Below, piece by piece: positions 1-64,000 of a stretch of 64,000 nucleotides of DNA. The first letter of the stretch is position 1, and each line of letters opens with the position of its first letter. Made by a program: the position numbers and the translations under genes. Below the pieces are notes generated by a model. The model had not been told where the DNA came from. It saw nothing but the letters and a program-made list of their open reading frames with translations, and made no database searches. The DNA is from a virus (taxonomy: Duplodnaviria; Heunggongvirae; Uroviricota; Caudoviricetes), in IMG/VR virus record IMGVR_UViG_3300029859_000151. The stretch is one strand, 5' to 3'.

Positions 1-310
1 TTAAGATAATTTAGCATTTTTTTGGCTCCAACTCGTCCAATCATGTTTCCAGCAAGAATGATTTTTTGTGGAGAAACATTGTGCCGTTTTTGAAAAGAAA
101 GCAATACCTCTAAACTTCCAGATAAATGAGGAATAACATAAAATTCCATAAAATAAATCCTTTCGCTATATTTTCATTAAATTTTCTTTTTTAACATTGT
201 GTTGTTTGATTTTTCATCATTATACAACGAGCAAGAATATTGTGCAAGAATAGAAGTGCTATAAGAGTATTCAAGAAAATATCGTGAATCAGATCCCATA
301 TTTTTCAAGA

Positions 311-322
311 TCTGACATATTA
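311..322 (+). promoter_or_regulatory. phage promoter motif copy (TCTGACATATTA core)
   Basis: exact 12-mer; one of 38 same-strand copies, each 25-60 nt upstream of a + strand start codon. Confidence 0.55.
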
Positions 323-361
323 AAAATATAATGAAAAACATTGAAAAAAGGAGAAAAATAA

Positions 362-544
362 ATGACGAAAAAAGAAATGAGAAAAATGGCTAAAAATAAA
401 TTGTTAGAAAGTATTGCCGTTACATATTATAAGTTAGAAGATGAAAATTTATCAGAAGAGGAGGTTGAACAAATTAGTAAATATATTAATCAGTATGGAG
501 AAGCAATGGCCAAAACAATAGGTGAAAGATATTATACAATGTAA
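362..544 (+). CDS. hypothetical small protein (60 aa)
   Basis: ORF with RBS AAAGGAGAAAAATAA-ATG downstream of promoter motif. Confidence 0.4.
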   Translation: MTKKEMRKMAKNKLLESIAVTYYKLEDENLSEEEVEQISKYINQYGEAMAKTIGERYYTM

Positions 545-562
545 AACTTTATTTTTTGAAAA

Positions 563-574
563 TCTGACATATTA
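563..574 (+). promoter_or_regulatory. phage promoter motif copy
   Basis: TCTGACATATTAAATATAAA; no obvious CDS directly downstream (next gene at 901 has its own copy). Confidence 0.45.
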
Positions 575-740
575 AATATAAATAAAAATAAAAAGGTTTA
601 TGAAAAAAGGAATTGGAAACGTTTTCTCCTAGCTAGGTAAAAATTTATAGTTTAAATTTGACTTTAGGGGATATAACGAAACAAACAAAAACTCAGAAAC
701 TCAGAAAAGTTAAGTAAACTAATCTGAGAAAACAAAAGCT

Positions 741-800
741 AATCTGAGAAAAACAAAAGGCTCCGAGACGAAAGTCCCGGGGCTTTCTTTTTCCTTTTCA
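741..800 (+). terminator. terminator module (copy 1 of duplicated cassette)
   Basis: CTAATCTGAGAAAA(A)CAAAAG x2, then hairpin CCGAGAC-GAAA-GTCCCGG with GAAA tetraloop and U-tract; near-identical copy at 1838-1890. Confidence 0.5.
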
Positions 801-819
801 TTTTTTTATTTTTCAAAGA

Positions 820-831
820 TCTGACATATTA
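820..831 (+). promoter_or_regulatory. phage promoter motif copy + conserved 70-nt leader
   Basis: TCTGACATATTAAATATGAACATTAAAAATGAG..AACTCAAATATTTATGAAAAAAGGAGG; leader cassette also at 1917, 5210, 8540, 11068. Confidence 0.6.
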
Positions 832-900
832 AATATGAACATTAAAAATGAGTTTTTTAAAAACTCAAATATTTATGAAAAAAGGAGGTTACAATATAAA

Positions 901-1575
901 ATGAGTAATATGAAGAACTTGACAGTTGAGTACCAGAGAGGAAATAGAGCGTGCATATTTAATCCTGCAGTAGATGCAATAGTACCATATGCAACAGTGA
1001 ATGGGAAAAAGGCAATGCAGGTATTAGAAGAGCAAAATGCAGTATTGAGACTTGCAGACAATGGAGATACACCATTAGCCGCAGTGTTAACAGCAATAAA
1101 TCGTGGTGGAGTAGAGATAGGCGGGAAAACGTCATGTCGAATAACAAAGGATAGTGGTAGGGTACTATTCTCAAAAAAGAAAGATGGCATACCTATTGTA
1201 GTACAGAACAGTGGAAATAAAAAGATAAAACTCGATAGTGACTTTGTTGAAATGATGAAATATGACACAAGTCATTTTGGATGGGTAATGTACAACATAG
1301 CACAGAATGAAGATGATAAAATACTTCTGATAGAGAAAGACTCATGCAAATATATGGATATGCCTGGGATAGTGCTAAAGCGAAAGAGCATAAAAGAGAG
1401 CAAAGCAATAAAAGAGTCATATAAAATAATGAAAAGCGGAGGGATAGTAACAAAGTATTGTTTAGGCGGCATACAGTATTGCAGTAAGTATGCGCAAGGC
1501 GACGAAATAGAGGCAGCAAAACAGCAAAGAGAACGTACTAGAGCAGGAGTAAGGGCAGCAACAAGACTTGATTAA
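901..1575 (+). CDS. hypothetical protein (224 aa)
   Basis: ATG at 901 follows AAAAAAGGAGG RBS; the track's ATG at 835 lies inside the conserved promoter motif (ATATGAA) and is rejected as a start. Confidence 0.6.
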   Translation: MSNMKNLTVEYQRGNRACIFNPAVDAIVPYATVNGKKAMQVLEEQNAVLRLADNGDTPLAAVLTAINRGGVEIGGKTSCRITKDSGRVLFSKKKDGIPIVVQNSGNKKIKLDSDFVEMMKYDTSHFGWVMYNIAQNEDDKILLIEKDSCKYMDMPGIVLKRKSIKESKAIKESYKIMKSGGIVTKYCLGGIQYCSKYAQGDEIEAAKQQRERTRAGVRAATRLD

Positions 1576-1577
1576 GC

Positions 1578-1763
1578 ATGGAGGAAATAAAAATGTTTGG
1601 AATGATAATGATGTTTATCATCATAGGAGCTGGCGGAGTTGGATTAACATATGTAGGATGTGATACAGATTGTGCAGTTTTAAAATGGATAGGATACGCT
1701 ATAGGAACATTAGCAATTCCAGCAATCATATTGATAGTAAATTTCGCAAGCATAGGCGTTTAG
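1578..1763 (+). CDS. small hydrophobic membrane protein (61 aa)
   Basis: RBS GCATGGAGGAAATAAAA-ATG; almost entirely hydrophobic sequence. Confidence 0.5.
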   Translation: MEEIKMFGMIMMFIIIGAGGVGLTYVGCDTDCAVLKWIGYAIGTLAIPAIILIVNFASIGV

Positions 1764-1837
1764 GAAAAAATGATCACGGTTGAGAAGTTGAGACAATTAT
1801 TTACAATAATGAAGTAAACAAGAGTCCAATAAACTAA

Positions 1838-1890
1838 TCTGAGAAAAACAAAAGGCCCCGAGACGAAAGTTCCGGGTCTTTCTTTTTTGC
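1838..1890 (+). terminator. terminator module (copy 2)
   Basis: AAACTAATCTGAGAAAAACAAAAGGCCCCGAGACGAAAGTTCCGGGTCTTTCTTTTTT; paralogous to 741-800. Confidence 0.5.
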
Positions 1891-1916
1891 TTTTCATTTT
1901 TTTTATTTTTCAAAGA

Positions 1917-1928
1917 TCTGACATATTA
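1917..1928 (+). promoter_or_regulatory. phage promoter motif copy + conserved leader
   Basis: TCTGACATATTAAATATGAACATTAAAAATGAATTC...AAATATTTATGAAAACGGGAGG. Confidence 0.6.
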
Positions 1929-2002
1929 AATATGAACATTAAAAATGAATTCAATGAGAATTCAAATAATTTAAATATTTATGAAAACGGGAGGTTGTTA
2001 TA

Positions 2003-2299
2003 ATGTTACATTTTGAAGCTGGAAATTTATATGAAGTGTGTGAAATAGCAAATCCATTAATTTTAGTTGATAGAGAAAGCAAATCTTTCCGATCAATTAA
2101 CGAGAAGTGCTTGTTCATGGATTCTGTCAGTGGAAAAATTAAAAGTTACGATCCTTTGTTATGGGCGCCGGATGAGTTCACATATGTTAGATGCATTAAT
2201 ACAAATCCATTAACATTTGAGGCATCTAATTGCGATAAGAGTAACACAAATAATGGAAGAAACACAAAGAATTTTATCAAAAAGATTTTGCATTTATAA
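2003..2299 (+). CDS. hypothetical protein (98 aa)
   Basis: ORF after GGGAGG RBS; followed by a strong terminator. Confidence 0.55.
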   Translation: MLHFEAGNLYEVCEIANPLILVDRESKSFRSINEKCLFMDSVSGKIKSYDPLLWAPDEFTYVRCINTNPLTFEASNCDKSNTNNGRNTKNFIKKILHL

Positions 2300-2316
2300 G
2301 TAAAATCAAAAAGGTT

Positions 2317-2346
2317 GAACCCTAAGAGTAATCTTAGGGTTTTTAA
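2317..2346 (+). terminator. rho-independent terminator
   Basis: GAACCCTAAG-AGTAAT-CTTAGGGTT followed by TTTTAATTTTT. Confidence 0.7.
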
Positions 2347-2358
2347 TTTTTGTAAATA

Positions 2359-2370
2359 TCTGACATATTA
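2359..2370 (+). promoter_or_regulatory. phage promoter motif copy
   Basis: ATATCTGACATATTAAAAATAA. Confidence 0.55.
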
Positions 2371-2409
2371 AAAATAACAATAATTCATTGTTTGAGAAAG
2401 GAGAAGGAC

Positions 2410-3351
2410 ATGAAAAAACAACTTCAGAATATTTCTATTGCTGGATGTATTGGAGCAGGAAAAAGCATGATATCTAAAGAACTGGAAAAAGAGGGCTACC
2501 AAATTGTCTCTGCCGGAAGCCTTTTTCGCCAATACGCAAAAGAGCATAATATCTCTATAGAAGAAGCTATTTCCGGCCATACAGAAATTGATACAAAAAT
2601 TGATTCAAATATTGTAAATCTAGGGAAAACAAAATCTGGGATTGTTTTTGACTCTAGAATGGCATGGCATTTTGTGCCAGATAGTTTTAAGGTATTTGTT
2701 TATGCTGATTTGGACGTGGCTGCTGATAGAGTTTTTAAAGCAAATCGTGAAACCGAAAGTTTTCAAACAATTGAAGAATGCAAAAATAATATTTTATCCA
2801 GACAATCAAAAGAACTAGCGAATTATCAAAAAATGTATGGACAAGATTATATGGATAGCAAAAATTATGATTTGATTATTGATTCTACATATGCAACGCC
2901 AGAAGAAGTAGCAAAGAAAATTTTAGAGTGCATTGATCATCCTCATGCAAAATTTCAAATGAATCCCAGGTCTTTATATCCAACTCAGAATATTAGAGAT
3001 TTGTCAGGAGAAATTCTTGATCAATATGTGAAAAAAGAAATTCCTGCTGGCAGTATTAAAATAGGATGTTATGATGGATACTTTGGGGTTACAGATGGGC
3101 ATCACAGATTTTTAGCTGCTGCTATAAATAAAGAGCCTTTTATTTCGGCTGAATTTGATCCTATGCCAGAAAAAACACATATTGTCTCTAAGACCGAAAT
3201 TTATAATTATGAAGACGTTGCTGGATTTTATTATTCAGAATATCCGGAGGATAAAGAAAAATATTGTTTCGTTGAATTTTGTAATGAAAGTCCGGAAATA
3301 ACTGTTGGATTTGAAAAAGAAAAAGAAGATGTATTGGAAGTTGAACCATAG
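2410..3351 (+). CDS. cytidylate-kinase-like P-loop kinase fused to ParB/Srx-like domain (DGHHR motif)
   Basis: N-terminus has Walker A IAGCIGAGKS and SAGSLFRQ, resembling the cytidylate-kinase-like family. C-terminus has GCYDGYFGVTDGHHRFLAA, resembling the ParB/sulfiredoxin (DGQHR-like) fold. ATG at 2410 after GAAAGGAGAAGG RBS. Confidence 0.7.
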   Translation: MKKQLQNISIAGCIGAGKSMISKELEKEGYQIVSAGSLFRQYAKEHNISIEEAISGHTEIDTKIDSNIVNLGKTKSGIVFDSRMAWHFVPDSFKVFVYADLDVAADRVFKANRETESFQTIEECKNNILSRQSKELANYQKMYGQDYMDSKNYDLIIDSTYATPEEVAKKILECIDHPHAKFQMNPRSLYPTQNIRDLSGEILDQYVKKEIPAGSIKIGCYDGYFGVTDGHHRFLAAAINKEPFISAEFDPMPEKTHIVSKTEIYNYEDVAGFYYSEYPEDKEKYCFVEFCNESPEITVGFEKEKEDVLEVEP

Positions 3352-3499
3352 CTTTAACACGCCGTGAGCAAGAAATCCCTCACTTCTATAAGTGGTGGGA
3401 TGAATTGCGATAAACACGGCGTTTACTTAACTTTTATATCTTATAGTATTATAATCTAATTATAAATCAGTCGTATTTGTTAGAAAGGTTGTAAATATA

Positions 3500-3904
3500 A
3501 TGCATTTAGACACAAATAATCATTCGGTGTTCATGTTACATTATCATCTTATCATGTGTGTAAAATATCGTAATAAAGTGATAAATGATGATATCTCTAA
3601 TCGTTTGAAGGAGATATTTATAAAGATGCTCCTACCTATAATATTACGTTAGAAGAATGGAATCACGATATAGACTATGTTCATGTTCTATTTAGAGGGC
3701 AACCAAATACTGAAATCAGTAAATTTATTAATGCTTATAAATCTGCAAGCAGTCGGTTTATCAAAAAAGAATATCCAAAGATTCGCAAATCTCTTTGGAA
3801 AGAGATGTTCTGGTCACAAAGTTTTGCCTACTGACCACAGGTGGAGTTACTACAGATATTATTAAACAATATATTCAATCACAAGGTAAAAAAGATGGCA
3901 AATA
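3500..3904 (+). pseudogene. tnpA: IS200-like Y1 (HUH) transposase TnpA, disrupted by at least two frameshifts
   Basis: translation MHLDTNNHSVFMLHYHLIMCVKYRNKVINDDISNRLKEIF in frame 1 continues as KDAPTYNITLEEWNHDIDYVHVLFRGQPN..SKFINAYKSASSRFIKKEYPKIRKSLWKEMFWSQSF in another frame and ..CLLTTGGVTTDIIKQYIQSQ in a third; total span about 135 codons, equal to full-length TnpA. Confidence 0.65.
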
Positions 3905-5034
3905 AAGCAATTAAATATAGAGTATACCCTACAACTGAACAAAGTATCATGTTTGCAAAAACCTTTGGCTGTTGCCGTAAGGTCTATAATCTTATGCTTT
4001 CTGATAAGATTGAAGGTTATAAAATGACTGGTAAATTTCCAATAGTCACACCTGCTAAATATAAAAATGAATATCCCTATCTTAGAGAAGTAGATAGTCT
4101 TGCTCTTGCCAACAAACAGATGGATTTGCAGGAAGCCTTTCGTAACTGTTTTAGCAGATCTCGTAAAAAGAATAATGGATTTCCTAAATATAAATCTGCA
4201 AAGCATAGCCGTAAAGCATATACTACAAACAATCAGAAAGGTACAATTTCTATTATAGATAACAAATATATCAAACTTCCTAAAATTGGTAAAGTGAAAG
4301 CTGTCATCCATCGTAACCCTGATAGCTATTGGGTTATTAAATCTGCTACTGTATCTCAGGAATCAGATGGAAAATATTATATTTCTATACTTTTTGAATT
4401 TGATAATGTTGTAAATACTTATATAGCCGATAAAGCGAATGCTATCGGATTAGATTATGCTTCTAATGGCTTATATGTGGACAGTAATGGCGATGTAGGC
4501 ACTAACCACAAATACTATCGTGAAAGCCATGATAAACTTGCCAAGGCACAACGGAGATTATCACGCATGCAAGGTTCTAAAAAGGATGAAGAAAAGTCTA
4601 ATAATTACATTAAACAGCTGCGTAAAGTAAACAAAATCCACAGACATATTGCTAATCAGCGTTTAGATAACTTACATAAAATATCTACTGAGATAGCCAA
4701 TCAGTACGATGTTGTTTGCGTGGAAAGTCTAAACATGAAAGCTATGTCCAATAAGGGATTTGGAAACGGTAAGGCTACTCTTGACAATGGATATGGCATG
4801 TTTCTGTCGATGCTTAAATATAAGCTGACTGATAGAAATAAGTATCTTGTAAAAGTAGATAAATGGTTTCCGTCATCACAAATATGTCATTGCTGCGGTG
4901 CATTACATCCCGAAATGAAGAATTTAGCAATCCGTACAATGAAATGTGATTGCGGTCTTACAATCAGTCGTGACCAGAACGCAGCTATCAATATATTACA
5001 GGAAGGATTACAGATTCTGACTGAAGCAGCATAG
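3895..5034 (+). CDS. tnpB: TnpB (RuvC-like RNA-guided nuclease family, OrfB_IS605) with C-terminal zinc finger
   Basis: MANKAIKYRVYPT N-terminus; RuvC-like blocks IGLDYASNG, VVCVESLNMK, RDQNAAINIL; CHCCG..CDCG zinc finger; start overlaps the tnpA end. Confidence 0.85.
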   Translation: MANKAIKYRVYPTTEQSIMFAKTFGCCRKVYNLMLSDKIEGYKMTGKFPIVTPAKYKNEYPYLREVDSLALANKQMDLQEAFRNCFSRSRKKNNGFPKYKSAKHSRKAYTTNNQKGTISIIDNKYIKLPKIGKVKAVIHRNPDSYWVIKSATVSQESDGKYYISILFEFDNVVNTYIADKANAIGLDYASNGLYVDSNGDVGTNHKYYRESHDKLAKAQRRLSRMQGSKKDEEKSNNYIKQLRKVNKIHRHIANQRLDNLHKISTEIANQYDVVCVESLNMKAMSNKGFGNGKATLDNGYGMFLSMLKYKLTDRNKYLVKVDKWFPSSQICHCCGALHPEMKNLAIRTMKCDCGLTISRDQNAAINILQEGLQILTEAA

Positions 5035-5175
5035 CAAAATCAAATATATAGTAGGGATGGAATTGACCCGAACTTATACGCCTGTGGACATTGCGTAAGG
5101 CATGTGGCTGCATAACATTGCAGCCAACGCAGTAGTGGCTGAAGCAGGAAGCCCCGACTTCTATAAGTCGGAGTA
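5035..5175 (+). ncRNA. probable TnpB-associated omega-RNA / right-end structured region
   Basis: immediately 3' of tnpB; multiple hairpins (TGCAGCCAACGCAGTAGTGGCTGAAGCAGG, CCCCGACTTCTATAAGTCGGAG) ending at the IS right end. Confidence 0.4.
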
Positions 5176-5209
5176 GTTCACAATTTTAACTCTTCTTATA
5201 TTTTGAAAA

Positions 5210-5221
5210 TCTGACATATTA
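5210..5221 (+). promoter_or_regulatory. phage promoter motif copy + conserved leader
   Basis: sits immediately outside the IS right end; TCTGACATATTAAATATGAACATTAAAAATGAGTTTTTTTAAAACTCAAATATTTATGAAAAAAGGAG. Confidence 0.6.
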
Positions 5222-5285
5222 AATATGAACATTAAAAATGAGTTTTTTTAAAACTCAAATATTTATGAAAAAAGGAGAAACGGAA

Positions 5286-5480
5286 ATGAAAGAACAACGT
5301 TTATATGTATGTGAAATGCGTGGAACTAAATACAATGAGAAGGAACGTGCATTAGATTGTGAAAAGGCACATATGCGTCCAGTTGGTTTTGCGGGAATGA
5401 AATTTCATGCAAATGCGACTATTCCTGATTGGGTAGAGGTAACTTTTCCAGATGGATCAAACTGTAGATATAAACATTAA
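5286..5480 (+). CDS. hypothetical protein (64 aa)
   Basis: ATG after GGAGAAACGGAA; the track's upstream ATG lies within the leader motif. Confidence 0.5.
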   Translation: MKEQRLYVCEMRGTKYNEKERALDCEKAHMRPVGFAGMKFHANATIPDWVEVTFPDGSNCRYKH

Positions 5481-5566
5481 AGAGAAAAAAGTGCGTAGGA
5501 TAAAAAAAGTATGCAAAAAATTAACTGAGCACTGCATTTATGGAAAGGTATAAAGGAGAGTAAATA

Positions 5567-5881
5567 ATGAAGAAAGAAATTATTGTCAAATTTGAAGATA
5601 AAGATTTTGAATTGCTTAAAGGCGATATTCCTAGTAGCCCTTGCCGAAGATGTACACCGGCCGAAAGAGCAGCTTGTTGTGGATGCCCTAAAGAAAGAGA
5701 ATACAGACAGAAAATGCAACCTTTTATTGATGCTGGTATTGAAGAGTATGCTGATGTATTCTTGGATTTATATGAAGAGTTGGATGATCTTCGCAATATT
5801 AAAAAAGAGATACAGTCCAATATTGAATCTTTGCCTGGGGAACTCAGAAAATTAGCTAAAAGTATTTTCCAAATGGATTAA
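5567..5881 (+). CDS. hypothetical Cys-rich protein (104 aa)
   Basis: RBS AAAGGAGAGTAAATA-ATG; CRRC..CCGC cluster. Confidence 0.5.
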   Translation: MKKEIIVKFEDKDFELLKGDIPSSPCRRCTPAERAACCGCPKEREYRQKMQPFIDAGIEEYADVFLDLYEELDDLRNIKKEIQSNIESLPGELRKLAKSIFQMD

Positions 5882-5998
5882 ATTGTAAATATGAAAGATA
5901 AGGAGAAGAAATTATGCGGAATATGAAAAAAATTGGCAAATAAACAGGATATCGTTCGTTTTTCTATTTTACATCCAATTAAAAAGGAGAAATAGCTT

Positions 5999-6274
5999 AT
6001 GGAAAAAGATTTTATGAATCCCCCAATGAATTTGTCAGAGACGATTACAGAACTTCCAAAACATGCTGTTGTATCTATTTGCGGAAACAGAGTGACGGCA
6101 GCCATTCCATCAGAGAATATGATTCTTATCAATAATCTTCTTAATGCGATTGTGAAATGCACTGATATTCCTAAAGAACAGTATGAAGACTGGTTGAAAC
6201 AGGAAATCGGAATGGATGACCGAAAGATCGCTGAATTGAAAAGATTTCAATGTTTCCCGGAGCCTGCTGCATGA
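5999..6274 (+). CDS. hypothetical protein (91 aa)
   Basis: RBS AAAAAGGAGAAATAGCTT-ATG. Confidence 0.45.
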   Translation: MEKDFMNPPMNLSETITELPKHAVVSICGNRVTAAIPSENMILINNLLNAIVKCTDIPKEQYEDWLKQEIGMDDRKIAELKRFQCFPEPAA

Positions 6275-6395
6275 AAAAAGTTATTAAAATCTTAAAAAAG
6301 ATATTCATAGGGATGTTTGTTCTCTTTGTTGTAGATACCACAAAAGAGACAATTAACGTTCGAAAAGAGCGGATGCGCAAGAGGGAAAAATCATG
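6272..6395 (+). CDS. small membrane peptide (41 aa)
   Basis: ATGA overlap with upstream stop; one predicted TM helix; below the 60-aa track cutoff. Confidence 0.3.
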
Positions 6396-6556
6396 AATGC
6401 TAACAACTTTCTTTTTGTCGCAGAATCCCTTCTAAATGCCATTGTATTTTTATTGGTCTTTGCGCCGGTGGTTATACTTTGGCTAGAAGAGGATCTGCTT
6501 GTTAATAAAAAACGTAAAAAAGATAAAAAGAAACATCATAAAAAAACGTCCGAGTA
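6394..6556 (+). CDS. small membrane peptide (54 aa) with basic tail
   Basis: ATGA overlap; hydrophobic core then KKRKKDKKKHHKK. Confidence 0.35.
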
Positions 6557-6585
6557 GTAATACTGCCCGGGCGTTTTGCATTGTC
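6546..6585. terminator. bidirectional terminator between convergent genes
   Basis: AAAAAAACGTCCGAG..CCCGGGCGTTTTGC hairpin with A-tract on one side and U-tract on the other. Confidence 0.55.
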
Positions 6586-7427
6586 TATTTTTGCAAAGAT
6601 GGATAATCCTCGTATTTATAGTGAAATCCTCTGGGTGTTCCAGCGAAATAAATTGCTGTTTCGCCATAATAAGTAATAAATTTATCAGTGTTGTTGATAG
6701 AAGTAATGGTATCTGGATTTCCAATTCTATCAAATGATCTCCAGAAATCAGCAGGCTCGCCCCAAAAACCATTATTGTATTCCTTGGCCTCATTCAATAA
6801 TGTGTGTAATGGACCACTAAGAGGAGCTTCTTTATTAACATCTTTTCCTAATTGAGCTAATATAAATGTTATTCCAAGTGAAACGATGCCAGCTAATGGA
6901 GTATACATATAAATAACTTTTTGAATATCATCTGATGAGGAACTAAATTCTCCCGTATGTATTTCATAAAAAATAACTAGCCCTAGCCCAGCCATTAAAA
7001 GTAAAAAGAAATAAACAGCCTGAAGAAATCGTTCGCCAAAACTTTGTTTTACAATAAATGACCGGAAAGCAGAACTTATACATTCGAGAATTAGGCAAAA
7101 TAAATAAATAGGTGAATACAAAATAGCCTTAAAGATAATTTTTCGTCTTTTTTTTGCTCTAAATCTAAATTTATGTTTTTCTCCATCGATTGTATCAATA
7201 TTGACTGTATCATAAATAGATAATGGATCATGATTATTCTCATAATAATTAACTAAACAATGGTAAAAAGACCCGCTTCCTTTAGAAATGGGGCAAAGCA
7301 TTTCACAATAGTGTAATTTAAGTTTACCACCATTATCTCTTATTTCTTTTTGCTTCATAGCTTCCATTATCAATTCATCTGTTATATGGTTCGGAGCAAT
7401 ATATGCTCCATTTTTTATCCGTGACAT
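6585..7427 (-). CDS. membrane protein (280 aa), opposite-strand moron-like gene
   Basis: N-terminal soluble part with HYCEMLCPISKGSGSFYHC; 3-4 hydrophobic helices in the middle; C-terminal domain. One of only three substantial minus-strand genes in the window. Confidence 0.6.
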   Translation of the reverse strand: MSRIKNGAYIAPNHITDELIMEAMKQKEIRDNGGKLKLHYCEMLCPISKGSGSFYHCLVNYYENNHDPLSIYDTVNIDTIDGEKHKFRFRAKKRRKIIFKAILYSPIYLFCLILECISSAFRSFIVKQSFGERFLQAVYFFLLLMAGLGLVIFYEIHTGEFSSSSDDIQKVIYMYTPLAGIVSLGITFILAQLGKDVNKEAPLSGPLHTLLNEAKEYNNGFWGEPADFWRSFDRIGNPDTITSINNTDKFITYYGETAIYFAGTPRGFHYKYEDYPSLQK

Positions 7428-7630
7428 AAATTCCCTTCTCTCTATTTTCTTGTTATATACCTTATATTTGTTTTACGTTCTATATTTTGCAATTTATTTC
7501 ACAATCAATATTATATTTATTTTATCTAATATGTCAGAAGAATGCAATGCAGAAAATCGGTACAACAACTTTTGAATTGTTTTAAATCAAATGCATATCT
7601 ATAAGCAAAAGTACGTATTGCTTATTTTGT

Positions 7631-7642
7631 TTTTTTAAAATC
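7631..7642 (+). promoter_or_regulatory. phage promoter motif copy
   Basis: TCTGACATATTAAATATGAATTTTAGATTATGAAAAAAGGAGG; the RBS-like leader is not followed by a start codon. Confidence 0.5.
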
Positions 7643-7687
7643 TGACATATTAAATATGAATTTTAGATTATGAAAAAAGGAGGAAAT

Positions 7688-7754
7688 TTATAATTTAGCT
7701 GGCAAAGCTTCGAAGCTTTAGCTTCGGGGATGCCAGCCAGCCTTTTGCGAAACC
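7688..7754 (+). other. structured leader / candidate RNA element (two strong hairpins)
   Basis: hairpin 7688..7727 (GCTGGCA..AAGCTTCGAAGCTT..TGCCAGC); hairpin 7737..7754 (GCGAAAC-CTAA-GTTTCGC); between a promoter copy and the CDS at 7906. Confidence 0.4.
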
Positions 7755-7905
7755 TAAGTTTCGCTAACTTAAAATTTAGTTTTTACTTGAAAATGCATAT
7801 ATTTTGCTATATAGCATGTATATATTAAATTATCGATGAGATGAAGAATAATGAAAAGATCATATAGTAAATACATGATTCATTAGATTGAAGGGATGTC
7901 TAATT

Positions 7906-8415
7906 ATGACAAATGAACACGACAAACAAATTATCTTAGATTTCTGTACAAAATGTTACGACCACTCACCTTATGGTGATCTATGTCGTAAACCTTGCAG
8001 TAAATTATCGACAGAGGACTGTAAAATGCTACGATTATATATCGCCAATGATCCAGAAAGCTATATGTTTGGTAAAATGTATGGTATTTTTGAATACGAA
8101 GGTGATATCTATAAATTTACATGGCATATCCATGAGCCAAAACAGAAGTTTGCATCGTTATCGAATCGTATGACCAACATTGAACAGCTTATCGTAAAAC
8201 AAAAAGATGAATCCGAATTTGTTTCAACTACTATGACAAAAACTGGTCACATGGCATTCTGGATTAATACACCAGACAATTACTTAGATGGTTTTGATTT
8301 AAGTTTGCGCAAACTTATGAAAAATATCAAAGCTTATGCTGTATCTGAACAACTCTGTAAACAAATCAAAAAATTTGACCATAAACACTTAAAATGGAAG
8401 GAAAATCAGTTGTAA
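7906..8415 (+). CDS. hypothetical protein (169 aa), Cys-rich N-terminus
   Basis: ATG at 7906 preferred over TTG at 7888; CTKCYDHSPYGDLCRKPC. Confidence 0.55.
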   Translation: MTNEHDKQIILDFCTKCYDHSPYGDLCRKPCSKLSTEDCKMLRLYIANDPESYMFGKMYGIFEYEGDIYKFTWHIHEPKQKFASLSNRMTNIEQLIVKQKDESEFVSTTMTKTGHMAFWINTPDNYLDGFDLSLRKLMKNIKAYAVSEQLCKQIKKFDHKHLKWKENQL

Positions 8416-8473
8416 AAACAAATAATCAGAAAGGCTTAGAAGATATATAACAATTAAACAAAACAAAGCATAA

Positions 8474-8512
8474 AGGCAGCGGGGAGATTATTTTCTCGGC
8501 TGCTTTTGCATT
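8474..8512 (+). terminator. terminator-like hairpin
   Basis: GGCAGCGGGGAG..CTCGGCTGCTTTTGCATTTT. Confidence 0.45.
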
Positions 8513-8539
8513 TTAGTATATTCCTTTATTTTTTGAAAA

Positions 8540-8551
8540 TCTGACATATTG
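8540..8551 (+). promoter_or_regulatory. phage promoter motif copy (variant ..ATATTG) + conserved leader
   Basis: TCTGACATATTGAATATGAACATTAAAAATGAATTCAATAGGAATTCAAATATTTATGAAAACAGGAG. Confidence 0.55.
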
Positions 8552-8615
8552 AATATGAACATTAAAAATGAATTCAATAGGAATTCAAATATTTATGAAA
8601 ACAGGAGAAAAATTT

Positions 8616-8804
8616 ATGACAAGAGAAGAACATTTTGAAGACATTAAAGTTGTTAAAGGAAATCACTGGTGTGAAATTTGTGATGCTGAAGCAGATTTTG
8701 TGATTGTGGATACTACTGCATATGGTATTGGAAGAGAATTGCCGTTGTGCAAAAAGTGCGCAGAAATGCTTAAAGGAAAAATTGATATTGGAATGACAAT
8801 GTAA
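8616..8804 (+). CDS. small zinc-ribbon protein (62 aa)
   Basis: CEICDAE...CKKCAEM (two CxxC pairs). Confidence 0.55.
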   Translation: MTREEHFEDIKVVKGNHWCEICDAEADFVIVDTTAYGIGRELPLCKKCAEMLKGKIDIGMTM

Positions 8805-8855
8805 CCGTGAAATGTGTGTTTTCTTCGGATTTTAAGAAAGGTAAAGGTGGTTAAA

Positions 8856-9029
8856 ATGTTAACAAGAGAAGAATTGAATGCAGCCCACAATAACATTATA
8901 ACTATAATGGAAAACAGAGTTATGCAAATGACAGGATGCAATAGGCGAACTGCAAATTTAGTCGCAAACGAAATCTTGGATTTGGATAGAGATGCAGATA
9001 AGTTATTAAATGAAGATGCCGTAGACTAA
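8856..9029 (+). CDS. hypothetical protein (57 aa)
   Basis: ATG after AAAGGTAAAGGTGG RBS. Confidence 0.45.
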   Translation: MLTREELNAAHNNIITIMENRVMQMTGCNRRTANLVANEILDLDRDADKLLNEDAVD

Positions 9030-9061
9030 ACACATGTCTCTTTGGATTGGAGGTAAAGTAA

Positions 9062-9259
9062 ATGAATAGATTTGAAGAAATGGGAAAAGCAAATATAAGA
9101 GCATATGCGGAAACACTCAAAGAAGAAATTCTTAGCCATGCTCCTGATATAGTAACAGAAATAAAATGTCCAGATGGTCAGTATAGAAATAGACCGTTAT
9201 TAGACGCAGCAACAGTTATTGAAATTATTGACGATTTAAAAAAGAAAATGGCAGAGTAA
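9062..9259 (+). CDS. hypothetical protein (65 aa)
   Basis: RBS GGATTGGAGGTAAAGTAA-ATG. Confidence 0.5.
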   Translation: MNRFEEMGKANIRAYAETLKEEILSHAPDIVTEIKCPDGQYRNRPLLDAATVIEIIDDLKKKMAE

Positions 9260-9289
9260 ATGGATATTTCATAAGGAGGTAATGGTTAA

Positions 9290-9748
9290 ATGTATTGTAT
9301 AATTTATTATGGATATGGCGATAAAAGATATCTTGCATTTCAAAATACAGATACTGAAATTGTATATGGGTATTATCTTACTGATAAAGAAACTTTTGTT
9401 ATGAATTTAGGGAACAATAAGAATAATCATCCTACGTTATTTAGATCAGAAGATAAGGCAATGCAATTTATTAAACAATTCGTTTCTAAAAGAACTGGTT
9501 TTTCTACGAGCGAATTTTCATATGAATATATTGATAATTATTATATTCCAAAATGCGACATGGATTGTTGGAAATGCAATAAGAAAAATAAAAGCAAATG
9601 CAAACACTTGAAAAATCCATATCAAAATTATTGTGGTTTTATTATGGCAAAATTTGAAGATGGGTTTAAGCCAGATGAAAAAAGATTGGATGCTCCATGT
9701 GAAAAATGCTTAACAAAAGGGTGTCCATATAATATGAACTACAAATAA
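9290..9748 (+). CDS. hypothetical Cys-rich protein (152 aa)
   Basis: RBS AAGGAGGTAATGG; C-terminal CDMDCWKCNKKNKSKCKH..CEKCLTKGC. Confidence 0.55.
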   Translation: MYCIIYYGYGDKRYLAFQNTDTEIVYGYYLTDKETFVMNLGNNKNNHPTLFRSEDKAMQFIKQFVSKRTGFSTSEFSYEYIDNYYIPKCDMDCWKCNKKNKSKCKHLKNPYQNYCGFIMAKFEDGFKPDEKRLDAPCEKCLTKGCPYNMNYK

Positions 9749-9781
9749 ATGCGTGTTTCTTATGGATTGGAGGTAAGGTAA

Positions 9782-10087
9782 ATGAAAGGTACGATGAAAG
9801 TAAATGAATTAAATAAGTCAGGTCTGTATATTTCTGAAATTGATTGGGATAAGTGTTATAAAAGTGAAAGTAATCCTGATGGAAATTTCGTAATGATAAT
9901 TGAACCATTGGAGGGATGGGATAAAGGAATTATTTATTACGAGAAAGTGGATGATGGTTATCTTATAATGGGAGAAGCTTATATTATTCAAAATAAAATT
10001 GATAGAATTGAAGCGGAAATACAGAAATGGAAAGCAGCATATAAAAGTAGACCGTTTAATTATGTAAAAGAAAAATTACACAACTAA
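9782..10087 (+). CDS. hypothetical protein (101 aa)
   Basis: RBS GGATTGGAGGTAAGGTAA-ATG, identical to the RBS context of 9062. Confidence 0.55.
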   Translation: MKGTMKVNELNKSGLYISEIDWDKCYKSESNPDGNFVMIIEPLEGWDKGIIYYEKVDDGYLIMGEAYIIQNKIDRIEAEIQKWKAAYKSRPFNYVKEKLHN

Positions 10088-10123
10088 GAAATTCGTATTT
10101 ACTAGGGAAATGGAGATAAAAAT

Positions 10124-10360
10124 ATGAATATTAATAGCTTGAGAGAGAAATACATGAATAAAGAATTTGCGATAATTACTAATACTGAACGAATAGTATT
10201 AGTAATTGATATTGATGAATTCTATATGACAGTTAAAGTGACAAAGAATAAATATAGTAGGCAAAATTGTGTCGGAAATTATTTCCCATATGTGGATGAT
10301 ATTGTAAAATATCCTCTCACAGCATTGCCAGTGATGTATGAAGTATCAGAAATAAACTGA
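10124..10360 (+). CDS. hypothetical protein (78 aa)
   Basis: RBS GGGAAATGGAGATAAAAAT-ATG. Confidence 0.5.
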   Translation: MNINSLREKYMNKEFAIITNTERIVLVIDIDEFYMTVKVTKNKYSRQNCVGNYFPYVDDIVKYPLTALPVMYEVSEIN

Positions 10361-10387
10361 AATTTAGAAAAAATTTAGAGGAAATGA

Positions 10388-10708
10388 ATGCTCTCTAGTA
10401 AACAGATGAAGAAAGGAAGGAAATGTATGGATTGGCAAGAGATCAGAGGAAATATTCTTGAAGAAATCAGAGAGATGCAGGAAAAACCTTTGCGACAGTA
10501 TCTCACAGAAAGAAATATTAATGATAATTTTTTTTATGAATATGAACACATTAACAGAGAACTTACTATCTTTACTAACAGACCGGGCATTTGGATTGGA
10601 CGGAGTGGCGAAGGTGTAAACAGATTAAAAGAAATATTGAGTGAACAATTCGATCACGAAGTAGAAGTTTCTTTCGTGGAAATTAAAGGGCACTTTATGA
10701 GTCATTAA
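10388..10708 (+). CDS. hypothetical protein (106 aa; alternative start at 10427)
   Basis: ORF; internal ATG at 10427 has the better RBS GAAAGGAAGGAAATGT. Confidence 0.45.
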   Translation: MLSSKQMKKGRKCMDWQEIRGNILEEIREMQEKPLRQYLTERNINDNFFYEYEHINRELTIFTNRPGIWIGRSGEGVNRLKEILSEQFDHEVEVSFVEIKGHFMSH

Positions 10709-10742
10709 AACTATTACATTTCAAAAGCAGAAAGGGAACAAT

Positions 10743-10970
10743 ATGACAGAAAAGATATATTATGTGATCCAAAATAAAGAAGGAAAATTCTTTAAAATAG
10801 ATAGCTGGTCTGGTGGTTATCCAGAATTTGTTAATAATTTTGAAGTTTGTGAAAAATATAACCATGAAGAGTTTGCAAATAATTTCTTAAAAAGTAGATA
10901 CGTTACTGAAATGTTTACAAAAGAATTTATTGGGGCGAAAGTAAGAAAAGTAGAAATGAAATTAGTGTGA
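10743..10970 (+). CDS. hypothetical protein (75 aa)
   Basis: RBS GAAAGGGAACAAT-ATG. Confidence 0.5.
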   Translation: MTEKIYYVIQNKEGKFFKIDSWSGGYPEFVNNFEVCEKYNHEEFANNFLKSRYVTEMFTKEFIGAKVRKVEMKLV

Positions 10971-10996
10971 ATTAAACAAAATAATGTAAAACACAA

Positions 10997-11040
10997 TAAG
11001 CGGTTAGGAGAATATTTTCCTGACCGCTTATTTATTTTAT
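10997..11040 (+). terminator. rho-independent terminator
   Basis: AAGCGGTTAGG..CCTGACCGCTTATTTATTTTATTTT. Confidence 0.6.
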
Positions 11041-11067
11041 TTTGCCCTTTCTCTAATATTTTTATTT

Positions 11068-11079
11068 TCTGACATATTA
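11068..11079 (+). promoter_or_regulatory. phage promoter motif copy + conserved leader
   Basis: TCTGACATATTAAATATGAATTTAAAACGAGTTCATAAAAACTCAAATATTTATGAAAAATGGAGG. Confidence 0.6.
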
Positions 11080-11142
11080 AATATGAATTTAAAACGAGTT
11101 CATAAAAACTCAAATATTTATGAAAAATGGAGGATAATAAAA

Positions 11143-11847
11143 ATGAGAAAAACTCAGATGGTTAATGCAAAAGTCAATGAGGCAGAAAAAGTATTTTGTA
11201 CTACAAAGGTTAATGTAGGCAATAAGTCAAATGTTGAATTCGATGAGTTAAATGCTGTAAATGAAGCAATGAAACTTGAATACGACGCAATTTCTAAGAG
11301 AAAACAGGAAAAGGCAAAAAAAGGAATGCGTCGAAGAAAAGATCATTTTAAGGCAGTTAGAAAAATGAACATCGATAAGCAGGTTAATGTTGGCGAAAAC
11401 GGTGCGCTGATGTACAACAATCTTCATCAGTACAGCAAAAACAAAATTCATTGTTCTTGTCCGTTATGCGCATTTAATGGAAAACACAATGGTCATCTTG
11501 TGTTTAAAAAGATTTACACAGAATCTGACAGAAGAAAAATGGATTCCATGGATCTTAAAATGAAAGAGTATATGTCTGGAATGGAAGATCTGTGGGCAGA
11601 TGAGGGTGAGCTTGGAAAACCGTGTTGTTATTGTGAAGAATACACTTCCTGCTACGAGTGCAATAGGCATTGTGACGATTATGAAAATCTTATGCCTACC
11701 AATCGAACATATTATAAGCACGATGATTATCCAACTGTTTGGAAGGATGATTCTGAAGATGATTGTTATGATGCTACTAATGATGATTATTGCGATGATT
11801 ATTGGCTTGATGACTGGGATGATGTTTACGATGACTGGGATGACTAA
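11143..11847 (+). CDS. Cys-rich protein with extremely acidic D/W/Y-rich C-terminal tail (234 aa)
   Basis: CSCPLCAF, CCYCEEYTSCYECNRHC; tail DDYCDDYWLDDWDDVYDDWDD. Confidence 0.6.
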   Translation: MRKTQMVNAKVNEAEKVFCTTKVNVGNKSNVEFDELNAVNEAMKLEYDAISKRKQEKAKKGMRRRKDHFKAVRKMNIDKQVNVGENGALMYNNLHQYSKNKIHCSCPLCAFNGKHNGHLVFKKIYTESDRRKMDSMDLKMKEYMSGMEDLWADEGELGKPCCYCEEYTSCYECNRHCDDYENLMPTNRTYYKHDDYPTVWKDDSEDDCYDATNDDYCDDYWLDDWDDVYDDWDD

Positions 11848-11919
11848 AAACGTATCTTAGTTATTCAATAATTGTTATTAAACGAATTATTGGAGATTAT
11901 TTATGAAAAGGAGAAAAAT

Positions 11920-12363
11920 ATGATTGATACAAACATTATGATTAACTTTTTGGGAACATATGCAAACGAGGAAATTTCTAAAGATCGCTACGGAAACAAA
12001 ACAACTGTTTTAGTGGAGTTTTCTGAGATTTGTAAGGATTCTGGCAAGTATATTTGTATGCTCGCCGAGTATTATACTAAGCAGGGCATGGAAAATCATT
12101 CAGATGCTTTTTCATCTGCTGACGACTATGAAAAATTACAGGAAAAAATGGAGCTGAAGCTTTATTATTTGATCAAAAAGGCATTATGGCTTAACAACCG
12201 CTGTAAGACTATGACCGGCCAGCCATTTTTAACAAGACGGTTGGATCAGAATTCAGTAAGAGATTGTGCAAAGTTTGTAAAGGAACTTTATCGATCATTA
12301 AGAAATTATTTAGAGACAGTTGTCGCAGATGAAGAAGAAGAGCCGTCTGAGCGATGCGCGTAA
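11920..12363 (+). CDS. hypothetical protein (147 aa)
   Basis: ATG after AAAAGGAGAAAAAT; the track's TTG start at 11872 is rejected. Confidence 0.55.
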   Translation: MIDTNIMINFLGTYANEEISKDRYGNKTTVLVEFSEICKDSGKYICMLAEYYTKQGMENHSDAFSSADDYEKLQEKMELKLYYLIKKALWLNNRCKTMTGQPFLTRRLDQNSVRDCAKFVKELYRSLRNYLETVVADEEEEPSERCA

Positions 12364-12392
12364 AAAAGAGGGATAACCCCCTCTTTTTTTAT
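12364..12392. terminator. bidirectional terminator
   Basis: AAAAAAGAGGGATAACCCCCTCTTTTTTTAT, between convergent genes. Confidence 0.7.
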
Positions 12393-12685
12393 TATAAAAT
12401 ATTCTGTTTTTCAAGATAAGCTAAAATAGTATCAATATCATCAAATGCTGATTCGACAAAAGAACAATTCTCTATTTTAGAATTTGGGCTAGTATAATTT
12501 GGCACCTCTGTAGATTCTGTAGATTTGGCATTTGCTAATGAAGCTAATCTTTCTTTAAAAAGAGCTTCAAAATCAATGTTATCAATATTGTCTTGAGCCT
12601 TCTTTGATTTTTTATAAAATGCCGTCATATTCTCAGTTTCATTTCTCTTTTTTGTATATTCTGCGAAACAAATGATTTTTTCCAT
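12392..12685 (-). CDS. hypothetical protein (97 aa), minus strand
   Basis: ORF convergent with upstream + genes; its own upstream region 12686-12800 is AT-rich. Confidence 0.45.
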   Translation of the reverse strand: MEKIICFAEYTKKRNETENMTAFYKKSKKAQDNIDNIDFEALFKERLASLANAKSTESTEVPNYTSPNSKIENCSFVESAFDDIDTILAYLEKQNIL

Positions 12686-12871
12686 AGTACTGCCTTCCTA
12701 TATTATTCTTTCTTTATAAATAATATGTCAGCAAAATGAATTCATTTTTTAGGTATAAAATATTTATAAACAATCTGGAGCATTGATTGTGTTTACTTTT
12801 TGCTCGGCGCATATATAATATATAAATTTCAAATAAGACTTCATATTCTCCATGACCTTATTTTTCTCCTA

Positions 12872-12883
12872 TCTGACATATTA
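12872..12883 (+). promoter_or_regulatory. phage promoter motif copy
   Basis: TATCTGACATATTAAATATGAAATTTAAAAAC. Confidence 0.55.
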
Positions 12884-12925
12884 AATATGAAATTTAAAAA
12901 CAAAAGAAAAAAGGAGGATTTTTTT

Positions 12926-14545
12926 ATGAAACAAGTATTACAAAAGAACCATCGATTTTCATTTGGCATTGATTTTGATGACGTTTTGGCTCCATTAAAT
13001 GATGTGGCAGTTGAGCTTGCTAATGAAAAATATGGATTGAATTTAACAATAAATGATATTACTTGCTGGGAGCATACAGAGAAAACAAAAGTTGTTAAAG
13101 AATTTTATGCACTAAAAAGCACATTAGATAAACAGGTTGTGCCTGAAAGTGCTAAAAAATTTATCAAAGAATTACAGAAATTAGGAGATGTGTATATCAT
13201 TACGGCGGTTGTTCCGGAGCTTATGGGGGTTCGGATTCAACAGATCAAAGCTGCCTTTCCGAATATTCCTGATGAAAATATTATTATGGGTTATGCTAAG
13301 AATCTCGTCCATTTTGATGTTACATTAGATGATGGACCTCACAATATTTTAAAAAGTACAGCAACTTATCCGGTTCTATTTCGTAAGCCCTGGAACCGAA
13401 TGTTAAGTGGAGTATTGGCTGTTAATAATTATGATGAATTTTTGACGTTGGTTCATCAGATAAAAAGTGCATTTATGGAAGAAAAAAAGGAAATGACAGA
13501 GCCTACAATTATTGCTTTAGTCGGACCATCAGGAAGTCAAAAGAATAAATTGGCGAAACAATTAGAGAAAATAGGAATGGGAGAAATTGTTTCTAGCTAT
13601 ACAACAAAAGGATCGATATTTAATCGACCCAAAACACATTTAAGTTCTGAAAAATTCCAGACATGGAAAAACGAAGGGAGGCTTTTCTCGACTACAGTAT
13701 ATGCTGGATATGATTATGGGACAAGTAAAGAAAGTATTGATAGCAAATTGTCTCAAGGTAAAAACGTGATTATGCCATTAGATATTTGCGGAGCCATAGG
13801 TTTGCAGAGATTTTATCCAACAATTCTTATTTTTTGCAAACAGAGTCGAGAAAAAATGATTGAAAACATTCTTTTTGATCCGGAATCCGATAATGAAGAA
13901 AAAAAATTCAAATTACTTTCAATGGAAAAAGAAATCGAAAATGCTAGGCTCTGTGATTATAAAGTATGTACAAGTAATATTGAGGATGCTGCTAAGGAAA
14001 TTTTTGAAAAATTGCTAACTAGTATTGAAAACCCTGAAGGTGATGAAATTGCTAAAAATGTAGTATCAGTATATTCGGATGGAAAAAGCGAAAGATCTTG
14101 TGTCGGTGCATTAGAGATTGCGAAATACATTTTGACAGAATGTGAAAGGATGGGAAAGCCGATTACAAATTCTCAATTACAAGTATTATTGTATTTCGTG
14201 CAAAGAGATTTTTTACAGATAAAAAGAAGACCAGCTTTTAATGAAAAGTTTTTGGCGCATCCATTATGGCCAATATGTATGGATGTTTATTATTATTATT
14301 GCGGATATGGTTGTATGCCAATAATACCAATATTTGACCCTTCAGTAGAGAATATCTCTTTGCCAAATCATTATACGGAAATTGTTGATCCGATTATCAA
14401 AATCTTTTTGCAAAGTGGAGATCGGTTTCAGCCAGGAGAAGTGAGTAAAAATATAGGCGCATGGGTTAAGACGAGAGAATATGGAGAACGAGAAAGAATA
14501 GAAAATCCTGAAATACCAATAGACTTGATAAAAGAAGATAAGTGA
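12926..14545 (+). CDS. 5'(3')-deoxyribonucleotidase-like HAD domain fused to guanylate-kinase-like P-loop domain plus C-terminal domain
   Basis: N-terminus FGIDFDDVLAP (HAD motif I DxD), ITAVVPEL, DDGPHN resembles NT5C-type 5'-nucleotidases. Middle has LVGPSGSQKNKLAKQL and SSYTTKG (guanylate kinase GxSGxGK / TTR-like motifs). ATG at 12926 after AAAAGGAGG. Confidence 0.7.
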   Translation: MKQVLQKNHRFSFGIDFDDVLAPLNDVAVELANEKYGLNLTINDITCWEHTEKTKVVKEFYALKSTLDKQVVPESAKKFIKELQKLGDVYIITAVVPELMGVRIQQIKAAFPNIPDENIIMGYAKNLVHFDVTLDDGPHNILKSTATYPVLFRKPWNRMLSGVLAVNNYDEFLTLVHQIKSAFMEEKKEMTEPTIIALVGPSGSQKNKLAKQLEKIGMGEIVSSYTTKGSIFNRPKTHLSSEKFQTWKNEGRLFSTTVYAGYDYGTSKESIDSKLSQGKNVIMPLDICGAIGLQRFYPTILIFCKQSREKMIENILFDPESDNEEKKFKLLSMEKEIENARLCDYKVCTSNIEDAAKEIFEKLLTSIENPEGDEIAKNVVSVYSDGKSERSCVGALEIAKYILTECERMGKPITNSQLQVLLYFVQRDFLQIKRRPAFNEKFLAHPLWPICMDVYYYYCGYGCMPIIPIFDPSVENISLPNHYTEIVDPIIKIFLQSGDRFQPGEVSKNIGAWVKTREYGERERIENPEIPIDLIKEDK

Positions 14546-14555
14546 AAGAATGCAA

Positions 14556-14595
14556 AAAGCAACAAGAAATTAAACCTTGTTGCTTTTTGATTTTT
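14556..14595 (+). terminator. rho-independent terminator
   Basis: AAAGCAACAAG-AAATTAAAC-CTTGTTGCTTTTTGATTTTTG. Confidence 0.6.
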
Positions 14596-14598
14596 GAA

Positions 14599-14610
14599 TC
14601 TGACATATTA
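14599..14610 (+). promoter_or_regulatory. phage promoter motif copy
   Basis: ATCTGACATATTAAATAAAAG, 31 nt before ATG 14642. Confidence 0.55.
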
Positions 14611-14641
14611 AATAAAAGATAAAGAATAAGGAGAAAAAATA

Positions 14642-15358
14642 ATGTTTTATTTAAAAGAAAACTATATGCATTTACTAAAGTTTTGGGTTATAGCGTTTGC
14701 TATTATGTGTACTGTGCTGTCACCGCAAAACATTTTTGCAGCACAAAATGTAGAGCTAAAAGAAACATCAGAATGCATTGAATATGATGATTACAATGTC
14801 GTTGGGACAAATGATCAAATAATAGATGGCTATATTTTTATTGGAGACAGCAGATTTGTAGGAATGGATATGTACGTCGATGTAGAGAGTGTTTCTAATC
14901 AGTTTTTGATTGCAGAATGCGGGAAAGGCTATCAATGGCTGAAGGATGTTGCTGAACCTAAAATCAATGAAGTGAAAAAACAAAACCTGCAAATTAATAC
15001 TTGGCATTTAATTATCAATTTAGGAGTAAATGATCGCTATAATAAAAATGCATATGCTGATGAAATAAATAAGTTAGCCCAGGATAATGATATTCTTTAT
15101 GTATCTGTAAATCCAGCTCAATGCTTATATGCAGAAGATGCCGAAAAAATAAAAGAAATAAATGCGGAAATTGATGATTTTAATGAAATGTTAAAGAATT
15201 CAGAAGCCATTAATTTTTATTTAGACACAAATTCATATTTGCAAAATGATACGGGCTTTCAAACAGCAGATGAGATTCACTACACGAAAGAAACTTACAA
15301 AGATATTTACAATTATATTGAAACGGAACTGAGTATTATAAAAATTTTGCAGGAATAG
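14642..15358 (+). CDS. secreted SGNH/GDSL-family hydrolase (esterase/lipase-like) with signal peptide
   Basis: hydrophobic N-terminal signal ending AAQN; block I FIGDSRF (GDS(x)); block III LGVNDRY (GxND). Confidence 0.65.
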   Translation: MFYLKENYMHLLKFWVIAFAIMCTVLSPQNIFAAQNVELKETSECIEYDDYNVVGTNDQIIDGYIFIGDSRFVGMDMYVDVESVSNQFLIAECGKGYQWLKDVAEPKINEVKKQNLQINTWHLIINLGVNDRYNKNAYADEINKLAQDNDILYVSVNPAQCLYAEDAEKIKEINAEIDDFNEMLKNSEAINFYLDTNSYLQNDTGFQTADEIHYTKETYKDIYNYIETELSIIKILQE

Positions 15359-15390
15359 CATTGTAACTATTCCTGCATTTATTTTTTTAT
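15349..15390 (+). terminator. rho-independent terminator
   Basis: GCAGGAATAG-CATTGTAA-CTATTCCTGC + ATTTATTTTTTTAT. Confidence 0.7.
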
Positions 15391-15396
15391 ATTTTT

Positions 15397-15408
15397 TCTG
15401 ACATATTA
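15397..15408 (+). promoter_or_regulatory. phage promoter motif copy
   Basis: TTTCTGACATATTAAATATGACAGC. Confidence 0.55.
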
Positions 15409-15455
15409 AATATGACAGCACATGTTGAGACAATAAGTAAGGTTGAGGTTATTTT

Positions 15456-15662
15456 ATGAGTAATTTAGATGTTTTTTTAGAGAACAACAAATGGTTAGAA
15501 ACGCTTCCTAATAAAGAATCGAATGAAGTAACAGAGGAGATTAGAAAAAATAATAACATAGTTTGTAATAGAAAAAATGTTTTCGGCGAATATGATCCTT
15601 CTAGTTTCATTCAATATGTTAAAGAAAAATCAAATGTTAAAGAAAAATCAAAGAAAGGATAA
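15456..15662 (+). CDS. hypothetical protein (68 aa)
   Basis: RBS AAGGTTGAGGTTATTTT-ATG. Confidence 0.45.
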   Translation: MSNLDVFLENNKWLETLPNKESNEVTEEIRKNNNIVCNRKNVFGEYDPSSFIQYVKEKSNVKEKSKKG

Positions 15663-15665
15663 TGT

Positions 15666-16379
15666 ATGTTAGATTTTTTTAGAGAAAAGCGGTCAAGCGA
15701 AAATTTTCTGCTTGTAGCAGATACACATAATCAACTGCAAAATAATGATGACTTGGAAAAGTTCGTTAATATAATTGGGATTCCAGGATCAGCTCATCAG
15801 AAATATCAACATATTTTACTTTTAGGAGATATTTCGGTAAATGATATTGAATGTATACGAAAATTATTACCGAAGTTATTTGAGAAAGGAGAAGTATATG
15901 GCATTTATGGAAATCATGATGCAAAGAAAACATTTAATTGGTTTGGAATACATGACTTGCATGGACGGATGGCGAATGTTTCTGGGATCAAGATAGCCGG
16001 TTGGGAAGGGAGTTCAAAATATAAAAATGAAAGATTTCCATCCATGTTGCAAAATGAAAGTATCCAATATGCAAAAAACATATCTATTTGTGGAGAATTT
16101 CCGGATTTGTTAATTTCGCATGATAAGCCAAGAACAGATTGGGTAAAAGAAGAACATGCCTTGGAAATTTTAGAACATCATGTTGGGTTGGCAGGGATTT
16201 ACGAATATATGAAAATAGCAGACATTCCAGTAAACATTCACGGACATTATCATACTAATTATGCGAAACAGCTTCCCAACGGTTCTGAAGAAATCTGCAT
16301 TTTCCCATTTGCTTGCTTAAGGATTTGGAAAGATCGAGCTTTTCGTATATATGATATGAATGGAAAAGAAATTCAGTAA
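15666..16379 (+). CDS. calcineurin-like metallophosphoesterase
   Basis: LVADTHNQ (motif I), LLLGDIS (motif II GDxxD), IYGNHDAKK (GNHD/E), HGHYH. Confidence 0.7.
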   Translation: MLDFFREKRSSENFLLVADTHNQLQNNDDLEKFVNIIGIPGSAHQKYQHILLLGDISVNDIECIRKLLPKLFEKGEVYGIYGNHDAKKTFNWFGIHDLHGRMANVSGIKIAGWEGSSKYKNERFPSMLQNESIQYAKNISICGEFPDLLISHDKPRTDWVKEEHALEILEHHVGLAGIYEYMKIADIPVNIHGHYHTNYAKQLPNGSEEICIFPFACLRIWKDRAFRIYDMNGKEIQ

Positions 16380-16386
16380 AAACGTT

Positions 16387-16399
16387 CTGTACCGAAAAA
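16387..16399 (+). promoter_or_regulatory. upstream element CTGTACCGAAAAA
   Basis: second conserved motif found 20-30 nt 5' of a subset (about 8) of the TCTGACATATTA promoters. Confidence 0.45.
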
Positions 16400-16413
16400 A
16401 GTTTTGAAAAACG

Positions 16414-16425
16414 TCCGACATATTA
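16414..16425 (+). promoter_or_regulatory. phage promoter motif, degenerate variant (TCCGACATATTA)
   Basis: only copy with C at position 3; precedes the candidate ncRNA region rather than a CDS. Confidence 0.4.
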
Positions 16426-16475
16426 TATATGAAAAAGAAACAAGGGAAAGAAGAACAAGTGATATTGTTTATCTC

Positions 16476-16640
16476 TTGACAATGCAATATCAAAATGATA
16501 TTGTATTATTAGCTACAAAAGTGGCAGTTAGTTGCACGAAGCAACCTTTTAAATCTCACGAAGAGACGTTGATCCCGAAAGGGAAAATTTTGACTCACGA
16601 AGAGTCGTTAAGTCGCGGGACATTTGTCTTGCGACTTTTT
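16476..16640 (+). ncRNA. candidate small structured RNA with three CACGAAG-loop hairpins and intrinsic terminator
   Basis: sigma70-like TTGACA-17-TATTGT at 16476-16504. Hairpins GTTGCACGAAGCAAC (16531-16545), TCTCACGAAGAGA (16554-16566) and GACTCACGAAGAGTC (16592-16606), plus TCCCGAAAGGGA. Terminator GTCGCGGGACATTTGTCTTGCGACTTTTT (16612-16640). No RBS for the overlapping 98-aa track ORF. Confidence 0.45.
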
Positions 16641-16682
16641 CAGTTTATAGGAACATGCAAAACAAAACTTATATTTTATTTT

Positions 16683-16694
16683 TCTGACATATTA
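16683..16694 (+). promoter_or_regulatory. phage promoter motif copy
   Basis: TTTCTGACATATTATTTTAAAG. Confidence 0.5.
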
Positions 16695-16746
16695 TTTTAA
16701 AGAATATTAATATATATATTATTTATGAAAACAGGAGGAAATTAAT

Positions 16747-17025
16747 ATGAATAATAGGCGACTGGTTAGTGAAACTTTATTGTCAGCTGTAGAAAATGTG
16801 CTAAAGAGAAGAGCAATTCCATACAAAATAGAAAAGGGGCCTGATGGCAAATTTTATTGTTTATCGGATTTGTCGGCGAATAATTTCCATAAGATTATTG
16901 TTCGGGCAAAGATGGAAAAAGAGACAGAAGAGCAAGGATTAACAATTCCTTATATTTCTAAGATGGAAATGGATGATTATGATGTCATCGAAGAATTAAA
17001 TGGCGTATTTGTCGTTCATGAGTAA
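16747..17025 (+). CDS. hypothetical protein (92 aa)
   Basis: RBS AACAGGAGGAAATTAAT-ATG. Confidence 0.5.
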   Translation: MNNRRLVSETLLSAVENVLKRRAIPYKIEKGPDGKFYCLSDLSANNFHKIIVRAKMEKETEEQGLTIPYISKMEMDDYDVIEELNGVFVVHE

Positions 17026-17072
17026 AAGCAATGAGCAATGAGCAACGAAAAATGAAAATGAATCGATTTCAC

Positions 17073-17103
17073 TAGACAGTCTTTAATGACTGTCTTTTTT
17101 TAT
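17073..17103 (+). terminator. rho-independent terminator
   Basis: TAGACAGTC-TTTAAT-GACTGTCTTTTTTTAT. Confidence 0.7.
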
Positions 17104-17128
17104 ACCCACGATGGGAAGGAGAATAATT

Positions 17129-17620
17129 ATGATTGAAGAAAACAAAAACTTTTGGGAAAATTGTGGACATACATATGAGGAGCATGTTGATGTCGATAAT
17201 CAGGATTTGAAAAACCGTGTTATGTTTGGGACATATGAAAGCGGAAGATTTGATGGACAAGGTAAATCAATTTGTTCGCGTTTTTCATCAGAAAAAATTG
17301 CTAAAATGGCTATCGAAAGAACACTTGAAATAAGATGCTCTGAAATTGAAGAGTGGATGAAATTGGGCTATCAGGAAGAAATTGTTGTAACAGTGAATTT
17401 TAGTAAAGCTATTGGAGTAGGATATGTGAAAGGCACGAACTTACGAAAAGATCCTTATTTGATGTATTCTATTTGCATGGTGTTACGTGCAGATGCTCAT
17501 TTCCGTTCATATTCTATAGTAACAGCTTACCCAATACCGAATAGAAATGTTGGAAAGCAAATTGCTAAAGACAAAAAAGACTTTTATGAAGAGAGAAGAG
17601 CCAGAAGAACTCAGAGATAG
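17129..17620 (+). CDS. hypothetical protein (163 aa)
   Basis: ATG after GGGAAGGAGAATAATT. Confidence 0.5.
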   Translation: MIEENKNFWENCGHTYEEHVDVDNQDLKNRVMFGTYESGRFDGQGKSICSRFSSEKIAKMAIERTLEIRCSEIEEWMKLGYQEEIVVTVNFSKAIGVGYVKGTNLRKDPYLMYSICMVLRADAHFRSYSIVTAYPIPNRNVGKQIAKDKKDFYEERRARRTQR

Positions 17621-17698
17621 TGATTATTTTTGATTTCACAAACATTTAAAAAGTCATGTTCCTTTTACAGGAATATGGCTTTTTGTATTTTCTATATT

Positions 17699-17710
17699 TC
17701 TGACATATTA
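17699..17710 (+). promoter_or_regulatory. phage promoter motif copy
   Basis: TTTCTGACATATTAGTTATGAAATG. Confidence 0.55.
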
Positions 17711-17754
17711 GTTATGAAATGAATATTAAGAAAGAAGGAGACGATAGAGACAAT

Positions 17755-18267
17755 ATGAATGAATATTTGGAACAGGCAAAAAATTTTTTGAATAAGGCAA
17801 ATGCAAAATGTGAAATTGTGTATGGCGGTATTTCGCGGAATGAAAATTGGGAAGAAAAAGAAAAAAGAAAATGGTACGATGTGACAATTACAACGCCAAG
17901 AGGTAAAATGGCATTCACATTTTGGGATAGTATTTACGACACAGAAATTTCTATAATGACATTCGAAAAATATGTAACAAAGAAGCTCGGGTACAATAGA
18001 GTTGAGAACATGTTATATAGCGAAAAGGTAAAGGCTAAAAATGATTTAGCCAGATTAAAGGCAGCGGCTGTACCAGATGAATATGATGTGCTTGCTTGTT
18101 TAGTGAAATATGATGTAGGAACTTTTGAGGATTTTTGTTCAGAGTTCGGGTACGATGAAGATAGCAGATCGGCAGAAAAAATTTACATTGCAGTTATTAA
18201 GGAATACAAAAATTTAACAAGAATTTTTACAGAGGAACAGATGGAAGAATTAAGAGAAATTCAGTAG
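17755..18267 (+). CDS. hypothetical protein (170 aa)
   Basis: ATG after AAGAAAGAAGGAGACG; the track start at 17719 lies inside the promoter motif. Confidence 0.5.
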   Translation: MNEYLEQAKNFLNKANAKCEIVYGGISRNENWEEKEKRKWYDVTITTPRGKMAFTFWDSIYDTEISIMTFEKYVTKKLGYNRVENMLYSEKVKAKNDLARLKAAAVPDEYDVLACLVKYDVGTFEDFCSEFGYDEDSRSAEKIYIAVIKEYKNLTRIFTEEQMEELREIQ

Positions 18268-18278
18268 GAGGAATAATC

Positions 18279-18920
18279 ATGAGTTATCTATTTTTATTTC
18301 GAGAAAAGGATTCTGATGACAGGGATTGTTGTGCATATATTGATTCAAGAAATCCTAGATTTGAGTGCAATCATTATTTTGGAAGCATTAGTTTAAATGG
18401 AGCTTGTTATTGTGGACATGAATTTCCTCCATATGAAAATGTGGAAACGGTATTAACTGAAGCAGAATACAATGAATTGATTCAGTTCAGTAAAGCGATC
18501 TGTGATTTAGGCTCTGGTATCACAAAAGGAGATGAACGTTACAATAAAGGTATTGCTTTAACAAAAGTAGTACAGCATATTTATGATAAACTTGAATCTG
18601 AAGAAGCAAAAGAATTTCAGAAAAAAATCATTGAAAGCGAAATCGAATATATGAAAGACGAATATTCATTGGATGATGCAGATATTGAGAAGATATTTGA
18701 TGAATATTATCTGGATTACAGAGACAGAGGAATTATTGGCAATGTGTTCAAAGACGTTTCAGAGTTAGGATATGAGGAAGCATGGAGTCTTGGATATATC
18801 GAGAAAGGTTCTGTTGCAGAAAGATATTTTGATTATGAAAAGTTTGGAGAGGATTTAGTCAATGAGAATGAAAGTTATCTTGAACTTGATGATGGGCGAG
18901 TTGTATACCTGAATTATTAG
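18279..18920 (+). CDS. hypothetical protein (213 aa), Cys/His-rich N-terminus
   Basis: RBS GTAGGAGGAATAATC-ATG; CCAY..C..H..CYCGHEF. Confidence 0.5.
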   Translation: MSYLFLFREKDSDDRDCCAYIDSRNPRFECNHYFGSISLNGACYCGHEFPPYENVETVLTEAEYNELIQFSKAICDLGSGITKGDERYNKGIALTKVVQHIYDKLESEEAKEFQKKIIESEIEYMKDEYSLDDADIEKIFDEYYLDYRDRGIIGNVFKDVSELGYEEAWSLGYIEKGSVAERYFDYEKFGEDLVNENESYLELDDGRVVYLNY

Positions 18921-18934
18921 AAGCGGGGAATGGT

Positions 18935-19147
18935 ATGGATAATATGAAGATAATTGAAGTAAATAATCAGCGTAAAATTATATTAAAAAACAAACCAGAA
19001 AGTGTGGAGGTCACTGCTTATAACAGTGATAGTCACATTGACTATATTTACGATATTTCAGATGGAGATATTGTGATGCTACTAAATTATTATAGAAATT
19101 GCAAGACAGGCGTAGAAAGTTCTGATTATATATCAAAACAGAATTAA
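18935..19147 (+). CDS. hypothetical protein (70 aa)
   Basis: ORF with GGGGAATGGT RBS-like sequence. Confidence 0.4.
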   Translation: MDNMKIIEVNNQRKIILKNKPESVEVTAYNSDSHIDYIYDISDGDIVMLLNYYRNCKTGVESSDYISKQN

Positions 19148-19232
19148 AACTTAAAATAAAATGTTTGCAGAATATAGTAGTTGTTATATGAATAAACCAC
19201 AATATATAACATAAGAAAAGGAGATCGAAATT

Positions 19233-19718
19233 ATGAAGCGTAACGAACAAAAGATTACAAAAGAAGTGACAGAAACTATTGTAACATTTATTGCAAGTGA
19301 TGGAGAAGTGTTCGAAAATGAGGAAGATTGCGCCACATATGAAAAATCTTATGTATGCACTATCAAGACATGTTTTAAGAAAATTCCACACTTAGAGAAA
19401 GCCGCATCGTTATTGTATATGCAGTATGGAAATGAGGAAGATAAAGCGTATATGTTAATTCCAAGAAATATTGAAGATGTATATGCTGTAAACAGAATTC
19501 TTGATTATTGTGATGGACTTTATGGTTCAGCTTATCTGACGCCGCCAAGACTTACTCAGGACGATATTGACAAAACTATTCTTATTAATTTTGGCAATGA
19601 AGGAACGGAAGGCGGATGGTATATGATGCTAAGAAAAGATGAATACCTTAAGCAAATTTCAGATGAACTTAATAAGTACGAAACTGAAATTAAGAATGAA
19701 ATTGTAACCCAGAAGTAA
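19233..19718 (+). CDS. hypothetical protein (161 aa)
   Basis: RBS AAAAGGAGATCGAAATT-ATG. Confidence 0.5.
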   Translation: MKRNEQKITKEVTETIVTFIASDGEVFENEEDCATYEKSYVCTIKTCFKKIPHLEKAASLLYMQYGNEEDKAYMLIPRNIEDVYAVNRILDYCDGLYGSAYLTPPRLTQDDIDKTILINFGNEGTEGGWYMMLRKDEYLKQISDELNKYETEIKNEIVTQK

Positions 19719-19852
19719 AAATATAGAAAATAATAGGGCAGATACAGTAATGTGTCTGTTCTAATTGTTAGGAAGGACTGATTGTTCAACAGCCAAAAAC
19801 ATAGATCCCATGAACGTTAGCTCTGGAGAATGTCAAAAGGAGAACATAATAG

Positions 19853-20197
19853 ATGACAGAATTAAATACATTTGATTGGAGTGGATTTCAACCAAAAGAT
19901 TTACGAACACTAAATAAAGAAAAGGACCCGGACATATATGGAGCGATTTATATTACTTACAAAAATCAAAAATTTATCGCAGATGTGCAGTGGGAAACAA
20001 AAAAAGCGTATGATCGAAATGGAATTTCAATTAATTTATATTGTTCAAACGATGAAGGATACCATTGCGATTGGATAGAAGATATTCACTCAATCGTAAC
20101 TGCAACAAATTATGAAAGATTCAAAAATCGAGCAGAAAAAGAGATCTTAAGTATTTTAAAAGATTTTTGCGATAGCGACGCAAGGTTATCCAACTAA
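19853..20197 (+). CDS. hypothetical protein (114 aa)
   Basis: RBS AAAAGGAGAACATAATAG-ATG. Confidence 0.5.
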   Translation: MTELNTFDWSGFQPKDLRTLNKEKDPDIYGAIYITYKNQKFIADVQWETKKAYDRNGISINLYCSNDEGYHCDWIEDIHSIVTATNYERFKNRAEKEILSILKDFCDSDARLSN

Positions 20198-20269
20198 TAA
20201 GCAATGGATAAGAAGTCTTTGGCTAATATTAAAAAATGTCAGAGGCTTCTTTTTTGTATTTTCTACATT

Positions 20270-20281
20270 TCTGACATATTA
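20270..20281 (+). promoter_or_regulatory. phage promoter motif copy
   Basis: TTTCTGACATATTAAAATTAAAT. Confidence 0.55.
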
Positions 20282-20323
20282 AAATTAAATATTAGATGCT
20301 AAGAAAACAGGAGGAAAATAGAA

Positions 20324-20755
20324 GTGGAAGTGAAAGAATATAAATTATACAAAACTGCAAAGAAAACTGCTGCCGAAAATCATTTAATTATTGCCAATAA
20401 TCCTTATTTAAAAAATTTACGATTATTATTTGATTTTTCGTTATTAGATGAAATTTCATCAATTTCCGGTACTGAAAAAGATTATATCAAAAGAGAAGCA
20501 TTAAAACATGTTTCTCCTGCGAATCGAGAGCAGTTTTATGGAGTATTCGAAGAAAACACGGGGTTTAATGGAGAGGCGTTATATTACAAACATAGAGTTT
20601 ACTCTGATAATGGATGTAAGTATCTTTATGATATTATACAGCTCGCTAAAATACATCATATAAGCTATGAAAAAGATGGTTTTCAAAATCATATAGTTTC
20701 CCAATGCGATACACTTTGCGGATACGCAGAACCAATTAGTGATATCGAAATTTGA
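20324..20755 (+). CDS. hypothetical protein (143 aa), GTG start
   Basis: AAACAGGAGGAAAATAGAA-GTG. Confidence 0.45.
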   Translation: MEVKEYKLYKTAKKTAAENHLIIANNPYLKNLRLLFDFSLLDEISSISGTEKDYIKREALKHVSPANREQFYGVFEENTGFNGEALYYKHRVYSDNGCKYLYDIIQLAKIHHISYEKDGFQNHIVSQCDTLCGYAEPISDIEI

Positions 20756-20843
20756 AAAAATATATTGAAAAATGTTTATAATTTAGCCGGCAAAACCTCG
20801 AACCTTTAGGTCCAAGGAGCGTCAAAAGAAAGGAAAGAGAAGT

Positions 20844-21470
20844 ATGGTAGAAATTAGAATTAACAATACTGGAGATGGGTTGGGTTGGTTATATAATAAC
20901 AATCAAGATTGGAAAGACTATTGCGGTTGTGAAAATTTCGATGAACAGGTTGTTCTTACAGGTAATAGAGATTTTACAGGCTGTACTGAAGCAGAATGGT
21001 ATCAGAAAGCAAAAGAGGTTTTAGACAATATTGATTGTTATGACGAATACCCAACGGATGTATCTGATGAAGTGAATACAAAATTAAAGGAAATGTACGA
21101 TAAATGCAGATGCACAGCAGATATCCTCGTTGATGTAATCAGACTTCTTTATCCCCAAAATACCTTTAAAACTGGAACAATCAGAGGATATTGTCAGGGA
21201 GATTGGCAAGATTATATTGTTAAGGGAGATGATGTGGATACAGATTTACTTGAAGCAATGTATTTTGGGAAAGTTTCTGATATTACCGTTACAATGGACG
21301 AAGAAGAATTTGGAGATGTAATCACTCATGATGAATTATGGAAAGCAGAAAGAGAAGAGGGGTTAAAAGAATTCTTTAGAAAAAGATATGGAATTGATGA
21401 AAATAACGAAATTCATATTTGGCAGGCTGAGGGCTATGTAAAAATACTCGATTGGAAAGAGGTTGCGTAA
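20844..21470 (+). CDS. hypothetical protein (208 aa)
   Basis: RBS GAAAGGAAAGAGAAGT-ATG; upstream leader 20766-20822 shares TATAATTTAGC(C/T)GGCAAA with the 7680 element. Confidence 0.5.
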   Translation: MVEIRINNTGDGLGWLYNNNQDWKDYCGCENFDEQVVLTGNRDFTGCTEAEWYQKAKEVLDNIDCYDEYPTDVSDEVNTKLKEMYDKCRCTADILVDVIRLLYPQNTFKTGTIRGYCQGDWQDYIVKGDDVDTDLLEAMYFGKVSDITVTMDEEEFGDVITHDELWKAEREEGLKEFFRKRYGIDENNEIHIWQAEGYVKILDWKEVA

Positions 21471-21508
21471 ATCGGGTAAAAGATAAAGAAATAAAAAATG
21501 CAAAAATG

Positions 21509-21550
21509 GAGAAGTTCCTTATTAATAGGAATTTCTCTATTTTTTATTTG
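21509..21550 (+). terminator. rho-independent terminator
   Basis: GAGAAGTTCCT-TATTAAT-AGGAATTTCTCTATTTTTTATTTG. Confidence 0.6.
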
Positions 21551-21570
21551 ATCTTTTTATATTTTCAAGA

Positions 21571-21582
21571 TCTGACATATTA
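21571..21582 (+). promoter_or_regulatory. phage promoter motif copy
   Basis: CAAGATCTGACATATTAAAAAAGAG. Confidence 0.55.
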
Positions 21583-21624
21583 AAAAAGAGAATAAAATTA
21601 TTGAAAAATGGAGGATACACATAT

Positions 21625-24453
21625 ATGAATACGAATGATTTGAAATGTAATTGCAGCTTAAGAAAAAGTAGAAATATTCAAACAGATTCGGAAACGGGAA
21701 TGGAATATGCTAAATCTGTTGCTGTCAAAAAGGTGTTACGAGAAGCATTAGAAAACAGTTATACCAAAAAAGATATTATGGATAGATTGGAGGAAGAATT
21801 TAAATATGTAGATTTCCCTACCGAAAAAACAGGTGATATTATCTCAAAAGACATGGCAGCTTGTTTATGGAGATATATCGTCGAAGAAAGAGCTTTAGGC
21901 CGTACAATTAAATTTGTTGAACCTATAAAGTTAAATATCTTTGATACAGAAATTACTGTTAGACCAGATTTTATTGTGTGCGGAGCAAATTCCTTTGAAG
22001 TTGTAAAAATCAGAGCATCTAAGAATTATATGACTAAAACTGAGGAAATGGAAGACAAGGAATTATACGCATTGTTGCAGTATGGAAAAGCTTTGATTCC
22101 AGTAAATACCGTAGGGACTGTAACGGCATCGTATTATTTTTTACGAAAGAAAACAGATTCTGTAAAAGACAATATTTTTGATCCAGGATTTTTTGATGAT
22201 GATTCTGTAAAAAATGGACACACGATTATCTCTTATGCAGATTATATTGTGGATAAAACTTACAATCCGGAAGGAGAGAAGAATCCACTGGATTATAAAT
22301 TTGAGAAAATTTACAATGATTTTTTTGTTGGCATTTCAGAAGAAGACGTTGATACAGAAGAATGTGAGAAATGCGATTTTAAGAATATTTGTGGTTATAA
22401 AAATGCTCCACAGTATATTGTGAAAGAACATAAAGTGAAATCTATTAGTGATTTATCTCTTACAAGTATGCAGGAAAAAGCCATTTCAGCTAAAGCAGGA
22501 TTATATAGAATTAACGCCGGTGCAGGAGCAGGAAAGACATTGGTTGTCGCTCTTCGAGTAGTTAATCTTTTGTTAAGTGGAGTTAACCCAAAAGAAATTT
22601 GTCTGTTGACATTTACAAATGCCGGGGCAAGTGAAATGAGTGAAAGAATTCAGCTCTATAATGCTGATTTTGGAACAGGAATGGATACTTCTAAAATTGT
22701 TTCATGCACCTTTAATAGCTTTGCGAATATGGTAATCAAAAAGCATTGGAAAGATCTCGGTTTTACAGAAAAACCATTGCTAATTGATGATGTAGAAAGG
22801 CTGAGTATTATCGATGATATTCTGGGAAAAACATATATTCCTGGTCTTGATTATAGAAACTATGATGAGGATCGCGTAAGTTTGAAAGGAGCGTTAGCTG
22901 TTACAGCAAAAGCGTTTTCTATTATTAAAACATATCAGTTAAATAGAGGGGATGAAGATATCTTACAGGAAAAAATGAGAGATATTTCTCGCTTTATTTC
23001 TGATCCAATTGCATATACCCAGCTGTTAGAAGCATATGACGATTATGATCAAATTTTGTTGAACAACAATTTGATTGAATATGCAGATCAAGAAATTTTG
23101 ATGTTTAAAATGCTTGAGCTAGATCCATATTATTTTGAAAAAATGGGGTTTAAGCATATTATCGTTGATGAATTCCAGGATAGTAATGAACAGCAAATTC
23201 GATTAATTAAAGAATTGAGGAGCTGTCCAAGCTATGAATCTTTAATGGTTGTAGGAGATGACTCTCAGTCGATTTTCTCATTTCGGGATACAACGCCAGA
23301 ATACATTGTTCATTTCTTTGAGCTTATGGGCGAAGACGGAGAAGATTTCTTCCTTTTGGAAAATCATAGGTCAACGCCAGAGATAATTGATTTAGCAAAT
23401 AAAATCAATGCCTTAAACAAAGAAAAAGTGGACAAAAATTTAATTGCCACTAGAGACCATGGCAAAAAACCGGTTGCAAAAGGATATTTCTCTAAAGAGG
23501 ATGAATTAGAAGAAGTCTCCAACAAAATCAAACAGAAAATCATTGGAGAGGGGGCAAAGGCAGAAGATATTGCATATATCGCATCCGACAAATTTCAGTT
23601 ACTGGAAATGGGAGATATCTTGACTGAAAAGGGAATCCCGTGGGTTATGTTAAATCCGGAACCTGTATTAGAGGATGCTAAAGTTGTGGCAACAATCGCT
23701 TTAGCCAAGGCAATTGAAAATTATGATAACACAGAAGCTATTTTAACTTATCTGAATGTTTTATATAGCAATAAGCTTTTGGTAAAAACAGATGAGGAAA
23801 TCAATACTTTGATTGTTGGGATGCAGGAGCAGATTAAAAAATTCTTGATGTTGACAGACAGAGACAAACAGCTTGGATTTTTTGAAATGACAGATCTCTT
23901 AAATGATGACGAGGATGAACTGTTTGAAAATTTTATAGAAAAGTTAAAACATAAAAAGACTTTTGAACAGGTCGCAGAGTATCTTCGTAAATTCGAACGA
24001 TTTGGGAAAAATGTGACATACAAAAGAACAAAAGATTATCCAGGAGTCGTTTTAACAACAGCTCATTCATCCAAAGGATTGGAATGGCCAATAGTTTTTG
24101 CGGAAATCACTAAGTTCCATAAAAAATCTTTCGGAGGAAATGGAGCGTCAGGAAAAACAAGAGATCAGGCAATTGAAGAAATGAGAAGACTTCTTTTCGT
24201 TACCATCACAAGAGCAAGAGATGAATTATATGTAGTTGGACAATATAAAGCTTTCGGCTCGAAAAAAGACAGGGTTTACAATATGTTTCTTAAAGAAGTG
24301 TATGATGCCCTTGATTTAGCCTATGGTCCTATTGATCCGATGGAAGAAGAAAGAGAAAGAGCGGCAAAAGAGAGAATCAATGCTCGATCAAGAGAACGAA
24401 GAGCAAAGAAAAAAGCAGAACTTATAGGATTAGCAAATGCAAAAGCTGTGTAA
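21625..24453 (+). CDS. UvrD/PcrA-like SF1 DNA helicase with about 290-aa N-terminal Cys-cluster nuclease-like domain
   Basis: helicase motif I GAGAGKTLVVALRV, Ia LLTFTNAGASEMSERI, II IVDEFQDSNEQQ, VI TTAHSSKGLEWPIVF. N-terminal part has LKCNCS plus CEKCDFKNIC (4 Cys, Cas4/AddB-like Fe-S arrangement) and FEVVKIRASK (E-x-K). Confidence 0.8.
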   Translation: MNTNDLKCNCSLRKSRNIQTDSETGMEYAKSVAVKKVLREALENSYTKKDIMDRLEEEFKYVDFPTEKTGDIISKDMAACLWRYIVEERALGRTIKFVEPIKLNIFDTEITVRPDFIVCGANSFEVVKIRASKNYMTKTEEMEDKELYALLQYGKALIPVNTVGTVTASYYFLRKKTDSVKDNIFDPGFFDDDSVKNGHTIISYADYIVDKTYNPEGEKNPLDYKFEKIYNDFFVGISEEDVDTEECEKCDFKNICGYKNAPQYIVKEHKVKSISDLSLTSMQEKAISAKAGLYRINAGAGAGKTLVVALRVVNLLLSGVNPKEICLLTFTNAGASEMSERIQLYNADFGTGMDTSKIVSCTFNSFANMVIKKHWKDLGFTEKPLLIDDVERLSIIDDILGKTYIPGLDYRNYDEDRVSLKGALAVTAKAFSIIKTYQLNRGDEDILQEKMRDISRFISDPIAYTQLLEAYDDYDQILLNNNLIEYADQEILMFKMLELDPYYFEKMGFKHIIVDEFQDSNEQQIRLIKELRSCPSYESLMVVGDDSQSIFSFRDTTPEYIVHFFELMGEDGEDFFLLENHRSTPEIIDLANKINALNKEKVDKNLIATRDHGKKPVAKGYFSKEDELEEVSNKIKQKIIGEGAKAEDIAYIASDKFQLLEMGDILTEKGIPWVMLNPEPVLEDAKVVATIALAKAIENYDNTEAILTYLNVLYSNKLLVKTDEEINTLIVGMQEQIKKFLMLTDRDKQLGFFEMTDLLNDDEDELFENFIEKLKHKKTFEQVAEYLRKFERFGKNVTYKRTKDYPGVVLTTAHSSKGLEWPIVFAEITKFHKKSFGGNGASGKTRDQAIEEMRRLLFVTITRARDELYVVGQYKAFGSKKDRVYNMFLKEVYDALDLAYGPIDPMEEERERAAKERINARSRERRAKKKAELIGLANAKAV

Positions 24454-24460
24454 AATTATA

Positions 24461-24490
24461 AGAGGCGTGAGAAATCACGCCTTTTTCATG
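24461..24490 (+). terminator. rho-independent terminator
   Basis: GGCGTGA-GAAA-TCACGCCTTTTTCATGCC. Confidence 0.65.
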
Positions 24491-24496
24491 CCTTTT

Positions 24497-24508
24497 TCTG
24501 ACATATTA
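24497..24508 (+). promoter_or_regulatory. phage promoter motif copy
   Basis: TTTTCTGACATATTAAAAGAAAAATT. Confidence 0.55.
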
Positions 24509-24540
24509 AAAGAAAAATTAAAAGAAAAAGGAGATTTTCA

Positions 24541-26811
24541 ATGTTACAGATTTCTACATTTTTTATACAGAATAGTGATGAAGCAACTTCATTAGAAAAG
24601 AAAAATCATGAAAATGCTTTTGAATATTTGCCGGAAGCGAAAGCTAAAACATATAGTGAACTTTTGGATAATAAAACTGGCGTAGGATGCACAATTCAAT
24701 TAGTCCCTTCAGAAAAGGAAGGGGCTAAAGAAAATGCGTTAATTGAAAATGGAATGAATTTATATTTGTTATCTACAGCCAGAAGAGCCTTCTTGGAAAA
24801 AGATTGCGATTGTTTGGTTAGCTTATCGTTTAATGAAGATAGTCCGGAAAACAAAAATCGAAATGGGATGATTGTTTATGCCATTTTAAAAACTGATAAT
24901 CGTAAATATATAGATGATATGTTGCCGGATATTTCAAAATATATTTGTGAAAAATTAGGTATTGAAGAAAGTAATACTGAAGAAATAGATAATAACAGAA
25001 TGAGTTCTGAACAAAGAAACGAAAGTAATAAAAGTAATGATGACAATGAAAGTAAGAAAAGCACAAATGAATCAAATGAAATTAGCAATGAGAAAATAAC
25101 GAAAACTTCTGATGCTTTAGATATAATGCCAACAACCGTTTTAAGCCAAAAACAGGCTATAGATAATTACTCCTTGAATAATAAAGAAAGAAATGTGTCT
25201 AAAAAAACAGAAAAGGTTTCAGAAAATTTAAAATCAAAAAAAGTAACAGAAGAAGATATAGAAGATATTTTTTCTATTGCTCAAAAACAAGAAAAAACAT
25301 CTAACATAGAAGAATTTGAAAAGTTTGAATTAGAAAATAATGAAGAGAATCAAAAAAATGAAAAGATGGATTCTTTTTTTATAGAAGAATCTGATAAAAA
25401 TGAAGAAAAGCTATTTTTGGATGAACCACACGAGATAGAGGATGAAAATGAAACAAAATTTCAAAAAAAAGAAAATAAGGAAGAGCAACTAAAAAGACAA
25501 AAAGAAACACAAAAGGAATTGTTAAAAAAATCATCGAAGAAAGCCCCTTTTTTAAATGTAATTGATAATTATATTCCTGATAGCAACTTGGAAAATAAAG
25601 AACTTTTCAAAACATATCACGATGTTGATTACAACATAAAAACAACTGCTTCTAAAGATAAAATAGATAAACTTTTTAATCAGGCACTTAGTTATTGCTA
25701 TCAGAATAAAAGAAGTGAACTTTCTCATGCACAGGAAGGATCTGGAGATATCAAAGCTTTTTTGAATACAATTGCTATTTATGTAAAAGATAGCTTAGAT
25801 CTTCCAGTTGAAGACCGCGATTATTTTATGGATAAAATAAAAAGAGCTTTATTCTCTTATTATATTTTAATCCCATTGATTAACGATCCTCAAGTTTCTG
25901 ATATAAAGGTACTTGCCCCAGATAAAATAAATGTAAAAATAGATGGTATTCATTATAGTGTAGATGGATTAAAATTTGTTGATGCAGACGATTTCCTTAC
26001 CTTTACACTTGGATTAATGCGCCGAAATGGAGCTAAACCGATCAACGGTATTTCAAAATTTACAGATACTAAATTCTGTGATAATTATATTCTCCGATTT
26101 GATGTAACGTTCCCTCAAATAAATGTAAGCGGGTTCCCTGTTGTTCATATTAGAAAAATGGAAAAGAACAAAATGATGATTTCTGATTTAATTAAAGCGG
26201 GAATGTTGGATGAAAAAATGGCAGCTTATTTTAAAGATAAGTTGCGGACAAGTAAAGGTATCGTTATTGCTGGACCATCTGCATGTGGAAAATCAAAGTT
26301 CTTAAATGCGTTAGTAGAAGAAATTCCTTTTACTGAAGCGGGATTAGCAATCCAGGAAGCGGATGAAATTTTTGCTAAAAATCATCCCAATATTATGTGC
26401 CAGCATATGTATTTTGGCGCTAATGGGAATGTTTTGGCTGGAATGGACAAACTTGGAGAAAATGGACTTGTATGCGATGTTAAATATTTTATTATTGGAG
26501 AAATCAAGGGCGCTGAGGCAAGAGACTTTTTGCGAGCAGCTAATACTGGACATATATGTCTATGCACAGTACATACGCCGTCAGCAGAAGAAACAATTCC
26601 TCGATTAGCTGATTATGTGATGCGCGGAACAAGATATAGTATGGAAGAGGCAGAACGACTTTTAAAGGATTTGGAAATAATTGTATATGTTGATAGATTT
26701 AAAATCCGGGAAATAACAGAAGTCCTCGGGTATGATGAAGAACATAAAAAATTAATCTATCGAACAGTATATCTAAGAGATTACCAAAATGAAAACGGAA
26801 AGAGTGCTTAA
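24541..26811 (+). CDS. CpaF/TadA/VirB11-type secretion-family ATPase with long low-complexity (K/E/N/S-rich) N-terminal half
   Basis: VSDIKVLAPDKINVKIDGIHY (TadA/CpaF N-domain motif), Walker A VIAGPSACGKSKFLNAL, Walker B and His-box FIIGEIKGAEARDFLRAANTGHICLCTVHTPSAEE. Residues about 140-330 are a repetitive E/K/N-rich region. Confidence 0.75.
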   Translation: MLQISTFFIQNSDEATSLEKKNHENAFEYLPEAKAKTYSELLDNKTGVGCTIQLVPSEKEGAKENALIENGMNLYLLSTARRAFLEKDCDCLVSLSFNEDSPENKNRNGMIVYAILKTDNRKYIDDMLPDISKYICEKLGIEESNTEEIDNNRMSSEQRNESNKSNDDNESKKSTNESNEISNEKITKTSDALDIMPTTVLSQKQAIDNYSLNNKERNVSKKTEKVSENLKSKKVTEEDIEDIFSIAQKQEKTSNIEEFEKFELENNEENQKNEKMDSFFIEESDKNEEKLFLDEPHEIEDENETKFQKKENKEEQLKRQKETQKELLKKSSKKAPFLNVIDNYIPDSNLENKELFKTYHDVDYNIKTTASKDKIDKLFNQALSYCYQNKRSELSHAQEGSGDIKAFLNTIAIYVKDSLDLPVEDRDYFMDKIKRALFSYYILIPLINDPQVSDIKVLAPDKINVKIDGIHYSVDGLKFVDADDFLTFTLGLMRRNGAKPINGISKFTDTKFCDNYILRFDVTFPQINVSGFPVVHIRKMEKNKMMISDLIKAGMLDEKMAAYFKDKLRTSKGIVIAGPSACGKSKFLNALVEEIPFTEAGLAIQEADEIFAKNHPNIMCQHMYFGANGNVLAGMDKLGENGLVCDVKYFIIGEIKGAEARDFLRAANTGHICLCTVHTPSAEETIPRLADYVMRGTRYSMEEAERLLKDLEIIVYVDRFKIREITEVLGYDEEHKKLIYRTVYLRDYQNENGKSA

Positions 26812-26887
26812 AAATATAGATTTTGAGTATAGAAATGAGTGGAAAATATGCATCCACTCATTTCTTCATTATAAAATATTTTATTTT

Positions 26888-26899
26888 TCTGACATATTA
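26888..26899 (+). promoter_or_regulatory. phage promoter motif copy
   Basis: TTTTTCTGACATATTAGTAATATAAAC. Confidence 0.55.
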
Positions 26900-26933
26900 G
26901 TAATATAAACAAAAAGAAAGGATTTTTTGTACT

Positions 26934-27914
26934 ATGAAATATATATTAAAATATCAGCGATATCCAGTAATGGAAATCGATCTTACTCTGACTCCACATG
27001 GAATAAATTTCAATCGAATTATCAAGATAATTGATCGCCCATTATTGCCATTCGCATTGCAGAATGTGCAAATTTCTGATATGTTGCAGGAATTTAAAAG
27101 ATGGTACATGCAAAGATTAATGCCATCTAATCGAATTGGTATTGAACCGGCGATTAAAAGCATGAGTATGACCAAGGAAAATAATATTAAAGATTTAGAT
27201 TGGAAAGGGACAATAATGCTAATGTCTCTTTTAGCATATGGCCGAAATATGACAGATAAATACTGGTTGTCTCCAACAAGAGATATTGTAATAAACACTG
27301 GAATGCCGACACATGGGCTAAATGGAATAATGCTGAAATCAAAATTAACTTATAAAGGATTAGATTTTCATAAAAACGGAATTGCAGAAGACTATGGATA
27401 TGCGATTTTAAAAAATGATGGAATGCCTAAGAATTCTATGGATTTTAATTGTCCAGATTTTTGCACAAACGGCAAAGAAAAGAAACGATTTGTTAAAGAT
27501 CCGGCAGGTTTTTTCTGGTTAGAAAAATACGTATCAACTAATTTAGAAGAATTTAAAAATAAGGCTAGAAAAATGACGCTGGCATATAATGAACAACCAG
27601 ATATTTTTCAAGGATTTCAATTTGTTTTTGATGAAAATACAATTCCAATAGGCTATAAAACAAGATGTTTAACATCAAAAGATGTTGAATTGGTTACGTT
27701 GAAAGATATTTGCTTAAATGTCGATTATAAAGACAAAACCATCACAAAAGATCGTATGATCGAAAATTTGCAATCATACATTTCAGAAAAGTCAGCAAAA
27801 GATTTTATTGAAATTATTTCTGAATATATCGAACCAGAGAAAATTCCTGATAATTCAGGTGTCCTTATTAACACAACATCAAAGAGCATTATTCAAAAAG
27901 TTGCATGGATGTAA
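26934..27914 (+). CDS. hypothetical protein (326 aa)
   Basis: RBS AAAGAAAGGATTTTTTGTACT-ATG; no recognisable motifs. Confidence 0.55.
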   Translation: MKYILKYQRYPVMEIDLTLTPHGINFNRIIKIIDRPLLPFALQNVQISDMLQEFKRWYMQRLMPSNRIGIEPAIKSMSMTKENNIKDLDWKGTIMLMSLLAYGRNMTDKYWLSPTRDIVINTGMPTHGLNGIMLKSKLTYKGLDFHKNGIAEDYGYAILKNDGMPKNSMDFNCPDFCTNGKEKKRFVKDPAGFFWLEKYVSTNLEEFKNKARKMTLAYNEQPDIFQGFQFVFDENTIPIGYKTRCLTSKDVELVTLKDICLNVDYKDKTITKDRMIENLQSYISEKSAKDFIEIISEYIEPEKIPDNSGVLINTTSKSIIQKVAWM

Positions 27915-27944
27915 CAATTGTAAGAAAAAATTAGGGAGAGTATT

Positions 27945-28190
27945 ATGGGAAATTTTAATGATAAATTAGATGCTATTTTTGAAGTTATTGAAAACATTCC
28001 GGCGGACGCATCATATATTCCGACCGTTGAAGAATTAAGAAAAAACAAAGTAGAAAAAGATATTGAAAAATATTTACCATATCTTTTGTGGGTATCAGAA
28101 ATGCTTGTAGGGACAAAAAATAAAAAAGAAAAAGAAACTAATCGTTATATCAATTATTTAGTAAGTCAATTAGAAGCAGCAGAGGGGTGA
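27945..28190 (+). CDS. hypothetical protein (81 aa)
   Basis: RBS TTAGGGAGAGTATT-ATG. Confidence 0.45.
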   Translation: MGNFNDKLDAIFEVIENIPADASYIPTVEELRKNKVEKDIEKYLPYLLWVSEMLVGTKNKKEKETNRYINYLVSQLEAAEG

Positions 28191-28209
28191 TTTTCCCAAA
28201 GGAGGAATT

Positions 28210-30531
28210 ATGGCCAAAAACGAACTGGAAATGATCACAAAATCAACCAATATTGTGGCGTCAGCGATCACCGATATGCTTACGTCTCTTAGTTATATGA
28301 GGCTTAATGAAAGCCTTAGAGAAACTGAAAGATTAAAAGCAGAAATGCTTTATAAATTAACAAATGGTGGAAAAACAGCTCCGTATTTGCAGGAATACGG
28401 GGCGGAAAATGTCAAGTTTTCTTTATTAATGAGAAAAAAAATTGAAGAATATAACTTGACTGCTGATCCAGAGGATAAAATTAACTTTTTTTTCAGTGAG
28501 ACATTGGATGGGCATAAAGTATTATGGACCGATGAGCAAGGTGCTGCCAAAATCAATAATCTTCGAAAAGAATTACTAATTGCTTTTGGAGATTTTTATT
28601 CTGAAATTAGTCCAAGTGAATTATACAGAGCTAATATGGGAAATGAAGTCGTGACATTCAATGGCGTCACAGAAAAAGAACTCAGTATATTAAAAAGCAA
28701 TATGGGACCGGGCGGAGCGGCATTTTCTTTTGCTACTATTCCTAATGGAGACGGAACATATAATGTTGAAGTAAACAAAAAAGATTTTATTGCAGGTGAA
28801 AATAGAGAAGATTTTTTAGTCAATCTTATTCGTGCAAATACAATAGAGAATAGTGCAAGGAATAGCTATCTTTGCAATGAGTTAGCTTATGAAAAAGATT
28901 TAAAAGAACGCATGATAAATTATGATTCCGAATCGCCAACATATGTTACGTCAGCAACAGACGGTGGCAGATATATCAAGATTACGAAAAATGAATTTTC
29001 TGTTTATAATGTTGGTTTGGATGCAAATGATGTTCGGCAGCAAATAGAACAGCAAGTAAAACTAAAGGATTCATCACCAGAAAAATATAAAGATGAACTA
29101 TACAAAGCAATCATTTCTTTTAACCGACCAGTAGAAATTAACGATGATATATGGAAAGAGAATGAAAAGCAATTTGAAAACTTGTATGGAAAAGAAGGAG
29201 ATCTTTATGCAAGAGAAACCAAAATACAAGCAGCCATAATGAGAGATCTTGAAAAAACTAGGATGAGCTTCCCATCGGTTCGGAGCAAAAAAGCCCCAGA
29301 TTTATTGAAACAGTTAGAAAGACAGGCTAACCGATCATTGGCAGCAAGTATAGCTGCAAAAATTGTTTATGATAAATTAAATAAAGGAGAAGTTATTGAT
29401 ACCGCTCAGATTCCCGAAATGCTCAATCGAAAAGAGGTTGATCGAATTATTAGAGCTGCTTTTTTTAAAGAACACTTACTTCATATGCAGCCGGATATTC
29501 ATAAAGAATTTATAGAACAAATAAAAAATACCGATTTGTTTAAACAATTTGAAGTGGCATTAGTTAATCCAGATCTAAAAGACGAAATGACAAAATTGAT
29601 AGAAAATTCCTATGAAGATTTTTATTTTGAACTAAATAAACCTCTGCAAGAAAAAATAAAAAATGAATATCGTAAATTTGAAAATGAAATAAAAACAAAT
29701 TGTGAAGCTGCGATAAATAAAGGAGTTTCAAAAAGCACCGAACAAACTATTGAACGAATAAAAAATGAAGAAACTGACAAGACTCTTCAGATCATTTTAG
29801 CAAAATGTATTACCGGAAAAACTTTGGAAGGAATCCGACCATTGCAAACCGATATCCAGGTACTCCGTAATGCTGAATTTGATGATGAATTAACAAGATT
29901 ATTTGCTCAAAAGTTAGAAAAGAAATTAGAAGAAATTACAGGAGAAAAAGATTTATCGCCAGATATTTTAAAAACAGAAGCTTATGAAGAAGCTGTTAAA
30001 GCAACATCAGAAGAAATTTTGAGGGGAATTAAAGAAAACACATTAAAGAATGAATCCCCTAAATGGATGTCAGTTATCAAACATGCTGATTATATCGGTG
30101 GAATTGATGAAGAAAAACTAAAGGAAATTGCTGATGCGGCAATTTCTATAGGAGATTATGATTCTAAGTGCCGAGAAATTCAACCACAAGATTTGAGTTG
30201 GGCTACAGATTTAGAACAAGAACAACCAGAAAAATGGGAAATGCTTCAATACGAACATAATGAAGAAAAAATAGGGCAAATATTAAAAGAATCGATTATG
30301 ATTGAAGACGTTGATCTAAATGGTTCTATTGAAAAAATGCAAGGGGTTTTCCACAAAAATTTAGAACAATATAATATCGACGATTCTGAAAGAGATGTAA
30401 ATGGAGAAGTTGATATGGACATGGATTTTGTTAGTCGAAATGTTGATGGTGAAGCATTTGATGAAGAAAAAGAAACCATGGATGAAAGATTCGATAGAAC
30501 GGAAGATGAAGAAATTCCTATAGATGTATGA
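28210..30531 (+). CDS. large hypothetical protein (773 aa), predicted alpha-helical with acidic C-terminus
   Basis: RBS AAAGGAGGAATT-ATG; no recognisable catalytic motifs; DE-rich last 120 aa. Confidence 0.6.
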   Translation: MAKNELEMITKSTNIVASAITDMLTSLSYMRLNESLRETERLKAEMLYKLTNGGKTAPYLQEYGAENVKFSLLMRKKIEEYNLTADPEDKINFFFSETLDGHKVLWTDEQGAAKINNLRKELLIAFGDFYSEISPSELYRANMGNEVVTFNGVTEKELSILKSNMGPGGAAFSFATIPNGDGTYNVEVNKKDFIAGENREDFLVNLIRANTIENSARNSYLCNELAYEKDLKERMINYDSESPTYVTSATDGGRYIKITKNEFSVYNVGLDANDVRQQIEQQVKLKDSSPEKYKDELYKAIISFNRPVEINDDIWKENEKQFENLYGKEGDLYARETKIQAAIMRDLEKTRMSFPSVRSKKAPDLLKQLERQANRSLAASIAAKIVYDKLNKGEVIDTAQIPEMLNRKEVDRIIRAAFFKEHLLHMQPDIHKEFIEQIKNTDLFKQFEVALVNPDLKDEMTKLIENSYEDFYFELNKPLQEKIKNEYRKFENEIKTNCEAAINKGVSKSTEQTIERIKNEETDKTLQIILAKCITGKTLEGIRPLQTDIQVLRNAEFDDELTRLFAQKLEKKLEEITGEKDLSPDILKTEAYEEAVKATSEEILRGIKENTLKNESPKWMSVIKHADYIGGIDEEKLKEIADAAISIGDYDSKCREIQPQDLSWATDLEQEQPEKWEMLQYEHNEEKIGQILKESIMIEDVDLNGSIEKMQGVFHKNLEQYNIDDSERDVNGEVDMDMDFVSRNVDGEAFDEEKETMDERFDRTEDEEIPIDV

Positions 30532-30540
30532 CGAATAAAA

Positions 30541-30580
30541 AGCAACCGCCTTCTCTTTTTGAGAAGGCGGATTTTCTTTA
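30541..30580 (+). terminator. rho-independent terminator
   Basis: AACCGCCTTCTC-TTTTT-GAGAAGGCGGATTTTCTTT. Confidence 0.7.
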
Positions 30581-30617
30581 ACTTAAAATAATCTTATTTC
30601 TATGACTTCTCAAAATA

Positions 30618-30629
30618 TCTGACATATTA
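30618..30629 (+). promoter_or_regulatory. phage promoter motif copy
   Basis: AATATCTGACATATTAAATTAGAA. Confidence 0.55.
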
Positions 30630-30665
30630 AATTAGAATTGAAGAAAGAACAAAGGAGTCCCAAAT

Positions 30666-30908
30666 ATGAAAAAAAGTACATGGAATATATATCCCGATAT
30701 AAAACCTGCAGATATACCAGAAACAGAAGATTTTGGTATTGAATATGAAGTGAAATATAAAACGCCAAATGGTGAAATCAAGACAATGATAACGGAATGG
30801 TTATGGGAAAGGGAATGGAATTGCATCTATCCTGTCATAGCGTGGAAACAGCATAATTCAATTATTTCTTTTGCAGAATACAAATCAAGATGCAAAAATT
30901 ATAAATAA
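30666..30908 (+). CDS. hypothetical protein (80 aa)
   Basis: RBS AAAGGAGTCCCAAAT-ATG. Confidence 0.45.
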   Translation: MKKSTWNIYPDIKPADIPETEDFGIEYEVKYKTPNGEIKTMITEWLWEREWNCIYPVIAWKQHNSIISFAEYKSRCKNYK

Positions 30909-30915
30909 TTATTTT

Positions 30916-30928
30916 CTGTACCGAAAAA
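30916..30928 (+). promoter_or_regulatory. upstream element CTGTACCGAAAAA
   Basis: 17 nt 5' of the promoter core at 30945. Confidence 0.45.
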
Positions 30929-30944
30929 TAAATTTTTAGAAACA

Positions 30945-30956
30945 TCTGACATATTG
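30945..30956 (+). promoter_or_regulatory. phage promoter motif copy (variant ..ATATTG)
   Basis: ACATCTGACATATTGAATATGTAACC. Confidence 0.5.
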
Positions 30957-31007
30957 AATATGTAACCAAAAAACATGGCACACAGGAGGAATTGAATATG
31001 AGTGAGA

Positions 31008-31144
31008 ATATTACTTCACCAGAAAAGAACACTGTAGAAACTACAGAAAAAAAGCCGGCAATGTTTTCTAAGATGACCAGAAATCTTATGATTGCCACGG
31101 GCGTCTTGGTTATTGCAGCTATTGTTGTTGTGAATTTCCTGTAA
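31008..31144 (+). CDS. small membrane protein (45 aa), probable partner of the flotillin gene
   Basis: RBS CACAGGAGGAATTGAAT-ATG; single C-terminal TM helix; perfect palindrome GTGAATTTCCTG-TAA-TCAGGAAATTCAC spans its stop codon. Confidence 0.4.
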
Positions 31145-31237
31145 TCAGGAAATTCACAATATTCTAAGATTTGTAGTTCACAATGCACAGACAAAAATGT
31201 GTAAAAAACAAAACTAAGAAGAAAGAGGAATTAAATT

Positions 31238-32770
31238 ATGTCATTATTAAATTTATCACTTATACCAATTATTGTTGCAGTATTAGTAATTGCATTACTT
31301 TGCATGGGATACGTGAAAGCGCCGCCGGATATGGCATATATTATTTCCGGTGTCAAGAAGAAGTCCAAAGTAGTCATCGGAAAAGCGAGTATTCGTATTC
31401 CATTTTTTGAGCGACTGGATAAGCTGAATCTACGGTTAATTCCAATTGACGTTAAGACAAGCAATGCTGTACCGACAGCAGACTACATCAATATCAATGT
31501 TGATGCAACTGTTAACATTAAGATCAGCAACGATCCAGAGAAGCTGCGGCTTGCGGCAGAGAATTTTTTAAATAAAAACACTGAGTATATTGCCGGGGTG
31601 GCAAGAGAGGTTCTTGAGGGTAATGTGCGTGAGATCGTCGGCAAGATGAAGCTCGAAGAGATGGTGTCTGACCGTCAGAAGTTTGCTAATCTGGTTAAGG
31701 AAAATGCAGAGCCGGATCTTGCAGCGATGGGACTCGATATTATTAGCTTCAATGTCCAGAATTTCGTGGATGGCAATGAGGTTATTGAAAATCTGGGTAT
31801 TGATAATATCGTAAAAATCAAGAAGAGTGCAGCGATTGCCCGTGCCGAGAGTGAGCGAGATATTAAAGTTGCTCAGGCAAATGCGGACAAGGAATCTAAT
31901 GATGCTGCCGTAGCCGCACAGACCGAAATCGCAAAGAAGCAGAATGAGCTTGCCATTAAGAAATCTGAACTTCAGATGGAAGCAGATACGAAAAAGGCTA
32001 TGGCTGATGCTGCTTATGAAATTCAGAAAGAGGAACAGCGTAAAACAATTGAGATCGCTACCGCAAATGCAGATATTGCAAAACAGGAGCGGGAAATTGA
32101 GTTGAAACAGAAGGAGGTTGCGGTCAAGGAGCAGTCTCTAGAGGCAGAGATTAAGAAACAGGCAGAGGCTGATAAGTATGCGGCACAGCAGAAAGCCGAT
32201 GCGGAGTTATATAAACGACAGAAAGAAGCAGAAGCAAAGAAATATGAAATGCAGCAGGAAGCAGAAGCTATGAAAGCGAAAGCAGAAGCAGAAAAATACG
32301 CTAAAGCACAGAATGCAGAGGGTATTCGCGCTATTGGACTTGCAGAAGCGGAAACTATTAAGGCGAAGTCGGTTGCAGAAGCTGAAGGTATCGAAAGAAA
32401 GGCAGAAGCACAGGCAAAGATGGGACAGGCGTCTGTAATTGACATGTTGACAGCTGTTATCCCGGAAGTGGCAAAGAGTGTAGCTGAGCCGTTAGCAAAA
32501 GTTGACAAGATCACAATGTATGGAGATGGTAATTCTACTAAATTAATTGGAGACATTACAAACTCTGTGACAAAAGTAATTGCTGGAGTAGGAGAATCAA
32601 CAGGAGTTGATATTTCCAAAATGGTAAAAGATTTTGCTGAAAAAACTAATGACAAGAAAGATGGTGATGTCATTGTAGACCTTGAGGCAAATGCGAACAC
32701 CAATGATAAAGCAATTGACACAAAGGATGATGACGATTCAGAGGATGTAGATTACAGAGAAGAGAAGTGA
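31238..32770 (+). CDS. SPFH/band-7 flotillin-like protein (YqiK/FloT-like)
   Basis: N-terminal TM helix, SPFH core (IPIDVKTSNAVPTADYININVDATV.., DRQKFANLVKE..) and a long Ala/Glu/Lys-rich coiled-coil (AEAEKYAKAQ..). Local GC is markedly higher than the rest of the window. Confidence 0.8.
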   Translation: MSLLNLSLIPIIVAVLVIALLCMGYVKAPPDMAYIISGVKKKSKVVIGKASIRIPFFERLDKLNLRLIPIDVKTSNAVPTADYININVDATVNIKISNDPEKLRLAAENFLNKNTEYIAGVAREVLEGNVREIVGKMKLEEMVSDRQKFANLVKENAEPDLAAMGLDIISFNVQNFVDGNEVIENLGIDNIVKIKKSAAIARAESERDIKVAQANADKESNDAAVAAQTEIAKKQNELAIKKSELQMEADTKKAMADAAYEIQKEEQRKTIEIATANADIAKQEREIELKQKEVAVKEQSLEAEIKKQAEADKYAAQQKADAELYKRQKEAEAKKYEMQQEAEAMKAKAEAEKYAKAQNAEGIRAIGLAEAETIKAKSVAEAEGIERKAEAQAKMGQASVIDMLTAVIPEVAKSVAEPLAKVDKITMYGDGNSTKLIGDITNSVTKVIAGVGESTGVDISKMVKDFAEKTNDKKDGDVIVDLEANANTNDKAIDTKDDDDSEDVDYREEK

Positions 32771-32849
32771 TGATATCATAATACATACAAAGGAGAGGGA
32801 AACTTCTCCTTTTGTGATATATTAAATTATTTTTTAAAACAAAAAACTT

Positions 32850-32862
32850 CTGTACCGAAAAA
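32850..32862 (+). promoter_or_regulatory. upstream element CTGTACCGAAAAA
   Basis: 14 nt 5' of the promoter core at 32877. Confidence 0.45.
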
Positions 32863-32876
32863 TTTTTAAAAAATTT

Positions 32877-32888
32877 TCTGACATATTA
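32877..32888 (+). promoter_or_regulatory. phage promoter motif copy driving the tRNA cluster
   Basis: TTTTCTGACATATTATATATGGATC, about 105 nt upstream of tRNA-Met. Confidence 0.5.
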
Positions 32889-32993
32889 TATATGGATCTT
32901 TTAAAACAATTAGAACCTGCAAAGTCTGCTGGCATACCAGAAAAGTATAGGTTCACAAATTCCATTATTATTTTAGGGCAGTATGCCAAATAC

Positions 32994-33066
32994 GGACCAT
33001 TAGTTCAGCTGGTAGAACGCTCGGCTCATAACCGGGAAGTCGTAGGTTCGAGTCCTACATGCTCCA
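32994..33066 (+). tRNA. tRNA-Met (anticodon CAT; elongator or Ile2-lysidine type)
   Basis: manual cloverleaf: acceptor GGACCAT/ATGCTCC (one mismatch), D-arm GTTC-AGCTGGTA-GAAC, anticodon loop CTCATAA, T-arm GTAGG-TTCGAGT-CCTAC, discriminator A. Confidence 0.75.
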
Positions 33067-33105
33067 TTTATATAATAGTTAAAAATTTATTTTTAAATAA
33101 AAACT

Positions 33106-33129
33106 TCTGTACCACTGCTGTACCGAAAA
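33106..33129 (+). promoter_or_regulatory. upstream element, tandem half-duplication (CTGTACCACTGCTGTACCGAAAAG)
   Basis: two CTGTACC copies 12 nt apart, 15 nt 5' of the promoter core at 33145. Confidence 0.4.
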
Positions 33130-33144
33130 GTTTTTAAAAATATT

Positions 33145-33156
33145 TCTGACATATTA
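33145..33156 (+). promoter_or_regulatory. phage promoter motif copy (in front of tRNA-Glu)
   Basis: TATTTCTGACATATTATATATGAAATC. Confidence 0.5.
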
Positions 33157-33172
33157 TATATGAAATCAAAAA

Positions 33173-33246
33173 GGCGCCTTGATCTAATGGTTAGTGATAT
33201 CGCTCTTTCACAGCGAAAATGCAGGGTTCGAGTCCCGCAGGCGTCA
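33173..33246 (+). tRNA. tRNA-Glu (anticodon TTC)
   Basis: acceptor GGCGCCT/AGGCGTC, anticodon stem TCGCT/AGCGA with loop CTTTCAC, T-loop TTCGAGT; the T-stem needs a bulged A (GC[A]GGG/CCCGC). Confidence 0.65.
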
Positions 33247-33370
33247 TTCTCTTCTTAAAAGAAGAGACGTTATGTAATAAAAAGTCGTACTATGTAATGG
33301 CCTCCTTTCTGGGATAGACATATTGGCCGGATGTATCTGTCCTCATCACAACCTAAACATAGGCGGCTAC

Positions 33371-33442
33371 GGGATATTAGCTCAGCGGAAGAGCAATCGA
33401 CTTTTAATCGATAGGTCTCGGGTTCGAATCCCGGATGTCCCA
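33371..33442 (+). tRNA. tRNA-Lys (anticodon TTT)
   Basis: acceptor GGGATAT/ATGTCCC, D-arm GCTC-AGCGGAA-GAGC, anticodon stem ATCGA/TCGAT with loop CTTTTAA, T-arm TCGGG-TTCGAAT-CCCGG. Confidence 0.8.
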
Positions 33443-33680
33443 TGATAGGTCTTTTGCCTTTAAAGGTTTTTTCCTTTATCGCAAAAGTGGCAACTTGTTT
33501 TAGGTGTTTTGATTCATCTAAGCAAGAAAAAAATCAGAAAAAAAAGATGTTGCGAAAGCGCGCGCAAGTAACGGCATCAGTTCACATCATTAATCGCCGA
33601 CTGATTTGGAATACCTTTGTTGGGTGTGAACAAATAACTTTGAAAAATAAGTAATTTGGAAAATAAGCAAAAACATATAT

Positions 33681-33771
33681 GATGCAGTACCGAAATGGTT
33701 ATAACGGCAATCCCTGCTAAGGATTTGTGCTGAATTGAGTAAGCATGGAGGTTCGAATCCTCTCTGCATCG
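33681..33771 (+). tRNA. tRNA-Ser (anticodon GCT), long variable arm
   Basis: acceptor GATGCAG/CTGCATC (perfect), anticodon stem ATCC/GGAT with loop CTGCTAA, variable arm TGTGCTGAATTGAGTAAGCAT, T-arm GGAGG-TTCGAAT-CCTCT, discriminator G. Confidence 0.75.
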
Positions 33772-33790
33772 TTATAACAATTTAATATAT

Positions 33791-33873
33791 GCCATATGTC
33801 CGGGTGGTTGAGGGAGCGGTCTTGAAAATCGTTGGCCTATAAAGGCTTGCAGGTTCGAATCCTGTGTATGGCG
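33791..33873 (+). tRNA. tRNA-Ser (anticodon TGA), long variable arm
   Basis: acceptor GCCATAT/GTATGGC, anticodon loop CTTGAAA, variable hairpin GCCT-ATAA-AGGC, T-arm GCAGG-TTCGAAT-CCTGT; D-arm non-canonical. Confidence 0.6.
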
Positions 33874-33909
33874 TTAAAAGAAAAAATATAAATATATTTT
33901 CTCTTTTTA

Positions 33910-33981
33910 TAATAAAGTAATGGGCATTCGCCAAGCGGTAAGGCACTGGATTTTGATTCCAGCATCCGTAGGTTCGAATCC
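33910..33981 (+). tRNA. tRNA-Gln (anticodon TTG)
   Basis: U1:A72 acceptor TGGGCAT/ATGCCCA typical of bacterial tRNA-Gln; anticodon stem CTGGA/TCCAG with loop TTTTGAT; T-arm GTAGG-TTCGAAT-CCTAC. Confidence 0.8.
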
Positions 33982-33988
33982 TACATGC

Positions 33989-34061
33989 CCAGTTAATATT
34001 CTCCTATAGCTCAGTTGGTAGAGCACACGACTGTTAATCGTGTTGTCGTAGGTTCGAGTCC
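33989..34061 (+). tRNA. tRNA-Asn (anticodon GTT)
   Basis: acceptor TCTCCTA/TGGGAGA, D-arm GCTC-AGTTGGTA-GAGC, anticodon stem CACGA/TCGTG with loop CTGTTAA, T-arm GTAGG-TTCGAGT-CCTAC. Confidence 0.8.
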
Positions 34062-34158
34062 TACTGGGAGAGTTAGCAATGTGAACGAGAGCACGGGATA
34101 GTTCTTAAAGCTGCAAATTTACGGGTTCGTAAAGCGAAAAAGCGCATTGCTTAAATAT

Positions 34159-34230
34159 TGCGGAGTAGAGCAGTGGCAGCTCGCAGGGTTCATAACCCTG
34201 AGGTCGCAGGTTCAAATCCTGCCTCCGCCA
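34159..34230 (+). tRNA. tRNA-Met (anticodon CAT), initiator-type
   Basis: 1:72 mismatch (U1 x C72), A11:U24 in the D-stem and three consecutive G:C pairs (GGG/CCC) closing the anticodon stem are the bacterial initiator signatures; anticodon loop TTCATAA; T-arm GCAGG-TTCAAAT-CCTGC. Confidence 0.7.
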
Positions 34231-34248
34231 TTTCAATTAATATAATTT

Positions 34249-34321
34249 ACGCCCAAGGTGATGTGGTTCGTTGCAACTGGCTTATATCCAGCGATTTTGG
34301 GTTCGATTCCTAATGGGCGCA
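34249..34321 (+). tRNA. tRNA-like sequence, possibly tRNA-Ile (TAT) or a degenerate tRNA
   Basis: good acceptor (CGCCCA/TGGGCG, 6/7), T-arm TTGGG-TTCGATT-CCTAA, anticodon stem CTGG/CCAG with loop CTTATAT; the D-arm pairs only via G-U and is non-canonical. Confidence 0.3.
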
Positions 34322-34628
34322 TTAAATTTCTTGGCATTTATCGTTTAGCGATATTGTAAGCCCTGTTACCGCATTTTGGTAGAGCCGACTATATAACGAC
34401 TCTAGTGCGCACGAAACTTAAATGCGGTATATCTATTAAACTCTGTTCCGGATTTCATATGATTTTCGGGACGAAATCCCAATCAAGAGTTTTGAACTGC
34501 AAACAGACGCAAATCAGTTTGGGTTTTAGGAGATATGGGTTTTTCTTATATAAATTATACCAACGCATTCAGTATCCATTATTTTGATGGATATTTTTTA
34601 TTTTTCATTTTTTTCTATTTTTTAAGTA

Positions 34629-34640
34629 TCTGACATATTA
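34629..34640 (+). promoter_or_regulatory. phage promoter motif copy
   Basis: GTATCTGACATATTAAATATGAAATG. Confidence 0.55.
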
Positions 34641-34678
34641 AATATGAAATGTTGATTAAGAAAAAAGGAGATGAAAAA

Positions 34679-36328
34679 ATGGAATGGAGAAAAAATAAAA
34701 ATTTATTAGGAAGTAATGATTTTCTAGCATATGAACAAAATCTTTTTGGGTGTAAAAATCCGGAAGAAAAAGAAACAAAAGAATATAAAATTCCTAATTT
34801 AAAAAAAGTTATAGATCGTATTTTGGAAGCAAAGAAAAATAATGAATTGATTTACACAGTGGGAGATTACGATGCTGATGGAGTGTTTTCTTTAGCAGAA
34901 CTTGATCTGTTGTATAAAGAATTAGGTATTAAAAATTATATTTTGAGAACACCTCGAAGAATATCCGAAGGATATGGATTATCATTTCATATTGTAAAGG
35001 AAATTATTCAGTATGAACCAGGGCTGTGTATTTTAGTTGATAATGGAATTGCCGCTTATGAACAAGTTGAGGAGCTTATTAATTATGGATGGGACATCAT
35101 TATAATGGATCATCATCAGCGTCCAGAAAATAAAGAACTTCCGCCTGCGGATATTATTATTGATCCAGAAGCAATTCCTGGCCAAGCAGATTTTATTCAT
35201 TATTGTGGAGCTGGATTAGTGTATAAGCTTGCAGAAAACATGTCAATTAAAGAAGAAACAAAAAAACAGATTTTATCCTATGCAGCGATTGCGACATGTG
35301 CAGACTGTGTGCCGCTTGTCGATATCGAAATGCATACATATGATAATTGGCTGATTGTTCGTAATGGTTTAAAAAACATAGTAACTCCATCTGGCCGAAC
35401 AAAATCTTTATATGTTTTGCTAAGAAGTATTGGAATTGATTCATATGTTACAGAAAGTGATTTTGGCTTTCGAATTGGACCAATCGTAAATGCTTCCGGT
35501 AGATTGTTTGATGACGGAGCACAAAGAGTACTAGAGTATTTCACAAATAATGATGCAAGTTTTCAAAATATGGAAGAGGTGGCGGCAGAATTAATTGCTA
35601 CAAATAACAAAAGAAAAGATGTTCAGAAAAGTGTACTTGAAAAAGTGAAAGAAAACATCAAAACGCCATCAGCAGGAATTCTTGTTATTTATGAGCCAGA
35701 TATTCCGGAGGGAATTGTTGGATTGGTTGCAGGAGATTTAACCAACAATTACAAAATTCCATCTATTGTCCTTACAAAGGATAGTAATGGAGAATTAAAG
35801 GGATCTTCCAGATCAACAGATAATGTAAATATTATTGAACTTTTATTTAAGTGCCAAAAATATTTGTTAAGATGCGGCGGACATAAAAAAGCAGCAGGAC
35901 TAGGGTTAAGCTTAGAGAATCTGGAGGCATTCAAAAAAGAAATTGAGGTATTGGCTGGGCCTTATGAAAAACCAAGTGATATTGCTTATTATGATTATTC
36001 TATTATGGTAAATGAAGCAAAAGGTTTATGGGAACAAATTGAAAAATATGCTCCTTATGGAGAAGGAAACTCTTATCCATATTTAGAAGTTAAAGATTTC
36101 GATATTTCTGATGCTAAAATTATCGGAGCAACACATAATACGCTTAAGTTGACTGGAAAGAAAGGACTAGGCTTATTTGCCGTTAATTTTACTGGTGTTG
36201 GGAAAGAGGAGTATACAGAATTAGGATTGCCAGAAAAAGTTAATTTATATGGTCAACTATCTGTTAATATGTGGAATGGAAGAACAGAACTACAAATCCG
36301 ATTTGATGAAATGAAAAAGAAAGATTAG
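34679..36328 (+). CDS. RecJ-like DHH/DHHA1 phosphoesterase (ssDNA exonuclease RecJ-like or nanoRNase-like)
   Basis: DHH motifs VGDYDADGV, LVDNG, MDHHQ; DHHA1 GGHKKAAG; ATG at 34679 after AAAAAAGGAGATGAAAAA. Confidence 0.75.
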   Translation: MEWRKNKNLLGSNDFLAYEQNLFGCKNPEEKETKEYKIPNLKKVIDRILEAKKNNELIYTVGDYDADGVFSLAELDLLYKELGIKNYILRTPRRISEGYGLSFHIVKEIIQYEPGLCILVDNGIAAYEQVEELINYGWDIIIMDHHQRPENKELPPADIIIDPEAIPGQADFIHYCGAGLVYKLAENMSIKEETKKQILSYAAIATCADCVPLVDIEMHTYDNWLIVRNGLKNIVTPSGRTKSLYVLLRSIGIDSYVTESDFGFRIGPIVNASGRLFDDGAQRVLEYFTNNDASFQNMEEVAAELIATNNKRKDVQKSVLEKVKENIKTPSAGILVIYEPDIPEGIVGLVAGDLTNNYKIPSIVLTKDSNGELKGSSRSTDNVNIIELLFKCQKYLLRCGGHKKAAGLGLSLENLEAFKKEIEVLAGPYEKPSDIAYYDYSIMVNEAKGLWEQIEKYAPYGEGNSYPYLEVKDFDISDAKIIGATHNTLKLTGKKGLGLFAVNFTGVGKEEYTELGLPEKVNLYGQLSVNMWNGRTELQIRFDEMKKKD

Positions 36329-36349
36329 AAATAGGAAGGAGATTTTTTT

Positions 36350-37012
36350 ATGAAGACAAATACGAAATTAAAAAACATAAAGAGGAAAGAGTCCTTTTGG
36401 GAATTATTTTACGACACATTTAAAGAACAGATTGAATTCGCAATAGGGTGTATAATACTGATTTGTTCGTTTGGTGGAAATTTTTATGCTCTTCGCAAGA
36501 TATATTGTAAAGAAGATATTTTTGCATTAAGTACGTTTGCTATTCTTGCAATGATAGTTGAAATCGTTGGCATCCTATTGATATGGACTGTAATAGAATT
36601 ATTGCATATATGCTATCGATCATTATCATTAATTAACCGCCTCACATATATTCCATTAACATTTGAGGAAATGAAAGCTGTTGGAATTGGCGTAGACTCA
36701 AATAAAGGAATTGAGAAAATGGTCGCTGAAATTATATATTTTTTAGCCGAAAATATTTTATGCGAAAAAACAATTGAGGAAGCTTATGAAGGACGATGTT
36801 TTTTTTCTAATGTGAAATTTGCATTTTATAACAAATGCGAAGAAATTAAAAGCCTTATTCCGTATATGGAAATTATTAAAAATTTAGCGAATTATGATGA
36901 ATTGCAGGAAATTGTTTCATTGCCAATAAATGATGAAAATAAGGAGACGATTATTAAAAAGATAGCAAAATTTCTTCATAATGAAAATAAAAACGACCAT
37001 TCGATAGGTTAA
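36350..37012 (+). CDS. membrane protein (220 aa)
   Basis: RBS GGAAGGAGATTTTTTT-ATG; 2-3 TM helices in the N-terminal half. Confidence 0.5.
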   Translation: MKTNTKLKNIKRKESFWELFYDTFKEQIEFAIGCIILICSFGGNFYALRKIYCKEDIFALSTFAILAMIVEIVGILLIWTVIELLHICYRSLSLINRLTYIPLTFEEMKAVGIGVDSNKGIEKMVAEIIYFLAENILCEKTIEEAYEGRCFFSNVKFAFYNKCEEIKSLIPYMEIIKNLANYDELQEIVSLPINDENKETIIKKIAKFLHNENKNDHSIG

Positions 37013-37020
37013 AAAATCAA

Positions 37021-37060
37021 GAAAGAGAGGAGCGTACTGACATCCTCTCTTTTTTATGGC
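37021..37060 (+). terminator. rho-independent terminator
   Basis: AGAGAGGA-GCGTACTGACAT-CCTCTCTTTTTTATGG. Confidence 0.6.
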
Positions 37061-37087
37061 TATTTTTATAATTAAAATCTGACATAT

Positions 37088-37099
37088 TGTTTTTAAGGA
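37088..37099 (+). promoter_or_regulatory. phage promoter motif copy (variant ..ATATTG)
   Basis: AAATCTGACATATTGTTTTTAAGG. Confidence 0.5.
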
Positions 37100-37172
37100 G
37101 TAGACCGGGAAGGTTCGGTTACTTATATCCGAATAGTTCACGAAGATAAGGAGAAGGAAAAGAGGTGTTTTT

Positions 37173-37508
37173 ATGGTAAAAAACAATTCCATTATTATAA
37201 ATAGTAAAGAATATATTGTAGGACAAAAATATAGAATATTTTCACCTTTAAATGCTCCGTATCTATATGTAAATCCAACTAATTTTGAAAATCAACAGAG
37301 ATTAAAAAATACATTAAAAAACAATAATAATGCTATTAATTATTATGTTGGCCGTTTGGTTCAAATTCCAAGAATGAAAGAGAACGGATATATTGGAAAT
37401 CTTATGTTTTTTGCAATGGATGATGTTATTTATGGAAATGGAGCATATTTACAGGCTGAACCAATCGATATGATTCGAGCCAATATAACAAAAATTAAAA
37501 AATACTAA
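37173..37508 (+). CDS. hypothetical protein (111 aa)
   Basis: RBS GATAAGGAGAAGGAAAAGAGG..ATG. Confidence 0.5.
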   Translation: MVKNNSIIINSKEYIVGQKYRIFSPLNAPYLYVNPTNFENQQRLKNTLKNNNNAINYYVGRLVQIPRMKENGYIGNLMFFAMDDVIYGNGAYLQAEPIDMIRANITKIKKY

Positions 37509-37639
37509 ACAAATTGCATCTGATTTGCAAAATGAAGCAAAAATCGCATATGCATGAATATTAGAAGATGGCGATGAAGTAAGAAGCCACGAAGTCTTTA
37601 TTTTCATGGTAGTTCACAAGAAAGGAACTTTAATACTTT

Positions 37640-38914
37640 ATGGGACAAATTACATATAATACTATTTTTTCTGAAATCCAAAAATATATGCTTATGATGC
37701 AATGGGCCGAAACATTGATTCGATATTTGAAGGATAAGGGATACGCAGAAAATGATGAAAAAATTCTTTCGGCTAATTTTATTAGAAATACCGCATTTAC
37801 GGGATTACTAAGATGTAAATTGGATTATACATACAATGATACAAAAAACGAAATAAAGCTGATGTTAGACAATGTGATTTACTCTTGTCCAACAATTGAA
37901 ATTGTTAAAATTCTGGGAAAGGACGTTTATCAAATTTTAGAAAACGTTAATCCTGAAATCGTGAAACAGGCAGAAATAGAGTTGCAAGAAAAAACATCAT
38001 TATTAGAACGAGTAGAAAAAATAACAAAAACAGCAGAATTAAAAGATATTGAAGAAAACAAAAATAAGAAAGATGAGAATATCAAAGATACTAAACAATA
38101 TGAAAAAGCACCAGATGAAAAATCGAAAAAGAAAAATGGTTTAGCTGCTGATACCATAGTAGAAAACATAGAATTTCCTGCTAAAGAGAGTGACCCTAAA
38201 TCAAAAGAAGAAGAAACAACAAAAAAGCCAGAGAGGGTTAATGCTATCTATAATGACAATATCAAAGAAAATAATCAAAAACGTGAACAAAATGTATCGA
38301 ATAAACCAATTATTCGTGAATTAAGTTTTATGAATGTAGAACAAAAGACAAAGCACTTAAATTCATTTGTATATGAAAAATTTTTAATAAAAACTAAAAA
38401 TGTTGAAAGAACATATATTGCTTTCCCAATTAAGATTTATGAAAATGAAAATAATGCACCTTTTGTTTTGCTAGATATTTCTGATCCTAATAATTATAAG
38501 ACGGTTCCTCTTAACGATAATAAAATGGCTTATTTTACAATAGAAGAAATTGAGTTTTTGGCAAAAATTATATTTGTAAACGGTAAATTCAAAAGTATTG
38601 TCACAGAAAAAAATGGAGAAACACGGGCTTTTTCAATCTCAACAATTGATCATTCTTATTGCCATTCTCAAGAAGTAGGATATGGGCATATATGTTTTAA
38701 GTATCAAAAAGAATATATTCATATTTTCCCATTGGCTTCTCAAAATGATAAGACGGGAAATGCTCCTTTCATATATTTTATTACAGATGAAATGGGGAAG
38801 GTTATTGCAGATCCTCAAAAATATAATATTTCTGAAAAAGTTTTAATTAATGGTAAAGAACTAGAATTACTATGTTATTGGAAAGACCAATTATTGATAA
38901 GCGAATGTTTATAA
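37640..38914 (+). CDS. hypothetical protein (424 aa); paralog A of the 42644 protein
   Basis: N-terminus AFTGLLRCKLDYTYNDTKNEIKLMLDNVIYSCP aligns with IFAGLIREKLNYQYIQNSDDPQKDEIRLVIDGINYDCE of 42644; C-terminus HIFPLASQNDKTGNAP..PQKYNISEKVLINGKELELLCYWKDQLLISE aligns with HVFPLESFNEVGGNGNAK..PYNTKVVFGNGKYSMYNYWDGEYLVSE; K/E-rich low-complexity middle. Confidence 0.55.
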   Translation: MGQITYNTIFSEIQKYMLMMQWAETLIRYLKDKGYAENDEKILSANFIRNTAFTGLLRCKLDYTYNDTKNEIKLMLDNVIYSCPTIEIVKILGKDVYQILENVNPEIVKQAEIELQEKTSLLERVEKITKTAELKDIEENKNKKDENIKDTKQYEKAPDEKSKKKNGLAADTIVENIEFPAKESDPKSKEEETTKKPERVNAIYNDNIKENNQKREQNVSNKPIIRELSFMNVEQKTKHLNSFVYEKFLIKTKNVERTYIAFPIKIYENENNAPFVLLDISDPNNYKTVPLNDNKMAYFTIEEIEFLAKIIFVNGKFKSIVTEKNGETRAFSISTIDHSYCHSQEVGYGHICFKYQKEYIHIFPLASQNDKTGNAPFIYFITDEMGKVIADPQKYNISEKVLINGKELELLCYWKDQLLISECL

Positions 38915-38980
38915 TAAGCAAGAAAATAAGTAAGAAAAGAAGAAATTTAAAGGGGCGCTTTATTTTTTTTCTTTTCTTAT

Positions 38981-38992
38981 ATTTTTTCTATC
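38981..38992 (+). promoter_or_regulatory. phage promoter motif copy
   Basis: CTATCTGACATATTAAATATGAGG. Confidence 0.55.
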
Positions 38993-39043
38993 TGACATAT
39001 TAAATATGAGGCTTAGAAATAAAAGAAAATGGGAGGATTTTTT

Positions 39044-39265
39044 ATGACTATTCCAGTAGCTTTAAGTAAAAGTGAAATTAAGAATTTTGCAAAAAAGTTT
39101 TCATACTATATTGGATTTGTGAATCGAGAAGGCAAAGATGACGAAACAGAACTTGACGCTCTTAGTAAAAAGGATCTCAATGAATTATGGAAATCTTTGC
39201 ATGAAGAATTGAACTGTGAAGTAGATTCTATTACATACATTGAGAGAGTTTCATATGAAGCATAA
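39044..39265 (+). CDS. hypothetical protein (73 aa)
   Basis: ATG after AAAATGGGAGGATTTTTT. Confidence 0.45.
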   Translation: MTIPVALSKSEIKNFAKKFSYYIGFVNREGKDDETELDALSKKDLNELWKSLHEELNCEVDSITYIERVSYEA

Positions 39266-39384
39266 TTAAAAATAAAACAAGGCAGCAAGGCAGGAGAGAA
39301 ATGTTCTTCTGCCTTGTTATTTTTATGTGTTTTTTACGAACGATGCAAATGACTGCAAAGAATCGACAATTTATCGCCGCGCGC

Positions 39385-39497
39385 TCGTGACTTTAGTCAT
39401 GTGAGGCTTCACATTCTACACGGTTAAAACCGTGGAATTTCTCGCCCTAGAAAGATTGTAAAGACGAGTTGATGAAAACAGCTCGTCTTTATTTTAC
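39385..39497 (+). ncRNA. candidate small RNA (three hairpins + intrinsic terminator) in a locally GC-richer non-coding island
   Basis: hairpins TGAC-TTTA-GTCA, ATGTGA-GGCT-TCACAT, ACGG-TTAAAA-CCGT, then terminator AAAGACGAG-TTGATGAAAACAG-CTCGTCTTTATTTT; no ORF. Confidence 0.3.
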
Positions 39498-39502
39498 TTA
39501 AA

Positions 39503-39514
39503 ATCTGACATATT
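39503..39514 (+). promoter_or_regulatory. phage promoter motif copy (variant ..ATATTG)
   Basis: AAATCTGACATATTGATAATAAAT. Confidence 0.5.
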
Positions 39515-39562
39515 GATAATAAATAAAATTATTAAATTGTAAATGAAGATTGGAGAATAATT

Positions 39563-40375
39563 ATGAATAAAAACACATGTTATAAAATTTTAAATGAAAC
39601 ATTGATTGATAAGAAAGAAAAAGACACACCATTTTTACCAGGAATATTATATCGAACAGGATATGAACTAACCAGTACCTTAAATGGATTCCATTATGTT
39701 AAAAAGTTAGAAGATCTTGAACCGTATTTGTCTTGTGAAAATCCATACAAAAATATTGTTTTTGAATGTGAACATGGAGATGAATTTACCAATGATGGCG
39801 TTCTCTTTGCAAGCGACTCTATTCAAATTATCCGAGAAGTACCATTTAATGAAATCATTAAATATGTAAAAATCAATCAGGCAAGATTGAAAACCGAAAA
39901 TCCTAAATTTTTAATCAAACTTGGCTTTTTCCATAAAGAATTCGCAAAAAGCCGAGACGTATCTATTAGGGGATTAGTTGGGAGATGTGGAGATTCTGAA
40001 ATTCGGAAAGAATTGCGTAAGGATTTTAATCCCATAGTTCGGGAACAGGTTGCATTAGCGGGACATTATGAAGATTTGATGATCTTACGAAAGGACCGAA
40101 AAAAAATGGTTCGCGTTGCTGTTGCAAAAGCTGGAAACAGCAGAGTTAATGCATCTATGATCCATGACCCGGCATATGAAGTACGGATAGCTATTTTAGA
40201 TACTGCGGAACCTAAAATCATTAGCTTAATGCGAAAAGACGAAAACTGGCAAGTGCGAATGGCAGTTGTAAATGTTTGCGATATGGAAGGTCTTGAAGAA
40301 CTATGCATGGACAAAAATTATTTAGTAAGAAAAAATGCATGGATGAAAAAAGAAGCATTAAAAGAGAAGGAATAA
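39563..40375 (+). CDS. HEAT-repeat (PBS-lyase HEAT-like) protein
   Basis: C-terminal half contains 5-6 tandem about 30-aa repeats of the form ..VR.AVA.AG/..VR.AIL..../..VRMAVV../..VRKNAW.. Confidence 0.6.
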   Translation: MNKNTCYKILNETLIDKKEKDTPFLPGILYRTGYELTSTLNGFHYVKKLEDLEPYLSCENPYKNIVFECEHGDEFTNDGVLFASDSIQIIREVPFNEIIKYVKINQARLKTENPKFLIKLGFFHKEFAKSRDVSIRGLVGRCGDSEIRKELRKDFNPIVREQVALAGHYEDLMILRKDRKKMVRVAVAKAGNSRVNASMIHDPAYEVRIAILDTAEPKIISLMRKDENWQVRMAVVNVCDMEGLEELCMDKNYLVRKNAWMKKEALKEKE

Positions 40376-40389
40376 ATCCTTCTCTTTTT

Positions 40390-40404
40390 TGTATACCGAA
40401 AAAA
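40390..40404 (+). promoter_or_regulatory. upstream element variant (GTATACCGAAAAAA)
   Basis: 11 nt 5' of the promoter core at 40416. Confidence 0.4.
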
Positions 40405-40415
40405 GAAAAAGGATA

Positions 40416-40427
40416 TCTGACATATTA
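40416..40427 (+). promoter_or_regulatory. phage promoter motif copy
   Basis: GGATATCTGACATATTAAAAATAGG. Confidence 0.55.
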
Positions 40428-40455
40428 AAAATAGGCAAAAAAGAGGAGAAGCAAG

Positions 40456-42573
40456 ATGCAGATAAAAGGTTTTTTAACAAAAGAAATTTTTAGAAATTAT
40501 CAAAACGGATATTCTATTTTTTCATTAAAAACAGATGATAAGACAATAACGTGTGCTGGCATAATACAAAAATTCCCATATTATACACCTTTATGTTTAG
40601 AAGGTGAATATGGACGAAATTCTAAATATCCAGAAACATTCATAATTGATTCTTTTATGGGATGGAATACAACAGAACAAAATGACATTTTATATTTAGC
40701 GAATGGTTTAGATATTAGTGGACTAACAATAAAAAAAGCAGAAAAAATCATAAAAACCTTAAATATGCCTGTGTTTGAAGCTGTCAAAAAAGCTAATTCT
40801 GAAAAAGAATTTGCAACGAAAATACCTAACATTGATCAAAAAATCAGTCATCAAATTTACACAAAAATCAAGCAAACAATAGATTTCCGAACACTTTTCG
40901 ATGAAATTGTTCATGCTGGAGGTAATTATTCTGATGCTATAAAAGTATTTGAAATATATGCAGAAAAAAGTCAAGAAATGTTATTGAAGCATCCATATAT
41001 TGTTGGAACACTTTTGGAATGGAAATTTGATATGTGTGATCAGATAGCAAAAGAACATTCTATCAAAAGTCTATCATTAGAAAGAGCAAAAGGAATTTGC
41101 AAATATATTATGACACAATCTTTAAATGACGGAAATACATATGTGACACTTGAAGAATTTTCATATAGAGCAAATCATCTTTTAGCAAACAGCCCATTAG
41201 GAACAGTCCCAATTTCATTTTTGCTATCATTTTTACTTACTGAAAAACAATATGTGCATCATGTGAGAAAGGGAGAAATGCGATTTGCATTAAAAACTGT
41301 TCACGATAATGAAAATATTCTTGTGAAAAACATTTCAAGATTATCACAAACCTCAAAAACATATAATTTTGATGAAAAAGCAATCGAAAGCATTGAAAAG
41401 GAAACTAACATTAATTTTTCAAATGAGCAAAAGAAATCTTTTGATTCTTTAAAAACATCAGGAATCAAAATTATTACAGGGGGTCCTGGATGTGGAAAGA
41501 CGACAACGATTGATGGCTTAATTCACTACATTAAAGAAGTATACAAAGAAGATGTTTGTTTATGTGCTCCAACAGGATGTGCAGCACAGCATATGGCAGA
41601 AAAATCGGGAATGCAAGCAAGTACATTTCATTATTTATTAGGTATCAGACCGTTTGACACAGGTTGTATTCCTGATTTTAATAGTCAGGCTCAACTTCCT
41701 TATCATTTTTTTATCATTGACGAATTCTCTATTGCAGATATTGAGATGACAGCATTGTTATTTGATGCGATTCCTAATGATTCTTGCATAATTATTGTTG
41801 GAGATCCAGATCAGTTAGAAAGTGTTGGACCAGGAAATGTTTTAGAAGATTTTATTACTTCTGGGCTTTTTGAAGTATATCATTTGAATACAATCTTTAG
41901 GCAAAAGAAAGGTTCAAACATTATTCTAAATGCCAAAAAAGCAGCGGTAGGAAATTCAGAATTTACCGAAGGAGAAGACTTTGCCTTAAAACATTTTGAT
42001 AATGAAATGGATGCTGTAAATGCCTGTATTTCGTATTCACTGCAAAAAGAAGAAGGGGAATGCCAGGTGCTTTCTCCCATGAAAAAAGAAAAAGCCGGGA
42101 CAAAATATTTAAATAAAGCAATTCAATCGATTCGACATAAAGGCGAAATGGGAGCGAAAGTATACGGAGACAATGAGTTTTATGTTAATGATCGAATCAT
42201 AACTATAAAAAATAATCGAAAAGATAATTATTTTAATGGAGAACCAGGAATTGTGAAATTTATTGATGATGAAGGAATGTTGCTTCGCTTTGATAATGGA
42301 GATGAAATTTATTTAAAAAATTCAGCATTAGATGAAGTAATCCCGTCCCACGCATTAACAATTCATAAATCTCAGGGAAGCGAATATCCCGAAGTTGCAA
42401 TTCTATTGACAGAAAATGCCAAAAGAATGATTAATCGTAAGATTTTATATACCGCGATCACAAGAGCAAAAGAAAAGGTTAGCATTTTTTATCAAGATGG
42501 CGTTTTGGGACAAATTCCTGCATCAAAGAAGAGGCATACAGAATTATCGGACGAACTGATACTGCTGTATTAA
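40456..42573 (+). CDS. RecD2-like SF1B DNA helicase
   Basis: motif I ITGGPGCGKTTTI, Ia LCAPTGCAAQHM, II FFIIDEFSIAD, III IIIVGDPDQLESVGPG, V/VI ALTIHKSQGSEYPEVAI .. YTAITRAKEKV; N-terminal OB/HhH-like region. Confidence 0.8.
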   Translation: MQIKGFLTKEIFRNYQNGYSIFSLKTDDKTITCAGIIQKFPYYTPLCLEGEYGRNSKYPETFIIDSFMGWNTTEQNDILYLANGLDISGLTIKKAEKIIKTLNMPVFEAVKKANSEKEFATKIPNIDQKISHQIYTKIKQTIDFRTLFDEIVHAGGNYSDAIKVFEIYAEKSQEMLLKHPYIVGTLLEWKFDMCDQIAKEHSIKSLSLERAKGICKYIMTQSLNDGNTYVTLEEFSYRANHLLANSPLGTVPISFLLSFLLTEKQYVHHVRKGEMRFALKTVHDNENILVKNISRLSQTSKTYNFDEKAIESIEKETNINFSNEQKKSFDSLKTSGIKIITGGPGCGKTTTIDGLIHYIKEVYKEDVCLCAPTGCAAQHMAEKSGMQASTFHYLLGIRPFDTGCIPDFNSQAQLPYHFFIIDEFSIADIEMTALLFDAIPNDSCIIIVGDPDQLESVGPGNVLEDFITSGLFEVYHLNTIFRQKKGSNIILNAKKAAVGNSEFTEGEDFALKHFDNEMDAVNACISYSLQKEEGECQVLSPMKKEKAGTKYLNKAIQSIRHKGEMGAKVYGDNEFYVNDRIITIKNNRKDNYFNGEPGIVKFIDDEGMLLRFDNGDEIYLKNSALDEVIPSHALTIHKSQGSEYPEVAILLTENAKRMINRKILYTAITRAKEKVSIFYQDGVLGQIPASKKRHTELSDELILLY

Positions 42574-42592
42574 AATAATTTTAGTAAAGATA

Positions 42593-42604
42593 TCTGACAT
42601 ATTA
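42593..42604 (+). promoter_or_regulatory. phage promoter motif copy
   Basis: GATATCTGACATATTAAATTATAG. Confidence 0.55.
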
Positions 42605-42643
42605 AATTATAGAATATACAATGTATAGAAAGGAGATTGCATT

Positions 42644-44224
42644 GTGGCAGAAACAAAAACCATTGTTAATCACACGATATTTGAAAAAAAACATCATTAC
42701 ATGAGCGCAATGAAAGAAATTGAAATATTGAAACGCCAGGCGGAATATGAAATACTTCAAGGTGGATTTTCAAAAGAAAGATTAAATGAAATATACAAAA
42801 CACGCTCTTTAATTTTTGCTGGATTGATACGTGAAAAATTAAATTATCAATATATCCAAAATTCAGACGATCCACAAAAAGATGAAATTCGATTAGTTAT
42901 TGATGGTATAAATTATGATTGTGAAGCAAAATCTTTATTAAATGTAATGAAGAATGATTTTGCGGTCATGATTCCAGAAAGTGTTGGCCGGTTAAAATTT
43001 GAAAAAGAGACCACCGACAAAGAACAAGCGCCAAATAAATTAAAAAAAAGAAATGAGGCAACAGATAATGACAAGATCTTAGATTTGAAAAAAGATAATA
43101 CTGAAACCAAAATAAAAACAGAATCAATAGAGCCTGAAGCTGACAACGAAACAATAACAGACATTTCTGGAGCTGCAACATCTGAAAAAATTTCTAATGA
43201 ATCAATTGTTGCAGCTGTTATGCCGGAAGCAGCAAGCATTGATGAAAATAAAGCGAAATCTTCAGATTTTATTGAGGAAGACCATTTAGAAGAAAAGAAC
43301 AGAATTAAGAATGATAAATTTGTATATGATATATGCAATGTGTCGGCAATAATGGATGGGGGAAGAAGAGGAGAGGACTTTACATTTATTATTGCTCCAT
43401 TATATCTATATGAAGATAACACAAAACCAGATATTGTCGTGTATGCAAAAAAAGAAAGTTCTTATGTTTACGAGGTTACTCAAACAGAAAAAAAGGTTCT
43501 TGAGATTAACATTGAGGGCCATACTTTCTTAGTACATGGAAGCTTTCATTCTGGAGAATTCAAATCTTTCATTCATGCGGCAGGAGTGACATTAAGCACA
43601 GGATACAATCTTAAAATTGATACTGAAAAGCATAGGAATGCTTTAAAGCAATACACCCCGAATAATAAAAATGGTCATATTTGTTATGAAGCTGAGAATA
43701 TTAAATTTCATGTATTCCCATTAGAATCTTTTAATGAAGTTGGTGGAAACGGAAACGCGAAATGCTTGGTTGTTTCAGAATACAACACTGGAAGAGAAGT
43801 ACAAATATTGCCTGATCCGTATAATACAAAAGTTGTTTTTGGAAATGGAAAATATTCAATGTATAATTATTGGGATGGAGAATACCTTGTTTCTGAAATC
43901 ATAAAAAATGTTCAAGAAACTGAAGAAGAAAATGAAAAAAGAAAGGGTATGGATTTCCTGGCATTAGCTGACAAGAGCTTAAGAAAATTAATAAAATTCG
44001 TAATCTTAATTTTAATTGGAGTGGGATTATTTATTGGAGTACATAAAGTTAATTCCGATCCTGTATTAAAAGAAAAGGTGATTAGTCAAATAGAAAAAAT
44101 TGTTGATAGCAATAAAGAGAAAAAAAATAAGGAACACGAATCTATTTTTTCTAATATTGATGGAATGAGTACAGAAACATTGATTCCTGAAGATACAGGA
44201 GTGCAGGAGATGCAAGAAGAATAG
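42644..44224 (+). CDS. hypothetical protein (526 aa); paralog B of the 37640 protein, with C-terminal TM helix
   Basis: GTG start after GAAAGGAGATTGCATT; shares N- and C-terminal conserved blocks with the 37640 protein; acidic/Ser-rich middle; hydrophobic FVILILIGVGLFIGV near the C-terminus. Confidence 0.55.
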   Translation: MAETKTIVNHTIFEKKHHYMSAMKEIEILKRQAEYEILQGGFSKERLNEIYKTRSLIFAGLIREKLNYQYIQNSDDPQKDEIRLVIDGINYDCEAKSLLNVMKNDFAVMIPESVGRLKFEKETTDKEQAPNKLKKRNEATDNDKILDLKKDNTETKIKTESIEPEADNETITDISGAATSEKISNESIVAAVMPEAASIDENKAKSSDFIEEDHLEEKNRIKNDKFVYDICNVSAIMDGGRRGEDFTFIIAPLYLYEDNTKPDIVVYAKKESSYVYEVTQTEKKVLEINIEGHTFLVHGSFHSGEFKSFIHAAGVTLSTGYNLKIDTEKHRNALKQYTPNNKNGHICYEAENIKFHVFPLESFNEVGGNGNAKCLVVSEYNTGREVQILPDPYNTKVVFGNGKYSMYNYWDGEYLVSEIIKNVQETEEENEKRKGMDFLALADKSLRKLIKFVILILIGVGLFIGVHKVNSDPVLKEKVISQIEKIVDSNKEKKNKEHESIFSNIDGMSTETLIPEDTGVQEMQEE

Positions 44225-44334
44225 CAGCACATGAATTGAACACATGCTTCGAAAGCCTTTTCAATTTTTGATAAATATGGAACAAAAACTGTAAAAACTA
44301 TTGAAGATGTTGTTGGTTTGATTGGAGGTTAAAT

Positions 44335-44940
44335 ATGAATATTTTGGTTAACAGCAGATTAAAGAGAAAGATTCAAATAGAGAATCGTAAGCAAAGACGA
44401 GGCATTTATTATTTGTGGCTTTTTGAAAAAATTTCTTTTGCATTGATTATTGCTTATATAGTATTATTTCCAATCTACTGTACAGTAACAGGATATTTAG
44501 TTTCGACAAATATGAGAACTGGAGAACTTAGCTACTTTTTAGTGGCAAGTGAAACAACTATTTATGGAGCGATGGGTTTGGCTACTGTATTATTTATCTA
44601 TGTACTTAGGGTAAGGCTAGAGCACGTTTTCATAGGTGGTCGTGTTGATGAGAAGATAGAGATTGCTGACGATAAGTTGGTTTATGCATTTAGAATAAAA
44701 TATCAGACACCAGAAAATGAGAGAAATATCGTTGTGATTGATTTGAGCAGAATAAACAAATTAAGCTATAACGAGAAATTATCAGAAATAAGCATTGATG
44801 GAATGATGATTGAAAGAACAGTTAAGGCGTCTACCAATGTTCAAAGAATAAACATATCAAATATGGTGGATAGCAACATAAAGATAAATGATTACTTTAC
44901 ACCTTCATTGTATGAAGTATTAAAATCAAAGATCAACTAG
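44335..44940 (+). CDS. membrane protein (201 aa)
   Basis: RBS GATTGGAGGTTAAAT-ATG; two N-terminal TM helices then a soluble beta-rich C-terminal domain. Confidence 0.5.
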   Translation: MNILVNSRLKRKIQIENRKQRRGIYYLWLFEKISFALIIAYIVLFPIYCTVTGYLVSTNMRTGELSYFLVASETTIYGAMGLATVLFIYVLRVRLEHVFIGGRVDEKIEIADDKLVYAFRIKYQTPENERNIVVIDLSRINKLSYNEKLSEISIDGMMIERTVKASTNVQRINISNMVDSNIKINDYFTPSLYEVLKSKIN

Positions 44941-45121
44941 GAGAGGTTTTTATGGATACTGAAATGATAAATGATAAAGTGAGTCAAGAAATTCTGTTTA
45001 TTTCTACTGAAAAATATGATGCCACCCAAGTTACCTATATTTATCTGAATATGTCAGGAAAACCCTGTCTTTAGTTATGAGGAGCACCAAGCATAGATAA
45101 CAATTCATAAGGAGAAAAGAT

Positions 45122-45817
45122 ATGCTATATATTACAGGAGATACTCATGGAATGATCGATATACAAAAAATAAAAGATATGGCAGGAACACTTCATAAAG
45201 AAGACTATTTGCTGATCACAGGAGATTTTGGAGTTATTTGGCGTAATGAATCTGATGATTTAGAAGAATCTTTAATTTCCATTTATGAAAATCTTGGTTG
45301 CACAGTGTTGTGGATTGACGGCAATCATGAGAATCATGTTAGAATAAACAACTTGCCTGTTGAAGAATGGCATGGAGGAAAAACTCACAGAATTTCCGAA
45401 AACATTATTCATCTTATGCGTGGAGAGATTTTTGAAATAGCCGGTTATAAAATTTTTACTATGGGAGGCGCCGCTTCTACAGATAAAGAATGGCGTATAC
45501 CTGATGTTAGCTGGTGGAAAGAAGAAATCCCTTGTGAAGAAGAGAAAAAGAATGCGTTGAATAATTTAAAGAAAGCAGAATATAATATTGATTTCGTAAT
45601 CACACATACTGCTCCATCTCATATTATAAAAGAAATGAATGCATTTTATCGTATAGATGAGTATACTGATTGGCTAGAAGGTTTGTCTAAAAAGATGAAT
45701 TTTTTTCAATGGTATTTTGGACATTTCCATATTGATCGAACATTTGAAAATGGAAAATACATTGCTTGCTTTGATGAAATCGCTATGCTGCCAGAGAAAA
45801 TAAATAACAATAAATAG
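45122..45817 (+). CDS. calcineurin-like metallophosphoesterase (second copy)
   Basis: YITGDTHG, LLITGDFG, IDGNHENH, VITHTAP, FGHFH. Confidence 0.7.
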   Translation: MLYITGDTHGMIDIQKIKDMAGTLHKEDYLLITGDFGVIWRNESDDLEESLISIYENLGCTVLWIDGNHENHVRINNLPVEEWHGGKTHRISENIIHLMRGEIFEIAGYKIFTMGGAASTDKEWRIPDVSWWKEEIPCEEEKKNALNNLKKAEYNIDFVITHTAPSHIIKEMNAFYRIDEYTDWLEGLSKKMNFFQWYFGHFHIDRTFENGKYIACFDEIAMLPEKINNNK

Positions 45818-45820
45818 TGG

Positions 45821-45861
45821 AAAGCTGTTTCTTATTTTTATGAATAAGAAGCAGCTTTTTC
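45821..45861 (+). terminator. rho-independent terminator
   Basis: AAGCTGTTTCTTATT-TTTATG-AATAAGAAGCAGCTTTTTCTG. Confidence 0.65.
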
Positions 45862-45874
45862 TGTACCGAAAAAA
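45861..45874 (+). promoter_or_regulatory. upstream element CTGTACCGAAAAAA
   Basis: 11 nt 5' of the promoter core at 45886. Confidence 0.45.
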
Positions 45875-45885
45875 CCTCAAAAAGA

Positions 45886-45897
45886 TCTGACATATTA
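45886..45897 (+). promoter_or_regulatory. phage promoter motif copy
   Basis: AAAGATCTGACATATTAAAAATATAG. Confidence 0.55.
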
Positions 45898-45939
45898 AAA
45901 ATATAGTTTTTGAATTTTTAATTTTGTGAGGTTTTTATT

Positions 45940-47730
45940 ATGGATTTTCAAGTTCCAACATTTATTCAGGAAATAGAAGAAATGCCGTCACGTCAGGCAA
46001 TTGATGTCAAGGAATTAGAGCGAAAAAGAAAGACAGAAAGAGAAGACCGTGCATTAATAAAGCTTCTTGCCGCTGACTGTGTTTATAACAAAGGAATGTT
46101 TGATGTCATGTATTGTGAAAATACATCTGAACAGAGGAAAAGTTCCGTTTCTTATTCTATTCAAAAATTTCATCCACAAAAAGAGTCTACTCTTACGCCA
46201 ATGGGGGAGATTCACAAATTAGAAGCTGATGGAAAAATCGGCTTTTTTGTATATCCAATAGTGAAATTTTTTACAAAAGGAACGATTAAAAACACTGAAT
46301 CTCACACAATTACGTTTAAACTTACTGGAGATCTAGCAGAAAGAATCAATGCAGGAGAGGATCTGCTCCAGGATGAAGTATATTATTTGTTGAAAAAAGA
46401 ATATCCGTTTTTAAACACTTTTTCTCCATATGCTGTGATTGCAGATGGTGATAGGGCATTGTATTTAATGTATACTTTTGCAGACAATATTATAAACAGA
46501 AAGAAAAATGTTAAGGATCTTTACCTGCTACTTTCAGATTTTACTGGTATGCCAATGGCAAACGAAACAGATTTTTATAACATTCCGTTCCCTTGCCCTA
46601 ATACAAAAAACAAAAATACGGGCAAAAATTGCAGATTTTACTGGGATCAGAGATATAAGATCCGCACCTTAACGGGTTTTGTTTCTTTAAACGTAGGGAT
46701 CTTTTCAAGTTCTGCCGTGAAGAAGGTTGTTTATTATGAAGACGGCAGCATAAAAGAAAATGCAGACATTACAGATTTTCATGCATATTGGATCAATAAG
46801 TATGGTTCGGAATTTCTGGCAGATAATCCAGAATATTCGGAGCCTATGTCTGTTTATAAAAATAAAGGAAACAAAAAGAAAAAAGATGATTTTATTGGTT
46901 TTGCTAATAGCATAAACACAGATATTTCAAAAATGAATTTCTGGACTTTTTGCACTATAATCAATCATTCCGGTAAATATGAGCACAAAAGCATACATAC
47001 AGTAAATGATGTTGATTACAGCAAAACACCGGGAAAATTTCTTAGAGATCTTCGTACCATATTTGAAGAGCGAAATGGCAATATGAAAGGAATGGAAAAA
47101 GCTTTCATTTATCATATGACGCTTACATTAATTTGGTGCAAAGCGAACAATGCTGAAATACGTACTATTATCAAAGAATATAACAAGAAGATGAAACATC
47201 CTTTAACAGATGAGACGGTAAGGCAAATTGTGGATGCAAGAATTAAAAATAGAGGAAAGGAGCATGTTTCGGCAAAAAAAATTACGGCTGAGTTAAACCT
47301 TTCAGATGCCTTCATCCTTAATCGGGCAAAGATTTGCTATAATAAAGAAAGAATTCTTGCCAGAAAAAGAAAAGCAAGTCAGAAAGCTAACGAATATCGA
47401 AAGAAGCAAGTTGCTCTTAAAAGAAAGGCTAAATATGATGCCTTAAAAAAGGCCTATTTAGCAGGCGGTAATTACAAAGATATGGAAATGGCAAGTGGCT
47501 GGAGCCGAAATACTGTGAAAAAATATTTAAAAATGGTCTTAATGGATCAAAAGAAAAAATACGAGCAGTGGAAACTCCGCCAGGAAATAAAAGCGGTAGA
47601 AACAGGCAAGACTAAAAAGGTAGGCATTCCACAGTCATATAAACGGATCGCTGCTATTTTAGATAGAACAGAAAGCAACATCTGGATTTCAAGATTGGCA
47701 GAGCAGACAGAACAAGTCGCATTAATATAA
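45940..47730 (+). CDS. hypothetical protein (596 aa) with two C-terminal helix-turn-helix-like segments
   Basis: C-terminus: ITAELNLSDAFILNRAKI and GGNYKDMEMASGWSRNTVKKYLKMV (sigma region 4 / resolvase-like HTH pattern) separated by a Lys/Arg-rich linker; last gene before the AT-rich non-coding region. Confidence 0.55.
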   Translation: MDFQVPTFIQEIEEMPSRQAIDVKELERKRKTEREDRALIKLLAADCVYNKGMFDVMYCENTSEQRKSSVSYSIQKFHPQKESTLTPMGEIHKLEADGKIGFFVYPIVKFFTKGTIKNTESHTITFKLTGDLAERINAGEDLLQDEVYYLLKKEYPFLNTFSPYAVIADGDRALYLMYTFADNIINRKKNVKDLYLLLSDFTGMPMANETDFYNIPFPCPNTKNKNTGKNCRFYWDQRYKIRTLTGFVSLNVGIFSSSAVKKVVYYEDGSIKENADITDFHAYWINKYGSEFLADNPEYSEPMSVYKNKGNKKKKDDFIGFANSINTDISKMNFWTFCTIINHSGKYEHKSIHTVNDVDYSKTPGKFLRDLRTIFEERNGNMKGMEKAFIYHMTLTLIWCKANNAEIRTIIKEYNKKMKHPLTDETVRQIVDARIKNRGKEHVSAKKITAELNLSDAFILNRAKICYNKERILARKRKASQKANEYRKKQVALKRKAKYDALKKAYLAGGNYKDMEMASGWSRNTVKKYLKMVLMDQKKKYEQWKLRQEIKAVETGKTKKVGIPQSYKRIAAILDRTESNIWISRLAEQTEQVALI

Positions 47731-47746
47731 TTTTTCAAAAATGAAA

Positions 47747-47793
47747 TATGACTTAAAGGCTTATGAAAGTTGTTGAAAAAATAAGCCTTTTTG
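47747..47793 (+). terminator. terminator-like hairpin
   Basis: AAAGGCTTAT-GAAAGTTGTTGAAAAAAT-AAGCCTTTTTGTTG. Confidence 0.5.
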
Positions 47794-47849
47794 TTGTACC
47801 TAAAATTAGAAAAAATGAGTGGAAACCGCAAGAAATCTTTAAGTTTTCT

Positions 47850-47945
47850 GTCAAAAAATAAAATCCGCATATATAAAAACTTGTGTAGAACAAAAAAATA
47901 TAGTGGTTTGTCGTAAGTGTCAAAAAATAAAATCCGCATATATAA
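47850..47945 (+). repeat. 27-bp direct repeat x2 (GTCAAAAAATAAAATCCGCATATATAA), 69-bp spacing
   Basis: exact copies at 47850-47876 and 47919-47945 within a 750-bp non-coding AT-rich region. Confidence 0.7.
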
Positions 47946-48162
47946 TAATTTAAGGCTCATATCGGGGCAAAAAATGCTCCGAATTAAATAATTGCTGAAA
48001 CAAAATTGGAATAAAAATTTTTACATATTAAAAGAATCGTTAATACAATCTCATAGCTTCATTTGCGTCGGAATAAATCCGCCGCTCATTCCGCGTTTTT
48101 AAAAGGAAAGTTTTCCACCTAATCGTTAATAACTGGCTGACAGCCTCATTGTAATTAAAATT

Positions 48163-48208
48163 TTTATACACAGATTTAAACTGGATTTATACACAGATTT
48201 AAACTGGA
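48163..48208 (+). repeat. 23-bp tandem direct repeat x2 (TTTATACACAGATTTAAACTGGA), iteron-like
   Basis: exact tandem copies at 48163-48185 and 48186-48208. Confidence 0.7.
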
Positions 48209-48413
48209 ACGTCGATATTTTTAAATTTAACAAAAAAATTTTATATTCAGTATTTTTCATTATATAAAAGTTGGTAAAAGTCATAAAAAACAATGTTTCA
48301 ATATAGTGAAATCGCCGGAAAATAAGGAAAGACAGGAGCCTAAGAAGCGAAAATTATCAAGACTATGAAAATATATAGATAAATTGTAATATACAAGATA
48401 AAGTATATATACA

Positions 48414-48441
48414 TTGCGAACGTTACAAAATATGGTATAAT
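48414..48441 (+). promoter_or_regulatory. host-type sigma70/sigmaA promoter with extended -10 (TTGCGA-16-TGgTATAAT)
   Basis: only strong canonical promoter noted in the window; lies where the phage-specific motif is absent, 35 nt upstream of the CDS at 48477. Confidence 0.55.
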
Positions 48442-48476
48442 AAATTTAAAATATTAGAAAGGAGCTTAAGTATAAT

Positions 48477-48821
48477 ATGATATTTAAGTGTGGTATGGTA
48501 AATCCCATAATTAGAAAAATTGTTATTGATGAAAAATTGTTGCTAAAGGCAAAAGGACTTTTAAGAAATTTCCCTCAAATTTCTGGAAAATACGAAGAAG
48601 ATATTCGGCAATACAGAAAAAATAAAGAGATAATAAATGAATTGTCATATGAATATAATTTGCCAAATGATTCAACAGGTATTGATAAAAGCAAATATAA
48701 ACCTGGAGAAATTTTCTTAATCATACTTCCTAATCCAGAAGTAAAAAGAGTTTTAGATGAACTTATTAGATTGCAAACAGTTTATTCAAAACAAATACAA
48801 AATCGACTATATACTAAATAA
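48477..48821 (+). CDS. hypothetical protein (114 aa), putative early gene
   Basis: RBS AGAAAGGAGCTTAAGTATAAT-ATG; expressed from the host-type promoter. Confidence 0.5.
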   Translation: MIFKCGMVNPIIRKIVIDEKLLLKAKGLLRNFPQISGKYEEDIRQYRKNKEIINELSYEYNLPNDSTGIDKSKYKPGEIFLIILPNPEVKRVLDELIRLQTVYSKQIQNRLYTK

Positions 48822-48970
48822 TTTCTTGTTACTTATCTTAATTTTTTACCTTAAATTCTTTATTTATATTAGGTTCTTTATACGTTTATTCTTTTATACG
48901 TTTATATATCTTTTAAATTTCCTTTTTTGCTATCAGAAGTTATAAAAAAAATAATTATATAGAAAGGAGG

Positions 48971-49306
48971 CTAGAGAAGAAGAGAAAAATAAACAAAACA
49001 AATACAAGCTATTAAGCCTATGATCATTTCAATGAAACTAAGTATTTTTAAAACAACTTTACTATTATAAAAGAAAAAATATTCGAGAATTTTTAAAATA
49101 GGAAAAGTTAAAAGGATACAAATGAAATCTATTGTTAAAACTGCAAAACATATTTTTAAAGCAAACATTGGAGAAGGTAAATTTGCGTTTGTCAAAAGAA
49201 CTGTTTTTATCAAATTTACTGGGTGAAAATTTAGATTCATTGGTTTATCCCCTTTGTATACTTTGTATAATAGGGAAATTATACCAAAAGAATGTATTTT
49301 ATGCAA
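48971..49306 (-). CDS. small membrane protein (111 aa), minus strand
   Basis: three hydrophobic segments; opposite orientation to all its neighbours. Confidence 0.45.
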   Translation of the reverse strand: MHKIHSFGIISLLYKVYKGDKPMNLNFHPVNLIKTVLLTNANLPSPMFALKICFAVLTIDFICILLTFPILKILEYFFFYNSKVVLKILSFIEMIIGLIACICFVYFSLLL

Positions 49307-49390
49307 ATTGACCGGTAAAACACCTTATTTTAGTTGTGGAAAACATTAAATAATGATAAGAGAAAAAAATAAGAAAGAAAAGTGAAGAGA

Positions 49391-49425
49391 AGAGAGAACT
49401 CTACTAGGAGTTCTCTTTTTTCAGT
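49391..49425 (+). terminator. rho-independent terminator
   Basis: AGAGAACTC-TACTAG-GAGTTCTCTTTTTTCAG. Confidence 0.65.
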
Positions 49426-49444
49426 TACTTTATTTCCTATAAAA

Positions 49445-49456
49445 TCTGACATATTG
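49445..49456 (+). promoter_or_regulatory. phage promoter motif copy (variant ..ATATTG)
   Basis: AAAATCTGACATATTGAACTTG. Confidence 0.5.
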
Positions 49457-49503
49457 AACTTGTAACTAGATTAACTTGTTTTTGAAAATGGGAGGGTAAT
49501 CAA

Positions 49504-50166
49504 ATGAAGATTATTAAAAGAAATGGAGAAGAAAAGCCATTTCAAGCTGAAAAAATTGCAAAAGCGATTAGCAAGGCAAATGAAAGTGTGATCGATTATG
49601 AACGATTGAGCGAATCTCAAATTGCCGAAATTGTCTCAAATGTGACAAAAGCCTGTGAGAACATGAGCCATAGCCCTAATGTGGAAGAAATTCAGGATAT
49701 GGTTGAAAATCAGATTATGCAGCAAGGGGCATTTTCTGTAGCAAGAAATTATATTACTTATCGTTATAAACGAGAAATCGTTCGGAAATCAAATACTACT
49801 GATCAACAGATTCTTAGTTTAATTGAGTGTGATAATGAGGAAATTAAACAGGAGAATTCTAATAAGAACCCAACAGTGGTCAGCGTGCAAAGAGATTATA
49901 TGGCCGGGGAAGTCAGTAAGGATCTAACAAAAAGATTTTTTTTACCACCAGATATTGTCGAAGCGCATGAAAATGGACTTATACATTTTCATGATGCTGA
50001 TTATTTCTGCCAGAGAATGAACAATTGTGGACTGGTTAATTTGGAGGATATGCTTCAGAACGGAACTGTTATTAGTGGAACAATGATTGAGAAACCTCAT
50101 AGTTTTTCGACAGCCTGCAATATCGCAACACAAGTAATTGCTCAAGTAGCGAGCAGTCAGTACGGT
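49504..50166 (+). CDS. nrdD: anaerobic ribonucleoside-triphosphate reductase NrdD, exon 1 (ATP-cone + N-terminal part)
   Basis: MKIIKRNGEEKPFQAEKIAKAISKA is an ATP-cone start typical of NrdD. The ORF runs to ..VASSQYG, then the frame hits a stop 8 codons later inside the intron. Predicted exon end at T50166. Confidence 0.75.
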
Positions 50167-51402
50167 TTAAAGAGATCTGCCGTACTTTAAAAACAATATT
50201 AACCATCAGAGATGGGGTTATGCCTTAAATGGCATGGCTAACGAGGTAGGTTGGAAAAGCTGATCTCGTGATCATTTTGATAATTAACGATTTTTAAAAA
50301 TAAAGAGGTGGAATGCCTATGGCAAAAACAACAAGTGCAACAAGTGCAACAAATGCAGAAAAATCTGAGCTTATGAAATCTGCGATTTTTCAATTATATA
50401 GTAAAGAGGGAAGATCAATTTGTTATATTAGTCGGTTATTGGAAATCAACAGGAAGACGCTTTCAGAAAAAATAGAAGAATGGGATTTTCCAAAACCAAA
50501 ACCGACAAAATATGTAAAACCGTCAACCCAAAAATTTATTAATAAAAATAGAGCTTTGATAAAATCTCGTTTGGATAATGATATTTCCATAACAAAAATT
50601 GCGGAGGAATTGCAAGTTGAGCGAAGTTTTCTTCAAAAAACAATTATTCCAAATGACGAAATTTTGTATAAGGCAAAATGTGATTATATAAAAAGAAAAC
50701 AATCAAATGCAGAAGAGCGCAGAAATGAAATATTGAAAAATTCAAGGCAGGAATATATTTTTAGTGATTTGCCCGGGGAGATTTGGAGACCTATTTTAGG
50801 GTACGAAGGATATATGGTATCCAACAAAGGACGAATTAAAAAATATGCAAAAAGATATAAGGCATATTATTTAATTGCCCAAACTCCAAACAAAAATAAT
50901 GGGCGCTTATACGTTTGTTTGTTTAAGGGGAATAAAAGAAAAAATATGCAAGTTGCAAGAATTGTCGCACATGCATTTGTGGATGGATTTGATGGCACAC
51001 ACAATACTGTAAATCACGAAGATGGGAATGTCCAAAACAATGAAGCCACAAATCTTACTTGGACAAGCCAATCAGAAAATAATAAACATTCGTATACAAA
51101 ACTAAATCGGCAAAAAGTGAATTTTAAGAAATATAAGTTTAAAAAAATTATCTATAAAGAAAAGTATGAGTTTAAAACGGTTGCTGCATTGGCGCGTTTT
51201 TTAGGAAAATCTGAAACACAGACTAGACGTTATTTAGATTATCCGGAAAAACATAATTTGCAATTATGTAATTAACAAAATGATTGTAACGACTACCGTA
51301 AGCTATCAGCGATGATAGTTGAAACATATTGGCGGATATAATAACAATATCTGCAAGAAATAGTCTAAGCTATGTGTAGAATACGAACTTACATAGTATT
51401 TG
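50167..51402 (+). other. group I intron (predicted) interrupting nrdD, carrying an HNH endonuclease ORF
   Basis: 5' exon ends in U and the intron ends in G (G51402). Joining 50166 to 51403 restores a continuous frame ..IAQVASSQYG|GQSISLAHLAPF.. Structured GC-richer segments lie at 50190-50310 and 51276-51400. Confidence 0.6.
50313..51275 (+). CDS. HNH homing endonuclease (intron-encoded), with NUMOD/AP2-like DNA-binding region
   Basis: IWRPILGYEGYMVSNKGRIKKY; HNH motif VNHEDGNVQNNEATNLTWTSQSENNKHS; N-terminal HTH-like segments. Confidence 0.75.
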   Translation: MPMAKTTSATSATNAEKSELMKSAIFQLYSKEGRSICYISRLLEINRKTLSEKIEEWDFPKPKPTKYVKPSTQKFINKNRALIKSRLDNDISITKIAEELQVERSFLQKTIIPNDEILYKAKCDYIKRKQSNAEERRNEILKNSRQEYIFSDLPGEIWRPILGYEGYMVSNKGRIKKYAKRYKAYYLIAQTPNKNNGRLYVCLFKGNKRKNMQVARIVAHAFVDGFDGTHNTVNHEDGNVQNNEATNLTWTSQSENNKHSYTKLNRQKVNFKKYKFKKIIYKEKYEFKTVAALARFLGKSETQTRRYLDYPEKHNLQLCN

Positions 51403-52944
51403 GGACAGAGCATATCTTTAGCACATCTTGCTCCTTTTGTACAGATAAGCCGAGAGAAGTTTCGTAAGCAGATACAAAAAGAAGCCATAGATACAAAGAT
51501 TGCTCTTGACAAAGAACAGCTTGAAAGAATTGTGGAATCTCGTGTAAGAGAAGAAATTAACAAAGGAGTTCAAATGATTCAGTATCAGATCATTACGCTT
51601 ATGACGACTAATGGCCAGGCTCCATTTGTTACAGTTTTTATGTATTTACACGAAGTTCCGGAAGGACAAACAAGAGATGATCTTGCGATGATCATTGAGG
51701 AGGTGCTTAAACAGAGAATAACAGGTGTTAAAAATGAGCAAGGAGTATATATTACTCCGGCGTTTCCAAAGTTAATTTATGTATTGGAAGAAGATAATAT
51801 TAAAAAAGATTCAAAGTATTGGTATTTAACAGAACTTGCTGCAAAATGTACAGCAAAAAGAATGGTCCCGGATTACATTTCTGAAAAAGTCATGAAGTCA
51901 GTTAAAGAAGGCGAAACTTTCCCTTCAATGGGGTGTAGAAGTTTTCTTACTATAGACCGTTTTTCGGAAACAAAAGGCAATATCTCTAAAGCAAAGAATT
52001 TTGAGGAGCATAAAGGACATGTATATTACTCAAGATTTAATCAGGGTGTGGTGACAATCAACCTGGTTGATGCAGCTTGTACTTCAGGTGGAGACGAGGA
52101 AAAATTTTGGAAAATTTTAGATGAACGTTTGGAATTGTGCCATCGTGCATTACGTATTCGTCATGAGCATTTGTTAGGAACAAAATCAGATGTAGCACCA
52201 ATTCTTTGGCAGCATGGAACATACGCCCGATTAGAGAAAGGGGAAACAATAGACCAACTTTTGGTTGGTGGTTTCTCAACAATATCATTGGGATATGCCG
52301 GATTATATGAATGTACTATGCGAATGAAAGGTGTGTCACATACTGATCCAAAGGGAACGCCATTTGCGATTGCTGTTATGCAGAAATTAAATGATGCATG
52401 CAATAAATGGAAGGCAGAAGAAAATATTGATTATTCTGTATATGGGACACCTTTGGAATCGACAACTTATAAGTTTGCAAAATGTCTTCAGAAAAGATGG
52501 GGAATTATTAAAGATGTAACGGACCATAATTATATTACAAATTCATATCATGTATGCGTAAGAGAACATATGGACGCTTTTACAAAATTGAAATTTGAAT
52601 CACAGTTTCAAAAACTATCCCCGGGCGGAGCAATCAGTTATGTAGAAGTTCCTAATATGCAGAACAATATTCCTGCAGTACTTTCTGTAATGCAATTTAT
52701 TTATGAAAATATCATGTATGCAGAGCTAAATACAAAGAGTGATTATTGCATGCAATGTGGATATGATGGAGAAATCCAGATTGTTCCAGATGAAGATGGA
52801 AAGCTTATATGGGAATGTCCAAAATGCAAAAACCGTGATCAAAGCAAAATGAGTGTGGCACGAAGAACTTGTGGTTACATTGGGACGCAGTTCTGGAATC
52901 AGGGCAGAACACAGGAGATCAAGGAACGCGTTCTGCATTTATAA
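51403..52944 (+). CDS. nrdD: NrdD, exon 2 (glycyl-radical C-terminal part)
   Basis: C-terminus CMQCGY..CPKCKNRD zinc ribbon followed by the glycyl-radical motif RRTCGYIGT; the track ORF begins at TTG 51400, but the reading frame is open across the 3' splice site. Confidence 0.75.
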   Translation, partial: GQSISLAHLAPFVQISREKFRKQIQKEAIDTKIALDKEQLERIVESRVREEINKGVQMIQYQIITLMTTNGQAPFVTVFMYLHEVPEGQTRDDLAMIIEEVLKQRITGVKNEQGVYITPAFPKLIYVLEEDNIKKDSKYWYLTELAAKCTAKRMVPDYISEKVMKSVKEGETFPSMGCRSFLTIDRFSETKGNISKAKNFEEHKGHVYYSRFNQGVVTINLVDAACTSGGDEEKFWKILDERLELCHRALRIRHEHLLGTKSDVAPILWQHGTYARLEKGETIDQLLVGGFSTISLGYAGLYECTMRMKGVSHTDPKGTPFAIAVMQKLNDACNKWKAEENIDYSVYGTPLESTTYKFAKCLQKRWGIIKDVTDHNYITNSYHVCVREHMDAFTKLKFESQFQKLSPGGAISYVEVPNMQNNIPAVLSVMQFIYENIMYAELNTKSDYCMQCGYDGEIQIVPDEDGKLIWECPKCKNRDQSKMSVARRTCGYIGTQFWNQGRTQEIKERVLHL

Positions 52945-52977
52945 TTCCTAAGATAAAAAATAAAAACTAAACATTAA

Positions 52978-53012
52978 AGAGACAGCTCTTAACGACTGTC
53001 TCTTTGTTTTTT
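52978..53012 (+). terminator. rho-independent terminator
   Basis: GAGACAGCTCTT-AAC-GACTGTCTCTTTGTTTTTTG. Confidence 0.65.
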
Positions 53013-53024
53013 GTACCGAAAAAA
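53012..53024 (+). promoter_or_regulatory. upstream element (TGTACCGAAAAAA)
   Basis: 15 nt 5' of the promoter core at 53040. Confidence 0.45.
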
Positions 53025-53039
53025 TAAAAATAGAATATA

Positions 53040-53051
53040 TCTGACATATTA
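53040..53051 (+). promoter_or_regulatory. phage promoter motif copy
   Basis: ATATCTGACATATTAAAAATAAAAAG. Confidence 0.55.
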
Positions 53052-53078
53052 AAAATAAAAAGAAAGGAAAACCTGTTT

Positions 53079-54143
53079 ATGACAAAGAAGGATATTAATT
53101 ATATTAAAAAGCATTTAAAACTAGAAAATTGTACGGTTTCAAAAATTTGTGGCTGTTTAGTTAATACAGAAAGAGAAAAAGTCTGTGTTTTTAAAGAAAA
53201 CTTTTTAGCTCAATCAGATGATGATATGGAAAAATATTTGAAATTAGAGAAAAAGATTTTTTCAAATAAGCTTCGGGACAATTCGATTATTTCAACATTT
53301 TCGACTCAGGAAGAAACTTCAGGAGAGTCATATAAGTTATTAAGAAAATTAGCTAATGGAAGTCTTTCAGAAGAAGTATTGATGTCTTTTTATGATAAAG
53401 TTATTGAAACATATTCTATTGCATCAAATTATTTGATCTTATTGTTTTTTGATTCAATGGATTTGCCCGGAGATGAAAATTCTTTGGATGTTTATCAGTA
53501 TGTTACTTGTTTAATTTGCCCGATGAAATTATCTGCGGATACACTTGGTTATGACAGTAAAGATAATTTGATCGCAAAAATGCCAAGATCAAATATTGTT
53601 TCTGCACCAGAATGTGGCTTTGCTTTTCCTGTATTACATAATATGCAGACAGATTTGCACTCTATTATGCTGTATTCAAAAAAGGCAAAAGAGCCAAAAA
53701 CAGAAATATTAGTAGATCTAACAGGCTGTAAATATATAAGAACTGCAACGCAAAAGAAAGAATTGCTTTTAAATGGCATTGCAGCAGCATATGGAGAAAA
53801 TGGAACTGATTTTTTGGCAGAATATATGAAAGAAATTTCGCCAGAAGATAACGAAGAAATTTACAATGAGGTTTCTCTTGATACTATGAAAAAATCATTT
53901 GAAAATATTTCAAACGATCCAGAAGCTACAAATACATTTATTACTGGTCTTGAAAAAGCTTTGGGAAATGAAGAAATTTTGATGATGGATATTTTTATGG
54001 AGAATATGCTGGAGAGAGCAAATGTCCTAGAGCGAAGAAAACGTATGAGACTATTATTAACAGAGTGTATTAATAAAATTGAACAGAATGAAGGAAAAAC
54101 AGATTTAACAGAGGAGATCCGAAGCACATTTTTGGCAAGTTAG
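53079..54143 (+). CDS. hypothetical protein (354 aa); not an NrdG activase
   Basis: good RBS AAAGAAAGGAAAACCTGTTT-ATG; no CxxxCxxC radical-SAM motif. Confidence 0.55.
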   Translation: MTKKDINYIKKHLKLENCTVSKICGCLVNTEREKVCVFKENFLAQSDDDMEKYLKLEKKIFSNKLRDNSIISTFSTQEETSGESYKLLRKLANGSLSEEVLMSFYDKVIETYSIASNYLILLFFDSMDLPGDENSLDVYQYVTCLICPMKLSADTLGYDSKDNLIAKMPRSNIVSAPECGFAFPVLHNMQTDLHSIMLYSKKAKEPKTEILVDLTGCKYIRTATQKKELLLNGIAAAYGENGTDFLAEYMKEISPEDNEEIYNEVSLDTMKKSFENISNDPEATNTFITGLEKALGNEEILMMDIFMENMLERANVLERRKRMRLLLTECINKIEQNEGKTDLTEEIRSTFLAS

Positions 54144-54248
54144 CGAATTCGTTTACTAATGCTCATAGGCAAGCCTATAGGGTTTCGCCACAAATTTATC
54201 CTCTTTCAGCAAGAAGACTCTGGCCTCTAAGATGGAAGAGGAGAAAAT

Positions 54249-54288
54249 AGGTTAAAGCAATTGTGCTGCTTTGACCTATTTTTTTAAT
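54249..54288 (+). terminator. terminator-like hairpin
   Basis: AAAGCA-ATTGTGC-TGCTTTGACCTATTTTTTTAATT. Confidence 0.5.
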
Positions 54289-54291
54289 TAT

Positions 54292-54303
54292 CTGACATAT
54301 TAA
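54292..54303 (+). promoter_or_regulatory. phage promoter motif copy
   Basis: TATCTGACATATTAAAAATGAAATT. Confidence 0.55.
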
Positions 54304-54333
54304 AAATGAAATTTGTAATAGAGAATAGGAGGA

Positions 54334-56943
54334 ATGCAAAAAGAAATGGATAGTTTAAAAGGCATAATAGAGAAAGTCATATATACAGGAGATAATAATT
54401 ATGCAATTATTTCTGTAAAACTTCCGGGAATTGGAAAACCTGTTACAGCTTGTGGAAATATCGAAAGTCCCATTAAGAAAACAGAAATTAGTATGGAAGG
54501 AACATGGCATTTTAACGAGCAATATAAGGAAAAACAATTTATTGTTGAAAGGGCAGAGTGCAAAATTGATAAAAAAAATAGAGCTGCGATTCAGTTTTTA
54601 TCAAGCGGATTGATTAAGTATGTCGGGGAAGTGACAGCAAGAAGCATTGTTGAGGAATTTGGAACAAATTTTGATAAAATTATATCTAATCCATATTTAT
54701 TGATTAAAATTAAGGGATTAACAGAAGCGCGTCTTCCAGAAATTGCAAAATCAATAAAAGAACACAAGGGAATTTTTGATATTTATAATGCAGTAAATGG
54801 GGAAATCACAAAAAATCAGGCAGAACTGATTTATAAAAAATATGGAGATGATAGTGCAAGAAAAATTAGTGAAAATCCTTATGTTCTGATTTATGACATT
54901 AAGGGTTTTGGTTTTAAGAAAGCGGATGCATTGGCAAGAAATATTGGATTTGAATTAGAGTCATCTGAAAGATGCAAAGCAGGATTATTGCACTGCTTTA
55001 GAGAAGCTGCCGACGAAAAAGGGCATTGCTTTCTATATTATCAGGATGCTTTGCAAAGAGCTGGAAATTTGCTTATTACATCAGATGATGTAAAGGAAAT
55101 ATATTATAAGCGAATTTTAAAAACAAGCGTTCCGGATTTAATGAGTGGATTTTTAGAATTGCCATTGGGCGATTTAATAGTAAAACACAAAATAAAATTT
55201 AATAATTTGATTGATAATCTGGAAGAGGCTATTTTTGACGAAGAGGATATTACGCAATATTATGATCGTTTTAATTTTAGCGCAGATGAAATTGAATGTA
55301 TTGAAATGTTTTTACATTTAAAGGCAAAAATATGTGAAGAGATTAACCATATTTTGACGTTAGAGTCTTATAAAATTGACCAGTTGTCAATATCTGAGTC
55401 TTTGGAAAAAGCAAAACAAAATCTGGAAATGGAAAACCCATATCGTTTTTTTGCAGATAAAGATAAAAAAGGTAATTGGAGATATTTTGAAGCAAAAACA
55501 TATCTTTTGGAGTTACAAGTAAGCCATGCATTGGTAGCAATGGCTAAAAAAGAAAGTACCTTATCTTATACAGATAAAGAGTGTGATGACCTTATTAAAG
55601 ATTATGAGAACGATAATGAAATCGAATTGGGAGAGGAACAAAAAGAAGCAGTTAAAAAGACTTTGAAAAATCGGGTGTCTATTATTACTGGAGGACCAGG
55701 AAGAGGAAAGACAACGATTGAGGATATCATTATTAAAGGATGGAAAGCTAAAGGAGGAAAAACAATTTTATTGGCCCCAACAGGTCGAGCCGCGCAAAGG
55801 ATGACTCAGGCGACAGAAGAAGAAGCGAAAACGATTCAACGAAAATTATTAGCTTATGAAACTGGATGTGATGAAGAGAGTTATTTCCTTCCGACATTAG
55901 TCCTTGTCGATGAAATGTCTATGTGTACGCTGCAGCTATTAGCACGATTAATTAATTTTTCAAAAGCAGGCGACATTCATTTTACTTTTATTGGAGATGC
56001 CAATCAGTTACCGTGTATTGGATTGGGAGATGTTTTTAAAGATATGATTAAAAGTGGTTTGATCCCATGCACCAAGTTGTTGAAATGTTATCGAAACGCA
56101 GGAGCAATTAGCTATAATTCTGATATTATCAACAATGGCGGAATGATGAGGGATTTCAAGAAAGACAATACATTTAAATTAGTTACCATGGAATCTGTCG
56201 AAAGTGTTCAGGAAACAATAATTAATTTATATGGAAAAATGAAAGAACGATTTAAACCAGATGAAATTGGAATTATTGTTCCGTGTCGTAAATCCGGGAA
56301 AACGTGTGCAAATGAATTAAATCGTTTAATTCAAGAAAAATACAATTTATTTACCGGGAAAAAGAATGAGATCCATTATAAAGATAAGCTTTTCAGAGTT
56401 AATGATCGCATCATTCACACAAGGAATTGCTATAACATGCAATATGAAGATAGATATGGTATTGGATTAGGTGTTTTTAATGGAGAAACAGGAACTATTA
56501 CTAAAATTGATCCATATGCCAAAATAATTTATGTCCAGTTTGATGGAGATGATGAAAAACAAGTAATATATGATTTTGAGCATATGAAGTTTTTGGAATT
56601 AGCATATGCAATAACAGTACATAAAGCACAAGGGTCTGAATATAAGTGTGTTATTTCAGCATTTGTAAATGGTGACTATAATTTATTATGCCGGAACATG
56701 ATTTACACCGCAGAGACTAGAGCAAAGGAGCTGATGATTCTTTTAGGGTCGAATAAAGCTATTGCTATGGCAATTTCTAATGCTTATGTTGAAATGAGAA
56801 ATACAACTGTTTATGAAAGAATCAAAGAATTCTGGGATACAGATTCTGAAGAAAATGATGTTATAGACAGAAACGAATTGTATGAGAATACTGAAGATTT
56901 TGATGTATTGGATATTGTAACTGATAAGAAAGGAGCTGCTTAA
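54334..56943 (+). CDS. RecD-like SF1B DNA helicase (second copy, 869 aa)
   Basis: motif I ITGGPGRGKTTIE, Ia LLAPTGRAAQRM, II LVLVDEMSMC, III FIGDANQLPCIGLG, V/VI AITVHKAQGSEYKCVI .. YTAETRAKELM; N-terminal OB-like region paralogous to that of the 40456 helicase. Confidence 0.8.
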   Translation: MQKEMDSLKGIIEKVIYTGDNNYAIISVKLPGIGKPVTACGNIESPIKKTEISMEGTWHFNEQYKEKQFIVERAECKIDKKNRAAIQFLSSGLIKYVGEVTARSIVEEFGTNFDKIISNPYLLIKIKGLTEARLPEIAKSIKEHKGIFDIYNAVNGEITKNQAELIYKKYGDDSARKISENPYVLIYDIKGFGFKKADALARNIGFELESSERCKAGLLHCFREAADEKGHCFLYYQDALQRAGNLLITSDDVKEIYYKRILKTSVPDLMSGFLELPLGDLIVKHKIKFNNLIDNLEEAIFDEEDITQYYDRFNFSADEIECIEMFLHLKAKICEEINHILTLESYKIDQLSISESLEKAKQNLEMENPYRFFADKDKKGNWRYFEAKTYLLELQVSHALVAMAKKESTLSYTDKECDDLIKDYENDNEIELGEEQKEAVKKTLKNRVSIITGGPGRGKTTIEDIIIKGWKAKGGKTILLAPTGRAAQRMTQATEEEAKTIQRKLLAYETGCDEESYFLPTLVLVDEMSMCTLQLLARLINFSKAGDIHFTFIGDANQLPCIGLGDVFKDMIKSGLIPCTKLLKCYRNAGAISYNSDIINNGGMMRDFKKDNTFKLVTMESVESVQETIINLYGKMKERFKPDEIGIIVPCRKSGKTCANELNRLIQEKYNLFTGKKNEIHYKDKLFRVNDRIIHTRNCYNMQYEDRYGIGLGVFNGETGTITKIDPYAKIIYVQFDGDDEKQVIYDFEHMKFLELAYAITVHKAQGSEYKCVISAFVNGDYNLLCRNMIYTAETRAKELMILLGSNKAIAMAISNAYVEMRNTTVYERIKEFWDTDSEENDVIDRNELYENTEDFDVLDIVTDKKGAA

Positions 56944-57118
56944 GAAATGACGCATCCATATATTGTAGATACTACTCCAGATGAAAATGGAGTAGTATAT
57001 TCAAACGTTCAGAATAAAAAAGATAAACAGAATGATTATTGTGATGATGAGATTGTTCCGCATACAGAGATTTTTGATTTAAATGTTGGCACAATCTTCA
57101 AAACAGCGTAAAAAACTA

Positions 57119-57155
57119 AAAGGCACAGGAGTTGTATTTCTCCTGTGCTTTTTTG
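57119..57155 (+). terminator. rho-independent terminator
   Basis: GGCACAGGAG-TTGTATT-TCTCCTGTGCTTTTTTGGC. Confidence 0.7.
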
Positions 57156-57183
57156 GCTGCATAGTAAAAAATAACTTATTTTT

Positions 57184-57195
57184 TCTGACATATTA
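57184..57195 (+). promoter_or_regulatory. phage promoter motif copy
   Basis: TTTTCTGACATATTAAAAGAAAAC. Confidence 0.55.
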
Positions 57196-57241
57196 AAAGA
57201 AAACAATACACATTGTAAACAAAATGTAGAAAGGATCTTTT

Positions 57242-58033
57242 ATGGAACAAAATAAAGTTATTTTATGTGGCATGGCTGCCACTGCTCCAAAAATCTTCAA
57301 AGAAGAAGAAACCGGAGAGTACAAATTAGGGGTACTTACATTAAATGTTGTAAGAAACAATCGAGCAACAGGAGATACAGACCGACAGTTAAGACAATAT
57401 ACAATATTTGTAAAAAGCGATAAACCGGAAATAATTGAAAAATTTGATAAAATCAACCAATTTGATCAGGTTTTTGTAAAAGGAGTTCTTGTTACTAAAG
57501 CAAAGGATAAAGTTTCTATTTGCCCAGAATGCCAGACGGAACAAATTCAGCAAGGAATGATCGTTTATATTTATCCAATTTATGTAGATATCTTGAATCA
57601 AAATTTAACACGAAAAGAAAGTGCTGATTTACTTTATGAAAGAAAAGAAATATCTAATGATATAGAAATTATGGGGCATTTATGCAATGATCCTATTAAA
57701 GTTGAAGCATTGAAAAAGACACCTATTGTTCAGTATCAATTAGGTGTTGGAAGAAAATATCGAATTGATGAAGAAAAAACAGATTTTCCATGGGTAAAAT
57801 CATATGGCAAAAATGCAAAAGATGATTTATTGCGCTTAAGAACTGGATCAGGAGTTTTTATTGAAGGGTTTCTGCAAACAAGAGCTGTTGAAAGAAAGTG
57901 TAGATGCTCCACTTGCGGAAGTATGTATACATGGAATGATTACGCAATGGAAATTGTACCATATGAGACAGAATATCTTAAAGATTATGTTACTGATGAA
58001 GAATTAAGTATCATGAAAAATTCGCTCAATTAA
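57242..58033 (+). CDS. OB-fold ssDNA-binding-like protein with zinc-ribbon motifs (tentative SSB)
   Basis: N-terminus NKVILCGMAATAPKI..TGEYKLGVLTLNVVRN..QFDQVFVKGVLV resembles the SSB OB-fold pattern; CPECQ and CRCSTCG pairs. Confidence 0.4.
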   Translation: MEQNKVILCGMAATAPKIFKEEETGEYKLGVLTLNVVRNNRATGDTDRQLRQYTIFVKSDKPEIIEKFDKINQFDQVFVKGVLVTKAKDKVSICPECQTEQIQQGMIVYIYPIYVDILNQNLTRKESADLLYERKEISNDIEIMGHLCNDPIKVEALKKTPIVQYQLGVGRKYRIDEEKTDFPWVKSYGKNAKDDLLRLRTGSGVFIEGFLQTRAVERKCRCSTCGSMYTWNDYAMEIVPYETEYLKDYVTDEELSIMKNSLN

Positions 58034-58068
58034 TAAAAAAAATATTTCCTTTTTTTATTTTTAGAAAT

Positions 58069-58080
58069 TCTGACATATTA
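58069..58080 (+). promoter_or_regulatory. phage promoter motif copy
   Basis: AATTCTGACATATTATATTTGAATT. Confidence 0.55.
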
Positions 58081-58117
58081 TATTTGAATTAGAAAAAATT
58101 GAAGAAAGGAGATAATA

Positions 58118-59209
58118 ATGAAAGCAATTTTGAGTTCATCTTTTGAAAAAAATGGTTCTTCATTTGAAGAATTTTGTGAAGATAGAAAACGATTCGAAGA
58201 AAGCACATTCCGGTGGCAAAATAATTTCCGAGATGTTGATTTTGCATTATGGATATTTAGATCTGTTACAAACGACAATAAAATCCAAGTATTAAAGGTT
58301 GCTGAAGATATTGTAGAAGCAATTGGCACATGGACATTTGATTCAAATAAAAAGATTGTTAATCAAGCAATTATGGATGGGAACAAACTCCCAGATGAAA
58401 TCTTAGACGATATTAAAGAAAAGTCGATTCCAATGGCAATAGAATATGGAAAACATTTTTTCTTTGTAGATTCAAATTGTCTTAGTAGATTTTGTGCTAA
58501 ACTAGGCGTTTCGACAAAGCTTATTTATCAAAATAATTATATTGGTGGATTGGTTTTATGGCATGCCTTAAAGAATTATCATAAGGATTTAACATTGAAT
58601 GTAAGATGTGACAAGGGATATAGAAAAGTTGTTAACGTTATTTCAGAAAAGACAATTTATTCATCTGCAATTGATGTTGTTAAAAATATTCATAGTGTTA
58701 CTAATTATGTTTTTTCATATTATGCCATGACACAATATACAACATCCTGTTTTTTGGATGGACCTGTAATTGATGGCGCATACATTCCTTCTATTCGAAT
58801 GGAGTTTTCCGATACAGGACATGGTGATGAAAATTTTTATTTTTGCTTACGTCCAGTCGAAATGCGAGGAAGTCCATCTTTTGGCATTATTATTAAAAAG
58901 CTAAAAAAAGCAGATGTAAACGAAATTTCAAATATCGAAAAAATGGTCACTGAAAGAATTCGAAAAATTCGATTGGAATATACAGCAGTTGTTTTTGATA
59001 AAGAAAAGTTTTTGGAAAATCAAGATATTCTTAAAGCAATTGGGCAAAAACGTATGCGAAATATATCTATGAGGTTTGACGGACAGAATTGCTGTGAAGC
59101 AATGAAAATTATTTCGATGATTCCGGTTTTAATTGGGAAAATAAATGACACATCTGATTATGCTTTGATGATTTCAGCAGGAAATTTTTTCATGCATTTT
59201 GAAATATAG
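58118..59209 (+). CDS. hypothetical protein (363 aa)
   Basis: RBS GAAGAAAGGAGATAATA-ATG. Confidence 0.5.
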   Translation: MKAILSSSFEKNGSSFEEFCEDRKRFEESTFRWQNNFRDVDFALWIFRSVTNDNKIQVLKVAEDIVEAIGTWTFDSNKKIVNQAIMDGNKLPDEILDDIKEKSIPMAIEYGKHFFFVDSNCLSRFCAKLGVSTKLIYQNNYIGGLVLWHALKNYHKDLTLNVRCDKGYRKVVNVISEKTIYSSAIDVVKNIHSVTNYVFSYYAMTQYTTSCFLDGPVIDGAYIPSIRMEFSDTGHGDENFYFCLRPVEMRGSPSFGIIIKKLKKADVNEISNIEKMVTERIRKIRLEYTAVVFDKEKFLENQDILKAIGQKRMRNISMRFDGQNCCEAMKIISMIPVLIGKINDTSDYALMISAGNFFMHFEI

Positions 59210-59261
59210 TAGAAGCGTTGAAACATAAAATAAAAAACATATCTTAAAGGAGAGAAATATT

Positions 59262-59909
59262 ATGGCAACAGTAGAAGTTTTTAGACGAGGAAATAAGGTT
59301 GTATTAGTGGGAAAGGTCAGTGAAGTTTTTGAAGGAACATCTCAGAAGGGAACTAATTATGTACGATTAGTCCTTGGCCAGCGGCATTGGGACCCAGATA
59401 TGGAAATGGACATTGAGGAATCTGTAACCGTTATTTTTACAGATAATGAAAATGGAAAATTCGGACCAGCAATGAATGCAACAAACGTCAGTAAGTTAAA
59501 GATTCGAACAGGGGCAACAATTGCTATTAAAGCTACTGTATCAGAGAATGATGACGGAACGGTATCTTATTTTGGTATCCGGGCACAGTATTGTGGTTGC
59601 ATTTATAAATTTAAGCCAACAGACGATTTTCCGTCAACGAATGTGATTGTCGGTGTTGCGGTAGTTAAGGCTAATAATAATGTTAGCGTTCCAGTCAATG
59701 CATATGACAATAAAACTCACGAAAGTAAAACTATTTGGCTCAATACAAAAGCGGCAGAGCAGGCAGAAGTTGTTAACGGAACTTTTGATCTAACAGATAA
59801 TAAGAAAAATCCTATTGTCGCATTTGTTGTACCTAAAATTACTGAAACAGAAAAAGATGGAATGACAAACTGGGCAGGAGATTTTATTGATTGCCGAAGA
59901 ATTTCATAG
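59262..59909 (+). CDS. hypothetical protein (215 aa), possible OB-fold
   Basis: RBS AAAGGAGAGAAATATT-ATG; beta-rich, VVLVGKV..TNYVRLVLG pattern. Confidence 0.5.
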   Translation: MATVEVFRRGNKVVLVGKVSEVFEGTSQKGTNYVRLVLGQRHWDPDMEMDIEESVTVIFTDNENGKFGPAMNATNVSKLKIRTGATIAIKATVSENDDGTVSYFGIRAQYCGCIYKFKPTDDFPSTNVIVGVAVVKANNNVSVPVNAYDNKTHESKTIWLNTKAAEQAEVVNGTFDLTDNKKNPIVAFVVPKITETEKDGMTNWAGDFIDCRRIS

Positions 59910-59925
59910 AATGAAAAAATTTAGG

Positions 59926-59960
59926 ATCTCTGCATTTTGCAGAGATCTTATTTTTTGAAG
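59926..59960 (+). terminator. rho-independent terminator
   Basis: AGATCTCTGCA-TTTT-GCAGAGATCTTATTTTTTG. Confidence 0.7.
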
Positions 59961-59962
59961 TA

Positions 59963-59974
59963 TCTGACATATTA
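59963..59974 (+). promoter_or_regulatory. phage promoter motif copy
   Basis: GTATCTGACATATTATTATTGATTG. Confidence 0.55.
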
Positions 59975-60015
59975 TTATTGATTGTAAATATATAAGAAAA
60001 AAGGAGAGTTAAATT

Positions 60016-61086
60016 ATGTTAAGTAATGAAATTGTTTATGAGAAAGCAACAATCTTTTCTCCGAGATTAGGAAAAGATATTGAAGTTGAAACATATGCAG
60101 GAGATAATGGAAGTATTGTTATTTCTGCTATTAGTTTAAGAGATGCAGCAAAGAAAGCATGTGAGAGTTTGAAAACATCTATTGGAACAACATTGGTTCA
60201 GATGTTCCCAAATGAAAATGGTGAAGTTGGATATTGTTTAGTAAAAACGACTTTACGAATTCAGAATAATGAGAATGAGGAAATTATTCAAGGGTATGGA
60301 GAATTTTGCGCATCTGGAGCAAAAAATGAGATTGCATTGACGAATCCTTTTGCGGTTGCTCAGAATAGAGCTGAGTCAAAATGTTTTATTAAATTTTTAG
60401 GACTTTCTGGAAGAGTATATTCATCTGATGAAATGGATTCAGTTAATCGTTCTAATTTTCAGCAGATTTTAGAGCAGGCTGGAAAAAATGCTAAAAATGA
60501 AAATCAGCAGAATGGATTTGTTACAGCAAAAGTAGAGTCTTCTATTGCAGCGCCTGAAAAAGTAGGAGAGGCCGAAAAGAAGGAGATTACTAATACGGTA
60601 AATGAAACAACAGAAAAGACAGGAAAAGTAGAAAAGACAGAAAGTCCTGTTAAAAATGTTGCAGATAATACAAACACAGATAAAAAGAAGGCGACTGATA
60701 CAGACACAAAGACAAAGAATGAGGAAAACATTCAGCCTGTTAAGACTGAAATTACTGATCCTAATGTAGAAGAAATTAAGTCAGATGATGAAGACGATAC
60801 AAAAAAATCAGCTGATAAAATGCCGGTTTCAGATGAAGCGTCTTCAATGGCGGACAAGGCAGGCGAATCTTCGGCAAACGAAACTTCTGAAACAAAAACA
60901 ACAGACAATGGATTAAATTTAATTGTAACATTTGGACCAGCAAAAGGAAAGAATTTGACGGTTAAGGATGTTTTAGCTGATCCGATTTATGCAAAGTTTG
61001 TTGAGAATATTAAAAGTGGAAGAGCTGTTGCCCCATATAATAATGAGGAAAGATTGGCTATTTTTGAAGCAATTAAGAATAACTAA
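60016..61086 (+). CDS. hypothetical protein (356 aa) with central low-complexity T/K/E-rich linker
   Basis: RBS AAAAAAGGAGAGTTAAATT-ATG; structured N- and C-terminal domains. Confidence 0.5.
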   Translation: MLSNEIVYEKATIFSPRLGKDIEVETYAGDNGSIVISAISLRDAAKKACESLKTSIGTTLVQMFPNENGEVGYCLVKTTLRIQNNENEEIIQGYGEFCASGAKNEIALTNPFAVAQNRAESKCFIKFLGLSGRVYSSDEMDSVNRSNFQQILEQAGKNAKNENQQNGFVTAKVESSIAAPEKVGEAEKKEITNTVNETTEKTGKVEKTESPVKNVADNTNTDKKKATDTDTKTKNEENIQPVKTEITDPNVEEIKSDDEDDTKKSADKMPVSDEASSMADKAGESSANETSETKTTDNGLNLIVTFGPAKGKNLTVKDVLADPIYAKFVENIKSGRAVAPYNNEERLAIFEAIKNN

Positions 61087-61106
61087 AAACATAAGCGTTT
61101 CAAATG

Positions 61107-61143
61107 AATTAAAGAGAGAGAAGAAATTCTCTCTCTTTTTTGT
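61107..61143 (+). terminator. rho-independent terminator
   Basis: AGAGAGAG-AAGAAATT-CTCTCTCTTTTTTGTG. Confidence 0.7.
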
Positions 61144-61161
61144 GCAAAACAGCAGAAAAAA

Positions 61162-61173
61162 TCTGACATATTA
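61162..61173 (+). promoter_or_regulatory. phage promoter motif copy
   Basis: AAATCTGACATATTAAATAAAAAAC. Confidence 0.55.
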
Positions 61174-61201
61174 AATAAAAAACAGAAAGGAGCGGCGATT
61201 T

Positions 61202-63601
61202 TTGAATTTTCCGCCGAAGGTATTGTTTATGAAAAAAGCTTTGCTGATTGCAGAAAAACCAAATTATATGCGAGATATAAAAGCTGTTTATGAAAAGCAT
61301 AAATCTGAAATTCCTTTTAATATTGATTTTATTGCGCAAAGAGGGCATTTAGTTCAGTTGTTAGATCCAGCAGAAATGAATGAAATTTATAAAAGCTGGG
61401 ACATCAATTATTTGCCAATTGTTCCAGAGGATGAAGGTGGTTGGAAATATAAGATTATTCCGGGTGCAGAAAATTTAATGAAGGAAATTAAAAAGAAGCT
61501 TCATTCTGGAGAATATGACCTTATTATCCATGCTGGCGATTCAGATCAGGAGGGAGAGCTTTTGGTTCGCCTGGTTTTAGACGAATTAAAAAATACATTG
61601 CCGGTTATCCGGTTATGGGTAAATGCGACCACGGAATCAGAAATTTTAGCAGGTCTTAAAAACATGAAAAGTGATGATGAGGCAATGTATGAGAATTTAT
61701 ATTATTCTGCGCTTGTCAGACAACATTCTGATTGGCGTTTTGGTATGAACGGATCGCGGGCAGTTGCAAATAAGATCGTCACGTCAAAAGATAACAAAAT
61801 TGCAGTTGGAAGAGTAATGACGGCAATTTTGTCTATTGTTGTTAAAAGAGAAGATGATATTAAAAACTTTAAACCACAAACAACTTATGGAATAGTTTTA
61901 AATCATTCAAATGGATTGGAAACGCAGCTATTTCAAGAAGAAGTGACAACTGATGAAAAAGGAAAAAAGAACATTTCTCAAAATCTCGTGTATTTTGATA
62001 CGGAAAAAGAAGCAGAGGATTTTATTGATAAATTAGATGAGAAAAGTATCGTCCTTTCTGTGGAAGAAAAAAATGAAAAAGTATATGCGCCAAAGTTATA
62101 TAATTTGTCGGATTTGCAGTATGATGCTTCAAAATTAAATTTCTCTCCAGATGAAACACTTGAGATTGTGCAAGGATTATATGAAAAACATTTTTTGACA
62201 TATCCGAGAACAGATTGCAATTATTTAAATAGTACAGATAAATTTGAAGAAATGATTCATGCAGCGGCATCTGTACCAGGGTATGAAATAATTGCTAAGG
62301 AAGTAATAGGAAATATTGAAAGTGTTAAGAAAAACAAAAAGTTTGTAAATAACGAAGAGTTAAAAAAGCATGGGCATTCCGCTTTATGCCCGACAGATGT
62401 ACCGGCTGATTTTGAAAGGTTGTCAGCAGATGAACAATTAATATATAAATTGGTTTGTCGGAGATATTTGTCTATTTTCTTGCCGCCTATGATTCAGAAA
62501 AAGACAATAGTTGTTGTTGAAAATAACGACAATTTGTTCCGAACGATAGGAAAAAGAATAATTGATAAAGGATATACTACATTTCTTAATGCAGAAATAA
62601 AAAACACAGATCTTCCGGAAGTGAAAAAGGGAGAAATGTTAGAGGTTGATAAAAAAAATATTGTTGAAAAAACGTCCACTTGTCCAAAGCGGTTTACATC
62701 AGGAGATCTCGCTAGAGCATTAGAGAATCCGGCAAAATTTTTACAAGATAAAAATATTGTTAATAAGGATTTTAAAATAGGAACGTCTTCAACAAGAGCA
62801 GAAATTATTAAAAAGTTAATCAAAGACAAATATTTGTCAAGCAATTCAAAACAAGTGTTATCGCCAACGGAATGGGGAAGTTTTTTGGCTCACGCATTAA
62901 AAGATCTTGATATTTCAAAAGCGGATATGACTGCGAAATGGGAAGACCTGCTACAGAGAATTAAAAAAGGAGAATTACCCGTAGAACAGGCGGAAGACAT
63001 GATGCGCAGGGAAGTAAAAAAGCTTATATATGATATTAGCAATATGCAGGAATACACATTTGGGGATGTGAATGCCAATACTAGAATTGTTGGGAAATGT
63101 CCATATTGCGGGAAAGATATTATAAATTCTGGGAAAAATTATTTTTGTTCTGGTTATAAAGAGGGGTGTAACACTTCAATACCACTAGAGTTTTTGGGGG
63201 CTAAATTTTCATCAGATGATGCAATGGCACTATTTAAAGGAGCTGTTATTACTAAAAAATTAAAGAAAGATAAGAGTACTTGGCAACAAGATTTGAGATT
63301 TAATAAAGGAACTGGCCGAATAGAATTTGTAAAAAATGATGCAGAAACAGACATTTCTTGTCCTAAATGCGGAAGAAAATTGAAACATGATGGCGCTATT
63401 TTAAAGTGTGAATGTGGATATAGCTTATGGACAAAGGTAGCTGGATATGAGTTGTCAGATGATGAATTGGGCTATATATTTGAACATGGATCTACACATA
63501 AGCCTATTAAAAAATTTAAAAGCAGTAAAGGAAAAGCATTTTCTGCTAATCTAAAATTAAAAAAGGACTATAGTGGATTTGAGTTTGTCTTTGAAAAATA
63601 A
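61202..63601 (+). CDS. type IA DNA topoisomerase (topoisomerase III-like) with C-terminal zinc ribbons
   Basis: Toprim N-terminus KKALLIAEKPNY and HAGDSDQEGELL (DxDxEGE); active-site Tyr motif LTYPRTDCNYL; C-terminal CPYCG..C..C and CPKCG..CECG. TTG at 61202 has the better RBS; alternative ATG at 61229. Confidence 0.8.
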   Translation: MNFPPKVLFMKKALLIAEKPNYMRDIKAVYEKHKSEIPFNIDFIAQRGHLVQLLDPAEMNEIYKSWDINYLPIVPEDEGGWKYKIIPGAENLMKEIKKKLHSGEYDLIIHAGDSDQEGELLVRLVLDELKNTLPVIRLWVNATTESEILAGLKNMKSDDEAMYENLYYSALVRQHSDWRFGMNGSRAVANKIVTSKDNKIAVGRVMTAILSIVVKREDDIKNFKPQTTYGIVLNHSNGLETQLFQEEVTTDEKGKKNISQNLVYFDTEKEAEDFIDKLDEKSIVLSVEEKNEKVYAPKLYNLSDLQYDASKLNFSPDETLEIVQGLYEKHFLTYPRTDCNYLNSTDKFEEMIHAAASVPGYEIIAKEVIGNIESVKKNKKFVNNEELKKHGHSALCPTDVPADFERLSADEQLIYKLVCRRYLSIFLPPMIQKKTIVVVENNDNLFRTIGKRIIDKGYTTFLNAEIKNTDLPEVKKGEMLEVDKKNIVEKTSTCPKRFTSGDLARALENPAKFLQDKNIVNKDFKIGTSSTRAEIIKKLIKDKYLSSNSKQVLSPTEWGSFLAHALKDLDISKADMTAKWEDLLQRIKKGELPVEQAEDMMRREVKKLIYDISNMQEYTFGDVNANTRIVGKCPYCGKDIINSGKNYFCSGYKEGCNTSIPLEFLGAKFSSDDAMALFKGAVITKKLKKDKSTWQQDLRFNKGTGRIEFVKNDAETDISCPKCGRKLKHDGAILKCECGYSLWTKVAGYELSDDELGYIFEHGSTHKPIKKFKSSKGKAFSANLKLKKDYSGFEFVFEK

Positions 63602-63606
63602 AAATA

Positions 63607-63640
63607 AGTCGCATAGTTAATTCTATGCGGCTTGTTTTTT
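63607..63640 (+). terminator. rho-independent terminator
   Basis: AGTCGCATAG-TTAATT-CTATGCGGCTTGTTTTTTGC. Confidence 0.7.
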
Positions 63641-63646
63641 GCAATG

Positions 63647-63655
63647 CTGTACCGA
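63647..63655 (+). promoter_or_regulatory. upstream element (CTGTACCGA, truncated A-run)
   Basis: 17 nt 5' of the promoter core at 63673. Confidence 0.35.
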
Positions 63656-63672
63656 TTTTTTAATGCAAAAAA

Positions 63673-63684
63673 TCTGACATATTA
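63673..63684 (+). promoter_or_regulatory. phage promoter motif copy
   Basis: AAATCTGACATATTAGAAGAAG. Confidence 0.55.
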
Positions 63685-63713
63685 GAAGAAGAAAAATATT
63701 AGGAGGGAATTAT

Positions 63714-64000
63714 ATGTTTTTTGTAAGAATCAATGATAAGAATTTTATCAAAGCGAAACTTATCACAAGCATAGAAGTGATTGAAACAGATGAAAAAATT
63801 GAAACCGTTATTTATAACAAGAATGGTGAAAAAATCATTACTTTTGAAGCAACTTTAAGTCCATCAAAATTAAGGGAATGCATGACAAAGAATATTCTAA
63901 ACAAAATCAAAGCTTTTTGTTATCGAGAAATTATTGCTTATGAGTGCAATTTAAAAGATAACATTTTTGGAACTTTCGAAGATTGGGTTACAGGATATTG
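63714..64000 (+). CDS. hypothetical protein, 3'-truncated by the window end
   Basis: RBS ATTAGGAGGGAATTAT-ATG; ORF still open at position 64000. Confidence 0.45.
   Translation, partial: MFFVRINDKNFIKAKLITSIEVIETDEKIETVIYNKNGEKIITFEATLSPSKLRECMTKNILNKIKAFCYREIIAYECNLKDNIFGTFEDWVTGY

What the first reader, a model, noticed from the sequence alone, without database searches (positions are those of the whole stretch)
3355..5175. IS200/IS605 element with decayed tnpA but intact tnpB and probable omega-RNA, embedded in a phage intergenic region
tnpA is full-length in span but needs at least two frameshifts. tnpB (397 aa) retains all RuvC-like catalytic blocks and its zinc finger. The 140-nt 3' region carries strong hairpins ending in the TCTATAAGT subterminal motif that is also present at the left end. 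This is a host-derived mobile element hitch-hiking in a phage. It implies the sequence has resided in cells for some time (prophage or plasmid-like state). The TnpB-omega-RNA pair could still be an active RNA-guided nuclease. The insertion sits exactly between a terminatorless gene end (3351) and the next phage promoter (5210).
Basis: partly seen in the sequence, partly recalled or inferred. Interest (0 to 1): 0.55.

Follow-up and report, generated by a model that had tools for sequence, protein, structure and literature searches.

The report
Crippled IS605-type transposon with intact TnpB
This is an ordinary IS200/IS605-family jumping gene sitting in a large gut mobile replicon: its transposase gene is dead, but its RNA-guided nuclease (TnpB) and guide-RNA scaffold look intact, and because related genomes exist with and without it, it could be used to test transposase-independent "homing".

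Summary
The element is 1,824 bp (3358-5181). It sits 3' of a TTTAA target (3353-3357) and ends in ...GTAGTTCAC.

**tnpA (3500-3905) is dead.** It has two 1-nt deletions (at 3626/3627 and in the T-run 3822-3825). It also has a His-to-Tyr change in the HUH motif (3676-3678). At least 12 independent metagenome assemblies carry the same sequence, so these are not sequencing errors.

**tnpB and the 3' RNA region look intact.** tnpB is 379 aa (3895-5034), not 397. It aligns full-length to ISDra2 TnpB and keeps the D/E/D triad. The 3' ~140 nt fold into a structure supported by covariation across 60 homologues, consistent with an omega-RNA.

**The insertion is derived.** Seventeen sister contigs have the empty site. 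About 41 nt of spacer are missing in the occupied allele. Relatives of the element are common in Lachnospiraceae.

**Not supported.**
- The target is TTTAA, not TTAC-like.
- No prophage or plasmid phase needs to be inferred.
- "Phage" is unverified: the window has no virion genes, and a VirD4-like gene lies just upstream.

This is a new member of a known kind. One modestly interesting point: no sampled empty allele carries a perfect TAM plus guide match.

The parts
3353..3357 (+). TTTAA target site, which is also the presumed TnpB TAM. It belongs to the host replicon, not to the element.
   Evidence: TTTAA is invariant at positions -5 to -1 in 33 of 34 independent copies; position -6 and beyond are random. 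It is also present in all empty sites.
3358..5181 (+). Complete IS200/IS605-family element, 1,824 bp.
   Evidence: Homology to MT835474 and to many viral and bacterial copies begins at CACGCC (3358) and ends at GTAGTTCAC (5181). Sister contigs lack this stretch.
3375..3401 (+). Left-end subterminal imperfect hairpin (CCCTCACTT-CTAT-AAGTGGTGGG). Its foot lies about 17-19 nt from the cleavage site.
   Evidence: The DNA fold gives -9.2 kcal/mol with z = -3.3. It is conserved in 34 copies. The window carries a lineage-specific C-to-T change in the stem.
3427..3455 (+). Best sigma-70-like match inside the left end (TTAACT-17-TATAAT), upstream of tnpA. This is a consensus match only.
   Evidence: scores it 10 of 12. 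The total number of promoter-like hits in the region is no higher than in shuffled sequence.
3500..3905 (+). tnpA pseudogene (Y1/HUH transposase). It carries a 1-nt deletion at 3626/3627, a 1-nt deletion in the T-run 3822-3825 (T4 instead of T5), and an HUH His-to-Tyr codon at 3676-3678.
   Evidence: Frames were read. The deletions show against the intact MT835474 copy. Pfam Y1_Tnp hits the N-terminal piece. The repaired protein scores 134 bits on NF033573 against a cutoff of 55 and aligns to ISDra2 TnpA 2XM3 at E = 4e-22. The window reads DYVH where 24 of 24 relatives read DH[VI]H.
3895..5034 (+). tnpB, 379 aa. RuvC residues are D187 (4453-4455), E277 (4723-4725) and D360 (4972-4974). The zinc-finger cysteines are C331, C334, C351 and C353.
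   Evidence: Pfam finds three domains. NF040570 scores 293 bits against a cutoff of 100. The protein aligns full-length to ISDra2 TnpB (8BF8/8EXA/8H1J) at E = 1.8e-53, with D191/E278/D361 aligned to D/E/D. dN/dS against relatives is 0.04-0.08.
5030..5181 (+). Presumed omega-RNA (reRNA) scaffold. The 5' limit is approximate. It contains five conserved helices, including the right-end hairpin at 5151-5174.
   Evidence: In a 60-sequence alignment, 28 pairs are 97.6% paired, against 35-43% when partners are slid. Seventeen pairs show compensatory changes, and 0 of 500 shuffles reach the observed values. The MFE is -45.4 kcal/mol with z = -2.5. There is no Rfam match. The window has one C-A mismatch at the base of the last stem.
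5177..5181 (+). TTCAC, the right-end cleavage pentamer and the last bases of the element.
   Evidence: It is conserved in 58 of 59 copies, with flanks diverging immediately afterwards.
5182..5197 (+). Presumed 16-nt guide segment of the omega-RNA (AATTTTAACTCTTCTT), encoded by flanking replicon DNA.
   Evidence: This is inferred from position. In ISDra2 the last ~16 nt of the reRNA come from the flank (PMC8612924). No TTTAA plus guide match with 5 or fewer mismatches occurs elsewhere in the window.
5210..5238 (+). Repeated promoter-like 29-mer of the host replicon, downstream of the element. It is not part of the IS.
   Evidence: There are five copies in the window (820, 1917, 5210, 8540, 12872), against 0 expected by chance. 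The longer module is aligned.

Best explanation
Window 3358-5181 is an IS200/IS605-family insertion sequence of the IS608/ISDra2 type. tnpA and tnpB are co-oriented and overlap, and the ends carry subterminal hairpins rather than inverted repeats.

**Origin and position.** The element circulates in Lachnospiraceae and their mobile elements. It inserted 3' of a TTTAA in the spacer between a (d)CMP-kinase-like gene and the next transcription unit. The host is a large (250-334 kb contigs), AT-rich gut replicon.

**Shown.**
- The ends, the target and the empty sites are defined.
- tnpA is inactivated three times over: an HUH His-to-Tyr change and two frameshifts. The second frameshift cuts off the catalytic-Tyr helix.
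- Every recovered copy with this exact TnpB lies at this one locus with identical junctions.
- The element therefore no longer transposes on its own. It is inherited vertically and moved between genome backgrounds by homologous recombination.

**Inferred.**
- tnpB (triad and zinc finger intact, strong purifying selection along its lineage) and the conserved 3' structured RNA still make a TnpB-omega-RNA nuclease.
- That nuclease would recognise TTTAA followed by AATTTTAACTCTTCTT.
- This sequence is split by the element in its own genome. It is (nearly) reconstituted in IS-less sister genomes.
- When both types share a cell, the likely activity is cutting the empty allele and being copied in by repair. 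This is transposase-independent, 'non-restorative' homing.
For: **Identity.**

**Ends and target.**

**Empty versus occupied alleles.**

**tnpA lesions are real.**
- The sequence is identical in L019, L028-L036 and L120-L122, from at least 12 samples.
- L030 is an intermediate with one frameshift only.
- The window has HUH Tyr where 24 of 24 relatives have His.

**No mobility.**
- All contigs carrying the exact TnpB show the same neighbours.
- There is no second copy in the window.

**Recombinational spread.** L030 is about 2% diverged from the window outside 1494-6080. Inside that tract it is identical except for the 3627 indel.

**TnpB integrity.**
- The D/E/D triad aligns to ISDra2 D191/E278/D361.
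- dN/dS is 0.04-0.08.

**Omega-RNA.** Covariation is strong.

**Mechanism precedent.**
- TnpB-reRNA uses a ~16-nt flank-derived guide (PMC8612924).
- TnpA-independent spread of IS605 in a plasmid population has been interpreted as non-restorative homing (review PMC13565253).
Against: - There is no expression or cleavage data.
- All copies in this replicon are identical, so selection on tnpB since insertion cannot be measured. An intact tnpB may only reflect recent arrival. If indels were neutral and uniform, the chance that both fell in tnpA rather than tnpB is about 0.07.
- The window's right-end/omega-RNA terminal stem has one C-A mismatch, and the left-end hairpin has one substitution.
- None of the 17 sampled empty alleles carries a perfect TAM plus 16-nt match. 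Homing into the genomes actually sampled may therefore be inefficient.
- Ordinary recombination explains L030 without any nuclease.
Confidence: 0.8

Rival explanations
1. Inert fossil. The element arrived recently, perhaps already tnpA-defective and mobilised in trans. It is now a neutral passenger, and tnpB and the RNA are intact only because too little time has passed for them to decay.
For: There is zero sequence variation in tnpB among at least 12 samples, so no selection signal exists within the replicon. The tnpA lesions show that decay has begun. Both terminal hairpins carry lineage-specific substitutions. No perfect target exists among the sampled empty alleles.
Against: Three lesions fall in the 406 nt of tnpA and none in the 1,140 nt of tnpB. 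The 10 window-specific TnpB residues are mostly conservative, and dN/dS is 0.04-0.08. The IS-bearing tract is found in a background that is about 2% diverged.
Confidence: 0.35
2. The frameshifts are sequencing or assembly errors, and the element is an intact autonomous IS.
For: The second lesion lies in a homopolymer (T4 versus T5).
Against: The same sequence appears in assemblies from many studies and assemblers (MEGAHIT k141, SPAdes NODE, scaffolds, Logan). The first lesion is not in a long homopolymer, and one sample lacks it while keeping the second. An independent HUH His-to-Tyr missense change is also present.
Confidence: 0.01
3. Domesticated TnpB. The nuclease has been recruited by the replicon, either as a regulator (TldR-like) or as a weapon against competing replicons or the host, rather than serving the IS.
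For: tnpA has been lost while tnpB is retained. The element lies directly upstream of a repeated promoter module. Sister genomes carry other tnpA-less OMEGA nucleases in the same region.
Against: The catalytic triad is intact, so it is not TldR-like. No TAM plus guide site exists elsewhere in the 64-kb window. The element is present in only a minority of genomes: the exact TnpB occurs in 32 collection blocks, against 117-136 for neighbouring genes. It is therefore not a fixed function.
Confidence: 0.07
4. The sequence is ancestral to the replicon, and the 'empty' genomes are deletion derivatives.
For: The empty and occupied alleles differ by more than a clean insertion, because about 41 nt are also missing. 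One variant (L118) has lost the whole region by recombination between promoter repeats.
Against: Empty alleles retain the TTTAA and an uninterrupted spacer. The element has its own ends and is found at unrelated sites in dozens of bacterial and viral genomes, always next to TTTAA.
Confidence: 0.02

Closest known systems
ISDra2 (Deinococcus radiodurans), IS200/IS605 family: TnpA (PDB 2XM3) and TnpB-reRNA (PDB 8BF8/8EXA/8H1J)
   Same: Both have a Y1/HUH tnpA followed by tnpB and a 5-nt target that doubles as the TAM. Both have a reRNA of about 150 nt made from the tnpB 3' end plus the right end, with a ~16-nt flank-derived guide. TnpB aligns over its full length (E = 1.8e-53) with the D/E/D triad conserved. 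TnpA aligns at E = 4e-22.
   Different: The target/TAM here is TTTAA, against TTGAT for ISDra2 (from the literature and my own knowledge). The second zinc-finger half is CxC rather than CxxC. tnpA here is a pseudogene. No Rfam family matches the RNA.
IS608 (Helicobacter pylori), the mechanistic model for the family
   Same: tnpA and tnpB are co-oriented. Imperfect subterminal hairpins are present at both ends. The left cleavage site lies outside the element, about 19 nt before the hairpin foot, and the right cleavage site is the last few bases of the element, about 7-10 nt after the hairpin. There is no target duplication.
   Different: The cleavage motifs are TTTAA/TTCAC instead of TTAC/TCAA (the IS608 values are from my own knowledge). 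The occupied site here also lost about 41 nt of flank.
Non-autonomous tnpB-only IS200/IS605 derivatives, and 'non-restorative homing' of IS605 in plasmid populations (review PMC13565253)
   Same: tnpA function is lost while tnpB and the omega-RNA are retained. The insertion is polymorphic at a single locus in a multi-copy, recombining replicon population.
   Different: tnpA here is still full-length and only recently broken, with a visible decay series. Nuclease activity and biased inheritance have not been shown.
Free-standing and intron homing endonucleases of large phages (T4 Seg/Mob, I-Tev)
   Same: These are selfish nuclease genes in intergenic spacers. They are present in some genomes and absent in close relatives, and adjacent tracts are co-inherited. 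The same window has an HNH/NUMOD4 ORF splitting nrdD.
   Different: Recognition here would be RNA-guided rather than protein-based. Self/non-self discrimination comes from the insertion splitting TAM from target.

Membership tests
IS200/IS605 insertion sequences | Encodes a Y1 (HUH) single-strand transposase, TnpA | tested here: met
   The gene is present as a pseudogene. Pfam Y1_Tnp hits the N-terminal piece. The frame-repaired protein scores 134 bits on NF033573 (cutoff 55) and aligns to ISDra2 and IS608 TnpA structures.
IS200/IS605 insertion sequences | Subterminal imperfect hairpins at both ends and no terminal inverted repeats | tested here: met
   The hairpins lie at 3375-3401 and 5151-5174 and share CTTCTATAAGT. 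They are conserved, with compensatory changes, across copies.
IS200/IS605 insertion sequences | Insertion 3' of a fixed 4-5-nt target, without target-site duplication | tested here: met
   TTTAA precedes 33 of 34 copies. Right flanks are unrelated to it. Empty sites show no duplication, although about 41 nt are missing in the occupied allele.
IS200/IS605 insertion sequences | Able to transpose autonomously (functional TnpA) | tested here: not met
   tnpA has two frameshifts plus an HUH His-to-Tyr change. All copies of this exact element lie at one locus. It is a member by descent but is no longer autonomous.
TnpB (OMEGA) RNA-guided nucleases | TnpB fold and domains, with the RuvC D-E-D triad and a zinc finger | tested here: met
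   NF040570 scores 293 bits (cutoff 100). Pfam finds three domains. D187/E277/D360 align with ISDra2 D191/E278/D361, and four cysteines are present.
TnpB (OMEGA) RNA-guided nucleases | Cognate structured omega-RNA encoded at the tnpB 3' end and right end, followed by a flank-derived guide | tested here: inconclusive
   A conserved structure with strong covariation lies exactly there. However, the last helix is also the DNA hairpin used by TnpA, and the RNA itself, its ends and its expression were not observable. There is no Rfam hit.
TnpB (OMEGA) RNA-guided nucleases | TAM-dependent, guide-dependent DNA cleavage | not testable with these tools
   This needs a biochemical or interference assay.
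TldR (nuclease-dead TnpB-like repressors) | Loss of RuvC catalytic residues or a C-terminal truncation, with a guide matching a promoter | tested here: not met
   The triad is intact. No TAM plus guide target exists in the window.
Homing (super-Mendelian) genetic elements | Presence/absence polymorphism at one orthologous site, with the nuclease target formed only in the empty allele | tested here: inconclusive
   The polymorphism is shown. The empty alleles contain TTTAA+AATTTTA[A/C]CT[C/T]TTCTT, but none of the 17 is a perfect match.
Homing (super-Mendelian) genetic elements | Co-conversion of flanks, or transfer into diverged backgrounds | tested here: inconclusive
   In L030, a 4.6-kb identical tract sits inside a background that is about 2% diverged. 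This is compatible with homing or with plain recombination.

The most novel reading that the evidence does not exclude
The tnpA-dead element survives in this replicon population as an RNA-guided homing drive. TnpB-omega-RNA from occupied genomes would cut the TTTAA+AATTTTAACTCTTCTT site of IS-less genomes sharing the cell, and the element would be copied in by repair.

On this reading, the empty alleles that remain are resistance alleles. The sampled ones are:
- A-to-C at guide position 8, in all 12 empty alleles of that type, including all 10 that share the identical kinase haplotype.
- C-to-T at guide position 12.
- An 8-nt deletion that removes the TAM context.
- TTTAA changed to TTCAC at the neighbouring site.

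Other tnpA-less OMEGA nucleases (a second TnpB and an IscB-like protein) are polymorphic in the same genome region and could behave the same way.
Probability: 0.15. Interest if true: 0.7.

Novelty: new member of a known kind. Interest (0 to 1): 0.4.

Why it matters
The element itself is routine. tnpB genes that have outlived their transposase are among the commonest genes known.

Its value is as a natural test case. Public metagenomes hold many near-isogenic copies of one large gut replicon, both with and without the element. The TAM, guide, empty-site variants and a stepwise tnpA decay series are all defined.

This makes one proposal directly testable: whether TnpB alone can maintain and spread an immobile IS by transposase-independent homing. 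That has so far been shown only in engineered plasmid or chromosome systems. The test needs four short target variants and one protein-RNA pair.

The finding also cautions against calling this replicon a phage.

Tried and rejected
- **Rfam.** An E-value scan of 3000-5600 found no family.
- **PLSDB plasmids.** No DNA match to the element.
- **INPHARED phages.**
  - One match to the element, MT835474 at 82%.
  - No relative of the surrounding genome.
  - Only proteins below 35% identity.
- **IMG/VR.** Scans with the two flanking proteins found nothing.
- **Promoter and terminator scan.** Hit counts were no higher than in shuffled sequence, so they were not used as evidence.
- **Self-targeting.** No TTTAA plus guide match with 5 or fewer mismatches occurs in the window.
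- **Escape alleles.**
  - SNP density between occupied and empty haplotypes is 1-2.5%.
  - With only 3-4 independent empty lineages, mismatches in the 21-nt site are only marginally unexpected (roughly P = 0.03-0.07 by my estimate).
  - I therefore do not claim escape as a finding.
- **Base composition.** tnpB GC3 is 27%, at the low end of the family and near the replicon's 24%. That is too weak to date the residence time.
- **Hodor megaplasmids (PMC12934698).** Considered and rejected. Their GC is 44-47% against 32% here, and no sortase or Rep_3 was seen in the window.
- **Origin of the 41-nt loss.** Several routes fit and none could be singled out:
  - insertion at either TTTAA followed by a microhomology deletion;
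  - a two-site integration.
Full report
**What is in the sequence**

Reading 2900-5600 and listing ORFs shows three things. There is a broken Y1-transposase reading frame starting at 3500. A long ORF ends at 5034. A 23-nt motif is shared between 3371-3393 and 5146-5168.

Translation in the three frames gives:
- MHLDTNNHSVFMLHYHLIMCVKYRNKVINDDISNRLKEIF in frame 1;
- APTYNITLEEWNHDIDYVHVLFRGQPNTEISKFINAYKSASSRFIKKEYPKIRKSLWKEMFWSQSF in frame 3;
- CLLTTGGVTTDIIKQYIQSQGKKDGK* in frame 2.

Pfam assigns Y1_Tnp to the first piece. It assigns HTH_OrfB_IS605, OrfB_IS605 and Cas12f1-like_TNB to the protein starting at ATG 3895. NCBIfam places that protein in the RNA-guided TnpB family (NF040570, 293 bits, cutoff 100). 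It places the frame-repaired TnpA in NF033573 (134 bits, cutoff 55).

**Exact ends and target**

One record in the phage collection, MT835474 from human faeces, holds an 82%-identical copy with an intact 135-aa tnpA. Scans with TnpB returned 17 viral and 80 bacterial loci.
- In 59 loci the right end could be mapped. Homology stops at ...GTAGTTCAC and the flanks differ from the next base on.
- In 34 loci the left end could be mapped. The element starts with CACGCCGTGAGCAAGAAATC.
- It is preceded by TTTAA in 33 cases and TCTAA in one. Composition at -6 and beyond is random.

The element is therefore 3358-5181 (1,824 bp). TTTAA (3353-3357) is the target and presumed TAM. TTCAC (5177-5181) is the right cleavage motif.

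Hairpins fold at 3375-3401 and 5154-5171. Their spacing from the cleavage sites resembles the IS608 arrangement (own knowledge).

**It is an insertion**

I looked up the exact 104-aa, 64-aa, 313-aa and 246-aa neighbouring proteins and the exact TnpB in public assemblies. This recovered the same genome region from human-gut metagenomes on contigs of up to 334 kb.

Seventeen contigs have the kinase gene followed directly by a ~140-nt spacer and the next genes, with no element (L020-L027, L127, L132-L139). Thirteen loci from at least 12 samples carry the element (L019, L028-L036, L120-L122).

The closest empty alleles read CATAG-CTTTAA-AATAATTGATTGGAAATCTATTGCCATTCTAAAAGTTTTAA-AATTTTACCTCTTC. The window reads CATAG-CTTTAA-[element]-AATTTTAACTCTTC. 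So about 41 nt lying between two TTTAA|AAT motifs are missing in the occupied allele.

Two routes explain this equally well: insertion at one motif followed by a microhomology deletion, or an integration that used both motifs. I could not separate them.

**tnpA is really dead**

Against intact relatives, the window lacks one base at 3626/3627 (GATTGC to GATGC). It also lacks one T in the run 3822-3825.

The whole element is base-for-base identical in assemblies from many independent samples and assemblers. This excludes sequencing error. One sample (L030) has the first site in frame (GACTGC) but the same short T-run. So the T-run deletion, which detaches the catalytic-tyrosine helix, came first, and the 3627 deletion came later.

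A third lesion was not noticed before. The HUH motif reads DYVH (TAT at 3676-3678), where 24 of 24 relatives and ISDra2 TnpA read DH[VI]H. Otherwise the repaired protein is highly conserved, so the decay is recent.

**tnpB and the 3' RNA region look functional**

TnpB aligns end to end with ISDra2 TnpB structures (E = 1.8e-53). D187, E277 and D360 sit opposite D191, E278 and D361. C331/C334/C351/C353 sit in the zinc-finger positions.

Against its nearest relatives, dN/dS is 0.04-0.08 with dS near 1. Only 10 residues are unique to the window, most of them conservative.

I aligned the last 220 nt of 60 copies.
- The alignment gives five helices and 28 pairs.
- Pairing is 97.6%, against 35-43% when partners are slid.
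- Seventeen pairs have compensatory double changes.
- No shuffle out of 500 reaches the observed values.

This fits the reRNA/omega-RNA described for ISDra2: about 150 nt from the tnpB 3' end and right end, plus ~16 nt of flank (PMC8612924).

Three caveats apply:
- The last helix doubles as the DNA hairpin for TnpA.
- The window has one C-A mismatch at its base.
- Rfam has no matching family.

The guide would be AATTTTAACTCTTCTT (5182-5197).

**No sign of current mobility, but movement by recombination**

All contigs with the exact TnpB show the same neighbours. The window has no second copy and no TTTAA plus guide site.

Most occupied genomes are nearly clonal over the flanks sampled. L030 is about 2% diverged from the window outside 1494-6080. 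Inside that tract it is identical except for the 3627 indel. The IS-bearing tract has therefore been placed in a different background by homologous exchange.

The 900 nt to the right of the element form a haplotype shared by occupied genomes. It differs by 2.3-2.9% from every sampled empty genome. The kinase gene on the left is identical to that of many empty genomes.

**Likely mechanism**

*Shown:* this is an immobile IS605-type element with a structurally intact TnpB gene and a conserved RNA scaffold.

*Inferred:* TnpB-omega-RNA recognises TTTAA plus the flank-derived guide. In the occupied genome the element separates the TAM from the target. In IS-less relatives they are adjacent at the second TTTAA.

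Cutting there, followed by repair from an occupied copy, would spread the element without TnpA. The OMEGA review calls this 'non-restorative homing' and reports it for IS605 in a plasmid population (PMC13565253).

None of the 17 sampled empty alleles is a perfect target:
- Twelve have C instead of A at guide position 8.
- One has T at position 12.
- Four have an 8-nt deletion that leaves CTAAA in place of the TAM.

Separately, two of these alleles (L023, L024) have TTCAC instead of TTTAA at the first site, which is exactly the right-end terminal pentamer.

In ISDra2, double mismatches in positions 1-12 abolish cutting (PMC10097598). Single mismatches were not reported there.

This pattern is what a drive with resistance alleles would leave. 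With 1-2.5% background divergence and few independent lineages, however, it is not statistically secure. The rival reading, a recently arrived and decaying passenger, remains substantial.

**Host replicon**

The window is AT-rich (32% GC) and transcribed almost entirely on one strand. It carries:
- nine tRNA genes;
- nucleotide-metabolism and recombination genes with PHROG matches;
- an nrdD split by an HNH/NUMOD4 ORF;
- a promoter-like 29-mer repeated five times.

However, 30 proteins scanned against PHROGs gave no virion or packaging hit. There is a VirB11/TadA-like ATPase at 24541-26811. About 9 kb upstream of the window, sister contigs encode a VirD4-type coupling protein.

Large gut megaplasmids have been mistaken for huge phages before (PMC12934698). 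This replicon is not one of those 'Hodors', whose GC is 44-47%. I therefore treat 'phage' as unproven.

The family distribution of the IS points to a Lachnospiraceae or related Bacillota host: Butyrivibrio, Coprococcus, Lacrimispora, Blautia and others, up to 89% TnpB identity.

The inference of a prophage or plasmid phase is unnecessary. These elements integrate into single-stranded DNA during replication (established for IS608/ISDra2).

**Verdict**

This is a new member of a known kind. Interest is moderate: the element is commonplace, but the natural occupied/empty series with defined TAM, guide and target variants is a convenient system for testing transposase-independent TnpB homing.

Noticed in passing
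window 49504-52944: The anaerobic ribonucleotide reductase gene nrdD is split. 49504-50190 covers the ATP-cone plus NRDD profile positions 1-104. 51400-52944 covers profile positions 105-562 plus the glycyl-radical domain. An HNH/NUMOD4 endonuclease ORF (50313-51275) lies between them. This is a homing-endonuclease or intron-type interruption.
   Followed up: partly
window 820-848, 1917-1945, 5210-5238, 8540-8568, 12872-12900: A 29-mer, TCTGACATATTAAATATGAACATTAAAAA, is repeated five times on the + strand upstream of genes, against 0 expected by chance. At 770-800 and 1858-1890 it is preceded by a GC-rich terminator-like hairpin. It is probably a replicon-specific promoter module. The IS sits 28 nt upstream of one copy.
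   Followed up: partly
L118 (ERZ28596095), corresponding to window ~850-5240: In this variant contig the 60-aa gene is joined directly to the promoter module of the 64-aa gene. That is the pattern expected from a ~4.4-kb deletion by recombination between two copies of the repeated promoter module, which would remove the kinase gene and the IS. The deleted span is inferred by eye and was not aligned.
   Followed up: partly
L128 1-677 and L129 1-904 (about 9 kb upstream of window position 1); window 24541-26811: A VirD4/TraG-type coupling protein gene (PF02534) lies just outside the window. A 756-aa VirB11/TadA/FlaI-like secretion ATPase lies inside it. No virion genes were seen, so the replicon may be a conjugative megaplasmid rather than a phage.
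   Followed up: partly
L128 2128-3518 and L129 2018-3295 (sister genomes, upstream of the window): Other polymorphic OMEGA nucleases occur in the same genome region. One is a tnpB-only element (365-aa TnpB with a remnant tnpA C-terminus and its own right-end/omega-RNA-like tail) that replaces a 96-aa gene region. The other is a 425-aa IscB-like protein (RRXRR + HNH) in another genome. Both are absent from L127.
   Followed up: partly
L023 and L024, position equivalent to window 3353-3357: Two empty alleles read CATAGCTTCACAATAG instead of CATAGCTTTAAAATAG. The TTTAA target is replaced by TTCAC, which is identical to the last five bases of the element followed by the same AAT. This could be a footprint of a lost insertion, a TAM-escape change, or coincidence.
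   Followed up: no
window 32994-34322: There is an array of nine tRNA genes: Met, Glu, Lys, Ser x2, Gln, Asn, Met and Ile-UAU.
   Followed up: no
window 2392-3351: The gene upstream of the IS is a (d)CMP-kinase-like protein with an extra C-terminal ~130 aa that has no Pfam or NCBIfam match. That part contains a GVTDGHHRF motif, which from memory resembles ParB/sulfiredoxin-type domains.
   Followed up: no
window 21601-24453, 40456-42573, 54334-56943, 34649-36328, 61202-63601: There is a dense recombination/repair set: a UvrD-type helicase with an N-terminal PD-(D/E)XK nuclease, two RecD2-like helicase paralogues, a RecJ-like exonuclease and a type IA topoisomerase.
   Followed up: no
L001 (MT835474.1 68190-70020): An unannotated human-faecal 'Bacteriophage sp.' scaffold carries an 82%-identical copy of the same IS. 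Its tnpA is intact (135 aa) and its tnpB is 384 aa. It is also inserted after TTTAA.
   Followed up: yes

Follow-up and report, generated by a model that had tools for sequence, protein, structure and literature searches.

The sequence analyzed here, a 64-kb stretch of phage DNA (the window), encodes on its plus strand a three-domain protein of 539 amino acids. The coding sequence (12926..14545, +) starts with an ATG at 12926 and ends with a stop codon at 14543 to 14545, and inspection of the sequence shows a ribosome-binding site, GGAGG (12913..12917, +), at a spacing of 8 nt from the ATG. An exact copy of a promoter-like or regulatory box, CTGACATATTAAATA (12873..12887, +), lies 38 nt upstream of the ATG. 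With up to two mismatches allowed, this box was found 34 times in the window compared to 0.69 expected, and 31 of the 34 copies are on the plus strand, mostly directly 5′ of plus-strand start codons. The stop codon is followed by an intrinsic-terminator-like hairpin, GCAACAAG ... CTTGTTGC, and then TTTTTGATTTTT (14553..14595, +), and the next gene carries a separate CTGACATATTAAATA box at 14600 to 14614. Because the fusion gene has its own promoter-like box and terminator and the next gene is separately boxed, it is a monocistronic unit without a co-transcribed partner. A longer ORF initiated by a TTG at 12800 was rejected, because the homologous protein P0001 begins with MKQVLQ and the promoter-like box would fall within the extension.

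The domain order is NT5C-type nucleotidase, guanylate-kinase (GK)-like domain, variable linker, and Panacea domain. Residues 10 to 365 are collinear with hundreds of two-domain proteins, here called the NT5C-GK family, at 40 to 62% identity and in the same domain order. P0001, which also carries the linker and the Panacea domain, is 96% identical to the window protein at the amino acid level, and the same frame is kept on at least eight contigs from independent samples, so that an assembly or frameshift artifact was rejected as the origin of the fusion. The differences between the two proteins cluster in the linker (residues 369 to 395; 14030..14110, +), which holds about 10 substitutions plus an in-frame indel of three codons and has pLDDT values under 60 in the AF2 models. 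The dN/dS ratio is 0.11 for the whole gene and 0.03, 0.04, 0.28, and 0.18 for the NT5C, GK-like, linker, and Panacea parts, respectively. The original prediction, made from the sequence alone, described a HAD deoxyribonucleotidase with a DxD motif and a guanylate-kinase-like domain in one polypeptide. On this, Pfam, PHROG, PDB, and AF2/Foldseek comparisons all agree, with matches for both domains that chance could not explain; what that two-domain description missed is the C-terminal Panacea domain of ∼145 residues, and the architecture is unusual only in carrying this domain.

Phosphatase and kinase-like domains

The N-terminal domain (residues 10 to 185; 12953..13480, +) is an NT5C-type HAD 5′(3′)-deoxyribonucleotidase according to Pfam, its motifs, Foldseek, and the AF2 model. 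The Pfam NT5C model (PF06941) matches residues 14 to 176 (E = 1.3e-15; 58.1 bits compared to a cutoff of 24.8) and is covered from profile position 5 to 174 of 180. All four HAD motifs are present (I, D16-F-D18-D19-V20; II, T93; III, K125; IV, D135-D136), and these residues are invariant or at least 90% conserved across 86 NT5C-GK family members. The stretch around motif I, first given as FDFDDVLAP, reads GIDFDDVLAP (residues 14 to 23), so one letter had been wrong (I, not F) and the rest was right. The invariant or nearly invariant NT5C residues D16, D18, D19, T93, R103, K125, D131, D135, D136, N140, and P155-W156-N157 are kept, and the domain deviates in only 1 of 40 conserved columns. The AF2 model of residues 1 to 375 has a pLDDT of 92.9 and a pTM of 0.90, and in Foldseek the NT5C domain superimposes on the deoxyribonucleotidase-like structure 3bwv with a TM score of 0.90 and an rmsd of 2.1 Å. 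With every catalytic motif intact, the domain is predicted to be a catalytically competent phosphatase. It shares the capped HAD fold and the DxDxV, T, K, and DD motifs with other PF06941 enzymes, such as human cdN and mdN, SPbeta YorS, and PBS1 Dtm, which differ in being single-domain proteins of ∼170 to 200 amino acids.

In outline, a HAD DxD phosphatase and a P-loop kinase fold in a single chain resemble T4 Pnkp and mammalian PNKP. By this analogy, the HAD domain would strip 3′-phosphates and the P-loop domain would phosphorylate 5′-OH ends, so that RNA or DNA cut by nucleases of the host is repaired. NT5C enzymes are active on both 5′ and 3′ phosphates, and 1 to 3 kb downstream of the fusion gene lie coding sequences for an RNase A-like toxin domain and a metallophosphoesterase; both points would fit such end healing. 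However, profiles and folds match NT5C and guanylate kinase rather than PNK3P or PNK kinase, the model shows a helical cap (approximately residues 24 to 84) between motifs I and II that is typical of small-molecule nucleotidases, and the kinase residues are degenerate. In addition, the window ORFs scanned include no ligase gene, and the metallophosphoesterase is not a conserved partner, the window copy having no significant similarity to those near the family members P0003 and P0002. End healing was rejected given the Pfam families, with no PNK match, and the helical cap, and we attach hardly any probability to it; the likeness to PNKP is one of architecture only.

The middle domain (residues 193 to 368; 13502..14029, +) has a guanylate kinase fold with degenerate catalytic motifs, as judged from Pfam, PDB, Foldseek, and motif analysis. 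The Pfam Guanylate_kin model (PF00625) matches residues 196 to 360 (E = 7.6e-6; 26.2 bits compared to a cutoff of 25.2), PHROG returns “guanylate kinase” (E = 2e-17), the best PDB guanylate kinase match has an E value of 3.6e-9, and Foldseek aligns the domain with guanylate kinase 3tr0 at a TM score of 0.80 and an rmsd of 2.4 Å. The Gmk equivalog models failed, with 53.7 bits for TIGR03263 and 41.7 bits for NF011325 compared to cutoffs of 160.45 and 263, respectively. The domain is a true guanylate kinase homologue under strong purifying selection (24 synonymous compared to 5 nonsynonymous changes). Since the homology is real, the P-loop region belongs to a nucleotide kinase family and is not the generic AAA domain that had been considered as its other possible identity. 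Both segments quoted for it at the outset are present, GPSGSQKNKL at residues 200 to 209 and SSYTTKG at residues 223 to 229.

Residue equivalences were assigned by alignment to a real guanylate kinase, 7luy, and by family columns. The P-loop, GPSGSQKN, departs from the Walker A pattern GxxGxGK[ST], with Q205 in place of Gly and N207 in place of Ser/Thr; K206 is kept. The Arg of the TTR motif is replaced by K228 (TTK228), the second GMP-binding Arg (the RxGE Arg) falls in a segment deleted from the window protein, the GMP-binding Tyr corresponds to K236/T237, and the guanine-binding Glu corresponds to V258, in a column that is unconserved throughout the NT5C-GK family. The LID arginines are replaced by D318 and K329 at positions where the family consensus is R/K (83%) and R (91%), respectively. 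Retained are K206, T226, T227, Y259, Y264, G265, D286, G289, E336, and D344. Compared to Gmk, therefore, the fold and the P-loop Lys, TT, YG, and D motifs are kept, whereas the P-loop Gly and Ser, the GMP-phosphate arginines, the guanine-binding Glu, and the LID arginines are gone. When seven kinase residues were scored (P-loop Gly, P-loop Ser/Thr, TTR Arg, Tyr, and three Arg around the LID), the window protein had none, a score shared by only 3 of 209 other family members. The GK domains of MAGUK proteins are catalytically dead with the fold kept; the parallel extends to the retained fold and the lost catalytic residues, and peptide binding is a property of the MAGUK domains.

These replacements bear on the central claim of the original prediction, a bifunctional enzyme with opposing activities. 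In such a model, the NT5C domain would dephosphorylate one dNMP (dTMP, for instance), and the GK-like domain, with altered specificity, would phosphorylate another, possibly modified or noncanonical one (dUMP, for instance), thereby switching the makeup of the dNTP pool available to phage DNA synthesis. Several observations would fit. Both domains are genuinely homologous to the enzymes after which they are named, the P-loop Lys is invariant, as are several residues of the NMP site, the kinase-like domain evolves under the constraint given above, roughly half of the NT5C-GK family has the complete kinase residue set, and the unconserved guanine-binding Glu suits a substrate other than GMP. The window also encodes NrdD and a cytidylate-kinase-like gene. 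Precedents exist in other phages as well. In SPbeta, the P-loop kinase gene yorR is directly 5′ of the NT5C gene yorS, although YorR is of the Tmk/dNK rather than the GK type and is a separate gene. PBS1 Dtm is a PF06941 dTMP phosphatase that remodels the dNMP pool, and PBS1/PBS2 employ an NT5C-family dTMPase together with a dUMP kinase (PMC12697855). T5 Dmp is a dNMP 5′-phosphatase that acts early on the host pool and in counterdefense against Kongming, and phage dNMP phosphatase genes co-occur with dNMP kinase (DNK) genes (10.1101/2024.12.20.629578). The window protein resembles the T5 pair in linking a phage-encoded phosphatase, whose activity is predicted, to an NMP kinase fold; it differs in that Dmp and DNK are separate genes with different expression times, whereas the window protein combines both in one chain, with a kinase part that appears inactive. 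The tblastn matches to the window protein included no T5-like phage, so any kinship to T5 Dmp is remote at best.

Against opposing reactions stands the loss of most phosphoryl-transfer and GMP-binding residues, which makes the kinase reaction doubtful. Nor is the fusion a phage invention for modified nucleotides, as it is widespread in Clostridia chromosomes. Ordinary bacterial chromosomes, whose hosts make no modified DNA, carry members of the same degenerate clade, and no dCTP deaminase, Ugi-like, thymidylate-synthase-like, or base-modification gene was found among the ORFs scanned in the 64-kb window. A dU-DNA reading found no support, given the lack of a dCTP deaminase or Ugi-like gene among these ORFs, which represent the part of the element within the 64 kb. 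We therefore consider the bifunctional enzyme unlikely, and a nucleotide-binding regulatory pseudokinase appears more likely than an opposing dNMP kinase from the residues present. Overall, the original interpretation is supported in part. In some active P-loop kinases, the Lys is not followed by Ser/Thr, as in adenylate kinase (GKGT) and PhnN (GKDS). Since Ser/Thr is dispensable in such enzymes and Lys can partly substitute for Arg, residual or altered kinase activity is conceivable, and a divergent active enzyme would account just as well for the strong purifying selection on the domain.

The two-domain family and its distribution

The NT5C-GK fusion is a common bacterial family and is not special to the window phage. 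Its members are ∼350 amino acids long, end after the GK-like domain, and share with the window protein residues 1 to 368 from end to end, including the NT5C catalytic residues and the GK-like core. A word-index search gave 668 matches, and 123 cluster representatives were found at E ≤ 1e-30. They occur in housekeeping loci of gut Clostridia chromosomes, in an integrase-bearing island, and on viral contigs of 60 to 233 kb. Proteins of Faecalimonas umbilicata and Pseudobutyrivibrio sp. ACV-2 are examples annotated as “guanylate kinase.” The full kinase residue set was present in 45 of 86 members and missing from the other 41. The kinase residues are lost in the clade of the window protein, and the window protein itself has the most degenerate motifs of the family; this clade is also found in ordinary bacterial chromosomes. 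A full-text literature search found no experimental studies of family members.

The three-domain form, in contrast, was found only in the phage lineage of the window. Only the window protein and P0001 add the linker and the Panacea domain, no close relative of the three-domain protein was found in IMG/VR, and no phage genome matched 20 kb of the window by megablast. None of the other NT5C-GK genes found has a fused Panacea domain. An adjacent Panacea gene was not seen at any of the 11 NT5C-GK neighborhoods inspected; at the eight IMG/VR loci, none lies within 4 kb. The closest two-domain relative, P0002 (62% identity), was considered as a precursor of the fusion and rejected, its 3′ gene encoding an unrelated membrane protein rather than Panacea.

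The C-terminal Panacea domain

Profile searches and HHalign identify residues 396 to 539 (14111..14542, +) as a Panacea/DUF4065 domain of the SocA/PanA antitoxin type. The matches to NCBIfam SocA_antitoxin (E = 1.7e-8) and to the Pfam Panacea model PF13274 by itself (11.2 bits compared to 25.7) are below the trusted cutoff and the threshold, respectively, whereas phrog_1281 matches at E = 7e-17 and HHalign against 52 PF13274 proteins gives 98.9% (E = 2e-17) over 139 columns, with all five invariant columns of the Panacea alignment present. In tblastn searches against phages, the domain matches DUF4065/SocA proteins. A single-sequence search with the C-terminal 165 amino acids found no match in an index of 5.8 billion proteins; a four-sequence profile returned 2,420 matches, the best 120 of which all carry PF13274. 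The domain was modeled by AF2 apart from the NT5C and GK-like domains. Foldseek found no significant match for this model in the PDB, and the BFVD fold matches, which lend modest support, include a SocA-like Panacea protein.

The nearest Panacea relatives are encoded in Lachnospiraceae and Streptococcus prophages. They are stand-alone proteins of 141 to 184 amino acids beside a toxin or partner, compared to a C terminus of a 539-amino-acid enzyme in the window. At the four loci viewed (P0330, P0314, phage P9 gp51, and L013), each Panacea gene precedes a homologous partner gene of 235 to 332 amino acids, at a spacing of 3 to 10 nt in two and abutting in the other two, and three of the four directly follow prophage or phage lysis genes. 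A tblastn search found no homologue of this partner in the 64-kb window. No cognate toxin gene lies within ∼100 nt of the fusion gene, whose neighbors are unrelated to the partner family. The downstream gene of 238 amino acids and the other window ORFs were considered as PanT-like partners and rejected, as none matches the partner family.

The presence of an antitoxin-type domain raises the question of whether the protein is itself an effector of the toxin-antitoxin kind. Panacea would then restrain a nucleotide-depleting nucleotidase, together with the GK-like domain, in cis and release it upon a trigger, with superinfection exclusion or abortive infection as the outcome. CapRel, a fused toxin-antitoxin, offers a model for such release upon a trigger, for example by a superinfecting phage. 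The fusion is conserved with its Panacea domain under purifying selection (dN/dS as above), and the gene is monocistronic and resembles an accessory “moron.” Panacea is usually paired with a toxin, and a sensory role has been proposed for it (PMC8832971, PMC10440598), and depleting nucleotides is an established defense strategy (PMC10511110). However, two-domain NT5C-GK proteins occur in housekeeping chromosomal contexts, and because they stand alone there without an antitoxin, NT5C-GK is not intrinsically toxic. The fusion protein also matches none of the PADLOC defense models, the Panacea association does not recur in the family (see above), and the surroundings of the gene look like an early or replication region in a large phage rather than a defense island of a prophage. 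Taken together, an effector held in check by its own Panacea domain seems improbable.

Proposed function and significance

We propose that the AT-rich gut phage makes from this gene, which is its own transcription unit, an accessory protein with three modules in a single chain, namely a competent NT5C phosphatase, a GK pseudokinase, and an orphan Panacea domain. The chances that this assignment holds as a whole seem about even. First, the NT5C module most likely hydrolyzes deoxynucleoside monophosphates to nucleosides, and mdN/cdN and PBS1 Dtm suggest, by analogy, that pyrimidine dNMPs are probably preferred. Early in infection, the dNMP pool of the host would thereby be drained or reshaped to the benefit of the phage. 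Second, the GK-fold module appears to be a constant companion of the phosphatase in the Clostridia/phage family. In the clade of the window protein, and most extremely in the window protein, the residues predicted to serve phosphoryl transfer and GMP recognition are replaced, whereas the P-loop Lys and the putative NMP-pocket residues (TT, Y259, Y264-G265, and D286) stay. The module is most likely a nucleotide- or phosphate-binding pseudokinase that regulates or scaffolds the phosphatase. Third, the Panacea module may have been captured from the two-gene modules, PanA plus partner, of prophages of the likely hosts. From its homology and the absence of the partner within the 64 kb, it is most plausibly an orphan antitoxin or sensor that binds a host or prophage PanT-like toxin as counterdefense; alternatively, it may couple the enzyme to such a PanT-like protein. 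Panacea itself has been proposed to be a sensory or accessory rather than the neutralizing element (PMC10440598).

A functional coupling between Panacea and the nucleotidase is possible, though we hold it as a tentative idea that is more doubtful than the assignment above. In one form, the protein would serve counterdefense by docking onto a PanT-type toxin of the host or a prophage, possibly the conserved partner family of 235 to 332 amino acids, while depleting dNMPs. In the other, it would combine sensor and effector in a single chain, with Panacea and the pseudokinase possibly gating the nucleotide-depleting phosphatase in response to an infection signal.

The findings have implications beyond this phage. 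Gut Clostridia and large phages carry hundreds of NT5C-GK fusions under the database label “guanylate kinase.” For the half of the family without the kinase catalytic set, which includes the window protein, this label is probably wrong, judging from the residues. The family also represents a natural series of active and inactive forms for studying how a kinase-fold domain controls a dNMP phosphatase. Panacea domains may be neutralizers, sensors, or adaptors, and their role could conveniently be tested on a natural fusion with an enzyme that can be assayed. Should the fusion do no more than co-express its parts, this would be a routine accessory gene. If the coupling is true, it would be the first Panacea antitoxin or sensor domain fused to a metabolic enzyme. 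Phage dNMP phosphatases were recently shown to act in pool remodeling (dU-DNA) and in counterdefense (anti-Kongming), and a gut phage phosphatase tied to Panacea would, if true, link nucleotide pool warfare with toxin-antitoxin defense.

A three-domain gene maintained in a single frame

The coding sequence runs on the + strand from an ATG at 12926 to a stop codon at 14543-14545 (12926-14545) and specifies a 539-aa protein. A GGAGG sequence is found 8 nt 5′ of the ATG, and an exact copy of the 15-mer CTGACATATTAAATA (12873-12887, + strand) lies 38 nt 5′ of it. This box occurs 34 times in the window with up to 2 mismatches, compared to 0.69 expected by shuffling; 31 of the 34 copies are on the + strand, and most are just 5′ of + strand start codons (0 to 40 nt in the six cases checked). 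Other examples are at 564-578, 821-835, 11069-11083, 14600-14614, 34630-34644, and 61163-61177. The motif resembles a promoter or regulatory box particular to this element, one that would mark many single-gene transcription units. A GC-containing hairpin and then a run of T residues come directly 3′ of the stop codon (14553-14595), and the next gene downstream carries its own box (14600-14614). Therefore, the fusion gene is read as an independent, monocistronic unit.

The original prediction placed a 5′(3′)-deoxynucleotidase (NT5C) and a guanylate kinase-like (GK-like) domain in one polypeptide, and profile matches, fold comparisons, and homologous contigs bear this out. The motifs it quoted are present, except that one letter of the HAD motif was misquoted (it reads IDFDDVLAP). 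It missed a third, C-terminal Panacea domain (residues 396 to 539). A 542-aa homologue, 96% identical, was found in independent metagenomes on at least eight contigs, where its neighboring genes are those of the window. Differences between the two proteins are concentrated in the linker (residues 369 to 395), which also holds an in-frame 3-codon indel. The Nei-Gojobori dN/dS values for the two alleles were 0.03, 0.04 (24 synonymous and 5 nonsynonymous changes), 0.28, and 0.18 for the NT5C region, the GK-like region, the linker, and the C-terminal domain, respectively. Purifying selection acts on each of the three folded parts, and the fusion stays in frame. An artifactual fusion is ruled out by the independent contigs, the linker indel, and the dN/dS values.

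A predicted nucleotidase joined to a degenerate kinase fold

The NT5C domain (residues 10 to 185) matched its Pfam model far over the threshold (E = 1.3e-15). An AlphaFold2 (AF2) model of residues 1 to 375 (pLDDT 92.9, pTM 0.90) superposed on the deoxyribonucleotidase-like protein 3bwv with a TM score of 0.90. The HAD motifs are complete (D16-x-D18-D19-V, T93, K125, and D135-D136), the family-specific R103, D131, N140, and PWN155-157 are also kept, and all these residues are invariant or nearly so among 86 aligned relatives; the domain deviates at only 1 of 40 conserved columns. We regard it as a competent (deoxy)nucleotidase by prediction. The model also shows a helical cap between HAD motifs I and II, which in HAD enzymes fits small-molecule rather than polynucleotide substrates. 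PNKP-like end healing, which a phosphatase fused to a kinase fold might bring to mind, is a highly improbable role for such a protein.

The region from residue 193 to 368 is a true guanylate kinase homologue and not a generic AAA domain. The Pfam guanylate kinase match was barely over the threshold (E = 7.6e-6), the PHROG guanylate kinase family (2e-17) and many solved guanylate kinases (best, 3.6e-9) were also matched, and the model superposed on Coxiella Gmk with a TM score of 0.80 (rmsd, 2.4 Å). This much of the original prediction stands. By sequence criteria, however, the domain is not a Gmk (it scored 54 bits, where the equivalog cutoff is 160), and alignment both with a genuine guanylate kinase and with members of its own family showed that the kinase motifs are degenerate. 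The P-loop Gly and Ser/Thr are Q205 and N207, the TTR Arg is K228, the second GMP-binding Arg falls within a deleted segment, the conserved Tyr is K236/T237, the guanine-binding Glu is V258, and the two LID Arg residues are D318 and K329. The residues kept are K206, T226-T227, Y259, Y264-G265, D286, G289, E336, and D344. Since Ser/Thr is not obligatory directly after the P-loop Lys (GKGT in adenylate kinase and GKDS in PhnN), more weight falls on the lost arginines and P-loop Gly. The domain is probably not an efficient kinase, and the truly bifunctional phosphatase/kinase originally proposed, to which the homology lends itself and the lost residues do not, seems unlikely.

The two-domain architecture itself is widespread. 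A word-index search gave 668 matches, the best 120 of which were nearly all 330 to 390 aa, 39 to 62% identical, and aligned over both domains, and an exhaustive search of representatives gave 123 clusters at E ≤ 1e-30. In Faecalimonas umbilicata and Pseudobutyrivibrio, members carry the label guanylate kinase. One gene lies in an ordinary chromosomal setting between PEPCK and SpoIID, near PheRS, and another adjoins an amidohydrolase and a fructose PTS; others are on an integrase-bearing island, on small phage-like contigs, and on eight IMG/VR viral contigs of 5 to 233 kb (seven of them ≥60 kb). With so large a family, found also in ordinary chromosomal contexts, the NT5C-GK fusion was not invented by this phage and is probably neither toxic in itself nor dedicated to modified DNA. 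On the 233-kb, jumbo-phage-sized contig, a fusion with the canonical P-loop GPSGSGKTT (L031:4013-5122) is overlapped at its start by a separate 233-aa guanylate kinase-like gene (L031:3315-4016), giving two GK-fold proteins in tandem.

The family is split on its kinase residues. The canonical set (G205, S/T207, mostly R228, Y236, E255, R306, R318, and R329) is present in 45 of the 86 aligned members; the remaining 41 have no S/T207 and in many cases are also without G205, R228, and R306. This second group takes in the window protein, its closest relatives, and two chromosomal proteins (P0006 and P0007). Kinase residues become fewer with increasing similarity to the window protein, which itself has none of seven, a score shared by only 3 of 209 others. 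The NT5C half is consistently more conserved than the GK half (56% versus 46% identity in the main bin). Because the guanine-binding Glu column is conserved nowhere in the family, GMP kinase activity is improbable even for canonical members. Our reading is that the window clade retained the GK fold to bind nucleotides or phosphate in a regulatory or scaffolding role.

A Panacea domain, probably an orphan

The C-terminal domain matched NCBIfam SocA_antitoxin (E = 1.7e-8) and phrog_1281 (7e-17), and Pfam SocA_Panacea only at E = 0.71; tblastn found DUF4065/SocA proteins of Streptococcus phages and Helicobacter prophages. A profile built from this domain and three phage homologues retrieved 2,420 proteins, of which the best 120 all carried PF13274. 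HHalign against 52 PF13274 proteins, built without the window sequence, gave 98.9% (E = 2e-17). The core of the AF2 model of this fragment is confident (pLDDT >88 at fragment residues 21 to 90 and 101 to 120); it had no match in the PDB, and in BFVD it matched small phage proteins, one named SocA-like Panacea protein.

Four stand-alone relatives (P0330, P0314 of C. scindens, Streptococcus phage P9 gp51, and a gene on human-gut phage contig L013) share the classical PanA-plus-partner layout of PanAT systems (PMC8832971). Each is followed by a gene for a 235- to 332-aa protein; two of these genes start 3 to 10 nt beyond the Panacea gene, and the other two abut or overlap its end. Three of the four relatives come straight after holin/endolysin genes, in prophages or in a phage. 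The downstream genes (L022:4439-5437, L025:4496-5407, L013:3499-4206, and L014:2507-3316, the last being phage P9 gp52) encode Pfam-less proteins homologous to one another (24 to 36% identity); three sit by lysis genes of Lachnospiraceae/Streptococcus prophages, and the L013 protein has hydrophobic C-terminal segments. They are a candidate uncharacterized PanT toxin family. The window's Panacea-bearing gene, by contrast, has no operon mate, and no partner homologue was found in the 64-kb window. No other NT5C-GK gene carried a fused Panacea domain, the best 120 of the 2,420 profile matches were all 115 to 184 aa, and no Panacea gene adjoined an NT5C-GK gene in 11 neighborhoods inspected; the three-domain architecture is confined to this phage lineage. 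A single-chain toxin-antitoxin-like sensor-effector, suggested by an antitoxin-type domain on an enzyme, is rather improbable.

The phage element and a proposed role

The GC content of the window is 31%, and almost all of its genes are on the + strand. The window's best protein-level relatives are human-fecal phage contigs; megablast with 20 kb of it found no match in the phage collection. It encodes UvrD-, RecD-, and Dda-like helicases, RecJ, SSB, a TnpB/IS605-type transposase-like protein (3841-5031, +; phrog_506, 2e-103), a T2SSE-type secretion ATPase (24541-26808, +), and a Band_7/flotillin-like protein (31238-32767, +). The NT5C-GK homologue P0003 (in L017) likewise has a flotillin-like gene nearby, a hint that its locus may belong to a related element. 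A second nucleotide kinase-like gene (2392-3348, +) encodes a 319-aa protein with an N-terminal cytidylate kinase-like domain (Pfam Cytidylate_kin2, 1.5e-16) that matches the PADLOC models pVip-kinase (5.4e-24) and VakA (1e-9); no family was assigned to its C-terminal half. The anaerobic ribonucleotide reductase NrdD is split by a NUMOD4/HTH homing endonuclease-like gene (49504-50187, 50313-51272, and 51400-52941, all +), one NrdD ORF holding the ATP-cone and NRDD profile positions 1 to 104 and the other positions 105 to 562. Downstream of the fusion gene are a calcineurin-like metallophosphoesterase (15666-16376, +; 1.1 kb away) and a bacterial CdiA-CT RNase A-like toxin domain (17111-17617, +; 2.5 kb; Pfam RNAse_A_bac, 1.2e-14), both syntenic in the contigs of the 96%-identical homologue; no immunity gene was recognized. 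No dCTP deaminase, Ugi-like, or base-modification gene was found among the window ORFs scanned.

There are precedents for the separate parts. The dTMP phosphatase Dtm of PBS1 belongs to PF06941 (PMC12697855), and T5 Dmp, which co-occurs with phage dNMP kinases, defeats Kongming by depleting dAMP (10.1101/2024.12.20.629578). For Panacea, a sensory or accessory role has been proposed (PMC10440598). SPbeta offers an independent pairing of NT5C with a P-loop kinase-fold protein of noncanonical Walker A: yorR (L011:3480-3977), annotated as a thymidylate kinase, has the atypical P-loop GPDCCFKS, in which the Lys is not preceded by Gly, and lies directly upstream of the NT5C gene yorS (3986-4504).

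With moderate confidence, we propose an accessory phage protein in which the NT5C domain would dephosphorylate dNMPs and so reshape or drain the host pool. The GK-like domain, inherited from the bacterial family, would be a noncatalytic or weakly catalytic nucleotide-binding regulator. The Panacea domain would be an orphan module of the antitoxin/sensor type, acquired from the PanA-partner pairs of prophages, that probably engages a host or prophage toxin. The NT5C-GK pairing is an already known, unstudied architecture; what is new here is its fusion to Panacea and the fully degenerate kinase motifs.

What the first reader, a model, noticed from the sequence alone, without database searches (positions are those of the whole stretch)
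16387..63655. A second upstream element, CTGTACCGAAAAA, defines a sub-class (about 8) of these promoters
At 16387, 30916, 32850, 33106 (tandem half-duplication), 40390 (variant), 45861, 53012 and 63647, a GTACCGAAAAA box lies 11-17 nt 5' of the TCTGACATATTA core. These bipartite promoters front a coherent subset: the candidate ncRNA, the small membrane protein plus flotillin gene pair, both entries to the tRNA cluster, the RecD2 helicase, the HTH protein at 45940, the gene after nrdD, and the last ORF. This suggests a separately regulated class, for example middle versus late, or an activator-binding site.
Basis: seen in the sequence. Interest (0 to 1): 0.55.

Follow-up and report, generated by a model that had tools for sequence, protein, structure and literature searches.

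The report
Upstream box on megaplasmid promoters
About a quarter of the near-identical promoters on this human-gut conjugative megaplasmid carry a second conserved box, (C/T)TGTACCGAAAAA, roughly 12-16 bases upstream, which probably binds an unidentified protein controlling replication, partition and RNA genes.

Summary
All eight listed sites exist, and there are two more on the minus strand. Of 10 GTACCGA 7-mers in the window, 8 lie 14-22 nt upstream of a TCTGACATATTA core (binomial P about 2e-19).

Syntenic relatives fetched by protein (82%, 53% and 47% identity) keep a box at the same promoters. In the most distant lineage all three read TATATCG instead of GTACCG, while the core is unchanged.

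Box promoters have a significantly weaker proximal T-tract, the upstream element of the majority class. The box forms no hairpin.

The element is not a phage. The flanks carry type IV secretion genes and an actin-like partition gene on a 262-kb scaffold, so "middle versus late" does not apply.

The box fronts a prim-pol/Rep-like gene, the partition operon, RecD2, DUF4317, flotillin, the tRNA arrays and short non-coding units.

My best reading is a positive-acting binding site near -40 for an unidentified factor. No sigma factor, RNA polymerase or clear regulator was found among roughly 170 proteins scanned.

Unexpectedly, box plus core also occurs as a roughly 220-bp inserted promoter-plus-tiny-ORF cassette in Blautia-like phages.

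The parts
16387..16425 (+). Box CTGTACCGAAAAA (16387-16399), 14-nt spacer, core TCCGACATATTA (16414-16425).
   Evidence: no Rfam hit
30916..30956 (+). Box CTGTACCGAAAAA, 16-nt spacer, core TCTGACATATTG. It fronts a 48-aa membrane protein (30998-31144) and an SPFH/flotillin gene (31238-32770).
   Evidence: the same promoter occurs in L035/L072
32850..32888 (+). Box CTGTACCGAAAAA, 14-nt spacer, core. This is the first entry to the tRNA cluster (tRNA-Met at 32994).
33106..33156 (+). Half-duplicated box CTGTACCACTGCTGTACCGAAAAG, 14-nt spacer, core. This is the second entry to the tRNA cluster; tRNA-Glu starts 17 nt after the core.
40391..40427 (+). Variant box GTATACCGAAAAA, 12-nt spacer, core. 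It fronts the RecD2-type helicase gene (40456-42573).
   Evidence: identical in L019; TATATCGAAGGG in L021
45861..45897 (+). Box CTGTACCGAAAAA, 12-nt spacer, core. It fronts the 596-aa gene (45940-47730), which has an AEP prim-pol/RepB'-like N-domain and a C-terminal HTH-like segment.
53011..53051 (+). Box TTGTACCGAAAAA, 16-nt spacer, core. It fronts the DUF4317 gene (53079-54143).
63647..63684 (+). Variant box CTGTACCGATTTT, 13-nt spacer, core. It heads a 5.7-kb operon that runs beyond the window and includes an S26 peptidase and an ALP_N actin-like partition protein.
7527..7565 (-). Box TTGTACCGATTTT (7565 down to 7553), 14-nt spacer, core (7538 down to 7527). It fronts a 280-aa membrane protein gene (7427 down to 6585).
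12721..12758 (-). Minus-strand variant. Box-like TTATACCTAAAAA (CCG changed to CCT), 13-nt spacer, core GCTGACATATTA. It fronts a 97-aa gene (12685 down to 12392). This is the weakest member.

Best explanation
The box (consensus YT[G/A]TA[C/T]CGAAAA, read on the same strand as the gene) is a promoter-proximal protein-binding site. It lies about 12-16 bp upstream of the 12-bp core that serves as this megaplasmid's general promoter.

If transcription starts a few bases after the core, the box lies at roughly -45 to -32. That is the position used by factors that touch RNA polymerase at or just upstream of the -35 region.

My reading is that a sequence-specific protein binds the box and helps polymerase onto promoters that lack the proximal T-tract used by the majority class. 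That protein has not been identified and is probably encoded by the element. Where both elements are present, as at the tRNA and ncRNA-like units, the protein would strengthen the promoter further.

This would define a regulon of vegetative and maintenance functions:
- the prim-pol/Rep-like gene next to the likely origin
- the actin-like partition operon
- RecD2
- DUF4317
- flotillin
- tRNAs
- short non-coding units
- the two divergently oriented genes

Shown: existence, non-random placement, fixed orientation, conservation, lineage-specific change, anticorrelation with the T-tract, absence of secondary structure.

Inferred: that a protein binds it, that the effect is positive, and the position relative to the transcription start.
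For: 1. Placement: 8 of 10 GTACCGA 7-mers lie 14-22 nt upstream of a core, always in the core's orientation, on both strands.

2. Conservation at orthologous promoters in loci fetched by protein, not by motif. The RecD2, 596-aa and DUF4317 promoters are identical in L019 (82% relative). A box is retained in L024 (53%) and L021 (47%), although spacers and flanks differ.

3. In the L021 lineage all three orthologous boxes read TATATCG(A/G)AA instead of GTACCGAA, while TCTGACATATTA is unchanged. This fits a box-reading part that evolves separately from the core-reading part.

4. Discreteness: PWM scores are bimodal. Box promoters score 12-23. Nearly all others score below 2 at the same offsets, with a short tail of degenerate boxes that is absent at control offsets.

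5. Compensation:
- T count at -13..-7 is 2.8 in box promoters against 4.8 in the rest in the window (P = 6e-4).
- Across 110 family promoters it is 2.86 against 4.5 (P = 2e-5).
- In the family set, T at -11 occurs in 13/28 box promoters against 69/82 of the rest.
- The two box-less, T-tract-less promoters (57184, 61162) carry degenerate box-like strings.

6. Spacing varies (11-16, with outliers at 19, 23 and 26). This is looser than a rigid -35/-10 pair.

7. There is no consistent hairpin.

8. Box plus core moves as a unit. An inserted cassette of about 220 bp in Blautia-like phages carries both.
Against: - No binding protein was found. No sigma, RNA polymerase or clear HTH regulator appeared among all window proteins or about 100 further family proteins. 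About 180 kb of the scaffold could not be read.
- No transcription start sites or expression data were available, so both the -40 position and the positive sign are inferred.
- Even/odd spacings of 12, 14 and 16 do not keep one face of the helix, which is unusual for classical class II activators.
- The T-tract anticorrelation is only a correlation. Four box promoters have both elements.
- Many family promoters were retrieved with a box+core pattern, which biases the family set. The three protein-fetched lineages are unbiased.
- The lineage-specific switch rests on only three promoters.
Confidence: 0.5

Rival explanations
1. The box is the -35-type element of the same dedicated sigma-like factor that reads the core. 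Region 4 would read GTACCGA and regions 2/3 would read the core. Box promoters would then be the full-consensus promoters, and the rest would be extended -10-type promoters that do without a -35.
For: - The core resembles an extended -10 (TCTG-A-CATATT). Its first five bases equal the TCTGA -10 of E. coli sigmaE-type promoters (my knowledge, not tested).
- With TCTGA taken as the -10, GTACCGA lies 16-20 bp upstream.
- The presumably strongest promoters (tRNA) carry the box, the T-tract and the core together.
- Box and core travel together in the phage cassettes.
Against: - Spacing ranges over 11-16, with 19, 23 and 26 in apparently retained sites. That is broader than sigma70 or ECF promoters tolerate.
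- Only 25% of promoters have the box, and there is no graded -35 signal in the rest.
- The ECF hallmark AAC is absent.
- No sigma gene was found.
Confidence: 0.25
2. The box is the operator of a plasmid-wide repressor that coordinates replication, partition and accessory genes, in the manner of KorA/KorB on IncP plasmids or omega on Inc18 plasmids.
For: - The gene set includes the Rep-like primase gene and the partition operon.
- KorB class I operators sit about 39-40 bp upstream of the start (my knowledge).
- The window-lineage box is an 8/10 pseudo-palindrome, TCnGTACnGA (read from the sequence).
Against: - There is a single asymmetric site per promoter, always in one orientation.
- The palindrome is lost in the TATATCG lineage.
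- Box promoters are the ones lacking the other upstream element, which suggests need rather than restraint.
- tRNA promoters are odd targets for a repressor.
- No ParB/KorB or ribbon-helix-helix family hit was found.
Confidence: 0.12
3. The box is an UP-like or curvature element: an A-tract plus flank contacted non-specifically by the polymerase alpha subunit C-terminal domain.
For: - An A5-7 run follows CCG.
- It occurs at tRNA promoters, where UP elements are classical.
Against: - The invariant part is the G/C-containing TGTACCG, not the A-run.
- Two members have T-runs instead: 63647 and 7553.
- A lineage-wide switch to TATATCG points to specific base reading.
Confidence: 0.05
4. The box has no function of its own. 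Either box promoters are copies of one ancestral promoter cassette, or the box is the -10 (CCGATAA-like) of an overlapping sigma28-type promoter.
For: - ACCGAAAA resembles GCCGATAA (my knowledge).
- Promoter cassettes clearly move, as the phage insertions show.
Against: - Spacers and flanks of the ten promoters are unrelated.
- The box survives at orthologous sites where protein identity is 47-53% and intergenic DNA has diverged.
- The conserved TCTGTA part is outside any sigma28 consensus.
- No consistent TAAA lies 15 bp upstream.
Confidence: 0.05

Closest known systems
Phage T4 middle promoters (MotA box plus sigma70 -10)
   Same: A short asymmetric box upstream of a -10-type element marks a subset of promoters. 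It substitutes for the usual upstream element and is read by a dedicated activator.
   Different: The sequence is different (TGCTTtA centred at -30). The box here lies about 10 bp further upstream with looser spacing. No MotA or AsiA homologue was found. The element is a plasmid, not a phage.
MarA/SoxS/Rob-type monomeric activators at class II promoters
   Same: An asymmetric, orientation-dependent site of about 13-20 bp with an A-rich half, overlapping or abutting the -35 region.
   Different: There is no marbox consensus. The only AraC-like signal is a weak 28-residue hit in a 758-aa family protein outside the window. That gene itself has a degenerate box.
Global regulons of large conjugative plasmids (KorA/KorB operators of RK2, omega sites of pSM19035)
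   Same: One short motif recurs at promoters of replication, partition and accessory genes across a large conjugative plasmid.
   Different: Those operators are palindromes or repeated heptads and act negatively. Here there is a single asymmetric site, which more likely acts positively.
Conjugative gut megaplasmids filed as huge phages ('Hodors', PMC12934698)
   Same: Firmicutes-type T4SS megaplasmids of 200-390 kb from human gut metagenomes, present in viral databases, with surface-protein modules and links to prophages.
   Different: Hodors have 45-47% GC and Rep_3/ParAB. This element has 32% GC, a prim-pol-type Rep and an actin-like partition gene. That paper, as far as I read it (abstract, outline and one results section), does not mention promoters.
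Phage morons (autonomous promoter-gene-terminator insertions)
   Same: The T1/T2 phage cassettes are about 220-bp insertions between conserved genes. They have their own promoter and a tiny ORF, sit upstream of a terminator-like hairpin, and have lower GC than the phage.
   Different: The promoter is not a recognisable host sigmaA promoter. It is the exact box+core of an unrelated megaplasmid family.

Membership tests
sigma70-family bipartite promoter (box as -35 element) | Upstream hexamer at a fixed 17 +/- 1 bp from the -10 element | tested here: not met
   From GTACCG to CATATT the distance is 22-26 bp. To TCTGA it is 17-21 bp. Family-wide spacers are 11-16, plus 19, 23 and 26.
sigma70-family bipartite promoter (box as -35 element) | The element is present, at least in degenerate form, in most promoters read by the same factor | tested here: not met
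   10 of 40 window promoters have it. Class A shows no information content at -30..-20, and PWM scores are bimodal.
sigma70-family bipartite promoter (box as -35 element) | A sigma factor gene on the element | tested here: inconclusive
   No Sigma70 family hit in any scanned protein.
ECF (group 4) sigma promoters | -35 with the AAC motif, 16-17 bp spacer, short -10 such as TCTGA or CGTC | tested here: not met
   TCTGA is present in the core. There is no AAC in the box, the spacer is 16-20, and the further invariant CATATTA is unexplained by this model.
Activator site at or upstream of -35 (class II / MotA-box-like) | Asymmetric site in fixed orientation, placed just upstream of the core promoter | tested here: met
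   All ten sites share the core's orientation, on both strands, 12-16 bp upstream.
Activator site at or upstream of -35 (class II / MotA-box-like) | Target promoters lack the element that other promoters use | tested here: met
   The T-tract is weaker in box promoters: P = 6e-4 in the window and 2e-5 in the family.
Activator site at or upstream of -35 (class II / MotA-box-like) | A cognate DNA-binding activator exists and binds the site | not testable with these tools
   No candidate was identified. Only a weak AraC-like hit in L083:5240-7516, with no PDB relative.
UP element | A/T-rich, with no invariant G/C positions, read by alpha-CTD | tested here: not met
   CCG is invariant in the window lineage, T-run variants exist, and there is a lineage switch to TATATCG.
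Plasmid global-repressor operators (KorA/KorB, omega) | Palindromic or repeated sites | tested here: not met
   Single site per promoter. There is an 8/10 pseudo-palindrome in one lineage only.
Intrinsic terminator or other hairpin element | Stable stem-loop, more stable than shuffled sequence | tested here: not met
   Seven of eight sites have z-scores between -1.2 and +1.3. Only weak U:A stems appear where a terminator T-run precedes the box.
Phage temporal promoter class (middle/late) | The element is a phage with timed gene classes | tested here: not met
   The flanks encode a T4SS coupling protein, PrgI, TrbL, a VirB4-like ATPase and an ALP partition gene. No structural phage gene was seen.
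Moron (for the phage T1/T2 cassettes) | A discrete insertion, relative to close relatives, carrying its own promoter and ORF | tested here: met
   Alignment A2 shows an insertion of about 220 bp that is absent from L223, L227 and L215. 70 of 80 related loci lack it.

The most novel reading that the evidence does not exclude
The megaplasmid runs its own transcription code, orthogonal to the host's. That code is an invariant 12-bp core read by an unrecognised plasmid-encoded factor, plus either a T-tract or the box.

Blautia-like temperate phages have captured a box+core promoter in front of 27-41-aa hydrophobic peptides. The prophage gene would then fire only when such a plasmid is present or enters the cell. 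This would be a natural sentinel promoter for plasmid exclusion or abortive entry.

Nothing excludes this reading:
- The exact box+core was found in only one of 185,579 species genomes, in a chance-like context.
- In 467 kb of these phages the core occurs only with the box.
- The phages and the plasmid family exchange genes.

Simple capture of a plasmid cassette explains the same facts equally well.
Probability: 0.12. Interest if true: 0.8.

Novelty: new member of a known kind. Interest (0 to 1): 0.5.

Why it matters
Large conjugative plasmids of gut Firmicutes are only now being recognised, and nothing is known about how they are transcribed.

This element shows a very uniform promoter with two alternative upstream elements. 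One of them marks replication, partition and RNA genes. That gives concrete, testable handles:
- a 13-bp site for pull-downs
- a natural specificity switch (GTACCG versus ATATCG) for finding the reader protein by covariation
- a portable, compact promoter that may be useful for genetics in Lachnospiraceae

The cassette in phages is direct evidence of regulatory DNA moving between plasmid and phage gene pools.

Tried and rejected
- **Phage identity.** Megablast against phages and plasmids found nothing. A RecD2-based search of viral contigs found nothing. The flanks then showed a T4SS.
- **Shared late promoter.** I first read the single box+core in GC-44% phage contigs as their late-operon promoter and looked for a shared late activator. 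Profile searches of phage proteins against plasmid loci found none. Alignment with relatives showed the unit is an inserted cassette, so that idea was dropped.
- **Host-type promoter.** The exact scan of 185,579 species genomes gave one chance-like hit. The scan was exact-match only, so this is not proof.
- **Box independent of the core.** TCTGTACCGAAAAA alone in viral contigs gives chance-level hits with no common downstream motif.
- **Hairpin or terminator remnant.** Rejected.
- **RNA polymerase in disguise.** There is no D-x-D-G-D motif in window proteins. PDB sequence searches of the 773-, 596- and 526-aa unknown proteins were empty.
- **596-aa 'HTH protein' as the regulator.** The structure model (low confidence) points to an AEP primase, so more likely Rep than a transcription factor.
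- **Related isolate plasmid.** The A. rectalis 252-kb record is unrelated.
- **Literature.** Neither motif string appears in a relevant paper. The Hodor megaplasmids are a different family.
- **Sample co-occurrence.** An informal reading of sample names shows little co-occurrence of the phages and the plasmid. This was not computed.
Full report
**The observation**

The window is AT-rich (about 32% GC) with nearly all genes on the + strand. It holds 40 copies (up to 1 mismatch) of TCTGACATATTA. Each lies 25-45 nt upstream of a ribosome-binding site and start codon, often directly after a terminator hairpin.

Two more lie on the minus strand: 7553-7565, and a CCT variant at 12746-12758. Both minus-strand genes of the window therefore use box-type promoters.

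Chance is excluded:
- GTACCGAAAAA with up to one mismatch occurs 11 times against 1.4 expected.
- 8 of the 10 GTACCGA 7-mers on both strands lie 14-22 nt upstream of a core in the core's orientation (binomial P = 1.8e-19).

**What the element is**

Nothing close exists in the phage or plasmid collections. Exact look-ups of two window proteins place the window at about 19-83 kb of a 262,177-bp ENA scaffold.

The flanks point to a conjugative plasmid:
- Upstream lies a T4SS coupling protein.
- Downstream of the topoisomerase III gene lie an S26 peptidase, an ALP_N actin-like partition protein, TrbL_2, PrgI and a VirB4-like ATPase.
- Family loci add PcfJ, RadC, DnaE, DprA, ToxN and GmrSD.
- No phage structural gene was seen.

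This is a conjugative megaplasmid (or a very large ICE) of gut Firmicutes. It is present in viral collections, as reported for a different megaplasmid family (PMC12934698). 'Middle versus late' therefore does not apply.

**Conservation**

Homologues of the 596-aa protein at 82%, 53% and 47% identity led to syntenic loci fetched independently of the motif. Results for the three orthologous promoters:

| Lineage | RecD2, 596-aa and DUF4317 promoters |
|---|---|
| L019 (82%) | Identical to the window |
| L024 (53%) | CTGTACCGAAG is kept at the 596-aa promoter, with a longer spacer |
| L021 (47%) | All three carry a box at the same place, reading TATATCG(A/G)AA |

In L021 the core is unchanged and the spacers are unrelated. 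The concerted switch suggests the box is read by a part that evolves separately from whatever reads the core.

**Two upstream elements**

I aligned 110 distinct family promoters on the core.
- The majority class shows a T-tract at -13..-7, with T at -11 in 69 of 82 promoters.
- Box promoters are A-rich in that stretch.
- T counts differ in the window (2.8 against 4.8, P = 6e-4) and in the family (P = 2e-5).
- Four box promoters (ncRNA-like, flotillin, both tRNA entries) have both elements.
- The two promoters with neither (SSB at 57184, topoisomerase at 61162) carry degenerate box-like strings at the right distance.
- PWM scores are otherwise bimodal.
- The box forms no consistent hairpin.

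**Gene set**

Box promoters front the following:
- a prim-pol/RepB'-like gene (low-confidence model, best fold hits 6zp9_A and 3h20), next to a 750-bp non-coding stretch with iteron-like repeats
- the partition operon
- RecD2
- DUF4317
- a membrane protein plus flotillin
- the tRNA arrays
- short non-coding units
- two divergent genes

T4SS genes and the small genes of the first 16 kb use the T-tract class.

**An unexpected relative**

Exact scans for box+core found two kinds of sequence: the plasmid family, and GC-44% phage contigs that each carry exactly one copy. The portal of these phages is 50% identical to that of Blautia phage Montmirail.

The copy is not their late promoter. Alignment with the closest relatives shows an insertion of about 220 bp. 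It contains conserved left flank, box, spacer, core, ribosome-binding site and a 27-41-aa hydrophobic ORF. It sits just before a pre-existing terminator-like hairpin. It is absent from 70 of 80 related loci.

Further points:
- In 467 kb of these phages the core occurs as a promoter only with the box.
- The ORFs have no match in the plasmid loci I hold.
- A 400-bp gene is shared at 78% nucleotide identity between the two element families, so they exchange DNA.
- The box+core was absent from 185,579 species genomes apart from one chance-like hit.

**Mechanism**

The core looks like an extended -10 (TCTG-A-CATATT). It must be the downstream promoter element, because ribosome-binding sites begin as little as about 12 nt after it. 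The box then lies at about -45 to -32.

I favour a positive-acting site for a dedicated DNA-binding protein (confidence 0.5). The grounds are:
- discreteness
- fixed orientation
- loose spacing
- compensation for the missing T-tract
- presence at tRNA promoters
- retention in the mobile cassette

The main rival is a -35-type element of a dedicated sigma factor (0.25). A global repressor operator (0.12) and UP-like or non-functional readings are less likely.

No sigma factor, RNA polymerase or clear regulator was found in about 170 scanned proteins. About 180 kb of the scaffold was out of reach. No expression data were available.

**Verdict**

This is a real, conserved cis-element that defines a promoter subclass on an uncharacterised gut megaplasmid. 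It is a new member of a known kind of element, the reader protein is unidentified, and the link to phage cassettes is intriguing.

Noticed in passing
Window 1-64000; flanks in L287 and L291: The window belongs to a roughly 262-kb conjugative megaplasmid, not a phage. It has a T4SS coupling protein, PrgI, TrbL, a VirB4-like ATPase and an ALP actin-like partition gene. Relatives of this element are filed in IMG/VR as viral contigs.
   Followed up: yes
Loci L002-L016, L207-L226 and others (phage contigs); alignment A2: Blautia-like phages of about 57-60 kb carry a 220-bp inserted cassette with the exact box+core promoter and a 27-41-aa hydrophobic ORF. Most close relatives lack the cassette. There are two cassette types with the same left half and different ORFs.
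   Followed up: partly
Window 47731-48476: A 750-bp non-coding stretch follows the prim-pol/Rep-like gene. It has two 34-nt repeats and a 23-nt tandem pair, so it is probably the replication origin.
   Followed up: partly
Window 48412-48441: TTGCGA-N16-TGGTATAAT is the only canonical sigmaA-type extended -10 promoter seen in front of a non-IS gene (48477-48821, 114 aa, no family hit). This gene may be read by host polymerase.
   Followed up: no
Window 49504-52944: The anaerobic ribonucleotide reductase gene nrdD is split in two by an insertion carrying a NUMOD4/HNH endonuclease ORF (50313-51275). It is intact (734 aa) in relatives L019 and L288.
   Followed up: no
Window 820, 1917, 5210, 8540, 11068: Five near-identical promoter-plus-leader units carry the palindrome GAGTTTTTTAAAAACTC just downstream of the core, in front of small genes at the T4SS-proximal end. 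This may be an operator or an RNA structure.
   Followed up: no
Window 3500-5034: An IS200/IS605-type unit (Y1 transposase fragment plus TnpB) with its own sigmaA-like promoter. It is absent at this place in the 484-kb relative L292.
   Followed up: no
L086 (reverse) 5660-6060 and L006 (reverse) 1561-1963: A 400-bp gene is shared at 78% nucleotide identity between a cassette-bearing phage and the plasmid family. This is evidence of gene flow between them.
   Followed up: partly
L043 6055-6300 and L058/L011: A DNA-level similarity of about 245 bp (hits in several reading frames) between the phage loci and a plasmid-family locus. Its nature is unknown.
   Followed up: no
L083 5240-7516 (promoter at 5223): A 758-aa family protein with a weak AraC-type HTH hit is itself preceded by a degenerate box (TTGTATCTAAAAAA). 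This is the only faint candidate for a box-binding regulator.
   Followed up: partly
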